Source: Candidatus Iainarchaeum sp. (GTDB lineage: Archaea; Iainarchaeota; Iainarchaeia; Iainarchaeales; DTGL01). Taken from it: a DNA stretch of 40,442 bases. The DNA lies in assembly GCA_043809265.1 (NCBI GenBank), contig JAZDDY010000120.1, positions 1 to 40,442 of the forward strand, written 5' to 3'. How positions within the stretch are numbered: the first letter of the stretch is position 1; each line of letters begins with the position of its first letter. Position numbers and translations under genes: made by a program. The notes under the pieces are model-generated. The model made no database searches and was not told where the DNA came from. It worked only from the letters and a program-made list of their open reading frames with translations. Of this stretch, positions 1-40,442 are shown piece by piece.

Positions 1-659
1 CTTTTCACTGTTTTTTCCAGCATTGGGCTGCTTTTAAGGCCGCCCTTCAAAGGCCTCTGCAAATCCTGTATTTCGGGCGGCCCGTCAAACGAAACCTGGA
101 AGCTTTTAATCCTGTCCACAACCCCAAGATAGTCTTGCGGATTGCCGGTGCCGTTTGTCGACATTTTGATTTTCTCTATCTCGAGCTTCTCGACTGCATA
201 GTCCAGCGTTTCCTTGAATGCCCTGAAATCGCCTACCTGCTCCCCGGCCGAAAAAAAAGTCACCCACACCGGCTGTTTTTTTTCAGCAATGAAATCCACT
301 GCTTTTTTCAGCATTTCAATCGAAGCGTTTTTTCCTTTCCTGTTTTTCTCGGCGCCAAAGCAATAAGTGCACCCCATATTGCATTTGCTGGTGACCACGG
401 GGGCAAAATATTTGAAGCCCCCCCCTTCCGCAAAGGGCTTGGTTGAGTTTTTTGCAAGGAACGTTTCCCCGAAGGCGTCAAAGGCTTCGTGGTCCATTGC
501 AAAGGTTTTCCTCGACGTGCTGCAAAACAGCACAACCCGGCCGTTTTTCTCGAAAAGCCTGTGAAGGAAAGGCCTGTTTTTGGCTATTTCCCCCCCGATC
601 TCCGCCCTGCCGCGGAGCCGAAGGATTTCTCTGCTATTTTGGAAAATTTTGGCTTGCAT
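1..659 (-). CDS. Radical SAM protein (anSME/SPASM-type peptide maturase-like), 3' end beyond the window edge
   Basis: Not in the ORF track; translated by hand from ATG 659: MQAKIFQNSREIL...VVTSKCNMGCTYCFG...TFFSAGEQ...KMSTNGTG...QVSFDGPPEIQDLQRP, open to base 1. Has CxxxCxxC, a GGE-like SAGE, TNG and SxDG motifs. Starts 10 nt after the precursor stop. Confidence 0.9.
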   Translation of the reverse strand, partial: MQAKIFQNSREILRLRGRAEIGGEIAKNRPFLHRLFEKNGRVVLFCSTSRKTFAMDHEAFDAFGETFLAKNSTKPFAEGGGFKYFAPVVTSKCNMGCTYCFGAEKNRKGKNASIEMLKKAVDFIAEKKQPVWVTFFSAGEQVGDFRAFKETLDYAVEKLEIEKIKMSTNGTGNPQDYLGVVDRIKSFQVSFDGPPEIQDLQRPLKGGLKSSPMLEKTVK

Positions 660-669
660 AAATTTTCAC

Positions 670-1065
670 TCAGGTGCAATACTTTGCGGAGCAAACGCTT
701 ACGCAACTTGAGTGGCAGCTTGCATGGCATGAGCTGTGGCAGCTGCTGTGGCAGCTTGAGTGGCATGAGCTGTGGCAGCTTGAGTGGCATGAGCTGTGCG
801 AACTGTGCGAGCTGTGCGATGAGTGCGAGGCATGCGATGCGTGGTGGCCGTGCTTTGTCACCATCTGGCCGCTGTTCCAGCCAACGGAAAAATAGTTTGA
901 ATGTGCCGCGGCAACCGTCGGCAGCAGGTTCAGGATGGAAATCGAGCCAAGGAATGCGCCCAGCGAGATCATCCTGTGCTTTGAGATGCCGCCCCGCTCT
1001 TCTATCATGAAAGTTTTAAGGTTCTTTTTTATTTCCTTTACCAAATCCTTTTTTTGGCCAGCCAT
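670..1065 (-). CDS. hxsA: His-Xaa-Ser repeat precursor peptide (HxsA-like) with an added Cys-Xaa-Xaa-Xaa repeat tail
   Basis: 131 aa: basic N-terminus, hydrophobic stretch ending VAAA, then HGH-(HxS)6-(CHxS)7[11 protein letters not shown]. Surrounded by radical SAM and HxsD-like genes. Confidence 0.85.
700..850 (-). repeat. Coding tandem repeats (9-bp then 12-bp units) encoding HxS and CHxS
   Basis: + strand units gagtggcagctt / gagctgtggcag / gagtggcatgag vary mainly at synonymous positions. Confidence 0.9.
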
Positions 1066-1087
1066 CGTTTAAACTATACTTTGTTCA

Positions 1088-1103
1088 TATTTAAATACTT
1101 TTC
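1088..1103 (-). promoter_or_regulatory. Putative archaeal BRE-TATA promoter of the precursor gene
   Basis: Minus strand GAAAAGTATTTAAATA ending about 23 nt upstream of ATG 1065; spacing fits a leaderless transcript. Confidence 0.6.
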
Positions 1104-1105
1104 AT

Positions 1106-1963
1106 TCAGGCAGGCTTTGCTTGGGCATGGCCTGCATTGCCTTGTTCTTTTTCAAGGTCAAAACACATGCACTTTTCCGCCATGCCGCAGCCATTGCACT
1201 TCTCAGTGCCCGAAGGGCACATCATCATCCGTTTTTTATGGTGCGGCTCATAGAAAAAGTTTGAATCTTTTTTGGCGGCGCATGCCGGCAGTTTTTCAAA
1301 GACAAGGGAAAGATCCTTGCCCTCTGCAAACTGGAGCGCTTTGCCGATTTCTTTCCTGGTGCTTTCAAAATCCGGGACAAGGTCCTGCCTGCGGTCCATC
1401 TTCCCTAATTTTACCAGGCCTGAAATTTTAATGTTTTTTACCCCGAGAGTTGACAAAAAATCGACTGTTCCAAGCAAATCGCCCAGATTTTTGCTTGTCA
1501 GCACGATGTTCACGGTTACCGGGATTTTTTCATCCAGCAGGTTCCTGATGCCTGCCACGGTTTCGGAATGGCTTCCCGGGGTGCCTGTGAGGAAATCATG
1601 GGTGTTTTCCTTATGGCTGAACAGCGTGGTCACAACCATTGTCAGCCTGAGTCCCCTCAGTTTTTTTGCGAGGGATTTTTGGGAAAGCGGCCTGCAGTTC
1701 GTGGAAATCATGAAAGTGACATCGGTTTTGGCCAGATATTCCAGAATTTTGAAAATATTGGGGTCAAGGAACGGCTCGCCGCCGTAAAGGAAAATGTGCT
1801 TGTTTTTTGAAGCCAGATAATCGATTTCTTCCTTGTACCAGCCGAACTCCCTTGGCTGGTTGTCCGGTTCCCCAAAGTCGTCGCAGATAATGCAGTTGTT
1901 GTTGCATCGCATTGGAAATTTGAGAATCCTTAATTTCCTGTAAAATTCCATTCTGTCCTTCAT
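1106..1963 (-). CDS. Radical SAM protein (HxsC-related) with C-terminal Cys cluster
   Basis: CNNNCIIC, LYGGEP, ISTN, C-terminal CNGCGMAEKCMC. Start moved to ATG 1963 (MKDRMEF; 1951 also possible) because the ORF-track start overlaps the upstream gene by about 100 nt. Confidence 0.85.
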   Translation of the reverse strand: MKDRMEFYRKLRILKFPMRCNNNCIICDDFGEPDNQPREFGWYKEEIDYLASKNKHIFLYGGEPFLDPNIFKILEYLAKTDVTFMISTNCRPLSQKSLAKKLRGLRLTMVVTTLFSHKENTHDFLTGTPGSHSETVAGIRNLLDEKIPVTVNIVLTSKNLGDLLGTVDFLSTLGVKNIKISGLVKLGKMDRRQDLVPDFESTRKEIGKALQFAEGKDLSLVFEKLPACAAKKDSNFFYEPHHKKRMMMCPSGTEKCNGCGMAEKCMCFDLEKEQGNAGHAQAKPA

Positions 1964-2040
1964 GATAAAAAATCCACTCAAAAGAAAATAAATAAGTTTC
2001 CCCGCCGCGCTTTTCAGGCCGCCCGAAAATTGCGAAGCCG

Positions 2041-2886
2041 TCAGGCAGGGCACGGCCCGAACTCTTCTTCCCCGGCGAGCGGCAGGTAGGTTTTCCATAT
2101 CTGCGGGCAACTCGCTTTTGCCCTGCAGGAATTGCATTTTCCAAGCAATGTGAGCTCTGATTCCTGTTTTGTTATTCCTTCGGCCAAAGGCCGGTACTTT
2201 TCAGGGATTGTGCATAGCGGGAAATGGAACAATTTTGTTTCAATGCCTTTCTCAAGCAGCAGGTCGGCGGCTTCAAGCACAAAAGGGTTGCTTTTTGCTA
2301 TCCTCAAAAAAACCTGTTCCCTGTTCAGGAAAGCATTGCCGGTGTACTTCAAATTGATGAATACAACGCGTTCAAGCCCTGGAAAGGCTTCGGCCGCAAA
2401 TTTTGCTGTTTCCTTGAGTTCCCTGTAATTCGCTTTTTCGACAAGAATCCTCAGTTCAACCTTGAAGCCTTTGCCCAAAAGGTTTTTTATTCCCTGGATT
2501 GTTTCGCTCCAGCTTCCCTTGGCGCGGGTTATGCGGTCGTGCACTTCTTCCCGGTGGCTGTACAATGGAATGCCGAACCTCAAAGGCTCGATTTCAAGAG
2601 AAAGGAGTTTTTCAAAAAAATCCTTTTCGGAAAACCTGCGTCCGTTTGTCACAATGAAAATAAATTTTTCCGGATGTTTTTTCCTCGCATATTCGAGGAT
2701 TTCAAAAAATTCTTTCCTGAGCGTCGGTTCGCCGCCTGTAAAACTGATTATGTCTTTTTCCGGAACATTGTCTATGGCATCCTTTACCTGCTTGAGAAAC
2801 GAATCCCTCCTGTTTTTTGCCTGCCTTGTGTCGGAAATGCAGCTGATGCAGTCGTTGTTGCACTGGAAAGTCAAAGGCCATTCCAT
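2041..2886 (-). CDS. hxsC: His-Xaa-Ser system radical SAM maturase, HxsC-like
   Basis: CNNDCISC, FTGGEPT, VTNGRRF, GIPLYSH..EVHD, VELRI, FHFPLC and C-terminal CxxCxxxxxC; context of an HxS precursor plus HxsD. Confidence 0.75.
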   Translation of the reverse strand: MEWPLTFQCNNDCISCISDTRQAKNRRDSFLKQVKDAIDNVPEKDIISFTGGEPTLRKEFFEILEYARKKHPEKFIFIVTNGRRFSEKDFFEKLLSLEIEPLRFGIPLYSHREEVHDRITRAKGSWSETIQGIKNLLGKGFKVELRILVEKANYRELKETAKFAAEAFPGLERVVFINLKYTGNAFLNREQVFLRIAKSNPFVLEAADLLLEKGIETKLFHFPLCTIPEKYRPLAEGITKQESELTLLGKCNSCRAKASCPQIWKTYLPLAGEEEFGPCPA

Positions 2887-2895
2887 TCAGCCCAC

Positions 2896-3846
2896 CTAAT
2901 ACCCCTGCAGCCTGAATCCGTTTTCTTCAATGTATTTTCCCTCAACCGGTTTGAATTCTTCAAAGCCCCTTGCTTTCGTGTATTCTGTGAACGGCCCAGG
3001 GCAAAGCAAAAAATATTTGCAGTTTTTGCATTCCAGGCCTTTTTCCCTGTATTTAAACCTTGTTTTTTTCAGGTCTGCCTTGAAGTTCGGGCCGATGAGG
3101 ATTGTTTCGGCTTTTGAAAGTTCCGACATCAGGGAAGGGTGCTTTGGCAAAATGCACGGATACAAATTGTGGAGGAAAGGCTTCCCGCCGCCTTCAAGCA
3201 ATAAATCGCAGGCCTTTTCGATGTAAGGGGCTGCCTCGCTGATCGAAGGCATCATTTCGTTGAAATGCTCCTTGGCAAAACCGTCCGGAATCGCAAAATT
3301 TAAGTGGTTGCTTTTGGTGTTCTTGCTGAATTTCAGCAGGAGCGCTGCAATTTCAGGCAAAACCCTGAAATTATAGCGGCATATGACGGTGCTTGTCCTT
3401 TTCTCAATGCCCATTTTTTCAAGATTTTCCAGGCCGCGCATTTTTGCCTCAAAAGAGCCATTGGTTTGCGTCAAAAAATCCTCCAGTTCCGCGTTCGGCG
3501 CGTGAATCGACACAAGCACCCTGTTGACGCCTGATTCCGCAAGCAATTCCACGTATTCCCGGTATTTGAGCATGCAGCCGTTGGTCTGCACTTCGATTGT
3601 CTCAAAGCCCATTTTTTTTGCAAGTTGTGCAGCCCTCGGCAAATCCTTGCGCATTGTGGGCTCGCCGCCTGAAAAAGAAACAATGCCGGCGTTTTCCTTT
3701 GCCGCAAATTCCAGGTCTTTTTTTATTTCATTCCAGGTTCTAGCGTCACCATCGTTCAAAATCTTGTGGCCGACCGAGCAGAAAATGCAGCGCTGGTTGC
3801 AGCGCCAGTTCATCAGAATTTCAACCTTTCGCTGGCCTTCAGTCAT
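2896..3846 (-). CDS. Radical SAM protein (HxsC-related paralog)
   Basis: CNQRCIFC, FSGGEPT, VQTNG, YPC, C-terminal CKNCKYFLLCPG. Confidence 0.88.
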   Translation of the reverse strand: MTEGQRKVEILMNWRCNQRCIFCSVGHKILNDGDARTWNEIKKDLEFAAKENAGIVSFSGGEPTMRKDLPRAAQLAKKMGFETIEVQTNGCMLKYREYVELLAESGVNRVLVSIHAPNAELEDFLTQTNGSFEAKMRGLENLEKMGIEKRTSTVICRYNFRVLPEIAALLLKFSKNTKSNHLNFAIPDGFAKEHFNEMMPSISEAAPYIEKACDLLLEGGGKPFLHNLYPCILPKHPSLMSELSKAETILIGPNFKADLKKTRFKYREKGLECKNCKYFLLCPGPFTEYTKARGFEEFKPVEGKYIEENGFRLQGY

Positions 3847-3927
3847 TCAATCCCCAAACAAATAGTGAAATAAAGCCTTTAATAACGGTGTCCTGCTCTT
3901 TCCCAAAAACAGGCAAATTCAAAATTT

Positions 3928-4167
3928 TTAAAGGCCTGTGCCTTTCACTACTGCCAGAAGAAGATTGCAGAATTCCAGCGCCGTTTCCTTCAAAGGCTCG
4001 CTGCCGTGGGATTTCACAAGCAAGTGAAAATAGGATTTGTCTTCTTTTTCCAAAAATTCAACGCCCTGGAACCGCCTAGCGGCTTCCTCTACCGCTTCCT
4101 TGGAATAAAAATTTTTTGAAACAGTCAATTCCGCGGCATTGGCTTTTTTGTCAACTTTAATGCACAT
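3928..4167 (-). CDS. HxsD-like small protein
   Basis: 79 aa with FYSKEAVEEAA...F and ALEFCNLLL, resembling HxsD-like proteins; tightly coupled to the upstream gene. Confidence 0.65.
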   Translation of the reverse strand: MCIKVDKKANAAELTVSKNFYSKEAVEEAARRFQGVEFLEKEDKSYFHLLVKSHGSEPLKETALEFCNLLLAVVKGTGL

Positions 4168-4168
4168 T

Positions 4169-4672
4169 TCACTTGCACTCTTCCGGTTTTTTCAACCCCT
4201 TGGCCTTGTCAGGCGTCCAGGGCTTTGCAATGCCTTCAGGGTCCTGGACATACAAATCCTCGTCTTTCGGCATTTCAATGCTTTTCGCCTTTTCTTTGAG
4301 CAAATCGTCCCCGCATTCAGGGCAATACTCTTTTTCCTGTGCTTCCGCCGCCCCGATGTTTGTCGCAAGCGCCCTCTTGATTATGGCCTCCCTTATACTC
4401 TGGTTTCTTGCTGCCTGCACTGCAAAATTTGCGTAATTTATCAGCTCATCATGGAGCTCGAGCGCGATTTTTTCAATTTCGCCTTTGCCGGCTTTCTGGT
4501 TTTTCGGCCGGATGATGACTTTTATGTCGTTTTCAGGGTTGCCGTCCAGAAGGAAATAGGCCTTGTCAAGCAAAACATATGTTGCGGCATAAACAACTTC
4601 CAACGGAAAAACCTTGGGGTTTACAGAAACAATTGCCTTGCCTTCTTTCGGGAACAGTTCGATGTTTTTCAT
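4169..4672 (-). CDS. hxsD: His-Xaa-Ser system protein HxsD with C-terminal extension (CPEC)
   Basis: VNPKVFPLEVVYAATYVLLDKAY...LELHDELINY...IREAIIKRAL matches the HxsD pattern; first gene of the cluster. Confidence 0.7.
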   Translation of the reverse strand: MKNIELFPKEGKAIVSVNPKVFPLEVVYAATYVLLDKAYFLLDGNPENDIKVIIRPKNQKAGKGEIEKIALELHDELINYANFAVQAARNQSIREAIIKRALATNIGAAEAQEKEYCPECGDDLLKEKAKSIEMPKDEDLYVQDPEGIAKPWTPDKAKGLKKPEECK

Positions 4673-4838
4673 GCTAAAAAGTATCCAGCCAAGCTTTTAA
4701 AAATCGTGCGCAGCCAAGCCGCGCAAATTTTTTTTCAATCCCTCTTTTCAATTCAAAGCAAACCTTTAAATTCAACAATATATTAATAGATAACAGAATC
4801 AAAAACAGTCTCCCGCTTAATGCTCAAAGGGAGAAAAA

Positions 4839-7800
4839 ATGGGACCACAGAATATACAACGCACTTCGCAGATTTTGCTACTCCTCGCTTTAGCCACTGC
4901 ATTCCTGCCCGCATACTGTTTTGCCCAACTCTGCACAGGCGGCCTTGGAATTACCGGCGCACAGGACTGCATCGGCACTAATACTGTCCCGTGCCATAAC
5001 TGCGATTCAAGCGACATGGATTTTGAAATAAGGGCTCCGGATGACACAAACACCACCGGCTGGGTGAACGAAACCTATTCAGGCGCTGTCGGCACATGCC
5101 CTTCTGCCTGTTCAGAGGAAACCTGGCTCAACAGTTACGGCTACACTTTCTGCCATGCCGAAGGCGCATACGATGCGCGCACAAGGTCTTATTCGCAGGA
5201 CGGCGGCACATATGACTGGGAAACAAGCGACTGGAATATTGGAGTATACACAGTAAACTGGGATGCCTTGCAGAACTGGTGCACCTGCAAGACAGGCTCA
5301 AGCGCAAACTGGTTTAGCACTGTTTCAGGCGGCTCGAACGGCCAGTGCTGCGGAGACGATGCAGCAAGCGACGACTTTTACTATTACACCGCCAGCCCGA
5401 CAACAGCTTCAACGCTTGACTGCACTCGCTGCTCCAACGGAACAAAAGCAGGCCCGACAACGCTTTACGGCAACGGCAAATGGTCCGGCACAGACAAAAC
5501 CACAGACACAAGCGGCACCTGCTATTCTGGAGACATCACCTGCAATGACACCACAGCCTCAAATGGCACCTCTGGAACTTATTACGGCAACGGTTATTGG
5601 TCAGGCGCAAGCCCTCTCACAGACACAAGCGGCACATGCTATTACGGCGACATCACCTGCTCCGACGGTTCTGCAGCAAACGGCACTTCAGGCACCTATT
5701 ACGGGAACGGCTATACAACCGCAAACTCCACAACAGACAAGAACGGCTTGTGCCGTTATGGCGACATCACCTGCTCTAACGGTTCGGCTGCAAACGGCGC
5801 TTCAAACTACATATATGGAAACGGCTCGGCTTTCGGCACAACCTGCCATTACGGCGACTGGACCTGCGCAAACGGCTCGGACTCCAACGGCGCCTCCTGC
5901 ACGCTTGCCTGCAGCGGCTTAGGCACAGCCTGCTGCACAAGCCAGAGCAATTACAGGGACACAATCACATGCGCCGAATCAGGGTGCGGTCAAACAGACC
6001 ATGAAAGGGACACAGGGCAATCATATTGCACAGCAACAGCCAGCGGCTGCACAGCCTACATCTGGGATTCTTTGGGTTCAAAATGCTGCGGCGACGACGG
6101 TTCAGGGGATTCGTTTTGCACCACAGGCGGCGGTTCCTGCATGAGCGGAACATGGAATGCCAATCACTGCCTTGATGGAGTAAAAAACTGCACTGAGGTC
6201 GGCATTGACACAGGCGGAACAGACTGCAATCTTGCAGCAACAGACATGGCAGCGCCGACCACGACCAGCGATGCAAACACAGCATGGCAAACATCAAACC
6301 AGACAATAACCCTGACATGCAGCGATGGTTCCGCGGTTGGCGCCACAGGATGCCAGGCAACATATTATTGCATTGACGATTATAACACCTGCCTGCCTTC
6401 GATTGCCGGGACAACAGTGCAAGTGAACTGCGCATCGAATGACGTGAATAGGAAGTTTGTAAGGTTTTATTCATTGGACTACAATTCGAATGTCGAGGCC
6501 GTGAAAAGCGCTTACATAAGGATTGACAAGCAAAAGCCGAGCACAGACAACAATATCAGCACTTCATGGGTTGATGCGAACGTGCACGTGAAATTTTCCT
6601 GCACTGATTACAACGGTTCCGGCTGCTATCTCACCCAGTACAGGCAGGACACCAACCCAAGCAAGGAACTTACCTGGGGGGCATGGGCAACTTACACCGG
6701 CGCAATAATTTTCGGCTCAGATGGAAATTACGCTGTCGATTTCAATTCGAAAGACGCTGTCGGTAACATTGAGAGCACAATCAGGATGCTGGTGAAAATC
6801 GACAAGGGCATTGCCTTGATTTGGCCGATGGAAACATATTCTTACTATTCAACCTATGACGGCAATGTGATAGTGCAGTTCACGCAGGACGGCAACCACC
6901 AATTGGATTTCAATTCAAGGGATGTAGCAGGAAACGTTGAGCAGGTCAGGACTGTCTGGGTCGCAATCGACAAATCCCCGCCGGTTACAGTGGACGACTT
7001 GAATGCCGCATGGCATACTGTGAACTTTTCCGTTACGCTGACCTGCCGCGATGCCGCAAAACAGTGCACTTTGACAAAGTACAGGATTGACTCTGATGCG
7101 ACAAGCAGCGTTTCCATCGGGGCATGGAATACTTATTCCACGCCGATTTCAATTTCAACCGACGGCAACTGGGCAATAGACTATAATTCAACAGACTATG
7201 TGGGGTGGATTGAAGCCACACACACGATTTATGCGCTCTTGGACAAAAACGCGCCCACGACCACGGATGATGCGAACACCGCCTGGCGCAACAGCAATCT
7301 GGCTGTAACCCTTACCGCAACCGATTCCACTTCAGGAGTGAAGGACACGCTTTTCTGCCAAACAACAGGCTCCTGCACTCCGAGCGTTTCAGGCAACAAT
7401 TTCACTATTTCCTGCCCTTCAGAGGCAGTCTGCACAGAATATCTCTATTACAGGTCGATCGACATTGCCGGAAACCAGGAATCGATAAAAAATACCGGTG
7501 AAATAAAAATCGACAAGCAGTCTCCAATCGTCAGCGATGACGCCAATTCGGCCTGCCAGTTCTCTGATCAGACAGTGAATATAGAGAGCTATGACTGGAA
7601 CGGTTCAGGCATTTTAGGAACATATTATTGCGTTGACGACTCCAATTCCTGCGAGCCGAGCACAAGCGGCTCTTCGGCAAGCGTCACCTGCGATGCCAAT
7701 TCAACCTGCCAGAAATACGTGCGCTACAATGCAGTCGATTTGGCAGGCAACGCGTCCAGCATGCACGCACCCAAACTCATCATTGACAAGGGGGCCTCGA

Positions 7801-10463
7801 CAACAACAGACGACGCCAACACGCAATGGCAGGGCTCAAACCAAACAATTTTGCTGACTCCGAGTGACGGCGGTGGCTGCGGTGTTTCGGCAACATATTA
7901 TTGCATCGACACCTCAAACACGTGCACTCCCACGACAAACGGAACTTCAGTGAGCGTCGACTGCAATGCGAATTCAGTCTGCCAGAAGTATGTAAGGTAT
8001 TATTCCATTGACTCCGGAGGCAATACGGAAACAGTGAAATCCGTATTGATAAAAATCGACAGGCAGCCCCCCACAACACAGCACGATGCAAACACAGCAT
8101 GGCAGAATTCCAATCAAATAGTGCATTTCACTGTAAACGACAGCTCTGGCTGCGGCGGCGATTCAGCATATTATTGCCTTGATGACGCAAACACCTGCAG
8201 CCCCAACATTTTGAGCTCTTCAGCTGACGTCAACTGCGACACCAATTATGTCTGCCAGAAATACGTGCGCTTCAAGGGCGTCGACTATGCGGGCAACCAG
8301 GATGTGGTAAGGGCGGTTCTTATCAGGATTGACAAGAACGCGCCAATGACAGCAAGCGATATCAACACCGCATGGCGGTCAACAGACCACGTGATTTACC
8401 TTACAAGGCACGATACCGGCTCAGGGATACAGAACACCTGGTTCTGCACAGATTCAGACAACACCTGCACTCCCAACATTGCCGACACTTCCTTCACTGT
8501 TTATGCAATTGACGACCAGATATCAAGGCCTTATGTCAGGTATTATTCGAAAGACAACGTGAACAATGCCGAAGGAATCCACTCTGAAAGGGTGAGCATG
8601 GACAGGCAAAAGCCCACAACAACAGACGACTCCAACACCGCCTGGCAAAAGACCGATGTGACAGTGCACCTGTCGCCAAGCGACGGCTCCGGCTGCGGAG
8701 TTTATGCAACCTATTATTGCGTTGACACAGCCGGCACCTGCACTCCCACAACAAGCGGGACTTCGGCAAACGTCACCTGTGATGTGAATTCAGTTTGCCA
8801 GAAATATGTAAGGTATTATTCGGTTGACAATGTCAACAACACCGAAACCGTAAAAACATCGAATCTTGTGAAAATCGACAAAAACGCCCCATACACCACA
8901 GACAATGCGCCGAGCGCCTGGCAGGCACAGGACGTGAACGTAACGCTTTCCCCGAGCGACGGCTCAGGCTCAGGGGTTGCCTCAACAAAATACTGCGTTG
9001 ACACAGCAGGCACCTGCACTCCAACCTCAACATATGCCGCGCCAGTAAGCGTTACCTGCGCTTCAGATTCTATCTGCCAGCAATACGTGAGGTATTATTC
9101 AACAGACAATGCCGGCAACGCCGAACCGATAAGGACTTCGGTTTTGGTGAAAATCGACAAGCAGGCTCCGACCACAACAGATAACGCATCCCCGGACTGG
9201 CAGAGCGCGGATGTTAATGTAACCCTCACCCCAAGCGACGGCTCAGGCTCAGGAATTGCTGCAACCTATTATTGCATTGACGATGCCAATTCCTGCACTC
9301 CGGACACTTCTGGCACAACCGCAAGCGTCACCTGCCCGGCGAATTCCGTTTGCCAGAAGTATGTGAGGTATCGCTCAATCGACAATGTCGGCAACCAGGA
9401 AATAACAAAAGCCGCGCTTGTCAAAATAGAAAAGAGAGAGCCGCACACAAGCACAAACATAACCCAGACATGGTATGCCGGAGACTTTAACGTGGAACTT
9501 ACCTGCACGCCTGCCTCGCAATATACGACCTGCGTGCAGACAACCTACAGGCTCAACAGCGGTTCCTGGACAGTGTATTCGGCGCCATTCACGGTCACGG
9601 CAAGCGGAATCAACACAATAGACTTCAATTCAAGGGATTCGGCCGGAAACATCGAGGACATAAATACGGATTATGTGAGAATCGACCGCACCGCACCGAA
9701 CACCACAAACGACGCCAACACTCTGTGGAAGAGCACAGACCTCCAGTTCACGCTTTCCCCGACGGATTCCCAGAGCGGCGTCTCCGCAACCTATTATTGC
9801 ATCGACACCGCAAACACATGCACTCCCACGACAAGCGGGACTTCTGTCAGCGTCACCTGCGATGTGAATCAGAACTGCCAGAAATACGTCCGCTACTATT
9901 CAAAGGACGCAATGGACAACACCGAAAGCGTGAAGAATGTTTTGGTGCGCATCGACAAAAGATACCCCTATACTTTGGCCGAAGCGCCTTCAGGCTGCGT
10001 GAACCTTGACTTCAATATATTGCTGACATGCATTGACGAAAGCGGTTCCGGAAGGTGCATGATACAATACAAGTGGGGCGAAGAGCAATGGCTCAGCTCA
10101 GGCACGCTGACCGCAACAGAGTCGTTCACCTGGTGGGATATGAACTGGGGGCGCAGGAAGAAAATCGTGTTCAACAACGCAGGCCAGAGCGCGAAAAACG
10201 ATTATTCCATATTATTGAGGCTGAATTCCGGCAACTTCCACTTCTTTGAAACACAATCAGACGGCAGGGATTTGCGCTTCATTGACGACGACAATTCAAC
10301 ACAGCTGGATTATTTCATTGACACTTTCAGCCGCTCTCAGCAGGACGCGGTAATATGGGTGAAAGTCCCGCAAATCAATGCAGGCTCAACAACAGACCAT
10401 ATCTGGATGTATTATTCGAATTCCAGGGCGGACGCAAACCAGAGCGCGAACTGGTACGGCTGA
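4839..10463 (+). CDS. Giant secreted surface protein (1874 aa): Cys-rich head, about 13 Ig-like repeats of about 90 aa, C-terminal DUF2341-like domain
   Basis: Signal peptide (ILLLLALATAFLPAYCFA); two CCGDD motifs; repeated IDKxxPTTTDDxN...YYCxD..TCTP...CQKYVRYYSxDxxGN units; terminal WW..W.RRKKI...DGRDLRF...IWVKVP...MYY. Confidence 0.88.
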   Translation: MGPQNIQRTSQILLLLALATAFLPAYCFAQLCTGGLGITGAQDCIGTNTVPCHNCDSSDMDFEIRAPDDTNTTGWVNETYSGAVGTCPSACSEETWLNSYGYTFCHAEGAYDARTRSYSQDGGTYDWETSDWNIGVYTVNWDALQNWCTCKTGSSANWFSTVSGGSNGQCCGDDAASDDFYYYTASPTTASTLDCTRCSNGTKAGPTTLYGNGKWSGTDKTTDTSGTCYSGDITCNDTTASNGTSGTYYGNGYWSGASPLTDTSGTCYYGDITCSDGSAANGTSGTYYGNGYTTANSTTDKNGLCRYGDITCSNGSAANGASNYIYGNGSAFGTTCHYGDWTCANGSDSNGASCTLACSGLGTACCTSQSNYRDTITCAESGCGQTDHERDTGQSYCTATASGCTAYIWDSLGSKCCGDDGSGDSFCTTGGGSCMSGTWNANHCLDGVKNCTEVGIDTGGTDCNLAATDMAAPTTTSDANTAWQTSNQTITLTCSDGSAVGATGCQATYYCIDDYNTCLPSIAGTTVQVNCASNDVNRKFVRFYSLDYNSNVEAVKSAYIRIDKQKPSTDNNISTSWVDANVHVKFSCTDYNGSGCYLTQYRQDTNPSKELTWGAWATYTGAIIFGSDGNYAVDFNSKDAVGNIESTIRMLVKIDKGIALIWPMETYSYYSTYDGNVIVQFTQDGNHQLDFNSRDVAGNVEQVRTVWVAIDKSPPVTVDDLNAAWHTVNFSVTLTCRDAAKQCTLTKYRIDSDATSSVSIGAWNTYSTPISISTDGNWAIDYNSTDYVGWIEATHTIYALLDKNAPTTTDDANTAWRNSNLAVTLTATDSTSGVKDTLFCQTTGSCTPSVSGNNFTISCPSEAVCTEYLYYRSIDIAGNQESIKNTGEIKIDKQSPIVSDDANSACQFSDQTVNIESYDWNGSGILGTYYCVDDSNSCEPSTSGSSASVTCDANSTCQKYVRYNAVDLAGNASSMHAPKLIIDKGASTTTDDANTQWQGSNQTILLTPSDGGGCGVSATYYCIDTSNTCTPTTNGTSVSVDCNANSVCQKYVRYYSIDSGGNTETVKSVLIKIDRQPPTTQHDANTAWQNSNQIVHFTVNDSSGCGGDSAYYCLDDANTCSPNILSSSADVNCDTNYVCQKYVRFKGVDYAGNQDVVRAVLIRIDKNAPMTASDINTAWRSTDHVIYLTRHDTGSGIQNTWFCTDSDNTCTPNIADTSFTVYAIDDQISRPYVRYYSKDNVNNAEGIHSERVSMDRQKPTTTDDSNTAWQKTDVTVHLSPSDGSGCGVYATYYCVDTAGTCTPTTSGTSANVTCDVNSVCQKYVRYYSVDNVNNTETVKTSNLVKIDKNAPYTTDNAPSAWQAQDVNVTLSPSDGSGSGVASTKYCVDTAGTCTPTSTYAAPVSVTCASDSICQQYVRYYSTDNAGNAEPIRTSVLVKIDKQAPTTTDNASPDWQSADVNVTLTPSDGSGSGIAATYYCIDDANSCTPDTSGTTASVTCPANSVCQKYVRYRSIDNVGNQEITKAALVKIEKREPHTSTNITQTWYAGDFNVELTCTPASQYTTCVQTTYRLNSGSWTVYSAPFTVTASGINTIDFNSRDSAGNIEDINTDYVRIDRTAPNTTNDANTLWKSTDLQFTLSPTDSQSGVSATYYCIDTANTCTPTTSGTSVSVTCDVNQNCQKYVRYYSKDAMDNTESVKNVLVRIDKRYPYTLAEAPSGCVNLDFNILLTCIDESGSGRCMIQYKWGEEQWLSSGTLTATESFTWWDMNWGRRKKIVFNNAGQSAKNDYSILLRLNSGNFHFFETQSDGRDLRFIDDDNSTQLDYFIDTFSRSQQDAVIWVKVPQINAGSTTDHIWMYYSNSRADANQSANWYG
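5460..5900 (+). repeat. Four coding repeats of about 39 aa (YYGNG...GTCYYGDITCSxGxAxNG)
   Basis: Visible in the translation and as recurring ggcaacgg / ggcgacatcacctgc in the DNA. Confidence 0.85.
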
Positions 10464-10479
10464 ATTCGGCAGGAACAGG

Positions 10480-10506
10480 CAACGGAAAAGCATAAAAACA
10501 ATAAAA
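10480..10506 (+). repeat. 27-bp direct repeat, left copy (CAACGGAAAAGCATAAAAACAATAAAA)
   Basis: Identical to 11164-11190; the pair brackets the MNT-HEPN genes. Confidence 0.92.
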
Positions 10507-10536
10507 CAGCAAATGGTTCTATTGGGGTGGATTGAA

Positions 10537-10824
10537 TTGAACTTGAATTCAATTAGGAGAATTGCGGTTCCAATTCTGAAAAAAAACGGGGTAAGGAAAG
10601 CGGGCGTGTTCGGCTCGATTGCGAGAGGCGAAGCCAGGAAAGACAGCGACATTGACATTTTGATAGAGTTCAGCGGCAAAAAAAGCCTGTTTGACTTGGC
10701 CGGGCTTGAAATAGAATTGGAGAAAAAACTGAAAAAAAGGGTTGAATTGGTGGAATACTGTTCCATTCACCCGCTCCTAAAAGGCACTATTTTAGGCGAA
10801 GAGGTAAAACTCTATGAAAACTGA
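10537..10824 (+). CDS. mntA: Minimal nucleotidyltransferase (MNT) antitoxin
   Basis: GSIARGEARKDSDID = GSx10DxD. Start likely TTG 10537 after GGGGTG (ATG 10513 is an alternative). Overlaps the HEPN gene. Confidence 0.9.
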   Translation: MNLNSIRRIAVPILKKNGVRKAGVFGSIARGEARKDSDIDILIEFSGKKSLFDLAGLEIELEKKLKKRVELVEYCSIHPLLKGTILGEEVKLYEN

Positions 10825-11179
10825 TGGAATTTACCTGCAGCACATTCTGGAATCAACCTCGGACATAGAGCGATTTGTTGAAGGCGTTTCCAAAGAGGAA
10901 TTCATGGAATCAGCGGAGAAACAGGCTGCGGTGATAAGGAAACTGGAAATAATCGGGGAAGCCGTGAAAAACACCTCAAACTGCATCAGAAACAGGCATC
11001 CGGAAATCCCATGGGCCGAGATAGCGAGGACAAGAGACAAACTAATCCACGGCTATTTTGAAGTCAATGCTGAAAGAGTCTGGGTAATTGTCAAACGGGA
11101 TTTGCCGGGATTAAAAAAGAACATGGAAAAAATCCTGAAAAAAGAAGAATCCAGCGAAAAACACAACGGAAAAGCATAA
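10814..11179 (+). CDS. hepT: HEPN (DUF86) RNase toxin
   Basis: YLQHILES...LEIIGEAVK...IPWAEIARTRDKLIHGYF (Rx4HxY motif). Confidence 0.92.
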   Translation: MKTDGIYLQHILESTSDIERFVEGVSKEEFMESAEKQAAVIRKLEIIGEAVKNTSNCIRNRHPEIPWAEIARTRDKLIHGYFEVNAERVWVIVKRDLPGLKKNMEKILKKEESSEKHNGKA

Positions 11180-11190
11180 AAACAATAAAA
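11164..11190 (+). repeat. 27-bp direct repeat, right copy
   Basis: Identical to 10480-10506; contains the hepT stop codon (TAA 11177-11179). Confidence 0.92.
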
Positions 11191-11214
11191 GTATATATTT
11201 AGTGAGGCTTTGGA

Positions 11215-12474
11215 ATGCAAAAAAAGCATTTATTCCTTTCAACGCTGTTGCTGCTTTTTATTCTGGCGGGCGCCTATGCCGCAGTCCCGCGCCTATTGAC
11301 AGTGCAAGGCCGATTAAAGGAAGCAGGTTCCTCGGTCAGCGGCAATTACGACATGGTTTTTTACATTTACAATGTCGAATCAGGCGGAACGGCGCTATAC
11401 ACTGAAAGCCACACAGGCGCCAACACAGTGCCTGTGAACGCAGGCTTTTTCAGCACCATATTGGGCGACATCACTTCCCTGGACTTGGCTTTCAAAGAAC
11501 AATACTGGCTTGGCATAAAAGTGGGTTCGGATTCCGAAATGACTCCGCGCATCAAACTGACAAACTCCTCTTATGCTTTCGTGGCCCGCGACCTGAACGT
11601 GGGAGACAACTTGAACATTGACAGCGGCACTTTGTACGTTGACATTTCAGGAGACTTGGTCGGCATTGGCACAACCTCGCCAGGGCAAAAGCTCACGGTT
11701 TCAGGCAACGGCATCCGCATCACAGGCGTTGACACGCCAATGCTCGAATTTTATCCCAGCACAGGCGACCAATGGAGAGTGCAAAGCCAAAACGACAGCA
11801 CCTTCAGCGTATTCAACGTAACAGACGGCAGAACTTATCTGTTGATTGACGGCAGCGGGAATGTGGGCCTGAACAAAACGCCTTCCTACAGGCTTGACGT
11901 GAACGGCACAGTGAACGCGACCAGTTTTTACCAAAACGGCTCGCCCCTTGTCGGCAGTTATTGGACTAAAACAGGAAATAACATTTACTACAATGACGGA
12001 AACGTGGGGATTGGGACGGCGAGCCCGGGAGCGAAGTTGGATGTGAACGGCGTTTTAAATATACAAAACCAGCCGATTATCAGTGGTCAAATGGGCACTG
12101 CGATGACAAATCCGGCTGCAGTGCAAAAGCTTGCATTTAACGAGTTTTGGGTCTCGCGCGGCATTACCTATGACTCTGACACACGCAGATTTACCGTGCC
12201 TGTTGCTGGAGTTTACCGCATCACGCTTAACCCATTTTTTGCAACCGGAGCCGGCGCGGCTCGAGTTCTTGTTGGAATCAATACTGACGCGCCCACTGCT
12301 ACTAACGCTCGTGGGCATGCTTATCGTGAATCCGCGACTTATGACACGGGCAGTATTGACAGTGTTGTTTCGCTAAATGCGAACGATTATATCGTATTCT
12401 ACCTATTATCGGGAACTCTATACAACCAAGCGGGCGACTATTTTAACCAATTTTCAATCGTAAAAATTGCATGA
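11215..12474 (+). CDS. Secreted fibre/adhesin-like protein with GNVGIGT shaft repeats and a C1q/TNF-like C-terminal tip
   Basis: Signal peptide; N-domain TVQGRL...YWLGI.V..D.EM.PR; LVGIGTTSP / GNVGLN / GNVGIGTASP repeats; tip FTVPVAGVYRI...VVSLNANDYIVF. Confidence 0.78.
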   Translation: MQKKHLFLSTLLLLFILAGAYAAVPRLLTVQGRLKEAGSSVSGNYDMVFYIYNVESGGTALYTESHTGANTVPVNAGFFSTILGDITSLDLAFKEQYWLGIKVGSDSEMTPRIKLTNSSYAFVARDLNVGDNLNIDSGTLYVDISGDLVGIGTTSPGQKLTVSGNGIRITGVDTPMLEFYPSTGDQWRVQSQNDSTFSVFNVTDGRTYLLIDGSGNVGLNKTPSYRLDVNGTVNATSFYQNGSPLVGSYWTKTGNNIYYNDGNVGIGTASPGAKLDVNGVLNIQNQPIISGQMGTAMTNPAAVQKLAFNEFWVSRGITYDSDTRRFTVPVAGVYRITLNPFFATGAGAARVLVGINTDAPTATNARGHAYRESATYDTGSIDSVVSLNANDYIVFYLLSGTLYNQAGDYFNQFSIVKIA

Positions 12475-12762
12475 GAAGAAATTTCTTCCTTGATGGCAAT
12501 TCTGCTTGGACTTGGGTTGCATGATTTTCTTCTTGACCTGAAGAGCGTTTCCTTGCCCGAAAAGTCCTGCTCTCTCCTAATAGCGCTTGTTTTTTGATTT
12601 TTTGGAGCACTTGGCCTTTTGGTTTCAAAAAGCGGGCGTAAACGTGTGAGCTGGAAACCCCTGCCTTTCAAGGCATTCCTGAAATCGCACGCTTTTTTTC
12701 CCAATTGCCTTTTGCTTGGGAAAACCCTTTTAATTCCTTTTTTGCCATTCTTAGCGGTCGGC

Positions 12763-13905
12763 ATGGATTTTTCTTTCAAGGCAATGGCTTTGCTTGGCGC
12801 TGTTTTGGGAATGGCGGTGGCGGTTTTACTGGTTTTACAGTTAAATGACGGTGGCCTTGCTCTGCTGCCAGGCACTCCAAAAGAAAGCGGGCAAGGGCTT
12901 TCCCCTACGCCGCTTCAAAAAATCGAATTGTTTGAATTAAAAGTGAAGGACTGCAACCAATGCGTTTCTTTTGATTTATTGAAACAGCAATTGATGGACT
13001 TGAACAAAGAATTTGATTACAGGGAAGCGCTTTTCGACAGCGCGGAAGGAAAACAATTGATTGAAAAATATGCGATTGAATTTGCACCAACCATTATTGT
13101 AAAGAATGCCCCGGCAAACCTTTTCGGCAACTGGAAAGATGTGGGTTCGGTTGAAGCGGACGGGGCAATGGTTTTCCGCTCTAAGGTTCCGGTTTACTGG
13201 GATTTGAAAGAGCAAAGGTTCGCAGGCCTTGTGAACGTGACAGAGATAACTGATTCGTCCTGCGGGAACTGCTTTAGCCAGCTGCAGTCAGGCGAATTGA
13301 GCCTGTTGCTGGCAAACATCAAGGTCTTGGAATCGAAAAAAGTCGATGTTGGCTCTACGGAAGGAAAGGAATTATTGAAAAAATACCATCTGGATTTTGT
13401 GCCTGCCGCGATTTTTTCGCCTGAAGTGGGGGATTACAATTTTTTCCAGCAGTTTGCTTCGTTCGGCTCTATTGAAAGCGACGGCTCGTTTGTTGTGAGA
13501 AAAAAATTCCCGCCATATAAAGGCCTTGATTCGAATGCTGTGAAAGGCCTGCTTTCAATAACCCTTATCGAATCACCGCAGTGCTGGGCCTGCAAGGACG
13601 CAAAAGACCTGCTGGCATTCCTGAATTCAAAGCTCGGGTTGAGGTTTGCGGATATAATAGTAATCGACGCAAACTCGGAAAGCGCGCGCTATCTGGCAGA
13701 ACAATATTCTGTGCAGTATGCGCCGGCAGCATTAATCCAGGGCGATTTGGCTCTTTTTGAGGGAATGGAGGAAACCTGGCCGAAAATCGGCCGCGTTTTC
13801 AAGGACGGGGTTTATGCTTTCGATAATCCGCTTTTGCTCGGGGAAGGCTATTATTATGACTTCAATTCAGGATTGATAGTTGCTGCAAGCGCTCAGCCGG
13901 CCTGA
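12763..13905 (+). CDS. Membrane-anchored protein with three thioredoxin-like CxxC domains
   Basis: N-terminal TM helix; CNQC, CGNC and CWAC, each followed by a cis-Pro-type motif (FAPT, FVPA, YAPA). Start at ATG 12763 after promoter-like GGAAAACCCTTTTAA. Confidence 0.75.
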   Translation: MDFSFKAMALLGAVLGMAVAVLLVLQLNDGGLALLPGTPKESGQGLSPTPLQKIELFELKVKDCNQCVSFDLLKQQLMDLNKEFDYREALFDSAEGKQLIEKYAIEFAPTIIVKNAPANLFGNWKDVGSVEADGAMVFRSKVPVYWDLKEQRFAGLVNVTEITDSSCGNCFSQLQSGELSLLLANIKVLESKKVDVGSTEGKELLKKYHLDFVPAAIFSPEVGDYNFFQQFASFGSIESDGSFVVRKKFPPYKGLDSNAVKGLLSITLIESPQCWACKDAKDLLAFLNSKLGLRFADIIVIDANSESARYLAEQYSVQYAPAALIQGDLALFEGMEETWPKIGRVFKDGVYAFDNPLLLGEGYYYDFNSGLIVAASAQPA

Positions 13906-14177
13906 TTTGCATCCTCAATCTCCGCTTTTACATCGCTGACAGTATAGCCCTCGCTTCCATGCAGGAATTCTGCGCTGACCTCAAGCAAGGAAAACGCGTT
14001 TTCATCGCTGTTTTTTTGGTTTTCGTCGCCTGAAAAAGCGTTTTTTTGGGTGCTTTGACCATTTTTTTGCATGTTTTCATTGTTCTGTGGAACAGCCAAT
14101 AAATAGAACGCCAGAACCAGCAATAAAAGCGCTATTGCAATAAACGCTTTCCTGAACGAATGCTTCCACAAATTCAT
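13893..14177 (-). CDS. Small membrane-anchored hypothetical protein
   Basis: ATG 14177 MNLWKHSFRKAFIAIALLLLVLAFYLLAV; one TM helix, then a polar tail with three DxN motifs like the other exported proteins. Confidence 0.6.
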   Translation of the reverse strand: MNLWKHSFRKAFIAIALLLLVLAFYLLAVPQNNENMQKNGQSTQKNAFSGDENQKNSDENAFSLLEVSAEFLHGSEGYTVSDVKAEIEDANQAG

Positions 14178-14309
14178 GCAATTTAATATTGCCGGATTCA
14201 ATTCTTAAACAATTCCTGCCTGAGAACCGAAAAACTGCTTAAAGAAATGTTTAAATAGGAGTATTGATTAATTAGTATTGAACCAGTTTCAGGGCTAAAG
14301 GGGAAACAA

Positions 14310-15143
14310 ATGGAATCAAAAGCAAAAAAATTGCTTGCATTTTCTGTTTCATTCGCGGTTGTACTCACAATCGTTTTTTTCTGGTTTGCAAGCACGCAGG
14401 CTGCAATTCCAAAAAAGCTCACAATCCAGGGCAAATTAGACCAGGGCGGCTCCCTTGCGGACGGAAACTATGCCATGGTTTTCAAAATCTATGACGTGGA
14501 AACAGGCGGCACTGCCCTGTACACCGAATCGCACACCGCTTCCAACAAGGTTGCTGTGAACAACGGCTTTTTCAAAACCACCTTGGGCGACCTGACTGCG
14601 TTGGATCTCGCTTTTGATGTTCCGTACTGGTTGGGCATTACAATCGAATCGGATTCGGAAATTGCGCCAAGGATTGCGCTCAACAGTTCAAGCTATGCAA
14701 TGAAAGCCGGCGGCCTGGTAATGGATGCAAATTTGAATATTGACTCTGGAACATTGTTTGTGGACATTTCTGGAGACAAAGTGGGGATTGGGACGACGAG
14801 CCCTGAGCAAAAGTTGTCTGTTGCAGGCACGATTGAGAGCACGAGCGGCGGTTTCAAGTTCCCTGATGCGACAACGCAGACAACGGCGGCTAGCCTTGGC
14901 CAGTATGCTTCAAACACTTGCACAGGGGCCAGTTGTGTCGCGACCGCCACCTGCCCCTCCAATTACATTGTAATTTGGGGTTATTACTACAACATATCAA
15001 CGAGTTGCAGTGCCAAGACTATCGCCAATACTAACACTACTGACGGTTGGACTTTCACCAATGTTCCGGGCGGCACAAGCCGCTCTTATACAACCAATGC
15101 CGCAAGCGGCTGTGTGAAACTCTATTGCATCAAATACCAGTAA
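14310..15143 (+). CDS. Second fibre/adhesin-like protein, paralog of 11215-12474, with a Cys-containing tip
   Basis: Same N-domain (LTIQGKL...MVFKIYDVETGGTALYTESH...YWLGI), KVGIGTTSP, GGFKFPDATTQTTA, then an unrelated tip (TCPSNY...LYCIKYQ). Confidence 0.8.
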   Translation: MESKAKKLLAFSVSFAVVLTIVFFWFASTQAAIPKKLTIQGKLDQGGSLADGNYAMVFKIYDVETGGTALYTESHTASNKVAVNNGFFKTTLGDLTALDLAFDVPYWLGITIESDSEIAPRIALNSSSYAMKAGGLVMDANLNIDSGTLFVDISGDKVGIGTTSPEQKLSVAGTIESTSGGFKFPDATTQTTAASLGQYASNTCTGASCVATATCPSNYIVIWGYYYNISTSCSAKTIANTNTTDGWTFTNVPGGTSRSYTTNAASGCVKLYCIKYQ

Positions 15144-15202
15144 GGCTGCACGATTGCCGCAAGGCTTGAATGAGAGCGCTTTTTTTCCCTTTTTCCTGCC
15201 TG

Positions 15203-15218
15203 CGAAATGTTTTTATTG
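15203..15218 (+). promoter_or_regulatory. Putative BRE-TATA promoter CGAAATGTTTTTATTG
   Basis: 15/16 identical to 30643-30658, upstream of another surface-protein gene; similar to GAAATGTTTAAATA near 14244. Confidence 0.5.
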
Positions 15219-15240
15219 CTGGACGGCTTAATAGAATAGG

Positions 15241-15273
15241 CCCAATAAATTAATTTATTGGGAATTTATTGGG
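15241..15273. promoter_or_regulatory. Perfect 22-bp palindrome plus a third half-site (possible operator)
   Basis: CCCAATAAATTAATTTATTGGG (15241-15262) followed directly by another AATTTATTGGG (15263-15273). Confidence 0.55.
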
Positions 15274-15347
15274 GAAAGCAAAGGCCTTGCGGCCTTGAAA
15301 GGCTTGGAAGGCCTGGAAGGCTTTGACCGTTTCGGTTCGTGGAAGAA

Positions 15348-18300
15348 ATGCCTGAAAAAAGAATGGCAATGGCGATATTCATAGCACTGCTTTTAGGCGC
15401 GCCACTGGCGTTCTCGGCACACACAAGCCAAAACTATTCAATCACAAACATTGTAATCGAGCCAAGCGATGAAGGCGCTTCAGAAAACTACAGGATTTAT
15501 GACGCAGGCGAAGAACCCATCGGTTCAGGGGAAGGCACAAGCGTAGGCTATTCGCTCTGGATTGGCTTTCCTGCAACTGTCGGCATTCCGAGAGTGCCAG
15601 GGGCGCTGAGCACTGCTGTTGATTCCAATACCCAAATCACTGTTTCATGGGATGCAAACGGCAACCAGTCAGGCGTAACCTACCAATTGCAGGAAACAAG
15701 TCCTGTGTCCCAAAGCCTTTATTCAGGCGCAAACACGCAATACGTTCACTCAAGTTTGAGTGCAGGCCAGCAGTACTGTTATAAGATCAGGGCTTATGCC
15801 GGAGTTTACAGCGTGTATTCCGCTGAAAAGTGCGCTTCCACAATGCCGAGCGAACCGGTCGTGAGTTCAAGCCACACGCAGAATGCATGGGACACCAATT
15901 CCGTTTTGCAGTTCACTGCAACCAGCAGCGCCCACCACTTTTATTATGCTTGGAACCAGGCGGCAGGCACGGCTGTTTCGGCTGGCGACACGCAGTGGGA
16001 CGGCAATGCGATAGTGAAAACCGCAACAAGCGACGGCAACTGGTATTTCCATGTAAGGAGCGCGAATGCCGACAACAATCTGAATGACGGCGGCACAGTG
16101 CACTACGGCCCCTACAATATCGACTCGAATGTGCCTTACACTTATGATGACGCGAATTCCTATTGGCAGACAACCAATGTGCATGTAATCTTGGGCCGAA
16201 CCGATAATGCCAGCGGAATCACAAACACTTATTATTGCATGGGTTCTGATAATTCCTGCACGCCGTCAACAACAGGCACAACCGCGGATGTGACCTGCAA
16301 CACAACCTGCCAGACTTATTTGCGCTATTATTCCGTTGACCTTGCAGGCAACCAGGAAAGCGTCAGAAGCAGGCTTATAAAAATCGACAAGGAAAATCCT
16401 TCAACACCGACAGTAACGGATGAAGGCTCGATTTCCTCGGATTTCTCCCTTACATTCACTTATACAACTTTGGACAATAATGGTTCAGGAATAAGCGATT
16501 TCTATCTGGAATTGCACAGCGGCTCGACCTCAGGCCCGCTTGTATATGGGGGCTGGACAGGCGACAATGACGGTTCGTATGCCTATTTGGGGGCGCTTGA
16601 AGCGCATACTTATTATGCGAAGGGAAAAGTAAAGGATGCGCTTAACCATGAAAGTTCTTTCTCTGCCTGGACAGACGCCGTTTATGTGAACGCAACCTCG
16701 CACCCCTCGAGCGCAAATTATGCCTTGGACATGTATACTGTGGTGCCAAGCGGCTCAACAGACAGCGACAATTATTCCATTGCGGATTTAGTGATAGGCC
16801 AGGCGGCTGTGTCAATGTCTTCTGACAATTATACAGCCGAAACAGGCTTTGGCGGCGGCTTTATTGAAAATTCCGCTCCGACCATAACCTATAATTCCCC
16901 TAACTCCGGCTATTATGGTTCTGGCACGATTTCAATAGATTTCAATGTGAAGGAGGCTGAAAACGACAGGCCTTACCTTACAATCGCTTATTCCACAACC
17001 AAAGGCGCTTTCCAGGTAACGCTTTTGGATGATGTCAACCTTAACGATTATGCCGACATCTCCAACCTGGACTGCGATAGCAATGCCTGGAGTTCAAGCG
17101 TAAACTGCGTTTATTCATGGGATGCGTCGAGCGTGCAGGACGGGAATTATTATGTAGACTTTAATGCGCATGATACTGCCGGGGCTGCGCACAGCACTTC
17201 TTCAAGCGCGTCCATAAAGATCGACAAGACCGCACCAGTGACTTCAAGCGATTATAATGGCGACTGGTCCGGCGCTGACCTTAACATCACGCTTTCCTGC
17301 AATGACGGCTCAGGCTCAGGATGCTCGCTAACGCAATACAGGCTTGACTCAAACCCGTCAAGCACTGTTTCCTTCGGCTCCTGGCTGCCCTATTCTGAGA
17401 AGTTTGCAGTGAGCGGGGACGGCAATTGGGTGATAGATTTCAACAGCGTCGACCTTTTAGGCAATGCTGAAACCACAAACAGGCAATATATCCTCATAAA
17501 CAAGGCTTTTTCCTCGATGGAATTGCAGATTCCGGCCGGCTTTGAGATAGAAATAAAGGAGGACCTGAACAAAACGCTCTGGTACAAGTGCACTGATTAT
17601 GCCGGAAATGTCGAGACAGCGCAATACATTTACATCTGCCTTGACAAGAACCCGCCAACAACAACCGACGACATCAACAGCGACTGGAGAAGCGCTGACG
17701 CCATCGTAACGCTTACAGCTGCCGACCCGGGCTCAGGCGTGCAGGCGACTTATCACTGCACCGACGACTCCAATTCATGCAATCCGCTGTCCGGAACCAT
17801 TGGGGCGACATTCAGCGTTTCCTGCGACGCCGATTCGGTCTGCCAGAAATATGTTCGCTATCTCTCGGTGGACAATGCAGGCAGCAGCGAGGCTGCGCAC
17901 GGCGAGCTTGTGAGGATCGACAACCAGAAGCCGGGCACGAGCGCTGTTTTCACTGACGGCTGGCTTGGCGACACGAATGTGGCGTTTTCCTGCTCCGACG
18001 GAAGCGGTTCAGGCTGCAAAAAACTGAAATACAGGGTGGATTCCGGCGGCTGGCAGGAGGCAACAATTTCAGGCAATGATGTCAATGTTTTGTTCAGCAC
18101 CGACGGCAACCATTTGGTCGAATATTATTCATTGGATAACGTGGACAACAACGAAGCCATAAAGCAGGGCTGGCTTGCAATCGACAAGAACCCGCCTTCT
18201 GTCACAATAACCGATCCGAGCACGGATGATATGGAGAAAGGCACGCCGACAATTTCCTTCAATATCGGCAGGCTCGGAGGCTCCAGCCTTGACCTTTCCT

Positions 18301-19538
18301 CAATTGTCGTTGATTTCAACGGAACTGCAAGCGACGACTTCAATGCATTGGCGCACTGCACTGTAAACAACGGCGATTATAATTGCTCTTACACCGAACT
18401 GAATTTCCCGGAAACGGACTATAATCTGAGCGTTTATGCAAAGGATGCGGCCAACAATGCAAGAAAGGCCTCAAGGGTTTTCACCCTTAAGGCAATAATC
18501 GCTGTAAGGTACATTACCCCCTCAGGCGGATTTGTGAAAGGCGTTTCCTCAATCCACTTTGAGGTAAAGAACACGATGCTGAACGATGTTTACGCCAAGC
18601 TCTTTATTTCAGGCTGGTTCGGACGGTTCGATTCAAACATAAGCCCGGTAATGCATTTGGACCAGTACAGTGAAATCCAGGGCTTGTCATGTGCGAGCAC
18701 GAACTGGTGGGATTGGACTGCATGCACTTACAGCTGGAATTCTGCCGGAGTTTCAGACGGCAATTATTTCATCGACCTTAACTTCTATAACGCCAGCGGC
18801 GGCAACACCGCAGGACATTCCCTCATGCCATTCCTTGTCGACAATACGCCTCCTGTTGCCAATGTCGGCGGCGTTTCGTCCACGCCTGTGTATTTCAATA
18901 GGGTTTATTTGGGCTGCAGCGATGCGGGTTCAGGCTGCATGCAAACCAAATGGTATTATTTCAGTTCCTCGCAAACATGCTCTTCCTCGAAGAGCAGTTA
19001 TGACACTAACACAAATGCGGGCTATATTGAAATTTCGACAGAACATTCGGATTACATCTGCCTCTGGGTTGAAGACAAGGCTGGCTTCAATGCAAGGGCG
19101 GTTTCTGCACAGCTTCAAATTGAACCTGGAGTGTATGTTATTAGCAGCATTTCGAGCGAATCAATGAGCATTGCGACCCAGGACTTAAACAACGAGTGCC
19201 GCATGTACCTGGACCAGAATATAACCATTGAATGCGCCTTCAAGAGCACGATAAAAATAAGCGAATATGAGAATGACCTTAACAGGGTATGGCAGGAAAG
19301 CCCGGAACTGGTTGTTTCGCCGCCGAAAACCATCAGGGTTTTGGTCCAAAGCGAGATTGAATCCTTCTATAACAAGGATTATTTCCTGAAATTCGAGAGC
19401 GAACAGCGCACAATTACAAGCCTCGGCAACGAAAATGACTATCAGACAGTTGTTGTCAGGAGAAGGGTTATGCCTTTGCTTACCACCGAAGGCCAGCTTG
19501 AAGTCGGCACGCTCACAATACTGATAAGGCAGAAATAG
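15348..19538 (+). CDS. Giant secreted surface protein (about 1396 aa) with FN3-like and Ig-like repeats
   Basis: Signal peptide (AIFIALLLGAPLAFSA); FN3-like ITVSWDANGN...YCYKIRAY; same Ig-like repeat family as 4839-10463; no C-terminal TM. Start could also be 15339 or 15363. Confidence 0.88.
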   Translation: MPEKRMAMAIFIALLLGAPLAFSAHTSQNYSITNIVIEPSDEGASENYRIYDAGEEPIGSGEGTSVGYSLWIGFPATVGIPRVPGALSTAVDSNTQITVSWDANGNQSGVTYQLQETSPVSQSLYSGANTQYVHSSLSAGQQYCYKIRAYAGVYSVYSAEKCASTMPSEPVVSSSHTQNAWDTNSVLQFTATSSAHHFYYAWNQAAGTAVSAGDTQWDGNAIVKTATSDGNWYFHVRSANADNNLNDGGTVHYGPYNIDSNVPYTYDDANSYWQTTNVHVILGRTDNASGITNTYYCMGSDNSCTPSTTGTTADVTCNTTCQTYLRYYSVDLAGNQESVRSRLIKIDKENPSTPTVTDEGSISSDFSLTFTYTTLDNNGSGISDFYLELHSGSTSGPLVYGGWTGDNDGSYAYLGALEAHTYYAKGKVKDALNHESSFSAWTDAVYVNATSHPSSANYALDMYTVVPSGSTDSDNYSIADLVIGQAAVSMSSDNYTAETGFGGGFIENSAPTITYNSPNSGYYGSGTISIDFNVKEAENDRPYLTIAYSTTKGAFQVTLLDDVNLNDYADISNLDCDSNAWSSSVNCVYSWDASSVQDGNYYVDFNAHDTAGAAHSTSSSASIKIDKTAPVTSSDYNGDWSGADLNITLSCNDGSGSGCSLTQYRLDSNPSSTVSFGSWLPYSEKFAVSGDGNWVIDFNSVDLLGNAETTNRQYILINKAFSSMELQIPAGFEIEIKEDLNKTLWYKCTDYAGNVETAQYIYICLDKNPPTTTDDINSDWRSADAIVTLTAADPGSGVQATYHCTDDSNSCNPLSGTIGATFSVSCDADSVCQKYVRYLSVDNAGSSEAAHGELVRIDNQKPGTSAVFTDGWLGDTNVAFSCSDGSGSGCKKLKYRVDSGGWQEATISGNDVNVLFSTDGNHLVEYYSLDNVDNNEAIKQGWLAIDKNPPSVTITDPSTDDMEKGTPTISFNIGRLGGSSLDLSSIVVDFNGTASDDFNALAHCTVNNGDYNCSYTELNFPETDYNLSVYAKDAANNARKASRVFTLKAIIAVRYITPSGGFVKGVSSIHFEVKNTMLNDVYAKLFISGWFGRFDSNISPVMHLDQYSEIQGLSCASTNWWDWTACTYSWNSAGVSDGNYFIDLNFYNASGGNTAGHSLMPFLVDNTPPVANVGGVSSTPVYFNRVYLGCSDAGSGCMQTKWYYFSSSQTCSSSKSSYDTNTNAGYIEISTEHSDYICLWVEDKAGFNARAVSAQLQIEPGVYVISSISSESMSIATQDLNNECRMYLDQNITIECAFKSTIKISEYENDLNRVWQESPELVVSPPKTIRVLVQSEIESFYNKDYFLKFESEQRTITSLGNENDYQTVVVRRRVMPLLTTEGQLEVGTLTILIRQK

Positions 19539-19581
19539 GCCGACTCAACAGCGCCTTTTCTTCCAATTTGCCTTTTTCTTT

Positions 19582-20442
19582 TTAAACCCCTGGCGCGAGT
19601 ATCGATGTCGCCAGGAGGTATGCGGTCACGGATGTGCTCAATAGTATCAGGCAGTGCTTGAGGCCTGCTACAAGGCTGTTTTCCGAGATTTTCCCTATCA
19701 TCGGGCCTGCGAAAATGCTTTGCACTATCAGCAGGTTAAGGAAGTGGGCGGAAAAATCCATTTTCGGCTTGCTTTCGGAAGAACCGGCCTGCATTGATGA
19801 GATATCGCCGGAAAGCAGGCTGGCCGCATTGATTGCAGGCTGGTTTGCGATGAGCGGCACAAAGTAGACCTGGATTGCGATTATTATCATCACAAAGACA
19901 TAGAACATCATGTATGCGTTGAAAAGCGTGGACATTGTGCGGCTTTTCCTCTGGTTTTTCAGCCTTTCTATTTTTTCCACGTATTTTGCGCTTGTGGTGA
20001 AAACCTTCATGAAATTTCCCCCTGTGCGCAGGGTCTGGTTTATCACCGTGATTATTTTCCTTATAAGCTGGGAGCGGACGTCCTTGAAGGTGATTTGCAT
20101 TGCTTTTTCGAAAGGGATGCCGAGCTTCACTTTTGCGGCAAGCCTTTTCACGTAAACGCTCAAAGGCCCGTAATCGTTCCTTGCGGTTATCTGGAGGGCG
20201 TCGCTGATGTTCACGCCTGCCTGCAATAAGTCCCTGAGGTCGTCAAGCAAAACCCTGAAATTGTCCTCAAGGCCTTTTATTGCCCTGTTTTTGAGGTAAT
20301 AGGCCAGGACAAGCGGGCCTGCGAAGGCGATAATCGGCACAATGATAAGGCTTGTGCCGGCCAGCAGGAAAAACATGGCCAGGCTGGCGCCCGCGCCCAA
20401 AAGCGCGAATTTTGCGTAATAAAATAAAACCTCGTTTTCCAT
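19582..20442 (-). CDS. Type IV pilus/T2SS-F membrane platform protein (TadC/FlaJ-like)
   Basis: Multiple TM helices; DLLQAGVNISDAL, YGPLS, KLGIPFEKA, IGKISENSLVAGLKH. Confidence 0.9.
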   Translation of the reverse strand: MENEVLFYYAKFALLGAGASLAMFFLLAGTSLIIVPIIAFAGPLVLAYYLKNRAIKGLEDNFRVLLDDLRDLLQAGVNISDALQITARNDYGPLSVYVKRLAAKVKLGIPFEKAMQITFKDVRSQLIRKIITVINQTLRTGGNFMKVFTTSAKYVEKIERLKNQRKSRTMSTLFNAYMMFYVFVMIIIAIQVYFVPLIANQPAINAASLLSGDISSMQAGSSESKPKMDFSAHFLNLLIVQSIFAGPMIGKISENSLVAGLKHCLILLSTSVTAYLLATSILAPGV

Positions 20443-20480
20443 CTTTCCACTCTCTTTTTTCCTATTTTTTCAAAGCCCGC

Positions 20481-21356
20481 TTATTCCGGGGACATAATCA
20501 TCATTACTGCAATGAACAATATGTTTGCCAGCGGTATTACAAGCCACACACCGTAAGTCACCAGTTGTTCTGCCGAAAGCCCGAAAATGCCGGATTCGGT
20601 TGCAAACATCCCGAGGAGCATGACGGCAAAGAACAAAAACAACGGCGCTGCGATCAGGATGATGCTGTAAATTTCGCCAAGCGTTTCCGCCCTTTCAGCG
20701 CTCCTTTCCAATTGCAGCATGTACTCGAAGTATGCGTCGTCAGCGCGCTTTGACATGAATTCCTTGAGGTCGCCGCCGCTCCTCAATGTCGTGTTCAGCT
20801 CTTTCAGGAAGGTCTGCAGCTTCACCGACGGCGTCAGTTCTATTTCTTTTGCCACTGCCTTGCTGAAGGACAGGCCGAGCTGGTCCATGAAGCGCTGTAT
20901 TTTCATGCATTCTTTTTCAAGCCAGGGATAATCCGGATTGCCGGCAATGGACTGGAACATGTATTGGGGCGGCGCGCCGCCTTCGCTTATGGTGGACATT
21001 GTCAGGATTGCAAGCGGCAGGTTTGCCGCGATGATTTTGTTTTTTTTGGACAGTTCCATCGAAGGCCAGACAAAAGAGAATGCGGCGACTCCCGCCCCGG
21101 CGATAAAAGGCGCCAGGAACACAATGGGGCTTGCAAAGGTGCCTGAAACGAACACCGCTATGGCAACAACAAAGCCGAGTATTGCAGTGATGGCTGCAAG
21201 GGCGAGCCAGTAGGCGAAATAATGGCCTGTGCTGTAAGGGTAATCGACAAGCGCCAGCTTTTTTTTGAGCGAGTCAACGTCTATGTTTTTTGTGGCCTTG
21301 TAAAAGGTTTTTTCGGCCAGCCCGAAGACAAGCGCTTCAAGCCTTTCCTTCAGCAT
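20481..21356 (-). CDS. Type IV pilus/T2SS-F membrane platform protein (TadB/FlaJ-like)
   Basis: TM helices; NLPLAILTMSTISEGG, TPSVKLQTFL...TTLRSGGDLKEF. Confidence 0.9.
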   Translation of the reverse strand: MLKERLEALVFGLAEKTFYKATKNIDVDSLKKKLALVDYPYSTGHYFAYWLALAAITAILGFVVAIAVFVSGTFASPIVFLAPFIAGAGVAAFSFVWPSMELSKKNKIIAANLPLAILTMSTISEGGAPPQYMFQSIAGNPDYPWLEKECMKIQRFMDQLGLSFSKAVAKEIELTPSVKLQTFLKELNTTLRSGGDLKEFMSKRADDAYFEYMLQLERSAERAETLGEIYSIILIAAPLFLFFAVMLLGMFATESGIFGLSAEQLVTYGVWLVIPLANILFIAVMMIMSPE

Positions 21357-21386
21357 TCCTGCCCCTCCTCCGGCCTTCCTTGGCGG

Positions 21387-23648
21387 TCAGGCTTTTCCTT
21401 CAGCATTCTTGAATTCCTCCAGCCTTTTCGAGAATTCTGCGTAATCGGCAACATTGTCTTCCGTGATTTTTTTCATGAACGCCGTGCGCCTTTCGATTTT
21501 TTTCTGCAGGTCCAGGAGCGGAACGCCGTGCTCCTTGCTTATCTGCTTCAGCAAAAAGCTTCTTCCGGTTATCGGGAAGAATTCAGCAATGCTTTTTGTT
21601 TGGCCATCTATGGCCTTTATTTCCTCGAACTCGGTGTTTTCAAGCAGGTCGTTGTATTCGAGCCGCATTTCTTTCGCATTGTATTTTTTCACTTCCGCGA
21701 TTGTCCTTATCTTCCTTTTTACTTCCTGCTCGCCGATAAATCCGACATTGAGGATAACATCGACTGATTCGAGCAGCGAAGGGTAAAGGCTTATCGGGGG
21801 CGTTGTGAGCCTTGAGACAACATCATCAACCGACCTTGCGTGCAGTGTTGCCATGGAGCAGTGGCCTGAAGCCATGCCTTGGAACAATACGAATGTTTCC
21901 TTTCCCCTGACTTCACCGACTATGAGATAATCAGGCCTTTGCCTGAAGGATTCCATTATGAGCGTCATGAGGTCGACTTCGCCGAAGCGCTTTCCTGTCG
22001 CGTCCGGCGGGCCGAAACCCTGCCTTGCCACCTGCGGCAGCCAGTTTTCGTGCTTTATGTTCAGTTCCCTTGTGTCTTCGATTGATACAACGCGGTTCCC
22101 GTAAGGGATGAACATTGCGATAGCATTCAATATGGTTGTTTTTCCGCTTGCTGTCGGCCCAGTTATGAGAATTGATTTTTTGAATTCGATCACAGTCCAA
22201 AGGTATGCGGCAATCCTTGCGCTCATTGTGCCGTTCTTGATCAGCAGGCTTGGCGGCAGCGGCTTTTCAGGGAAAAGCCTGATGGTAAAACTGGGGCCTT
22301 TTGTGGAAACAGATTTTGTGAGCACGGCATTTATCCTTGAGCCGTCAGGCAGGACAGAGTCCACGAGCGGCGAGGCATAGGACACATAGGTTTTGGAGAG
22401 CTGGGCGAGCTTGATTATAAAATCCTCCAGCGTTTCCATGTTTTTGAAAACAATGTTTGTGGCGACATGGCCTTGCTTTTGGTGCACGACATATACGGGA
22501 ATGTCGGTGCCGTCGCATTCAATGTCCTCTATGAGCGGGTCGTGCATCAAAGGCTCTATCCTTTCAAGGCCCAGCAGGTCCCTTGAGAGATAGTACATGA
22601 GCTTGTGCCTTCCCTGACTTGAAAACGTGTAGCCGCGCTTTGAAATTATGCTTTCGACTTTTTCGAACATTTTTTCGCGGCTCAATTCCTCTATCGTTAT
22701 GACTTCGATGAGCTCGTTTTTTATTTTTGTGATTTTGTCCCTTTCCTCGTCGCTCAAGTCCGGTTCTATTATGTAATACACTTTTTGCCCCTGCGCCCTG
22801 GAAATGATTTTGCCGTAAGCATACCCAGGAATCAGGGTTATGAGGTCTTTTTCATTGCTTGCGATTTCCGATTTTTTGCCTTCGGCAAAAAGCGTTTCTT
22901 TCAGGGAAAGGATGGTTTCCGCGTGCTGGTCTTCCCCAGGCTCAACTTTCCTGAAATCCTCTGTTGTCGACTTTTCGGAAAGGCCTGAGCCTGTGGCAAA
23001 AATAGGGACCTTGAAGACTTCCTGTATTTTTTCTCCTGTCTGAATTCCTCTGCTGCCGAACATCTTCCGTATGGAGTCTGTTCTTTTTGCCATTGAAGAG
23101 ATTGTTTTTGCGATTCCGCTGCCGAATCCCGGCCCTTTTTTCGGCTTTTGGCCGGGTTCAAGCTGGCGCTCTTCAATTTCGCTTTTATCGGCTTTGCCTT
23201 CGACAAACAGCGACTTTATCTTGCTTACGGCGGACTGGCCGCCTTTCACAGGCCCCGGAGCGCCTGTACCGCCTGAAAATAATCCGGAAATTTTTGCTTT
23301 TTGCCCGCCGCCTTCCGCAAGCACTATAAAGCTGGTTTCAATTGAGAAATCCCTTGCAATCCTGCCGTAGGAATTGAATGCCTTCACAAATCCCTTCAAT
23401 GCCTTCCTTTCGATTTTTTCCCTTGAATCGAGCTTTTTTGCGGATATTTCCGCGGCAAGCCCCGCAGTCGGCTCCCAGCCAATCCCGTTTTTTTTCTGCA
23501 TTTCCTTCAATGCTGCCAGCATGGTTTTCGGCTTGAAGTCTTTGCTTGCGAGAATGCTTTCAAGGAGCAGGAGTTCTGAAAGGTGGTCCTTGAGCACGGA
23601 AAGCATTTCCTGCCATTCGCTGGCTTGTTCGCTGATTTCGGGAGTCAT
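21387..23648 (-). CDS. Type IV pilus assembly ATPase (FlaI/VirB11/CpaF family) with long N-terminal extension
   Basis: Walker A GPTASGKTT, SIEDTREL, RQRPDYLIVGEVRG, GHCSMATLHA. Confidence 0.95.
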   Translation of the reverse strand: MTPEISEQASEWQEMLSVLKDHLSELLLLESILASKDFKPKTMLAALKEMQKKNGIGWEPTAGLAAEISAKKLDSREKIERKALKGFVKAFNSYGRIARDFSIETSFIVLAEGGGQKAKISGLFSGGTGAPGPVKGGQSAVSKIKSLFVEGKADKSEIEERQLEPGQKPKKGPGFGSGIAKTISSMAKRTDSIRKMFGSRGIQTGEKIQEVFKVPIFATGSGLSEKSTTEDFRKVEPGEDQHAETILSLKETLFAEGKKSEIASNEKDLITLIPGYAYGKIISRAQGQKVYYIIEPDLSDEERDKITKIKNELIEVITIEELSREKMFEKVESIISKRGYTFSSQGRHKLMYYLSRDLLGLERIEPLMHDPLIEDIECDGTDIPVYVVHQKQGHVATNIVFKNMETLEDFIIKLAQLSKTYVSYASPLVDSVLPDGSRINAVLTKSVSTKGPSFTIRLFPEKPLPPSLLIKNGTMSARIAAYLWTVIEFKKSILITGPTASGKTTILNAIAMFIPYGNRVVSIEDTRELNIKHENWLPQVARQGFGPPDATGKRFGEVDLMTLIMESFRQRPDYLIVGEVRGKETFVLFQGMASGHCSMATLHARSVDDVVSRLTTPPISLYPSLLESVDVILNVGFIGEQEVKRKIRTIAEVKKYNAKEMRLEYNDLLENTEFEEIKAIDGQTKSIAEFFPITGRSFLLKQISKEHGVPLLDLQKKIERRTAFMKKITEDNVADYAEFSKRLEEFKNAEGKA

Positions 23649-23971
23649 TCAGGCACAGCCTCCGTAAGGCTTCCAATGCCTGCGCTTTCGGCTTTCTGCC
23701 TGTAGTGTTCCTTCAGTTCGCCCATTGTTTTTCCCAATTCCCCAATATCCCGTTCAAGCCTTTCCTGCATGCTTTCAAGGACTTTTTCAAAGCCAATAAT
23801 CTGCTTGCTTGCGGTTTCGCTTTCGGTGCTCCCGCCCATCGCAGAATCCACGACTTTTTCCTGGAGCGCGCTCTTGCTTCTGCCAATAACCCGCATTTCC
23901 TCAAGTTCTTTCACGCATTTTTCAGCGGTCCCGATCGCTTCCTTGAGTTTTTCGCAGGCATCTAGCTCCAT
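23645..23971 (-). CDS. Hypothetical coiled-coil protein in the pilus operon
   Basis: 108 aa, E/K-rich and helical; overlaps both neighbours. Confidence 0.7.
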   Translation of the reverse strand: MELDACEKLKEAIGTAEKCVKELEEMRVIGRSKSALQEKVVDSAMGGSTESETASKQIIGFEKVLESMQERLERDIGELGKTMGELKEHYRQKAESAGIGSLTEAVPE

Positions 23972-24714
23972 GTCGCATCACTCGCCCAAACCCTTACAAA
24001 ATCAGAGCCGCTTTCAAGCCTGAAGTGCATGTTATACCTGTGCCCTGTGCCTGCAATGCTTGCCTTTATTTCACCCCAGCCCAGATTGTAGCCGCTTTTT
24101 GTGAACTCCGTGGCAATGTTCGCGTCCTCGCCTGCGTGGCTGTCCATATAAAAGTCGACAAGCGCATTCAGGTCCGCCGACATGTCCTTGAACCTCACTT
24201 TTTGGACAAGGTCGCGCGCCTTCATTGTGGTGTTCGAGTCCAGCCTTTTTATTGCAAGGTAAATGTGCTCGTTTTCAAGAATCAGGACGTTCGCATCCCC
24301 AAGGTTGCCGTAATAAGCGTCGGTTTCAACGCTCACACCCTTGAAATAATTGCCCTGGCTTTGCCTGCTCCTGGGGTTCATTCCCACTGCGTCGGTTTCC
24401 TTGTTTACAGTGACCATTTCCGAAGTGCCGTTCACATCCATTGAATCCATGGCAAGGCTTATGCTTATTTTTCTCTGCGAATCGGTCCCCTCCGAGGCGA
24501 CAATCGAGATGGTTTTGTCCATTTCCTTTAGCGTCGACTCGAGGTTTTTTACTTCGCCGTATTCCTGCAGCCTGTTCAGGTATGGAACGCCTATCTGGAG
24601 GACAAGCGACACGATTACAATGCTTATAAGCGTGTACATGACGGCGCTTACCAGCGGGCTGATTCCCCTGGCGGATGCAGTCCCTTTCGCAGTCCTTTTG
24701 CCCTCTTTTTTCAT
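23962..24714 (-). CDS. Archaeal type IV pilin-like protein (class III signal peptide)
   Basis: ARG|ISPLVSAVMYTLISIVIVSLVL. Confidence 0.85.
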   Translation of the reverse strand: MKKEGKRTAKGTASARGISPLVSAVMYTLISIVIVSLVLQIGVPYLNRLQEYGEVKNLESTLKEMDKTISIVASEGTDSQRKISISLAMDSMDVNGTSEMVTVNKETDAVGMNPRSRQSQGNYFKGVSVETDAYYGNLGDANVLILENEHIYLAIKRLDSNTTMKARDLVQKVRFKDMSADLNALVDFYMDSHAGEDANIATEFTKSGYNLGWGEIKASIAGTGHRYNMHFRLESGSDFVRVWASDATWS

Positions 24715-25259
24715 CCACTCACCACGATTTCGTCCTGCCTGTGGATTTCAGCCCTGTAAGAAAAGTCCTCAGTCAGGTCAAGGGGCTGGCCACAAATAAT
24801 TAAGGAATAATCATTATTAAGCCATGCTCTGGGAAACGTCGCAGTTTTGCCGTTTGCGATAGCCAGCGGGCCTTGCTTGCTGTTATAGTAAGTGCAGTCC
24901 TCGCCCCACCAGTTGCCGATGATATAATGCACCGAGACGCCCCTGGTGTAGGTTGCAGCAAACACAAACTTGAAAGCATAGCCTTTTTCCATCGAGAATC
25001 TATTGAAATCGTTGCCTGTTTCTAAGAGAATCCTGTTGAGGTCGTTTTGGTATATTCCCGCGGTATATGAAAGCGGGAGTTCCCTTTCGATGTTTTCCAT
25101 TAAAAAGTGGCCTTCTGTCCTTTGATGGGTTTCTGTCCTTGACACAAATGCGACAGAGGCCATTATCATTATCAGTATGAATGAAACCAGCAGGTATGCC
25201 TGCCCCCTGCCGCCGGTTCCCTGCCTGGCGCGTTTCCCTGCCTTTTTGCAACCCATCAT
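24711..25259 (-). CDS. Minor pilin-like protein
   Basis: GRG|QAYLLVSFILIMIM; overlaps neighbours by 4 nt. Confidence 0.78.
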   Translation of the reverse strand: MMGCKKAGKRARQGTGGRGQAYLLVSFILIMIMASVAFVSRTETHQRTEGHFLMENIERELPLSYTAGIYQNDLNRILLETGNDFNRFSMEKGYAFKFVFAATYTRGVSVHYIIGNWWGEDCTYYNSKQGPLAIANGKTATFPRAWLNNDYSLIICGQPLDLTEDFSYRAEIHRQDEIVVSG

Positions 25260-25654
25260 TCCACCCTGAACACCCAGATAAACATCTGGATCCTTTTCAT
25301 TGAATGCGTTGAAATGTTGCCGTCAAAAAGATAGGAAACAGTCGAATATGCCTTGTCGTCCGGAATTGAGCCCCAGCAATTGTTTGAATTGTTCGCATCG
25401 CAGACCCTTAACGAATAGGGGAGGTCGAAATAGCCGTCGATATATGCTTTAAGCGAGGCAAGTGAATTGTCGTCATTAACCGCAACCGCGAGGTTCCTGA
25501 AGGATTCTTCCTCGCAAAAGGACAGGAATGCGTCCTCCCCGGCGTCCCTTAAACCGGTGTATTTTTCTTCAGGCACAAAATATGGCGAGGAGATGAGCGC
25601 AAGCGTGCCGAGGAGCATTGCGGTTGCCAGGAGAGCCTCATAGGTCTTAATCAT
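25256..25654 (-). CDS. Minor pilin-like protein
   Basis: MIKTYEALLATAMLL hydrophobic N-terminus with a pilin-type Glu; C-terminal beta-strand IQMFIW. Confidence 0.7.
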   Translation of the reverse strand: MIKTYEALLATAMLLGTLALISSPYFVPEEKYTGLRDAGEDAFLSFCEEESFRNLAVAVNDDNSLASLKAYIDGYFDLPYSLRVCDANNSNNCWGSIPDDKAYSTVSYLFDGNISTHSMKRIQMFIWVFRVE

Positions 25655-25675
25655 CCTTTGCCCTCGGAGAATTTT

Positions 25676-28600
25676 TCACAGCCTTTTCAGTCTCCAGTAA
25701 AGGTATGCCCCCAGGCCTGCGAATATTATAAGCAGGAGCGGCACAGGGATTCCGCCCTGCGTTCCGCTGAATGAAACGCTTGAAGTGTCATAGCCCGAAG
25801 GCAGAGGCACCGGGATTTTGAACGAGCCTGCGGCGCCTGCCTCGATTGCAGAAATCTCCTCTTGTGTGAACGCTTTTTTCGGCTTGTATTTTATGGTTTT
25901 TTCCTCGCCAGGCCGGAGTTCCGCAATGAAAAAAGAAACCACCGGGTCTTCGCTGGCTATTTCGAAAAGCGTGTTTGAGGAAAGCAAAGATGCTTTTTCC
26001 CCTATTTGTTTCGGGACAAACTCGACCACGTTGAATTGCCGGCTTGCAGTGCTGCCTGTGTTCTTGACGGACAGCACTATGAGCACCTGAAGTTCAGTCG
26101 CCTCGCCTTTTTTGACTTCAATGGACATTATTTCGCGCCTGAAGGCAAGGCTTTCCCACAGGCTTTTTGACTCGCCCAGCGCCTGCCCGCTCACAAATCC
26201 CGAAAGCGCTGTTTCAAACGAGTCCCTGTCCGCGGCATAATCTGTTACCTGCGAGCTTTTCACCGAAATGCTCGGGCGTTCCAGCTCTATTTCGCTCAAA
26301 AGCCTTGCTGCCGAAGTGATTTCGCCCTGCACCGCGGCAATATCGCCCTGCTCAAGCGCATTTTTTGCGTTCGCAAGGTGCTCTTTTGCTTCTTTGGCTT
26401 TCGCGATTATGCCGGCGCCAGGTTCCACTAAAAAATCTCCAAGGACCGCAATGGCCGCATCGATTGCGGACTGCATAGAATCAATGCTTTTGATTTTTTC
26501 CCCTATTGCGCTGAAAAGCATTATTGCCGCGCTTTTTTCAGAGGCATTGTTCAAATCGTCGGAAGCCCTGGCAACGATGTTTGCCTCGTTCAGGCTGAGG
26601 CCTGCAATGTTCCAGTCGATTTTTGCCGTGCCTTTGTTCAGGTCGGCTGCCGAAAATTCGGCCAGCGGCGAACACTTGCCGCCATGGCAGTTCAATAGTT
26701 CAAGCCTTTCGGCATCTGGGGAAACTTTTGCGGTTATTTCGATAACCGCCTCGCTTTTCTGCTTCACTTCCAAGGAATTTATGTCAGGCGGCGTTGAATC
26801 TATTGCAAACGAGATTTCTTCGCTTGCATTCAGGTCCAGGCTGTCGGTCGCATCAACGCGCATTACCGCATTCCCGTCGATCGCCATGAATAAAATTGTC
26901 CCTGAAAGAGTGCTGCCCGGCCCGGAAAGCGCGAATTCCGACGTGTTGCCGTCGCCATAAGTGATTTTGCAATATGCCGACTTAAGCGAATAATCGCCTG
27001 TGACCTTGATTTCATGGCCGCCGCTTGAAAAATATTTAATGTTGCCCCTGTATTTGTATCCGGCCAGGGAAACAATTATTGCCGGGGCATTGGCGTCACT
27101 GGCCAGGCAGGCTTCTTCGCCCAAATCCGAAAGATTGCCTGCAAGGTCAGCCGCCTGCACCCTGTAACAATACCTGGACCTGCCGCTGACCTCTTGCGAA
27201 AAATTTGTGTCGTATTCGGTTGCATAAGCATCGGCTGTCGTGATTCCGCTCCCTGCGCCGTAATAAACCTTGTAGTGGCTTATCCCGCCTCCGGCATCTG
27301 TTGAAGCGCTCCATTTAAGGGAGTTGTTGCCGTCCGCATGGTTTATGTCAGTAATCGACGGCACAGAGGGGGCTGACCTGTCAACGTACACGGAGTGCTG
27401 TATTTTCACATTGTTGTCGTGGTTGTCGAAGACCCAGGCATAAACAGTCCTGTTGCCGTCCGCGTTTGTGCACCCGTTGCCTATTAAAATTGAAAATGTT
27501 TTGATAGGGAACGATGAAAATGAACCGGAATAATTCGAATCGTTGCAGCTGAGCCTGGCACTGGAAACATCGGTGCCGGTAATGTTTATGTCCGGATAAC
27601 CGGAGTTCGTGTACCATGGCATGTAAAAATTAAGGTCTGTCGGGGCATTGAAATCCGGCACTGTGGCGCCGGCGGAATTCGATACCGCCGAACTGTTGCC
27701 TGCGCCGTCCACTGCCTTTATCGCATAATAATATGTGATGTCCTCGCTTGCAGTGCTCATTGCATCGACATAATTCCTGCTGGCCCCGCTTATGCCGGAG
27801 GAAACGGTTGTGGCGCTTGAAATGTTCGAGGCCGTGATTGCCTGCGTGTACCTGTAAAGGATAAAGTGGGACAGGCCGCTTCCGCCTGTGTCCGAGGGCG
27901 TGCTCCATGAGGCGTTAAGGTCGTTGTCGCCTGCCACAATTGCCACGTTAAGGTCTGAAACCGCGCTGGGGGCGTTCTCGTCTATGGTGAAAGCCCAGTT
28001 CAGGTCAGAATGGTTTCCGGCATTGTCGTCGAAATAAACGCTCACATTTACTGTCGTGCCGGAAAGGTTGCTGTCAGGGGTGTAAGACACCAGGTAGCCT
28101 GTCGAAACCGGGGTTTTTGTCATATTTGCATCAGGGACAGGCGCACCACCAACCCATAAAAGGATCGAGCCCTGCTTTACCCCGGATTCCGCATCCAAAA
28201 GCCTCACATTTATGTCTGGTTTGCGCCTGTTCACATAATTTTTCGGGTTTTCGCTCGAATATGTCGGGGCATTCAAGTCAATGCACAATTGCGTGAAGGA
28301 ATTTTTTGTCGAAATGTTTCCCACCTTGTCTACTTGCTTTCCCACCACGTAGGCCATGCAGGAAGCGCTTTTACCGAAAGCCGCGACGCTGAAGCTCGCA
28401 CCGTAAACTCCGTCGTTTGAATCGATATCGTTGTGGCTGCCGTCATCGTAAAGGTTCAGGTCCGATATTGTTCCGATTGAGGCAAAAGTGTTGGCGTCCT
28501 TTTCGCCTGAAACCCTTATAATGAGCGACTTTGACCCGTTGAGCATTGAATTGCCGTCGCTTGCGTTTGCGTCATGCCACACATAACCGATTGTTGGGCC

Positions 28601-28957
28601 GTTGGTGTCAAGGTTGATTGTGTCATTTGCCTCGGCCTGGTTTGAGTTCACATCCTGAACTTTCAGGTACACTGTTTTAATGCCGTCGCCCGAAGTGCAG
28701 CCTGCGCCTGTGTTCAGGTTGAAGGAATAGGTCGCGGCATAATCTGCCCAGCCGTAATAGGTGGAATTGTCGCATGAAAAGTTCATCCTGTTGCCGTCTG
28801 ACGCCGAAATATACAACACCACTTGCGCGGAATTCGTGTCGGCTTCATCCTTTTGGATATTGAAGTCGGCGATTGAAACCGCCGCAAAGGCACCCTGCAA
28901 AGCCGCAAGCACCAAAATTGCCAGTGCAACCCAAAGCCGGCTTTTTTCCATTCCCAT
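25676..28957 (-). CDS. Large membrane-anchored surface protein (1093 aa) with FN3/Ig-like domains
   Basis: Signal peptide; FN3-like LNASWSTPSDTGGSG...YYYAIKAVDGAGN; helical stalk; C-terminal TM plus basic tail (PLLLIIFAGLGAYLYWRLKRL). Confidence 0.88.
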   Translation of the reverse strand: MGMEKSRLWVALAILVLAALQGAFAAVSIADFNIQKDEADTNSAQVVLYISASDGNRMNFSCDNSTYYGWADYAATYSFNLNTGAGCTSGDGIKTVYLKVQDVNSNQAEANDTINLDTNGPTIGYVWHDANASDGNSMLNGSKSLIIRVSGEKDANTFASIGTISDLNLYDDGSHNDIDSNDGVYGASFSVAAFGKSASCMAYVVGKQVDKVGNISTKNSFTQLCIDLNAPTYSSENPKNYVNRRKPDINVRLLDAESGVKQGSILLWVGGAPVPDANMTKTPVSTGYLVSYTPDSNLSGTTVNVSVYFDDNAGNHSDLNWAFTIDENAPSAVSDLNVAIVAGDNDLNASWSTPSDTGGSGLSHFILYRYTQAITASNISSATTVSSGISGASRNYVDAMSTASEDITYYYAIKAVDGAGNSSAVSNSAGATVPDFNAPTDLNFYMPWYTNSGYPDINITGTDVSSARLSCNDSNYSGSFSSFPIKTFSILIGNGCTNADGNRTVYAWVFDNHDNNVKIQHSVYVDRSAPSVPSITDINHADGNNSLKWSASTDAGGGISHYKVYYGAGSGITTADAYATEYDTNFSQEVSGRSRYCYRVQAADLAGNLSDLGEEACLASDANAPAIIVSLAGYKYRGNIKYFSSGGHEIKVTGDYSLKSAYCKITYGDGNTSEFALSGPGSTLSGTILFMAIDGNAVMRVDATDSLDLNASEEISFAIDSTPPDINSLEVKQKSEAVIEITAKVSPDAERLELLNCHGGKCSPLAEFSAADLNKGTAKIDWNIAGLSLNEANIVARASDDLNNASEKSAAIMLFSAIGEKIKSIDSMQSAIDAAIAVLGDFLVEPGAGIIAKAKEAKEHLANAKNALEQGDIAAVQGEITSAARLLSEIELERPSISVKSSQVTDYAADRDSFETALSGFVSGQALGESKSLWESLAFRREIMSIEVKKGEATELQVLIVLSVKNTGSTASRQFNVVEFVPKQIGEKASLLSSNTLFEIASEDPVVSFFIAELRPGEEKTIKYKPKKAFTQEEISAIEAGAAGSFKIPVPLPSGYDTSSVSFSGTQGGIPVPLLLIIFAGLGAYLYWRLKRL

Positions 28958-29047
28958 CTATATGAGTATTGTTTCCCACTTTAAAAACTTTATTAATATA
29001 TATAAGGGGGCAAAACAGGGCCATTTAAGGCGCAAGCCCAAAAGCGC

Positions 29048-29455
29048 CTATTGCGTTGGTTCAGAAGCCTCTTCGGCAACTGCAGTTATCCTCTGCCTGA
29101 ACCACTCAATGGAATAAAAGCCAGTGAATTTTTCGTTTCCGAGGATAAAGCAGGGCACTTCTCCTGCGCCGATATTGTTCTGCTCCATTTTTCCGGGCTC
29201 GGCCTCGATGTTCACGATTGTGATTTTTGCGATTCCCGCAAGGCTTTCATCCTCGCCCACCGCGCGCAGGGTTTCCTGCAGTTTAGCGGAATCCCTGTCA
29301 AAAGTTTTGAGGAATGCCACGACCTTTATTTCCCTTTTTCTCTCTACTTGTTCCCCCTGGAATGCGGTCTGCAGCGCCGGGAGGACGAAAAAGTAGGCTA
29401 AGAGCAGCGCGATTACTGCGACAGTGATTTTCCCGATAGGGGTGAGTTTTGCCAT
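29048..29455 (-). CDS. Membrane-anchored thioredoxin-fold protein lacking CxxC
   Basis: N-terminal TM; VVAF...ITIVNIE...NNI...VPCFILGNEKFTG fits a thioredoxin fold, but the active-site CxxC is absent. Confidence 0.6.
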   Translation of the reverse strand: MAKLTPIGKITVAVIALLLAYFFVLPALQTAFQGEQVERKREIKVVAFLKTFDRDSAKLQETLRAVGEDESLAGIAKITIVNIEAEPGKMEQNNIGAGEVPCFILGNEKFTGFYSIEWFRQRITAVAEEASEPTQ

Positions 29456-29468
29456 AAAAACCTTTTTT

Positions 29469-29909
29469 TCAGCTGCAATCCGTTGTTTTGTCAGAAATGT
29501 CCTTGCAGTCCCTCGAAGTGACCTTTACCTCTGCCGGGCTTTCGCCGGCGGCAAGCCGCACGTAAACATTCCCGTAAGCGCCTTCCTCAAGGTTTACCTG
29601 GCAGATGTTGGTGTCGGAATTGCCGCTGCTGTGCTTTGCGGTGACAGTGAATGCATTCAGGTCAAGATAGCCGGTATTCTCGAGCTGGATCGTGGCAACG
29701 TTTGTGTCGCCCTGGTCGAAAGAGCATGACACGATTGTAAAGCCGGCATCCGAGCACCTTATCTGCTCATCAGACATCCTTTGCTGGTTTGCGAGCTCGT
29801 TGTTGTAATAAGTGTACATCCAGGAAAAAAACAATCCGCCTATGCCCAACGCCACAAGCACCAAAAGCATTGTCGCAATAAGCGGGCTCACGCCCTTCTG
29901 CATTCCCAT
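29469..29909 (-). CDS. Archaeal type IV pilin
   Basis: QKG|VSPLIATMLLVLVALGIG; LENTG motif. Confidence 0.9.
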   Translation of the reverse strand: MGMQKGVSPLIATMLLVLVALGIGGLFFSWMYTYYNNELANQQRMSDEQIRCSDAGFTIVSCSFDQGDTNVATIQLENTGYLDLNAFTVTAKHSSGNSDTNICQVNLEEGAYGNVYVRLAAGESPAEVKVTSRDCKDISDKTTDCS

Positions 29910-29987
29910 AATTTCACTTCCCGATAAGCAGAATAGAATAGCGTTTAACTTCTTTAAATATCTTTCTGTATTGTGCGGCTTTTCCCA

Positions 29988-30029
29988 ATAATAAAAAATA
30001 AAAATAGAAGAAGGGCAGAAGCCCTTCTT
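29988..30029 (-). terminator. Hairpin plus T-tract terminator after the probable major pilin
   Basis: Stem AAGAAGGGC (30008-30016) / GCCCTTCTT (30021-30029) with a 4-nt loop, followed on the minus strand by CTATTTTTATTTTTTATT. Confidence 0.7.
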
Positions 30030-30047
30030 TTTGGAAAATTATTTGCT

Positions 30048-30515
30048 TTAACCTGTTTCAATCTGATTCTTGAGGATGTTGGTTTTTACGCCGCACTCGA
30101 CGGATTCGATTGTAATCCCATCCGGCTTTGTCCCGCCTGTGCCGACTCCGCCCTTTGTCCAAGCGATTTTCTGGCCGCCGTCCTCAATATTGAGGGTGAC
30201 ATTGTTAAGGTCGGAGTTTCCGTCAGAGTAAATTGCGGTTATCTTGAAAGCGTTCAGGTCTATGGTGCTGCCGTTCTTCAAAACAAATCTGGTGGCATAC
30301 TGTGCGCTGTACCAGGTCGGTTTGATGTTTGTCAGGTCGACTGTCAGGGTTGCACCCGAGCACCCTGTCATTTTGGTTGCGGTCTTGTCGCTTTCTGTCT
30401 GCACATTCGACTGGAATCCGGTCACCCACTGCCAGATTATGACTCCGACAGCCATGCACACAAGCAAAAGCAAAACTGTTGCGATTAACGGACTAACACC
30501 TTTTTGATTTTTCAT
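30048..30515 (-). CDS. Archaeal type IV pilin (probable major pilin)
   Basis: MKNQKG|VSPLIATVLLLLV; ATG 30515 preceded by AGGTGA RBS; own TATA-like TTATATAG (about 30562-30570) and terminator. Confidence 0.9.
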   Translation of the reverse strand: MKNQKGVSPLIATVLLLLVCMAVGVIIWQWVTGFQSNVQTESDKTATKMTGCSGATLTVDLTNIKPTWYSAQYATRFVLKNGSTIDLNAFKITAIYSDGNSDLNNVTLNIEDGGQKIAWTKGGVGTGGTKPDGITIESVECGVKTNILKNQIETG

Positions 30516-30680
30516 AGAGCATATCACCTTTGGAATTAACACATACATTACGGATTAAGTCCTATATAATGCTTTCTTTTCCGTTCTCCATACCCTGAAA
30601 GCCCTTTTTACAGTTTTTTTTTTGCCTGTCGCGCACCCCAGACGGAATGTTTTTATTGAAATAATGCGTTATTGAATTGA

Positions 30681-32588
30681 ATGAAAGCGCGCTTTTTGCT
30701 TTTGGCACCGGCCCTTGCACTTGTTTTTGCAACAGCCCTGGCTGCAGCCCCCTCGACCACGCTTAACCAGCCCAACGGCAATCAGGTTATCGGGAGCGTT
30801 TACAGCGTTGATTTCAATGCGAGCGATGCCGACAACGCCGACCTTAGTGCTGCCCTGTATTATTCTTCAACCGCCGGGGATTTCAATAATTTCATCGCCG
30901 ACTTGAACCTCAACGATTATTCGAATTACACAGGCCTTTCCTGCGGCAGCACTGTCTTCCTCACTACCACAAACTGCACTTATGATTGGAACCTTTACAG
31001 GCCGGGAGTTTCAACAAAAGACGCAAACCTTGTGCTTTACATGCCCTTGGACACCTATTCGTTCCGCGATTTTTCGCCACTGGCAAACAATGGTTCGGCC
31101 ACAACCTTTGACAAGACCTCTTCAAGCGGGGTTGTTGCAGGCAAAATCAACCGTGCAATGAAATTCGACGGAGTGGACGATTACATAAGTGTCACAGACA
31201 CCGACAGGCTTGACCTGCAGGCCAATGATTTTACGATTGAATTATGGGCCGCGCGTTCTGCCACAGACGCAATCCATGTGCTTGTAGACAAAAGGCCTGA
31301 TGCATCAAACGGCTATGTGCTGCAGTTCAATGATTCGAATCAGGTTGAAGCGCAGATATGCAATGGAACCTGCACCACAATAACCTCGGCAAGCACTGTA
31401 ACAGACACAGGATGGCATTATATCGCAATAGAATTCGACAGGAGCGCAAATGCCCAATTATATATTGACGGGAGCGCAGACGGCTCGGCAACAAGCATTT
31501 CCTCAAAATCGGCCGGTATCAATACCGCGGCAAATCTCCGCATCGGGGCGCGCTCTTATGATTCGCTGGCAAATGTAATGAACGGCTCAATCGACGAGGT
31601 GCGCGTTTACGACAAATTGCTCGGCGCTGCGGAAATCAAGAAGCGCTATTCAATGGTGCAGGGCACTGACCTTAACAGGATTGCCGATGGAAATTATTTC
31701 CTGGACCTGAATGTCTGGGACCAGACTGATGCGAATGCAACCGATTCCAGCAACACGAGTTTTGCAGTGGATAACAATGCCCCAAGCACGACAGACAATG
31801 CGCCCTCCGCAACCCAGAGCTCGGCTTTCACTGTAACGCTTTCCTGCGATGACACGTCCTATATTTCAGGCATCCAGGCAAGCGGGTGCTCTTACTCGGA
31901 ATACAGGATTGATTCGGGTTCATGGAAGCAGTCGAGCGCGATTGCGGTAAACGACGACGGCAATCACAAAATAGAATATTATTCGGTTGACGCAGCCGGC
32001 AATGCCGGCACAATAAGGACAACCTATGCTTCCCTGCTCCTTACCGGGCATTCCTTCAATTTCGGCCTGAGGTTCGACGGTAATTGGTGGGACGGCAGCG
32101 TGCACATTCCGGGCTTTGTTGTCGACCAGAACATGCAAAATACTGTTTCGCAGACTTTAACGCAGGGCTCGACTTTCGATTATGCGTCTTTCTCGCGCAA
32201 CGGCCTTGCAATAGGCCTTGTCAGCACAGGTGCCACCTATTTGATGGACATAACCAACGTGTATTCCTCGACTTTCAATATTTATTTGCAGCAGGCCCAC
32301 AGGGCAGGTGTTGATAAAGAATTCTATCTTGCCTACACTTCAGGCAATTATACTGCTTTCGAGGACAAAAAGGCGTATGTGAGGAACGGCGAGTTTTTGA
32401 AACGCGTGAATCCTGCCTTTGGCATTGCAACCACTGCAATTTACACAATCACCCTCGGCCTTGACTATTTTGACAGCAATGTGGACATCAACGGCTCATT
32501 CCATCTCGGCCCTGGCTCGCATTCCCTTTTGATAACAAACCAGGGCACGTCCAACGGAAAAGTGGTCATAGGCATTGAAAAGAACTGA
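30681..32588 (+). CDS. Secreted LamG/concanavalin-like domain surface protein
   Basis: Signal peptide; GKINRAMKFDGVDDYI, FTIELW, WHYIA, LYIDG, GSIDEVRVY; one Ig-like repeat. Confidence 0.88.
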   Translation: MKARFLLLAPALALVFATALAAAPSTTLNQPNGNQVIGSVYSVDFNASDADNADLSAALYYSSTAGDFNNFIADLNLNDYSNYTGLSCGSTVFLTTTNCTYDWNLYRPGVSTKDANLVLYMPLDTYSFRDFSPLANNGSATTFDKTSSSGVVAGKINRAMKFDGVDDYISVTDTDRLDLQANDFTIELWAARSATDAIHVLVDKRPDASNGYVLQFNDSNQVEAQICNGTCTTITSASTVTDTGWHYIAIEFDRSANAQLYIDGSADGSATSISSKSAGINTAANLRIGARSYDSLANVMNGSIDEVRVYDKLLGAAEIKKRYSMVQGTDLNRIADGNYFLDLNVWDQTDANATDSSNTSFAVDNNAPSTTDNAPSATQSSAFTVTLSCDDTSYISGIQASGCSYSEYRIDSGSWKQSSAIAVNDDGNHKIEYYSVDAAGNAGTIRTTYASLLLTGHSFNFGLRFDGNWWDGSVHIPGFVVDQNMQNTVSQTLTQGSTFDYASFSRNGLAIGLVSTGATYLMDITNVYSSTFNIYLQQAHRAGVDKEFYLAYTSGNYTAFEDKKAYVRNGEFLKRVNPAFGIATTAIYTITLGLDYFDSNVDINGSFHLGPGSHSLLITNQGTSNGKVVIGIEKN

Positions 32589-32650
32589 ATGAGTTCAGGG
32601 GAAGCGAACCCCCGAAAAGGCATTTAAGCACTTTTCCCCTATTCTGGTGC

Positions 32651-33715
32651 ATGCCTCCAAAAGATTTCATCTCCCAGGCTGCGGAAAGCATCCTGAAAGC
32701 CGAGGAAAAAAGGAAGAAACTCGTGCAAAAAATAAGGCCTTTCAGGAAAACAAAAATGAATCCCATGGAAATGATGGTTGAAAAGGCTGAATGCGCAGAA
32801 CTGGATGGGCGGCTTGCAGGCGTGGATTCAGGCTTTGTCGGCCAGGATTTCCTGTCCCTGGACCTTGTTTTGATCAGGGCAAGGGCGGTGGTATTCGATT
32901 ACCGCAAGGGAAAGCTCGCAAAGGCCGCCTATCACCCGAACTATTATTCTTTTCCAGAACCATTGATTTCAAACAGGGCGCTCCAGCTGGAGGATGTTTC
33001 GACAAACAAGAGCCTGCAAAGGCTGGCGAAAGAAATAGGGCTTGCGGAAGAAATAATCGGGAAATTTTCCCCGGACTATTGTTTCCTCGACGGTTCCATC
33101 GTGCCGCAGCACGCAGACAAGCCGAGGTCGAATTCCAAAATGCAGCCCTTTTATAAGGAAATAATCGAAAAATTCGAATCGCTTTTCTTGAAAGCCGAGG
33201 AAAAAAACTGCACGCTCATAGGCTGCGTCGAGGACTCTCGCGGCACAAGGTTCAAGGACATTGCCGAAAAAATAATCGGCAAAAAGGAATTCGAGGAACT
33301 CAACGAATGCTTCGACGTGGTGCTCCTCGATTCGCTTCTCGCCGAAGGCGAGCGCTCCTTCGCATTCCCTTATGCGGAAAAAGTGAAAGAGCACCCTATA
33401 TTGCAGGACTTCTCAAAGGAATACGCTGAAATGGTGCACGCCTTTTACATCAAGCCTTCCGCGCTTGACAGGCCGCTGCGCACCGAGTTTTTGCTCAAGA
33501 AAGGCACTGGAAAAAAGGAAATAGACAGGATTGCATCGATTATTTTCGCCCAAAGCAGGCTCCACCGCGAATATTCGTATCCAAGCGTGCTGATAGAGGC
33601 GGATTTGCGCTCGCGCTTAAGGGAAGAGGAGATTAAAATAATTTGCGACAAAATATTTGACAGGATAGGCGGAAGCAAAAGGCTCTCGCTGAGAAGGGAG
33701 AAAAGGCCGTTTTAG
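32651..33715 (+). CDS. nurA: DNA double-strand break repair nuclease NurA
   Basis: AGVDSG, FLDGSI, GCVEDSR, YSYPSVLIEAD; directly upstream of herA. Confidence 0.9.
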   Translation: MPPKDFISQAAESILKAEEKRKKLVQKIRPFRKTKMNPMEMMVEKAECAELDGRLAGVDSGFVGQDFLSLDLVLIRARAVVFDYRKGKLAKAAYHPNYYSFPEPLISNRALQLEDVSTNKSLQRLAKEIGLAEEIIGKFSPDYCFLDGSIVPQHADKPRSNSKMQPFYKEIIEKFESLFLKAEEKNCTLIGCVEDSRGTRFKDIAEKIIGKKEFEELNECFDVVLLDSLLAEGERSFAFPYAEKVKEHPILQDFSKEYAEMVHAFYIKPSALDRPLRTEFLLKKGTGKKEIDRIASIIFAQSRLHREYSYPSVLIEADLRSRLREEEIKIICDKIFDRIGGSKRLSLRREKRPF

Positions 33716-33748
33716 GATTGCTGTTATGCATTGTTTGGGAGTGGTTTG

Positions 33749-35284
33749 ATGGAAGATTTTTTGGGCACAGTGATTTCAACAATCACATCGCCTTCGCCGA
33801 GCGAAATGAACTTTGTCGTGACAAGCGGGAACGTACACCGCGGGCAATTCGTCGAAGTGGATTACTCCGAAGGCACCATAGTGGCGCTTATCACAAATGT
33901 CATCAAAACAAACCGCTATTTCGAGCGCGCCGATTCAGTGAAAGAATTCGAGGCCCGTGGCTCCGCGCTATTTGAGCAGTTTCCCACAAGCGAATGGGAA
34001 TACCTGATAGCGAACACAAGGCCTTTGGGAGTATTCCAGAAAGGAAGGGTGCTAAGGGCGAGCTTTCCGCCCTCTCCCGGCACAAGGGTGAGGCTGGCTA
34101 AAGCCGATACCCTCAAAAATTTCTTCAAGTTCGATGAAGAAAAAGGAATGAACCTTGGAAAAGTCGAATTCCATGATTTGGATGTGAAGATCAACATGAC
34201 AAAACTGCTGAAAAAGCACCTTGCGATCCTGAGCATTTCCGGCGCAGGCAAATCCTATTTCACTTCTGTTCTTTTCGAAGAGCTTTTGGACCGGAAAAAA
34301 GAAAACGGCAGGATCGCCTGCGTTGTCCTGGACCCGCACGGCGAATACTCTTCCTTTGCCGAACCAGTGAAGGATAAAGAGCACGCGGATTACAGCGACC
34401 GCACGCTTTTGGTGAAGGGCAGGAATGTGCGCATTGCGGTTCCATCGCTCAGCGTCGGCATGCTTGCCGGCATCATCACCGGTTTAAGCGGTCCGCAGAA
34501 AAGGGACCTTAAAAAAATCCTTGCCAATCTCAATTCCGAAATGAAATCAGGCCTAGGCCCGTTCGATTTCGACGGCGTGAAAAAAGAAATATTGAAGGAC
34601 GAGGAAATAAAAGAAAACACAAAAGGCCCTTTGCTCGGCTGGATTTCGGAACTCGAGCAAATGCACTTGTTCGCAAAAATCGATTCGCCGAGCGCGCGCG
34701 ATGTCGTGAGGCCGGGTTTCCTAACAATAATCGACTTATCCGATATAATCGACATCAAGAAAAAACAGGTCATTGTAAGCCATTTCGCAAACAAATTGTT
34801 CAGCGAAAGGCGCAAAAAAAGCATTCCGCCTTTTTTGCTTGTGCTCGAGGAGGCACATCAGTTCGTGCCTGAAAGGGTTTCGGAAGAGCAGGCTGTTTCC
34901 CGCAGCATAATCAGGACTATTGCAAGGGAAGGCCGCAAATTCGGCGCCTCGATATGCCTTGTATCGCAAAGGCCTGTGCAGCTTGACACAACCGCGCTCT
35001 CGCAGTGCAACACAAAAATCATACTCCGCATAACCAATCCCTATGACCTCAAGCACATCGCGGAATCCGCTGAAGCGATCGACCAGCGTTCGCTTGAAAT
35101 GATTACTTCCTTGCAGGTCGGCGAAGCCCTCGTAATCGGCGAAGCCGTGAACTATCCTCTTTTCTTCAAGGTCCGCGAAAGGAAATCACTGCCGTCAAAG
35201 CACGAAATTTCCCTGGAAGATGCGGCAGTCGAATTCGAGTCCTCCAAGAAAAAAAGCGACGAGGAAACAGAAATGTTTTTGTGA
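33749..35284 (+). CDS. herA: HerA helicase/ATPase
   Basis: HAS-barrel N-terminus, HLAILSISGAGKS, LDPHGEY, LEEAHQF, AREGRKFG, SQRP; ATG 33749 after GGGAGTGG. Confidence 0.93.
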   Translation: MEDFLGTVISTITSPSPSEMNFVVTSGNVHRGQFVEVDYSEGTIVALITNVIKTNRYFERADSVKEFEARGSALFEQFPTSEWEYLIANTRPLGVFQKGRVLRASFPPSPGTRVRLAKADTLKNFFKFDEEKGMNLGKVEFHDLDVKINMTKLLKKHLAILSISGAGKSYFTSVLFEELLDRKKENGRIACVVLDPHGEYSSFAEPVKDKEHADYSDRTLLVKGRNVRIAVPSLSVGMLAGIITGLSGPQKRDLKKILANLNSEMKSGLGPFDFDGVKKEILKDEEIKENTKGPLLGWISELEQMHLFAKIDSPSARDVVRPGFLTIIDLSDIIDIKKKQVIVSHFANKLFSERRKKSIPPFLLVLEEAHQFVPERVSEEQAVSRSIIRTIAREGRKFGASICLVSQRPVQLDTTALSQCNTKIILRITNPYDLKHIAESAEAIDQRSLEMITSLQVGEALVIGEAVNYPLFFKVRERKSLPSKHEISLEDAAVEFESSKKKSDEETEMFL

Positions 35285-35308
35285 AAAAGAGGGGGAGTTT
35301 GACAAACC

Positions 35309-35497
35309 GTGAGTGACAAACTACTTGCCAAAAAAGAAAAAGAGAAACTGATGGCCGAAGGCTACAGAAAGACCGCAAAGGAAAATGAAGCGCTTTGCAG
35401 GGAAATGGATTCTGCCAGTTCTGAAGCATGGGCCTTGCTTGAGCCGTATGATTTCAATGCCCCTACCCGCTCTTGCCGGAAACAATGCAGAAAGTAG
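35309..35497 (+). CDS. Small hypothetical protein, possibly an antitoxin-like fragment
   Basis: LMAEGYRKTAKENEALCREM recalls the C-terminal helix of EndoAI/MazE-type antitoxins; GTG start after GAGGGGGAG. Confidence 0.4.
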   Translation: MSDKLLAKKEKEKLMAEGYRKTAKENEALCREMDSASSEAWALLEPYDFNAPTRSCRKQCRK

Positions 35498-35610
35498 ATT
35501 CTGCAATCAAAGCGAGTTTGGTCCTGGATTAAGAATTTCCTTTTTTTCACAATTCAGGGGAAGCGAGGTCTCTCAAGCGCTTTTTAAGGCGGGAAAGCGC
35601 CTATTTTTGC

Positions 35611-37050
35611 ATGACTCTCGGCACGGCATATTTGGATACCGTGAGGTACCTTGAAGGCGAAGGCAAAATCATTGCCTCTTTCAAATCCCTCGATTGCGAC
35701 GGAAAAGAAACAGAAGCGGAATTCGATTTCCTGCCGGAATTAAGGCTTCCGCATAATGGCGATTTCAGACAATTCCTTGCATCGGTTTCACCGCAAGGGC
35801 TGATTTTAAGCGAAACCGGGAAGGGAATGGCGCTTCGTTCGAAGGCTTTTTCTTGCTTGGAAAAGCTCCATTCCCTCCTCTCTTTTTCCTTTGATGCTTT
35901 CGTGCCTTTCCCTGAGCCTGAAAGGCAGTTTTTGGTTTCCATGGGCTGGAGTTATTTCGACAAGTTTGAAATAAGGGAAAGCAGGAAGGGCGGCATTTCG
36001 GCCGAAAAAAAAGGCTTTGCCGAAGAATCATTGAATTCGCCTTGCTTTCCCGACGGCATAAACCAGAAAGGAGCGTTCCTTTCGAATCTTTTGCTTTTGC
36101 AGTGCGGAAAAATCCAGGCCGGGCTGGAAATCGGAATGGTTTTTTTGGAGAATGCGGCTTTCGCGGATTTCGCGCTCATGCCTTCCAGGCAAAAGGGCGG
36201 CGGAAAAAAGGATTTTCACGGCGATAATTTCAGCGGCCTCATCGAACTGGATTTTTCAAGGGCGATCCTTGAAAAAATCGCTGCATCCAACCTCGGTTTT
36301 GATTCCATGAACTGTGCTTGCTGCAGGCCGGAATCCCTTCATTCGGAAAACATTCTCCCGAACTCGCTGGTCGAGGCCGAATTCCTTGAAAACGGCTATT
36401 ATTTCGATTCCATGGTGCAGTCTTTTGCAAGGCGGTTCCATGAAACCAACGCAGGCAAAAGCGCTAGGCTGGCAAGGAAAAGGGAATTCTGCCTTGAGGG
36501 AATGCCTGTCGGGCCTTTTTATTGCGGGGAGAAGGCGCTTGTCCCGCTCGCGGACGCCCTGCGGCTTGAAGCCTGCGGAGCTGCAAGAATTACCGGTGAA
36601 AGGGAAATCAAATGGCATTGCATGAAAAAGCCCTCTTTTGTTGCCGCCTGCATTTCAGGCCTTCTTTCGCTTGAAAGCGCGCTCAAGGAAAGGATGGCCG
36701 CGCTTGAAAAAAAGGACCTTGCGGCAAAAGGCCTCAATGCGTTCAACCCTGTTTTTTCCGACCCTGAAAAAGCCTCGCTTGAAGAATTCGGGCAGGCCTG
36801 CTCATGCCTCATCGAATCTGTTTTTTCCTGCCTTGGAGCAGGCGCTTTTTCAGGCCAAAAGGATTTTTCCGAAAACGTGCAGGCATTCAGTGCAGGGCTC
36901 CTTTCCAGCTACAACGAACTGCTCTGGGAAAGGAATTCCGAGCCTATTTACCTTATTTCTGGGCGCGCCTTTGTCAAGCGCATGGAAATTTTCACCGACC
37001 TTGCCGTGGTGTCAAAAGACACTGGAATGCCGCTTCCCTCGGTTTTCTAG
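35611..37050 (+). CDS. Inactivated/degenerate family-B DNA polymerase homolog
   Basis: LIELDFS....IAASNLGFDSMNCACC and WHCMKKPSFV...LL....LK follow the PolB motif A region, but SLYPS, KxxxNSxYG and YGDTDS are replaced; no thumb region. Confidence 0.65.
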   Translation: MTLGTAYLDTVRYLEGEGKIIASFKSLDCDGKETEAEFDFLPELRLPHNGDFRQFLASVSPQGLILSETGKGMALRSKAFSCLEKLHSLLSFSFDAFVPFPEPERQFLVSMGWSYFDKFEIRESRKGGISAEKKGFAEESLNSPCFPDGINQKGAFLSNLLLLQCGKIQAGLEIGMVFLENAAFADFALMPSRQKGGGKKDFHGDNFSGLIELDFSRAILEKIAASNLGFDSMNCACCRPESLHSENILPNSLVEAEFLENGYYFDSMVQSFARRFHETNAGKSARLARKREFCLEGMPVGPFYCGEKALVPLADALRLEACGAARITGEREIKWHCMKKPSFVAACISGLLSLESALKERMAALEKKDLAAKGLNAFNPVFSDPEKASLEEFGQACSCLIESVFSCLGAGAFSGQKDFSENVQAFSAGLLSSYNELLWERNSEPIYLISGRAFVKRMEIFTDLAVVSKDTGMPLPSVF

Positions 37051-37139
37051 GTTTAAGGGCTCGGGGAATGGTTTTTAATCCTTTCCAATGAAAATTTCAT
37101 ACAGTCTTTTTTTAGCACTACACCCGTCCTGGGATTAGT

Positions 37140-37346
37140 ATGGTTAAACTGACAAGATTCGAGGTAACACGCCTCATCAGTGCGAGAGCATTGCAGCTCT
37201 CTTTCGGAGCCCCGCCTTTACTCAAGCCTTTGGACGAGGACACTTCCTACCTGATTGCAAAAAGGGAAATGGCTGAAAAAGTGCTCCCGATGGCGGTATT
37301 GAGGCGCCACACCGACGGAACCATTGAAAAGATTGGAATGGAGTGA
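37140..37346 (+). CDS. rpoK: DNA-directed RNA polymerase subunit K (Rpo6)
   Basis: LTRFEVTRLISARALQLSFGAPPL...AKREM...LPM. Confidence 0.93.
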   Translation: MVKLTRFEVTRLISARALQLSFGAPPLLKPLDEDTSYLIAKREMAEKVLPMAVLRRHTDGTIEKIGME

Positions 37347-37350
37347 TTTT

Positions 37351-37542
37351 ATGGGCAAAGCAGTTCCAAGGATCATCAAGCAGCGCTGCCTGAAGCTTTT
37401 GAAGGCCTACCCGGAAAGTTTCACAAAGGACTTTTCAAAAAACAAGGCTTTCCTTAAAGGCCTCAGCATGCCTTTCTCAAGGACAGACATCAACCTGATG
37501 GCAGGCTTCCTCACGAGAAAGGCAACAGTGGTTGCGGCTTGA
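37351..37542 (+). CDS. rps17e: 30S ribosomal protein S17e
   Basis: MGKAVPRIIK...YPESFTKDFSKNK...NLMAGFLTR; ATG 37351 after GGAGTGA. Confidence 0.88.
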   Translation: MGKAVPRIIKQRCLKLLKAYPESFTKDFSKNKAFLKGLSMPFSRTDINLMAGFLTRKATVVAA

Positions 37543-37571
37543 AAAATCCGCTTCTTTAATTTTTTTTGGCA

Positions 37572-39977
37572 TTATTCCTGCAGCGGCTCGAGGAGTTCGG
37601 CCCTTGTAATGCCTTCCTCTTCCTTGTTCCTTTCAAGCAGGTAAAGGGACGCGCTTGCGGCTTTTTCCATTTCCTTGCTGTGCGTGATAAGGAACACCTG
37701 TTCCACCAGGCCTTCGATCCTGCCGTGCATCATTTCAGCAAGCTTTGACACCGCGTTTTCGTCAAGGTTATGGGTCGGCTCGTCAAGGATTAAAATGCCC
37801 AAATTCCTTGCAAGCACAAGCGAAAAAGCAATCCTTAAAGTGAGCGCCACAGAGCTTCTTTCGCCCCCTGAAAGAATGCCTTCGATTTTTCCCCACTTGC
37901 CGTTCCTTGCAAGCACTTTCAGTTCGTAATCGCCTTCGCTGATTTCCATTTTGGCGCTCACATAATCACCGTAAGGGTAAATCCTTTTCCAGACAATCTC
38001 CATGGCTTCGTTGACTGTTTCCACCAATGATTCCCGCAACTCCGCCTGCGCTGCCTTCAATGCGTTCACAAAAACAGCAAGTTTCGATATCCCAAACTCT
38101 GTGCCCTCCAGGCTTTTCCTTGCATTTTCAACAAGCCCTATTTTCGCCCTTATTTCGCTTTCGCGCTTTTTCTTCTCTTCCGCAAGTTCCTTCAACCCTT
38201 TAACTTCCATTTCAAAAGATTCGAGTTCCCTGGATTTTTCGCCCAGCTTCCTTTCGGTTTCCATCGCCTTTGCCTCGTCAAAGCCCAATTCAAGCAAAGC
38301 CTTTTCCGCATCCTTGAGCTCGGCGCTTTTTGCGGTGCGTTCCTTTTTCCTTTCGATGCCTTCGATTATTTTTTCCACTTTGTCAAGCCTTTCGGCGCAC
38401 TGCTCAAGCTCTTCTTCCACACGCTCCGCCTTGAGGTCTTTCCCCTTCTTTTCGAAAACCACAAGTTGTGCGTCGATTGCACCCAGCCTTTCAATGTTTT
38501 CCCTTATTCTCTCCAGCGGCCTGCGCAGGCTTTCAAGGAAAGAACGGAGTTCTGCCAGCGATTTCAATTCCTCGCCGGCTTTTTCCAGTTCTTCTTCGGC
38601 TTTTTTCCTTTCGGCCTTCAATGAATGCAGTTTTTCGTGCAGTTTTTTCCTGTCCGCGCCAAGGCCTTCAAGCAGCGCTTCGGTCCTTTCAATAAGCCCC
38701 TGCCTTGCTTCGCCTGAAAGCGGCCTTTTGCACAAAGGGCATTCCGCTTCCTCCGACTTTATTTTTTCAAGGTTTTCCAGCCCGTCGCCTTGATTGCTTT
38801 CAAGAATGCCGACTTCCTCGCCCAATTCCTTTTCCTGCTTTTCTATTTCGGAAAGCACATGCTTTTTTTCCTTTTCCTTTTTTTCCAGTTCTTCCTTTTT
38901 TTTGCCCAATTCCAATAGTTCTTTCAGCAAATCCTCCTTGCTCCTGATCTTCGGAGGCAGGCTTTTCACTGCGGCAGAATTTTCCTCTTCCAATGCCTCC
39001 TTTTTCGCCTTAAGCGCGCCGATTTCAGCCTCAATCCGCCCAATCTCTTTTTCCTGTTCTTTGAGCTGTTTCACTTTCGCCCTGATTTCTTCTGGCTTTC
39101 CCTTTAGTTCGCCTTCTTTCACTCCGTCGAGCGCAACGCCTGTGTCCTTCTCGATCCGTTTCAGTTCCCTTTCAATCGATTCGATTTCCTGCCTTAAGGA
39201 AATCGTTTTTTCGTTCAGTGAGGCGAATTTTTTCCTTTTTTCTGAGAGCGCCTTCGCGGCCTTTTCCATTTCAGCCAGTTCCTTCTCAACCCTGCCTTTT
39301 TCCTCAAGCCTCGCCTTTATTCTTTCCTCTGCCTGCCTTATCTCGGCACAGATTGCATCCAGTTCGCTTTTGCCTGCGCCTTTGCCCTGCTCTTCGAGGA
39401 ATTTTTTCTTTTCCTCGGCCACTTTTTTCAATGTGTTTGCGACATTCACCGCATTCTTCCGCACCTTTTCATACCTGTCAAGTTCGAGCAGTTCGTCGAA
39501 TTTCTGCTTTCTTTCCCCTGCATTCATCCTGATGAAAAAATCCACCTGGTTTTGTTCGGAGTAAACCGCGCGCGAGAACAATTCGTAGTTTATTTCAAGG
39601 ATGTGCTCTATGCGCTCGTTGACCTCGCTGACCTTCGGCCCCGCAAGGAAAGAGTCGTTCTCGTAAAGTTTCGCAGTGTTGGTTTTCTGGTCCCTGTAAA
39701 CCTTCCTTTCCACCGTATAGTTTTTTCCCCTGTAATCGAATTCGAGGGAAACGCAGGCTTCGTCCATTTTCGAGGGCCTGTCCATTATGGCTTCCTCGAT
39801 TTTTGTTTCCCTTCTCTGCGCTTCAGGGAAAGTTCCAAAAAGAGCGAAACAGATTGCGCTCATCACGCTGCTTTTCCCTGACCCCATTTGGCCGACCAGC
39901 ACGTTCGTGCCAGGCCCGAATTCAAGCTCGGTGTGCTTGTGCGAGCGCCAGTTTTCCAGCAAAACCTTGCGAATCAT
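37572..39977 (-). CDS. rad50: Rad50 (SMC-family ATPase)
   Basis: Walker A GQMGSGKSS, long coiled coils, central Zn-hook CPLC, LSGGE signature, ILILDEP, ITHS. Confidence 0.9.
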   Translation of the reverse strand: MIRKVLLENWRSHKHTELEFGPGTNVLVGQMGSGKSSVMSAICFALFGTFPEAQRRETKIEEAIMDRPSKMDEACVSLEFDYRGKNYTVERKVYRDQKTNTAKLYENDSFLAGPKVSEVNERIEHILEINYELFSRAVYSEQNQVDFFIRMNAGERKQKFDELLELDRYEKVRKNAVNVANTLKKVAEEKKKFLEEQGKGAGKSELDAICAEIRQAEERIKARLEEKGRVEKELAEMEKAAKALSEKRKKFASLNEKTISLRQEIESIERELKRIEKDTGVALDGVKEGELKGKPEEIRAKVKQLKEQEKEIGRIEAEIGALKAKKEALEEENSAAVKSLPPKIRSKEDLLKELLELGKKKEELEKKEKEKKHVLSEIEKQEKELGEEVGILESNQGDGLENLEKIKSEEAECPLCKRPLSGEARQGLIERTEALLEGLGADRKKLHEKLHSLKAERKKAEEELEKAGEELKSLAELRSFLESLRRPLERIRENIERLGAIDAQLVVFEKKGKDLKAERVEEELEQCAERLDKVEKIIEGIERKKERTAKSAELKDAEKALLELGFDEAKAMETERKLGEKSRELESFEMEVKGLKELAEEKKKRESEIRAKIGLVENARKSLEGTEFGISKLAVFVNALKAAQAELRESLVETVNEAMEIVWKRIYPYGDYVSAKMEISEGDYELKVLARNGKWGKIEGILSGGERSSVALTLRIAFSLVLARNLGILILDEPTHNLDENAVSKLAEMMHGRIEGLVEQVFLITHSKEMEKAASASLYLLERNKEEEGITRAELLEPLQE

Positions 39978-40017
39978 CCAGAAGAATTAGGGATAAAATG
40001 ATTAAAAAGAAAAAGGT

Positions 40018-40278
40018 TTAAAGAAGTGTTTCGCCTTCGACCGTGACGCTTTCAACGCCCTTGATTTTCTTGACTTCTGCTTCCAATAAGGCGACCTCGC
40101 CTTCCTTTATGTTCGGAATCACGATGCCTGCCATTATGATGTACATGCCGAAAGCCAATGGCTCTTTCTTGGAATCCTGCAACTTGCCTGCCTTGAGTTT
40201 TTTTAGCTGCTCGATTACCTTGTCCTCGAGGCCCGGCTCTTCAGGCATTATCTTCAATATGACCATCGATTCGCCCAT
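40018..40278 (-). CDS. ef1b: Translation elongation factor 1-beta
   Basis: LKIMPEEP...EPLAFGM...IKGVESVTV. Confidence 0.92.
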   Translation of the reverse strand: MGESMVILKIMPEEPGLEDKVIEQLKKLKAGKLQDSKKEPLAFGMYIIMAGIVIPNIKEGEVALLEAEVKKIKGVESVTVEGETLL

Positions 40279-40297
40279 TTTTTTTCACCAAACAGTT

Positions 40298-40442
40298 TCA
40301 AGGCCCCGTGAAGCCGCATTCAGGGCAGGTGTAAGGCCTGCTTGAGCTTCTGCAGATATCACACCTTATGATTTTGGCGTTAAGGCATTTCGGGCACTTG
40401 AATTCCACGTACTCCGAAACAATCGCCTTATTGCAAGAACCG
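40298..40442 (-). CDS. Zn-finger protein (DUF1610/HVO_2753-like), 5' end beyond the window edge
   Basis: Not in the ORF track; hand translation ...GSCNKAIVSEYVEFKCPKCLNAKIIRCDICRSSSRPYTCPECGFTGP*; usual archaeal neighbour of EF-1beta. Confidence 0.88.
   Translation of the reverse strand, partial: GSCNKAIVSEYVEFKCPKCLNAKIIRCDICRSSSRPYTCPECGFTGP

Follow-up and report, generated by a model that had tools for sequence, protein, structure and literature searches.

A CHxS repeat core in an HxsA3-like peptide precursor of an archaeal His-Xaa-Ser locus

On a contig of Candidatus Iainarchaeum sp., the core of a predicted 131-residue peptide precursor switches from His-Xaa-Ser (HxS) triplets to Cys-His-Xaa-Ser (CHxS) quartets, and a SPASM-type radical SAM enzyme is encoded immediately downstream. 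This raises the question of what kind of system the peptide belongs to, and whether its cysteine register accounts for the enzyme beside it. We analysed the whole stretch of 40,442 nucleotides (contig C120 of genome G000; hereafter the window) together with related loci. Profile matches and synteny identify the locus as a His-Xaa-Ser (Hxs) system from a Candidatus Iainarchaeum-like archaeon. The type of system is known; what appears to be new is the CHxS-quartet core in an archaeal multi-enzyme setting. All window features given below lie on the minus strand.

The precursor and its family

The precursor gene (670..1065) opens with a conserved basic leader (residues 1–31, 973..1065; nine Lys or Arg and four Asp or Glu), in which E23, G25, I27 and K29 are nearly invariant in three alignments. 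The following hydrophobic segment (residues 32–54, 904..972) ends in PTVAAA and may be a membrane helix or a signal-like element. Its Kyte–Doolittle maximum over a 19-residue window falls on residues 33–51 (mean 1.7); G36, P49, V51 and A53 are invariant across nine close relatives, and G36, like G25, is nearly invariant in the family alignments. A conserved junction (residues 55–74, 844..903) leads to the repeats. Here, H55, N57, W63, N64, G66, H72 and H74 are invariant in the close-relative alignment, and the junction as a whole is missing in short f11-type relatives. Upstream of the gene, the TATA-box-like motif TTTAAATA (1088..1095), read from the sequence and resembling the general TATA-box consensus, is centred ~26 bases before the precursor ATG, a position that suggests a promoter of its own and a leaderless mRNA.

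A script re-count of the translation located 13 HxS units (first residues 75, 78, 81, 84, 87, 90, 94, 98, 102, 106, 110, 114 and 118) and 10 Cys (residues 93, 97, 101, 105, 109, 113, 117, 121, 125 and 130), with Cys-to-Cys gaps of four residues eight times and five residues once. The parse HGH-HAS-HAS-(HSS)4-(CHSS)5-... matches the translation exactly, and the unit counts and i+4 register reported in an earlier note on this DNA hold. Six HxS triplets (residues 75–92, 790..843) precede seven CHxS quartets (residues 93–120, 706..789), while the C-terminal residues 121–131 with the stop codon (670..705) have the spacing Cx3Cx4Cx. Tandem Repeats Finder detected periods of 12, 24 (92% matches) and 36 bases over 703–798, the 12-base quartet units lying in 24- and 36-base higher-order repeats, and periods of 9 and 18 bases over 791–843. 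The repeats are thus a tandem array in the DNA and not a chance pattern; the number of CHSS units is as in the assembly.

The leader was matched by seven proteins (E 1.6e-27 to 8.1e-21), which validates the reading frame, and a precursor match was present in 23 of 215 genomes of the phylum. With its basic leader, hydrophobic helix and variable core, the precursor is assigned to a large HxsA3-like family. The leader and helix align with the NCBIfam model HxsA3 (NF038309) at 24.6 bits (E 1.6e-5, profile positions 4–76 of 81), below the cut-off of 65; in a scan of 150 family members, 146 hit this model at E ≤ 1e-3. By these scores the precursor is related to the curated HxsA3 family yet outside its cut-off, in agreement with its earlier reading as an Hxs-type precursor. 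Two precursors of the family (487 and 497 aa) are fused to a C-terminal domain that had zero Pfam matches, was placed by a protein atlas in unnamed clusters only (0.91–0.92, low recognition) and is unlike the 329-aa neighbour protein.

Relatives carry the labels Candidatus Diapherotrites or Iainarchaeum, and one Diapherotrites-named species is assigned to the phylum Candidatus Iainarchaeota. We take this lineage to belong to DPANN, so that the labels bear out the DPANN origin proposed previously.

Hxs enzymes in the window and on the adjoining contig

The gene order in the window is D, D-like, C1, C2, C3, A and B′. A 167-aa HxsD homologue (4169..4672; TIGR03976, 36.4 bits, cut-off 50) is followed by a 79-aa HxsD-like protein (3928..4167) that passes NF038315 (41.4 bits, cut-off 41). 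The radical SAM enzyme C1 (2896..3846) is HxsC4-like, with NF038332 as its best family (134.7 bits, cut-off 500) and 97.2 bits on TIGR03977. HxsC is the best family for both other enzymes: for C2 (2041..2886; TIGR03977, 208 bits, cut-off 267.9, profile positions 31–287 of 292), which is kept directly upstream of the precursor across the family, and for C3 (1106..1963; 91.9 bits, cut-off 267.9), a divergent enzyme with a CX3CX2C motif whose start at 1963 is a guess in a frame open up to 2137. The HxsA3, HxsC4 and HxsD-like models to which the locus is thus related are annotation only, as a literature search found no paper on HxsA3-type systems. C3 is the sole enzyme unique to the precursor locus; no orthologue was found in the 215 genomes of the phylum (best match 81.6 bits, 32% identity). 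We set it aside as a candidate quartet-specific enzyme, since a protein with no orthologue in these genomes allows no co-occurrence comparison.

B′ begins 10 bases from the precursor gene and is cut by the contig start, leaving the N-terminal 219 aa of an extra SPASM radical SAM maturase in the window (3..659). The gene continues on contig C34 of the same genome (G000:C34:1-1209). The join of the two contigs rests on a 14-base overlap and on gene continuity, the frame of the split gene matching across it, and a 611-aa orthologue aligns with the two pieces at 1–219 and 216–611. C34 carries a true HxsB (TIGR03978, 443.9 bits, cut-off 370; G000:C34:8250-9623), separated by ~9 kb from the precursor and part of a second, oppositely oriented unit, as well as further radical SAM genes and a cluster-specific A24 peptidase. 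As many as nine radical SAM genes lie on the two joined contigs, including one that appears to be frameshifted. Searching G000 with the leader returned just two precursors, one each on C120 and C128. C34 yielded none, and the HxsB unit is therefore without a precursor of its own.

That B′ is simply HxsB is ruled out, as the 219-aa fragment scores 44.9 bits on the HxsB model (cut-off 370) and a true HxsB (425–444 bits) is present elsewhere in the genome. The gene that the earlier note had placed at 1–659 is indeed an enzyme of the SPASM type and additional to HxsB; its coordinates are those of a gene truncated by the contig start, and its extra status is settled only by sequence outside the window.

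The named families that score highest for B′ and its orthologues include the PapB ranthipeptide, SCIFF/CteB-type and QhpD maturases, alongside a nif11-like maturase (52.8 bits on the fragment). PapB (NF047865, cut-off 340) gives 49.6 bits on the fragment and 72–120 bits on the orthologues; the 611-aa orthologue scores 110.6 bits on PapB, 71.9 on SCIFF, 72.3 on QhpD and 66.8 on HxsB. The B′ orthologues have the full SPASM Cys pattern, with seven conserved Cys besides the CX3CX2C motif, and residues 89–420 of the 611-aa orthologue can be aligned to anSME, the SPASM archetype. Unlike known thioether SPASM maturases, B′ remains at 50–120 bits against cut-offs of 340–453 and bears a 180-residue C-terminal extension, which has a conserved CxxC...C motif and matches no known family. 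We class B′ as a probable PapB/SCIFF-like maturase, additional to the HxsB/HxsC/HxsD set, whose chemistry is unreadable from homology because all its family scores lie far under the curated cut-offs. With one genome scanned for each species, B′ relatives occurred at eight loci, all in the same archaeal group except one short contig labelled Woesearchaeota.

Hxs systems are said to have been first described by Haft and Basu in 2011. In a recent article, HxsABCD (HXS) is described as an anti-phage system found in Pseudomonadota (Li et al., Nat Commun 2026, PMC13128918). Its Discussion dates the in silico prediction of Hxs systems to over a decade earlier; a function, a periplasmic block to phage DNA entry, was shown in 2026, and their chemistry is still unsolved. 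Among the matches listed in literature searches on Hxs terms, this article, its preprint, a 2022 JBC paper and two genome reports deal with Hxs. The sole published Hxs chemistry, as far as that article goes, is a +8 Da change on SHRSS of E. coli HxsA, a processed and exported protein of 214 residues that combines five HxS repeats with a domain binding peptidoglycan (PMC13128918). The His-Ser crosslinks and Cys thioethers put forward in the earlier note are assumptions. Published systems have the order D-B-C-A in 99.6% of cases and four genes in more than 99.8%, and 99.7% are from Pseudomonadota (PMC13128918). The archaeal locus resembles the E. coli system, so described, in its HxS-repeat substrate, its radical SAM enzymes HxsB (SPASM) and HxsC-like, its small HxsD homologue and a predicted N-terminal export signal and processing of the substrate. 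By contrast, its precursor is shorter, with more HxS units and the additional Cys, its radical SAM genes are more numerous, it has a PapB-like SPASM enzyme and an A24 peptidase, its HxsB stands in a separate unit away from the other genes, and its HxsC and HxsD homologues score under the curated cut-offs.

Cysteine-bearing tails and the downstream enzyme

B′ was present at 15 of 19 distinct unfused Cys-tailed f1-type loci. Two of the remaining four end in short contig-end radical SAM fragments that best match B′ (24–32 bits), one is unassessable, and one, encoding the 10-Cys relative L081, is without B′ and has a different radical SAM gene next. B′ was found at none of three Cys-free f1-type loci, though the conserved junction is kept there (at two of these, L092 and L095, the next downstream gene is on the opposite strand), at neither of two fused loci, one of which has a CHxS array, and at none of 12 short Cys-free f11-type loci. 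The counts include one locus read by hand (L040) and leave out G203 (L044; leader score 18 bits, below threshold) and, for Cys, nine f1-type precursors open at a contig end. As the loci are related, the counts represent a small number of independent events, with roughly two losses behind the Cys-free cases.

Precursors at 13 of the 15 B′-positive loci have one to four Cys and no quartets. Moreover, of the three CHxS-array loci whose context is available, one (L037, from a same-genus genome and identical to L079) has a precursor fused to a 330-aa domain and no B′ nearby. B′ thus appears to go with Cys-bearing tails generally and not with the quartet array. Co-occurrence of Cys tail and enzyme, as the earlier note had envisaged it, is found for Cys tails at large and not for the array, and its explanation of the extra enzyme by the quartet register fails at the loci with few Cys and at L037.

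We propose, with a probability of about 0.6, that the precursor is the substrate of an archaeal multi-enzyme Hxs variant, a reading built on sequence, family membership, synteny and co-occurrence in which each chemical step, the export and the function are predicted. The quartet array would have arisen by tandem expansion of a 12-base unit that covers the final HSS triplet together with the initial Cys of the tail, so that an HxS site and a Cys come with each new unit. The His/Ser units would be altered in the cytoplasm by HxsB and HxsC-type enzymes with HxsD, while B′, encoded directly downstream, would act on Cys, most likely forming thioether links. The hydrophobic segment would insert N-in/C-out, and the leader would be cut off by the A24 peptidase of the cluster or by signal peptidase at AAA/HS. 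The 77-residue His/Cys/Ser-rich part would then be extracellular, either free or anchored, and serve as a polyvalent binder; it may counter incoming viral DNA, on the model of E. coli HXS, or else bind metal. Export is supported by the hydrophobic maximum at residues 33–51, the net basic N-terminus and the export of E. coli HxsA described in the available text of PMC13128918.

It is possible, if rather unlikely, that the Cys are not enzyme substrates. After export they would serve as metal ligands with the neighbouring His, one CH pair per four residues, or form disulfides, and B′ would act on the aromatic junction or on the HxS units. The part after the hydrophobic segment, with 28 Ser, 16 His and 10 Cys in 77 residues, has the Ser/His/Cys-rich composition typical of metal-binding peptides, and B′ also scores on cyclophane-forming maturases (AmcB, 43–82 bits). 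Both the junction and B′ are f1-type-specific and absent from f11-type relatives; however, three Cys-free f1-type precursors keep the junction and are without B′. PapB-type enzymes require Asp or Glu as acceptor, the ranthipeptide core motif being Cys-Xn-Asp/Glu. Unlike ranthipeptides, the precursor core (residues 75–131) has neither Asp nor Glu, which counts against a PapB-type thioether reading of B′ and favours ligand Cys. Enzymatic action on the Cys is favoured, in turn, by the translational proximity of B′ to Cys-tailed precursors (the 10 bases in the window) and by (CHxx)n tails elsewhere that adjoin SPASM radical SAM genes.

A further, unlikely reading treats the HxsA3-like archaeal peptides as prepilin-like surface molecules. 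The A24 peptidase would remove the leader, the helix would form an anchor or filament core, and the outer array would interleave altered His/Ser units with cross-linked Cys, both packed into the CHSS unit in the window, as a virus barrier at the envelope (as E. coli HXS is in the periplasm) or a metal-binding surface. Bearing both on this reading and on the leader removal proposed above, an A24 peptidase with both Asp motifs invariant was found at 20 of 49 loci searched, and G000 holds a second, separate A24 gene. As with class III (prepilin-like) signal peptides, the precursor starts with a basic stretch, after which come a nearly invariant Gly and a hydrophobic helix of ~22 residues, and, as in A24-cut systems, the cluster has its own A24 paralogue, in which both catalytic Asp motifs are present. 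Unlike class III signal peptides, the leader runs to 25–35 residues and has charged residues after G25 (ISKHRM), a stretch unlike typical prepilin cleavage sites; the link between peptidase and precursor is therefore one of synteny. The cluster A24 protein also has a 250-residue extension. The genome of 1.2 Mb has up to 17 radical SAM genes, which the prepilin-like reading assigns to Hxs peptides.

We consider it very doubtful that, as the earlier note held, the quartet register is a second, separate modification programme for which the downstream enzyme was specifically recruited. B′ is additional to HxsB, HxsC and HxsD, and families exist for CXXX-repeat radical SAM targets (TIGR04117) and for the corresponding maturase (TIGR04115), which the locus resembles in having a Cys at each fourth residue and an array beside a SPASM radical SAM gene; a literature search on CXXX repeats and radical SAM enzymes found no paper. 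However, the precursor matched no CXXX-repeat family at E ≤ 0.01, and TIGR04115 gives 26.1 bits on the B′ fragment and 30–76 bits on its orthologues against a cut-off of 350. The loci with B′ and no quartets, and L037 with quartets and no B′, oppose the same idea, and the one locus-unique enzyme, C3, is encoded upstream of the precursor, not downstream as B′ is.

Recurrence and origin of the CHxS array

At least two CHxS units occur in 3 of 151 family representatives, a single SCHSS unit in P0001 and P0109, and CHxS-containing cores in two further genomes; SCHSS-type units recur in relatives with leaders just 26–37% identical. CHxS tails thus recur in the family, part of what the earlier note had thought could tell against its view, while the His-Xaa-Ser, HxsA and HxsB papers searched yielded no such core. 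The tail spacing of the precursor is shared with an array-free same-genus relative (tail CGAICAIDFCS), and tandem expansion of the junction unit HSS+Cys appears to have given rise to the CHSS array. A tree of precursor-adjacent HxsC proteins (12 rows, omitting L040, where HxsC is split, and L041 and L043, where it is absent from the contig) left eight of nine inner branches open as to single or multiple array origins, and we draw no conclusion on their number.

Comparison of the seven CHxS units with each other (21 pairs of four codons, 84 comparisons) gave 49 identical, 29 synonymous and 6 non-synonymous codons, all six of the last arising from the single Ala in CHAS. The six HxS triplets gave 21 identical, 16 synonymous and 8 non-synonymous. 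Repeat differences are thus mainly synonymous, as noted before, and the excess of 29 over 6 between CHxS units counts as selection on the peptide. In a same-genus genome, an 11-unit array shows the same TCA/AGC codon alternation as the 7-unit array of the window. It is highly improbable that the array has no functional meaning and reflects neutral slippage of repeats, or faulty assembly, in a gene of low complexity: 12-base-unit arrays easily expand, their unit number varies among relatives (7 against 11) and this one is known from the assembly and not from reads, but the unit differences are mostly synonymous, the alternation of Ser codons between TCA and AGC classes argues against recent slippage or assembly collapse, and arrays recur in separate assemblies and beside distant leaders.

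The archaeal locus would represent an Hxs system in a very different setting, with a reduced DPANN-type genome, many more enzymes, a dedicated A24 peptidase and a SPASM maturase that follows Cys tails. Its substrate puts one HxS site and one Cys into each four residues and, since each modification would be expected seven or more times, so regular a repeat is a good test object for the roles of HxsB, HxsC and B′. It also raises the question of whether radical-SAM-matured peptides provide envelope-level antiviral defence in archaea. Such clusters are easily missed: the available text of a metagenome survey records zero biosynthetic clusters in ten Iainarchaeota genomes (PMC9902471). None of the matches listed in a literature search for Iainarchaeota and radical SAM concerned this system.

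Cys-repeat peptides exist as a separate class, as stated earlier: (CHxx)n tails were found in unrelated proteins, with N-terminal parts unrelated to the precursor, and arrays of this kind occur next to radical SAM genes. One of the (CHxx)n-tailed proteins, P0168, gave zero matches in a phage collection. On a viral contig, one (CHxx)n-tailed protein is encoded directly after a SPASM radical SAM enzyme that has no specific similarity to B′; a link between this pair and the B′ locus would be one of analogy. Two further radical SAM-like genes (26–48 bits) lie ~1.8 kb downstream on the same viral contig.

An Hxs gene set and its precursor peptide

The His-Xaa-Ser (Hxs) genes of the window lie on the minus strand in the order HxsD, HxsD-like, C1, C2, C3, precursor and B'. 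HxsD (4169–4672) scores 36.4 bits against TIGR03976 (cut-off 50) and the HxsD-like gene (3928–4167) scores 41.4 against NF038315 (cut-off 41). Three HxsC-like genes follow: C1 (2896–3846; HxsC4 134.7, cut-off 500), C2 (2041–2886; HxsC 208, cut-off 267.9) and C3 (1106–1963, or up to 2137; HxsC 91.9). The N-terminal, radical SAM part of B' (3–659), an additional SPASM maturase, begins ten bases after the precursor and runs off the contig. All four window enzymes carry the Pfam Radical_SAM domain.

A C1q-domain protein (11215–12474, plus strand) adjoins this locus. The window also encodes two giant Cys-/Thr-rich surface-type proteins, at 4839–10463 (plus strand; 1,874 aa, DUF2341) and 15339–19538 (plus strand; 1,399 aa, Big_3_3). 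Two T2SSF-type genes and a T2SSE-type ATPase gene (19582–23648, minus strand) lie some 15 kb away from the precursor and make up an assembly set of the type IV pilus or archaellum-like kind.

The precursor open reading frame (670–1065, minus strand) encodes 131 residues. A script re-count confirmed the 13 HxS units and 10 Cys, mostly in i+4 register, described in the earlier note: nine Cys are exactly 4 apart and the last one 5 apart. Tandem Repeats Finder detected periods of 12, 24 and 36 bases over 703–798, and of 9 and 18 bases over 791–843. The claim that the repeats differ mainly at synonymous sites also held. Codon-by-codon comparison of seven CHxS units (n = 84) gave 49 identical, 29 synonymous and 6 non-synonymous pairs, the last all due to a single Ala, and Ser codons in the repeats alternate between TCA and AGC/AGT. 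The repeat region is also open in other frames; the precursor frame is secured because homologues match it. The first 75 residues have matches in seven proteins (E = 1.6e-27 to 8.1e-21), and 23 of the 215 genomes of the phylum contain precursor matches. The precursor is a real, selected and unusual substrate.

Alignments of close and of distant relatives delineated its parts. The basic leader contains nearly invariant P10, E23, G25, I27 and K29. It is followed by a hydrophobic stretch (top Kyte–Doolittle window at residues 33–51, mean 1.7) with an invariant G36 and PxVxAA at its end. The junction, HSNxFxVxWNxGxxTxxHxHH, is conserved only in the close family, and the core varies among relatives. 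The 77 residues after AAA comprise 28 Ser, 16 His and 10 Cys. By the archaeal promoter rule, the TTTAAATA motif read at 1088–1095 (minus strand), centred ~26 bases before the precursor ATG, suggests that the gene has its own promoter and a leaderless transcript.

Origin and spread of the Cys-His tetrads

The last eleven residues of the window precursor have the spacing Cx3Cx4Cx, which is that of the tail of an array-free relative from the same genus. Given this common spacing, the CHxS array is best read as the product of tandem duplication of a unit made of HSS and the first tail Cys. A same-genus genome carries eleven CHxS units with the codon alternation seen in the window, and a precursor from another genus mixes HSSC and HSS units and has 16 Cys. 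A profile run against 1.84 billion representatives returned 544 relatives at E ≤ 1e-3. The matches listed under 260 aa (n = 151) include 30 whose HxS cores lack Cys, 34 whose HxS cores contain it, 22 with Cys-rich cores in which HxS is scarce, and 3 with at least two CHxS units. A single SCHSS unit was read by eye in two further relatives, P0001 and P0109. Leaders of three of these five carriers are just 26–37% identical to that of the window, indicating that the CHxS unit recurs widely but rarely. P0009, a protein of 2,131 aa, has 12 separate matches to the leader profile (E = 6e-29); it may represent a polyprotein or an array of modules resembling the leader.

When the core alone was used in a word search, 3,203 candidates yielded 15 proteins at E ≤ 10. 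The 13 sequences examined have unrelated N-terminal parts and C-terminal (CHxx)n tails (as in P0158–P0169), frequently terminated by GSRGWR or ARGRR. One of ten scanned gave a weak match to 'Cys-Xaa-Xaa-Xaa repeat radical SAM target' (20.1 bits, cut-off 50). In a 240-kb viral contig, at L111:4959–10587, a (CHxx)n relative lies directly after a SPASM radical SAM gene, with two more radical SAM-like genes ~1.8 kb downstream (26–48 bits). These data support Cys-His tetrads as a radical SAM target register of their own. The viral SPASM enzyme showed no specific likeness to B'.

B' and Cys-bearing tails

The window fragment of B' scores 52.8 bits as a nif11-type maturase, 49.6 as PapB and 44.9 as HxsB. 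Full-length orthologues reach 72–120 (PapB), 51–121 (nif11-type), 28–100 (SCIFF) and 48–86 bits (HxsB), and every family score of B' and its orthologues is far under the cut-off. The B' profile aligns with the anaerobic sulfatase-maturating enzyme over residues 89–420, and seven further Cys are conserved; the last ~180 residues matched no known family. The sub-cut-off HxsB scores, this alignment and the conserved Cys together identify B' as a SPASM peptide maturase distinct from HxsB (44.9 bits versus 443.9 for the true HxsB), as expected from the extra downstream SPASM-type enzyme of the earlier note.

We collected 49 loci from metagenomes as well as species genomes and used the window's own proteins as the reference for classifying their genes. 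They contained 37 precursor ORFs of the close, junction-bearing family; nine running off a contig were set aside. The unfused Cys-tailed class comprises 22 ORFs, representing 19 distinct loci (L078 duplicates L077, and L076 duplicates L033). B' lies within 2 kb downstream in 15 of the 19, including L040, read by hand, where the B' ORF overlaps the precursor. In two others the contig ends in short radical SAM fragments whose best match is B', one is not classifiable, and L081 (10 Cys) has a different radical SAM in place of B'. None of the three Cys-free precursors of this family is accompanied by B'; all retain the junction, and in L092 and L095 the next downstream gene is on the opposite strand. 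B' is likewise absent from both distinct precursors fused to a 330-aa domain, one of which, from the window's own genus, has eleven CHxS units. It is also absent from all 12 loci of short Cys-free relatives ending in SY, arranged as A24, HxsD, HxsB-like gene, precursor and radical SAM (HxsB-like gene, 324.5 bits in the one scanned, cut-off 370). Since the loci are kin, few independent events underlie these counts. The co-occurrence of Cys tail and extra enzyme that had been proposed is therefore borne out for Cys-bearing tails generally (15 of 19, against 0 of 3 without Cys) but not for tetrads.

In the fused precursors (L037:7265–8728, identical to L079, and L075:575–2068), a ~330-aa domain of no known family is joined to HxS repeats, a short Cys junction (SCPF) and an HxsA3-like leader. 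In place of B', the opposite strand of these loci encodes a 611-aa protein. In the metagenome locus L094 (2–1144), two tandem precursor genes, with tails ACDFSGPLTC and GCDLTGPLTC, precede one B'.

The wider locus, its peptidase and known Hxs systems

The window is all of contig C120 in a 1.23-Mb genome (86% complete). The head of contig C34 is the reverse complement of the window's first 14 bases, the reading frames agree, and a 611-aa B' orthologue aligns through residues 1–219 with the window fragment and 216–611 with the C34 fragment. The B' gene is thus split by a contig break, and the whole is predicted to encode about 617 aa. On C34, B' is followed by genes for a 329-aa membrane-anchored protein, an HxsC-like enzyme, a glycosyltransferase and an apparently frameshifted SPASM radical SAM; further genes encode an HxsC4-like enzyme, a 356-aa A24 peptidase, the true HxsB (443.9 bits, cut-off 370) and one more HxsC-like enzyme. 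A leader search of the genome gave just two precursor matches, on C120 and C128, with none on C34. The paralogous C128 locus comprises a 122-aa precursor, with 14 HxS and a single Cys, and has a downstream SPASM enzyme (432 aa) and an HxsB (425 bits) of its own.

The Peptidase_A24 membrane protein (34 bits, cut-off 26.5) is present in 20 of the 49 loci searched: on C34 (7156–8226, minus strand; ~355 aa; locus L065) and in L032, L033, L034, L037, L039, L045, L047–L054, L084, L086, L092, L093 and L095. Its gene adjoins HxsB in the close family and directly precedes HxsD in 9 of 12 short-precursor loci; in the remaining three, the sequence stops near the cluster and does not include the upstream region. 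Both catalytic Asp motifs are invariant (12 aligned members), and a second A24 gene of the genome lies elsewhere, on contig C93. Taken jointly, this synteny, the invariant Gly residues, the helix and the basic character of the leader suggest that the cluster A24 is a putative dedicated leader peptidase. The residues after G25 are charged, unlike those of ordinary prepilin sites.

In E. coli, PMC13128918 describes four HXS genes in the order D-B-C-A and a 214-residue HxsA with five repeats. [quoted passage not shown] The archaeal locus is alike in its enzyme families and logic of export; its host, its substrate, the number and order of its genes and two extra components set it apart. NCBIfam models cover HxsA3, HxsA4, HxsC4 and HxsD-like variants, on which our Hxs literature search found no papers. 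The locus is a new variant of an already known Hxs system. The precursor would undergo double maturation in the cytoplasm, be exported and act extracellularly as a polyvalent His/Cys array; this scheme, in which we infer every chemical step, is consistent with all data. Of the earlier interpretation, a genuine Hxs substrate and a B' distinct from HxsB stand, and the tie of B' to the tetrads is not supported.

The 329-aa protein (L065:1263–2252, plus strand) carries a hydrophobic anchor at its N-terminus, matches no family and directly follows B' in at least seven other loci (78–96 bits). Frameshifts appear to split two radical SAM genes, which could be pseudogenes or result from assembly errors: the ACGX/SbtM-like SPASM gene of C34 (L065:4829–5966), intact in L037 (367 aa), and an HxsC adjoining the paralogous precursor on C128 (L040:9092–9962). 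For a genome of 1.2 Mb, the radical SAM expansion is large: there are 11 HxsC-like matches at E ≤ 1e-10 (8–11 in several relatives), and the two Hxs loci (C120, C34 and C128) together contain up to 17 radical SAM genes.

Follow-up and report, generated by a model that had tools for sequence, protein, structure and literature searches.

The window, that is, the whole stretch of 40,442 nucleotides that was analysed, belongs to a relative of Candidatus Iainarchaeum, a DPANN archaeon, and carries genes for exported and surface proteins together with those of the type IV pilus machinery and of a group of cytoplasmic proteins (Table 1). The tripeptide D-x-N recurs in the exported products. In particular, 174 occurrences were counted in the 20 ORFs called exported, versus 39.2 ± 5.9 after shuffling, and 0 of 2,000 shuffles reached 174, with an exported class defined by a crude hydropathy rule that wrongly takes in the ATPase, HerA, and Rad50 and therefore works against the effect. 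In the 1093-aa surface protein, 36 of the 75 Asn residues account for as many D-x-N, all located in residues 31 to 803, with a density of about one per 22 residues. Among the controls, the share of Asn lying in D-x-N is 0/17 in HerA, 0/7 in NurA, 0/18 in the pilus ATPase, and 1/25 in Rad50. The hand counts of a first-pass annotation of the window were almost exactly reproduced (36 in the 1093-aa protein, 16 in the LamG protein, 2 to 5 in the pilins, and 3 in the 94-aa protein), except for the thioredoxin-like protein, which has 6 D-x-N and not 4.

Table 1. Genes of the window and their D-x-N content (expected values in brackets)
Feature	Position	Strand	Domains and remarks	D-x-N
1874-aa exported giant protein	4839..10463	+	Tandem OmpL47/Big-like domains, C-terminal DUF2341 (Pfam)	50 (12.0)
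419-aa exported protein	11215..12474	+	C1q-like head (Pfam)	4
Membrane-anchored thioredoxin/glutaredoxin-like protein	12763..13905	+	Pfam	6 (0.9)
94-aa membrane protein	13893..14177	-	No Pfam family	3 (0.4)
277-aa exported protein	14310..15143	+	N-terminal part common to the 419-aa protein	2
1399-aa exported giant protein	15339..19538	+	Big_3_3 domain (Pfam)	39 (7.5)
Type IV pilus machinery	19582..23648	-	Two T2SSF membrane proteins and T2SSE ATPase; internal controls	0
Three small pilin-like/minor-pilin proteins (250, 182, and 132 aa)	23962..25654	-	Gene limits 23962-24714, 24711-25259, 25256-25654	5, 2, 3
1093-aa surface protein	25676..28957	-	C-terminal anchor, beta-sandwich (FN3/Ig-like) domains	36 (5.1)
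Two archaeal type IV pilins (146 and 166 aa)	29469-29909, 30048-30548	-	Class III signal peptides	3 each
635-aa exported protein	30681..32588	+	Laminin_G_3 (Pfam)	16 (4.4)
NurA, HerA, 479-aa protein, Rad50	32651..39977	.	Cytoplasmic controls	1 in total

The first-pass annotation had described D-x-N as strongly enriched in exported proteins and nearly absent from cytoplasmic ones. The enrichment is real and stronger than claimed, since the 306 predicted exported proteins of the genome contain 580 D-x-N versus 239.7 ± 13.9 in composition-preserving shuffles (observed/expected ratio [O/E] 2.42, z 24.5). The near absence holds for HerA, NurA, and the ATPase in the window but was overstated genome-wide, where the cytoplasmic set contains 238 D-x-N versus 263.5 ± 13.5 (O/E 0.90), only about 10% below expectation. 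Among all residue pairs separated by gaps of 0 to 4 and expected 15 times or more, D-x-N ranks first (z 21.9), followed by T-x-T (z 12.3). Giant repeat proteins occupy the first five places among the contributors. Overall, the exported proteins of this genome and of many relatives contain D-x-N at two to seven times the chance frequency.

This ranking of the contributors, and the fact that genes and export classes were assigned genome-wide by our own simple scripts, might suggest that the excess is artefactual and stems from repeated domains, families of paralogues, composition, crude gene calling, or DNA-level bias. Such an origin is already largely refuted by the following results, and we consider it extremely improbable. 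Shuffling was performed protein by protein, so that composition is controlled, and the excess outlasts it; cytoplasmic proteins wrongly placed among the exported ones weaken the effect and do not create it. The 230 exported proteins without a paralogue still contain 229 D-x-N versus 103.2 expected (O/E 2.22, again rank 1), and the excess is also present in unrelated small proteins of this kind, confirming the earlier view that repeat expansion does not explain it. Every length class shows the excess (O/E 2.9, 2.1, 2.1, 1.6, and 2.9). Furthermore, the enrichment of GAYNNNAAY is confined to codon frame 0 of exported genes, the counts in the three codon frames being 580/12/168 in exported and 238/22/224 in cytoplasmic genes. 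Finally, the identical pipeline yielded exported O/E values of about 1.0 (0.74 to 1.18) for five genomes belonging to the same order.

The enrichment is limited to the combination of Asp at position -2 with Asn at position 0. In exported proteins, the O/E of related pairs was 0.81 for E-x-N, 0.89 for N-x-D, 0.90 for D-x-D, 0.84 for N-x-N, 1.13 for D-x-x-N, 0.87 for D-N, 1.02 for D-x-Q, and 1.09 for D-x-S/T, and no longer consensus around D-x-N was found. The claim that the motif is not simply the N-x-S/T sequon was borne out: N-[not P]-S/T occurs 658 times versus 621.3 expected in exported proteins (O/E 1.06, z 1.6; 0.98 without D/E at -2), and D-x-N-[not P] is in excess both when the following residue is not Ser/Thr (464 versus 194.5, O/E 2.39) and when it is (98 versus 36.0, O/E 2.72). 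Thus, Ser/Thr at +2 is not needed for the D-x-N enrichment. As for the neighboring residues, D-P-N is at chance (12 versus 10.0; O/E 2.48 for D-[not P]-N), D-x-N-P is above expectation in the genome of the window (17 versus 9.6), the x position prefers hydrophobic residues (F 4.9-fold, L 3.9, V 3.6), and so does the position after Asn (V 4.0, I 3.7).

The excess also follows membrane topology. In 190 multi-pass membrane proteins of nine D-x-N-rich genomes, for which the orientation was deduced only from the K/R rule, just the outside segments show it (103 D-x-N versus 40.9 ± 6.0, z 10.4; inside, 27 versus 28.0), and it is not seen in outside loops of up to 80 aa (9 versus 9.4). In the AlphaFold model of the 1093-aa protein, whose mean pLDDT is only 66, many of the 23 sites located in 10-residue blocks with mean pLDDT of at least 60 lie at the transition from a loop to the start of a strand, and 6 of the 36 sites are D-G-N hairpins. 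Moreover, some D-x-N fall within conserved domain features, such as an I-D-x-N-A/P-P inter-domain linker and D-x-N-S-x-D-x-x-G-N.

It is possible, although we regard it as rather unlikely, that D-x-N is a structural element that caps the start of a strand or forms a weak binding pair for metal or water. It would lie on the exposed side of beta-sandwich domains outside the cell and would have been adopted by some Iainarchaeota lineages because it stabilizes proteins there. The loop-to-strand sites, the hairpins, and the conserved domain features agree with this idea, as do the hydrophobic residues flanking Asn, which fit alternating strand positions, the tolerance of D-x-N-P, the lack of excess in short membrane loops, and the conservation of the sites above the average residue. 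However, a metal site predicts an enrichment of D-x-D, N-x-D, and D-x-N-x-D, as does the Ca2+-binding alternative raised by the first-pass annotation, and no such co-enrichment was seen: the first two are given above, and D-x-N-x-D is not enriched in exported proteins (21 versus 14.9, z 1.6). D-x-D-x-[D/N]-G occurs 8 times versus 2.7 in the whole exported set, too few for the roughly 340 surplus D-x-N. Likewise, D-x-N is found at Ig-like inter-domain linkers (I-D-x-N-A-P) as in the cadherin Ca2+ motifs (D-x-N-D-N/DxDxDG), but the accompanying acidic residues are absent. For an Asx-turn or cap, N-x-N, D-x-D, D-x-S, and D-x-T would be equally serviceable. The excess in small paralogue-free proteins of unrelated kinds also speaks against a structural role.

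The comparison among lineages bears on the same question. Across 21 genomes of the phylum, the exported O/E ranges from 0.74 to 3.42 and D-x-N ranks first in 9, so that the trait is lineage-specific. The 120 database homologues of the OmpL47/Big adhesin domains include 24 rich in D-x-N (O/E at least 2.4) and 81 with O/E of 1.2 or less, so that homologous surface proteins elsewhere do not share the enrichment to an equal degree, an outcome that the first-pass annotation would have taken as a refutation; the median is 0.67 for those ranked 14 to 120. Most bacterial homologues are without D-x-N and often have D-x-T in its place. In the 81 poor homologues, the position facing the Asn of D-x-N is occupied by T (19% of aligned cases), S (11%), or, in only 9%, N, whereas other Asn are retained in 31%. 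Homologous domains of bacteria and of the five same-order genomes mentioned above fold in the absence of D-x-N, with T, S, or other residues in place of the Asn, which speaks against a structural role. In the 1093-aa protein, orthologues with 38 to 39% identity have 21 of the 36 sites in common and a total of 32, and at 29% identity 11 sites are common and the total is 36. The positions turn over and the density is preserved, a pattern that also argues against a structural device, even though the Asn of D-x-N is retained in 26 of 36 cases versus 15 to 16 of 34 for other Asn and the sites are better conserved than the average residue. Should D-x-N be structural after all, a lineage-restricted mark of three residues separating exported from cytoplasmic proteins would itself be unusual, and useful for genome annotation.

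We consider D-x-N a putative short acceptor motif under selection in the extracytoplasmic parts of proteins in many Iainarchaeota, most likely a glycan site of AglB. In the genome of the window, AglB (C96:8660-9688) is the sole match over the Pfam STT3 (PF02516) cut-off (55.5 bits versus 24.5), and an STT3 match is present in 115 of 121 genomes of the phylum. Like the canonical AglB/STT3 proteins, it is a membrane enzyme of one subunit whose C-terminal domain lies outside. Also as in these proteins, the catalytic Glu (T-V-G-E, aligned by profile to TIAE of AfAglB) is invariant in 52 of 52 AglBs, the first Asp motif is present in 49 of 52, and the W-W-x-x-G-H framework is retained. The AglB fragment in the genome of the window contains TVGEE, and the contig end cuts the gene before the WWDYG position.

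The Asp of the WWDYG motif binds the hydroxyl of the +2 Ser/Thr. A passage of PMC4287180 states that all AglBs have WWDYG. Different from canonical enzymes, the AglBs of this phylum have a degenerate motif, with WWDYG in only 10 of 55 and the Asp absent in 21 of 55, and the exported proteins in the genome of the window show no excess of N-x-S/T (O/E 1.06). In the AglB family of the lineage of the window, represented by genes of other genomes, WWSYG or WWGSG replaces WWDYG in 10 of 10 examined. The altered pocket that the first-pass annotation had proposed to look for is therefore present in this family. Its loss of Asp was nevertheless ruled out as the cause of the D-x-N trait, because genomes that keep WWD as WWDEG or WWDQG are just as rich (exported O/E 3.42 in G046, 2.88 in G112, and 2.37 in G034). 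Other genomes with WWDEG, WWDQG, or WWDKG are at chance (0.85 in G037, 1.18 in G028, and 0.89 in G040), and the three sampled WWDYG genomes have 0.74, 1.05, and 1.43. Comparing the AglBs of rich and other genomes, we found no residue predicting the trait; the alignment column with the strongest association (K/R in all 8 rich genomes versus 2 of 9 others) failed as a predictor on held-out genomes.

Campylobacter PglB reads the extended sequon D/E-X-N-X-S/T through Arg331 and the WWD pocket. By analogy, it is possible to hypothesize that D-x-N serves as a sequon for N-glycosylation, with the -2 Asp as its anchor, a proposal to which, on the sequence evidence, we give about even chances. The single membrane oligosaccharyltransferase AglB would attach a glycan to the Asn, gripping the substrate mainly via the -2 Asp, as PglB does with Arg331, and independently of Ser/Thr at +2. 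Like the PglB sequon, D-x-N has its acidic residue exactly at -2, occurs on extracytoplasmic proteins, and does not favor Pro at X(-1); different from it, Asp alone is enriched (O/E 2.41) and not Glu (0.81), Ser/Thr is not required at +2 (2.39 without it), and Pro is tolerated at +1. The profile of the AglB family is closer to eukaryotic STT3A (114 bits) than to PglB (29 bits). In 51 of 52 AglBs, a Lys lies 11 residues past the catalytic Glu, nearly matching the spacing in PglB, where the Asp-binding R331 is 12 residues past E319 (PMC7226087); D-x-N-poor genomes have this Lys too.

An archaeal precedent for N-glycosylation without +2 Ser/Thr is Asn-2 of the Halobacterium salinarum S-layer protein, which is glycosylated despite replacement of the +2 Ser (PMC2952790). 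That case concerns one unexplained site in one protein, and it was described there without a -2 Asp rule, a proteome-wide signature, or an altered AglB motif. Counting against glycosylation are the enrichment of D-x-N-P, which would be unexpected for a classical oligosaccharyltransferase (those known so far exclude +1 Pro; PMC8342417), the lack of an AglB residue tracking the trait, the short outside membrane loops without excess, and the structural habit of D-x-N, with hydrophobic x and N+1 residues and loop-to-strand sites.

In its broadest form, which we put forward tentatively and rate slightly below an even chance, the proposal is that Iainarchaeota re-tuned their oligosaccharyltransferase so that the -2 Asp selects the Asn and the +2 hydroxyl is dispensable. 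D-x-N would then be the first Ser/Thr-free N-glycosylation sequon in any domain, convergent with the bacterial -2 rule, and pili, giant adhesins, and other surface proteins would bear a dense glycan coat with about one site per 20 to 25 residues, or one per 22 in the 1093-aa protein. N-x-S/T is generally regarded as the code that all N-glycosylation follows, and the WWD pocket as what reads it everywhere. An archaeal phylum whose proteomes bear a selection signature for another tripeptide, and whose enzyme has a decayed WWD pocket, represents a concrete case of sequon evolution. If glycosylation is true, glycosite prediction in uncultured archaea would change, the surface biology of DPANN episymbionts would be better explained, and glyco-engineering could gain an oligosaccharyltransferase whose three-residue tag is orthogonal.

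The compartment and lineage specificity of D-x-N would also suit another extracytoplasmic reader with AglB uninvolved, be it another enzyme that modifies Asn, a factor for surface assembly or anchoring, or a lectin-like receptor of the host or partner in episymbiosis, and the trait tracks no AglB feature; we deem this improbable. The genome of the window encodes one more GT-C enzyme, a member of the PMT_2 family, but Pfam describes PMT-type enzymes as O-mannosyltransferases whose targets are Ser/Thr rather than Asn, and the analysis turned up neither an enzyme nor a receptor as a candidate. In the WWS/WWG family, the effect of +2 Ser/Thr is near nil (stratum odds ratios 1.14, 0.75, and 1.07), and the direct comparison between AglB types gives a modest difference (p 0.04) that is confounded by relatedness. 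Where WWD is kept, however, a +2 Ser/Thr adds to D-x-N (odds ratio 1.62, p 4e-6), which points to the pocket of a classical oligosaccharyltransferase.

The observation behind the first-pass annotation was confirmed and extended: the Asp-any-Asn tripeptide (D-x-N) is under selection as a three-residue signature, specific both to the extracytoplasm and to the lineage. A recount agreed with the earlier hand counts to within one or two, and the window ORFs classed as exported carry 174 D-x-N versus 39.2 ± 5.9 after composition-preserving shuffling, a number reached in 0 of 2000 shuffles. For the whole genome, a simple codon-usage ORF picker yielded 1229 genes, of which a hydropathy rule classed 306 as exported, 651 as cytoplasmic, 131 as multi-pass and 141 as other or partial, with exported defined as an N-terminal hydrophobic stretch plus at most one later membrane segment. 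In the exported class, diluted as the effect is by the pilus ATPase, HerA and Rad50, which this crude rule wrongly included, we counted 580 D-x-N versus 239.7 ± 13.9 in per-protein shuffles (observed/expected, O/E, 2.42; z 24.5), and in cytoplasmic proteins 238 versus 263.5 ± 13.5 (O/E 0.90). Thus, the claimed enrichment in exported proteins persists after composition-matched shuffling, whereas the near absence from cytoplasmic proteins, claimed along with it, was overstated. Furthermore, in a scan of all residue pairs with gaps of 0 to 4 for which 15 or more occurrences were expected, D-x-N was the strongest outlier of the exported proteins (z 21.9, followed by TxT at 12.3) and fell outside the top 25 of the cytoplasmic ones, headed by CxxC; Asp occupies position -2 of 13.1% of exported versus 3.9% of cytoplasmic Asn. 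Other pairs enriched in the exported class were TxT, PxxxP, YY, TP and CxxxxC.

The window corresponds to contig C120 in an assembly of 1.23 Mb (149 contigs, GC 0.49, 86% complete). Its Rad50 shares 92% identity with the Rad50 of a MAG labelled Candidatus Iainarchaeum, which places the source organism in the Iainarchaeota, a DPANN phylum. Within the D-x-N-rich block lie the genes of an archaeal type IV pilus, encoding a T2SSE ATPase, a pair of T2SSF proteins and pilins that bear class III signal peptides. They are surrounded by genes for giant and mid-sized surface proteins (DUF2341, Big_3_3/OmpL47-like, Laminin_G_3 and C1q-like) and a thioredoxin-like protein, and the block is followed by the NurA, HerA and Rad50 genes. 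Directly upstream of it lie three radical SAM genes in a row (Pfam PF04055), devoid of D-x-N excess. A HepT-like ribonuclease gene (PF01934, 1.4e-28) separates a giant adhesin gene from the surface-protein gene that follows, and its 5' end is partly overlapped by a small ORF; the ribonuclease gene and the ORF probably form a toxin-antitoxin pair. Two of the exported proteins resemble each other over some 160 N-terminal residues and differ in their C-terminal heads, one C1q-like and the other Cys-rich, so that they look like interchangeable tip proteins.

Features of the window, and the AglB gene of the same genome, with their D-x-N counts and the counts expected from composition
Feature	Coordinates	Strand	D-x-N	Expected
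Radical SAM genes (three)	1106-3846	-		
Surface-protein and pilus block	4839-32588			
Giant proteins (1874 aa; 1399 aa)	4839-10463; 15339-19538	+	50; 39	12.0; 7.5
HepT-like ribonuclease gene	10378-11179	+		
Exported proteins with similar N-terminal region	11215-12474; 14310-15143	+		
1093-aa protein	25676-28957	-	36 (among 75 Asn)	5.1
LamG protein	30681-32588	+	16	4.4
Small pilin-like proteins			2-5 apiece	
Pilus ATPase (control)			0	
HerA (control)			0	
NurA (control)			0	
Rad50 (control)			1	
AglB gene	C96:8348-9739			

Trivial sources of the excess were ruled out. Every length class of exported proteins shows it (O/E 2.89, 2.14, 2.11, 1.57 and 2.93), and the 230 exported proteins without a paralogue (BLAST E<1e-4) contain 229 D-x-N versus 103.2, with the pair still at rank 1, which excludes a repeat or paralogue artefact and supports the earlier statement that repeat expansion does not explain the motif. 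A DNA-level bias is excluded by the codon frame, as the enrichment of GAYNNNAAY in exported genes is restricted to frame 0 (580/12/168 by frame, versus 238/22/224 in cytoplasmic genes). In the multi-pass proteins of the nine rich genomes described below (190 proteins, oriented by the positive-inside rule alone), outside segments carry 103 D-x-N versus 40.9 ± 6.0 and inside segments 27 versus 28.0; in ten poorer genomes the outside segments carry 18 versus 15.0. The outside excess sits in long outside domains, and outside loops of up to 80 residues show none (9 versus 9.4), which neither helps nor hurts the proposal that D-x-N is a modification sequon.

The signature is confined to the exact pattern. 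In exported proteins the O/E of related patterns was 0.81 for E-x-N, 0.89 for N-x-D, 0.90 for D-x-D, 0.84 for N-x-N, 1.13 for D-x-x-N, 0.87 for D-N, 1.02 for D-x-Q, 1.09 for D-x-S/T, 0.94 for S-x-N and 1.05 for T-x-N. That the motif is not merely the N-x-S/T sequon, as had been noted at first sight, holds: N-x-S/T (x not Pro) has an O/E of 1.06, or 0.98 without D/E at -2, and D-x-N is enriched both before x-S/T (2.72) and before x followed by any other residue (2.39). Pattern tests on exported proteins ruled out a Ca2+ motif for the bulk of the sites. No longer consensus was found flanking D-x-N in the exported proteins of the window genome; in the nine rich genomes pooled, x favours F, W, L, V, M and G and disfavours D, R, K and P, and the position after N favours V, I and A and disfavours D and E.

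The same pipeline was applied to 18 relatives (100-240 kb apiece), to 100 kb of G048 and to about 43 kb of G041, the last two from other orders of the class, for a total of 21 scored genomes including the window's own. The O/E in exported proteins was 3.42 in G046, 3.01 in G031, 2.88 in G112, 2.47 in G007, 2.42 in the window genome, 2.37 in G034, 2.11 in G055, 1.89 in G013, 1.81 in G048, 1.71 in G025, 1.48 in G022, 1.43 in G014, 1.41 in G124, 1.31 in both G027 and G120, 1.18 in G028, 1.05 in G032, 0.89 in G040, 0.85 in G037 and 0.74 in G078; G041, with only 4 exported proteins, is uninformative. D-x-N ranks first among about 1300-1600 pairs in nine genomes. The nine rich genomes pooled contain 1340 D-x-N versus 554.0 in exported and 471 versus 553.6 in cytoplasmic proteins, and the five poorest pooled have 112 versus 111.1 in exported proteins, so that the baseline of close relatives is 1.0. 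The trait is lineage-specific. In G048, 20 D-x-N versus 11.0 occur in 21 exported proteins and the AglB motif is WWGLG (loci L215-L221); a degenerate AglB motif and a mild excess may be older than the order.

Orthologues of the 1093-aa protein have an O/E of 3.7-7.4 across the window's family and of 2.3-6.2 in several other families, and homologues in G025, G031, G015, G030 and G040 have 0.3-1.1. When the Big/OmpL47 region of the 1399-aa protein served as query against a collection of 5.8 billion proteins, 24 of the 120 homologues listed were rich (O/E of at least 2.4), being labelled Diapherotrites or unnamed apart from single Baldrarchaeia, Micrarchaeota and Deltaproteobacteria records, while 81 of the 120 had an O/E of at most 1.2; the median of ranks 14-120, which take in Paenibacillus, Neobacillus, Thermoleophilia and Actinobacteria, was 0.67. 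D-x-N is thus not equally strong in homologous surface proteins elsewhere. Four of the homologous proteins (P0014, P0015, P0107 and P0114; O/E 3.4-5.8), labelled Deltaproteobacteria, Baldrarchaeia, Micrarchaeota or unnamed, represent either misbinned contigs or an extension of the trait beyond Iainarchaeota.

In BLAST alignments with the 81 poor homologues, the N of D-x-N faces T in 19%, S in 11%, a gap in 10% and N in 9% of cases, versus 31% matched by N for other Asn. The pair most frequently aligned to D-x-N is D-x-T, which, in place of this lineage's D-x-N, is enriched in the adhesin-domain homologues of bacteria. The fold, accordingly, does not need the Asn, and the lineage has placed it two residues behind a pre-existing Asp. 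All seven orthologues of the 1093-aa protein have 26-37 sites. Those of the window protein are common in 34/36 cases at 78% identity, 21/36 at 38-39% and 11/36 at 29%, where the orthologue nevertheless has 36. Orthologues at 38-39% identity retain the N of D-x-N in 26/36 cases, other Asn in 15-16/34, x in 16-18/36 and residues on average in about 40%. The sites are thus constrained, yet turn over with their density maintained, a behaviour that resembles that of glycosylation sequons but does not by itself prove them to be such.

The main rival, that D-x-N is a purely structural motif, appears possible, if rather doubtful, and part of the sites are indeed conserved domain features. The AlphaFold2 prediction for the 1093-aa protein (6 input sequences, mean pLDDT 66) shows successive beta-sandwich domains, followed by a helical stalk, another beta domain and finally the anchor. 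In this model 23/36 sites lie within 10-residue blocks of mean pLDDT of at least 60, and most of the 23 mark the entry from a loop into a strand, where the Asp still belongs to the loop, x follows and the Asn is the first or second residue of the strand; D-G-N hairpins account for 6/36 sites and mid-strand sites are few. Because x and N+1 are hydrophobic, the Asp and the Asn would share one face, presumably the exposed one. Such a predicted loop-to-strand habit would fit a glycosite and a structural cap alike.

The likeliest mechanism, in our view with about an even chance of being correct, is that a divergent AglB N-glycosylates the Asn, with D-x-N serving as the sequon. Against it stand the enrichment of D-x-N-P in the window genome (17 versus 9.6 expected, e.g., in I-D-K-N-P-P linkers), Pro at +1 being excluded by known oligosaccharyltransferases (PMC8342417), and the circumstance that we only infer the modification itself. 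We found no description of a D-x-N sequon, of DPANN AglB specificity or of AglB motif variation in the literature searched. In the window genome a single STT3-family gene passes the cut-off (55.5 bits); it ends with its contig after 464 residues, before the C-terminal domain; no WWxxG-type AglB motif occurs elsewhere in the 86%-complete assembly, which also encodes a PMT_2-type GT-C. Relatives provided full-length AglBs, which HMMER aligns with AfAglB-L and STT3A at the W-W-D-Y-G-H segment, and their T-V-G-E aligns with the TIAE catalytic motif.

Among 55 AglBs with the WW-x-x-G segment present, only 10 have the canonical WWDYG; 24 keep the Asp and change the Tyr (17 WWDEG, 3 WWDQG, and 1 each of WWDKG, WWDVG, WWDSG and WWDNG), and 21 lack the Asp (8 WWSYG, 3 WWGSG, 4 WWNQG, 2 WWNEG, and 1 each of WWNDG, WWGEG, WWELG and WWGLG). 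An altered WWDxG pocket, for which the first-pass annotation suggested inspecting the genome's AglB, is found in these relatives, the Asp being missing from 10/10 AglBs of the window's family. According to PMC7226087, the hydroxyl of the +2 Ser/Thr is hydrogen-bonded by this Asp together with the two Trp. The catalytic Glu does not vary (52/52), so the Iainarchaeal enzymes look active. A Lys lies 11 residues past it in 51/52, within the conserved motif [ST]-[VI]-G-E-E-x-x-G-x-x-[FW]-x-x-K-[YF] (alignment A1, loci L035-L211). In Campylobacter PglB, R331, 12 residues past E319, salt-bridges the -2 Asp, and the yeast counterpart is D362, 12 past E350 (PMC7226087). The Lys at +11, different from the Arg at +12 of PglB, is a candidate counterpart that could read the Asp of D-x-N.

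AglB tracks D-x-N richness only loosely. The three scored WWDYG genomes are low (0.74, 1.05 and 1.43; five further WWDYG genomes, G023, G095, G099, G105 and G110, lie outside the sample), and scored genomes above 1.7 all have a non-canonical motif, but WWDEG and WWDQG genomes range from 0.85 to 3.42, and the third and fourth residues of WW-x-x-G do not predict richness. A column with K/R in 8/8 rich versus 2/9 other genomes failed on held-out rich genomes (G001, G004, G006, G008, G009, G012 and G016), which have E, N or S there. The column scan followed by held-out genomes found no AglB residue separating rich from poor genomes, which also counts against glycosylation by AglB; that some other extracytoplasmic component reads D-x-N seems to us quite improbable.

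One internally consistent signal is left, the difference in +2 Ser/Thr by AglB type. Where the WWD Asp is kept, +2 Ser/Thr is commoner at D-x-N than at other Asn (pooled odds ratio 1.62, p 4e-6), whereas in the WWS/WWG family it is barely over-represented (strata 1.14, 0.75 and 1.07); compared directly, ignoring kinship, the two differ at p 0.04. The modest excess of G014 (WWDYG) and G027 (WWDNG) is nearly all in D-x-N-x-S/T (2.44 versus 1.25 and 2.39 versus 1.15, respectively), which suggests a route by which a bacterial-like sequon of five residues could have become one of three.
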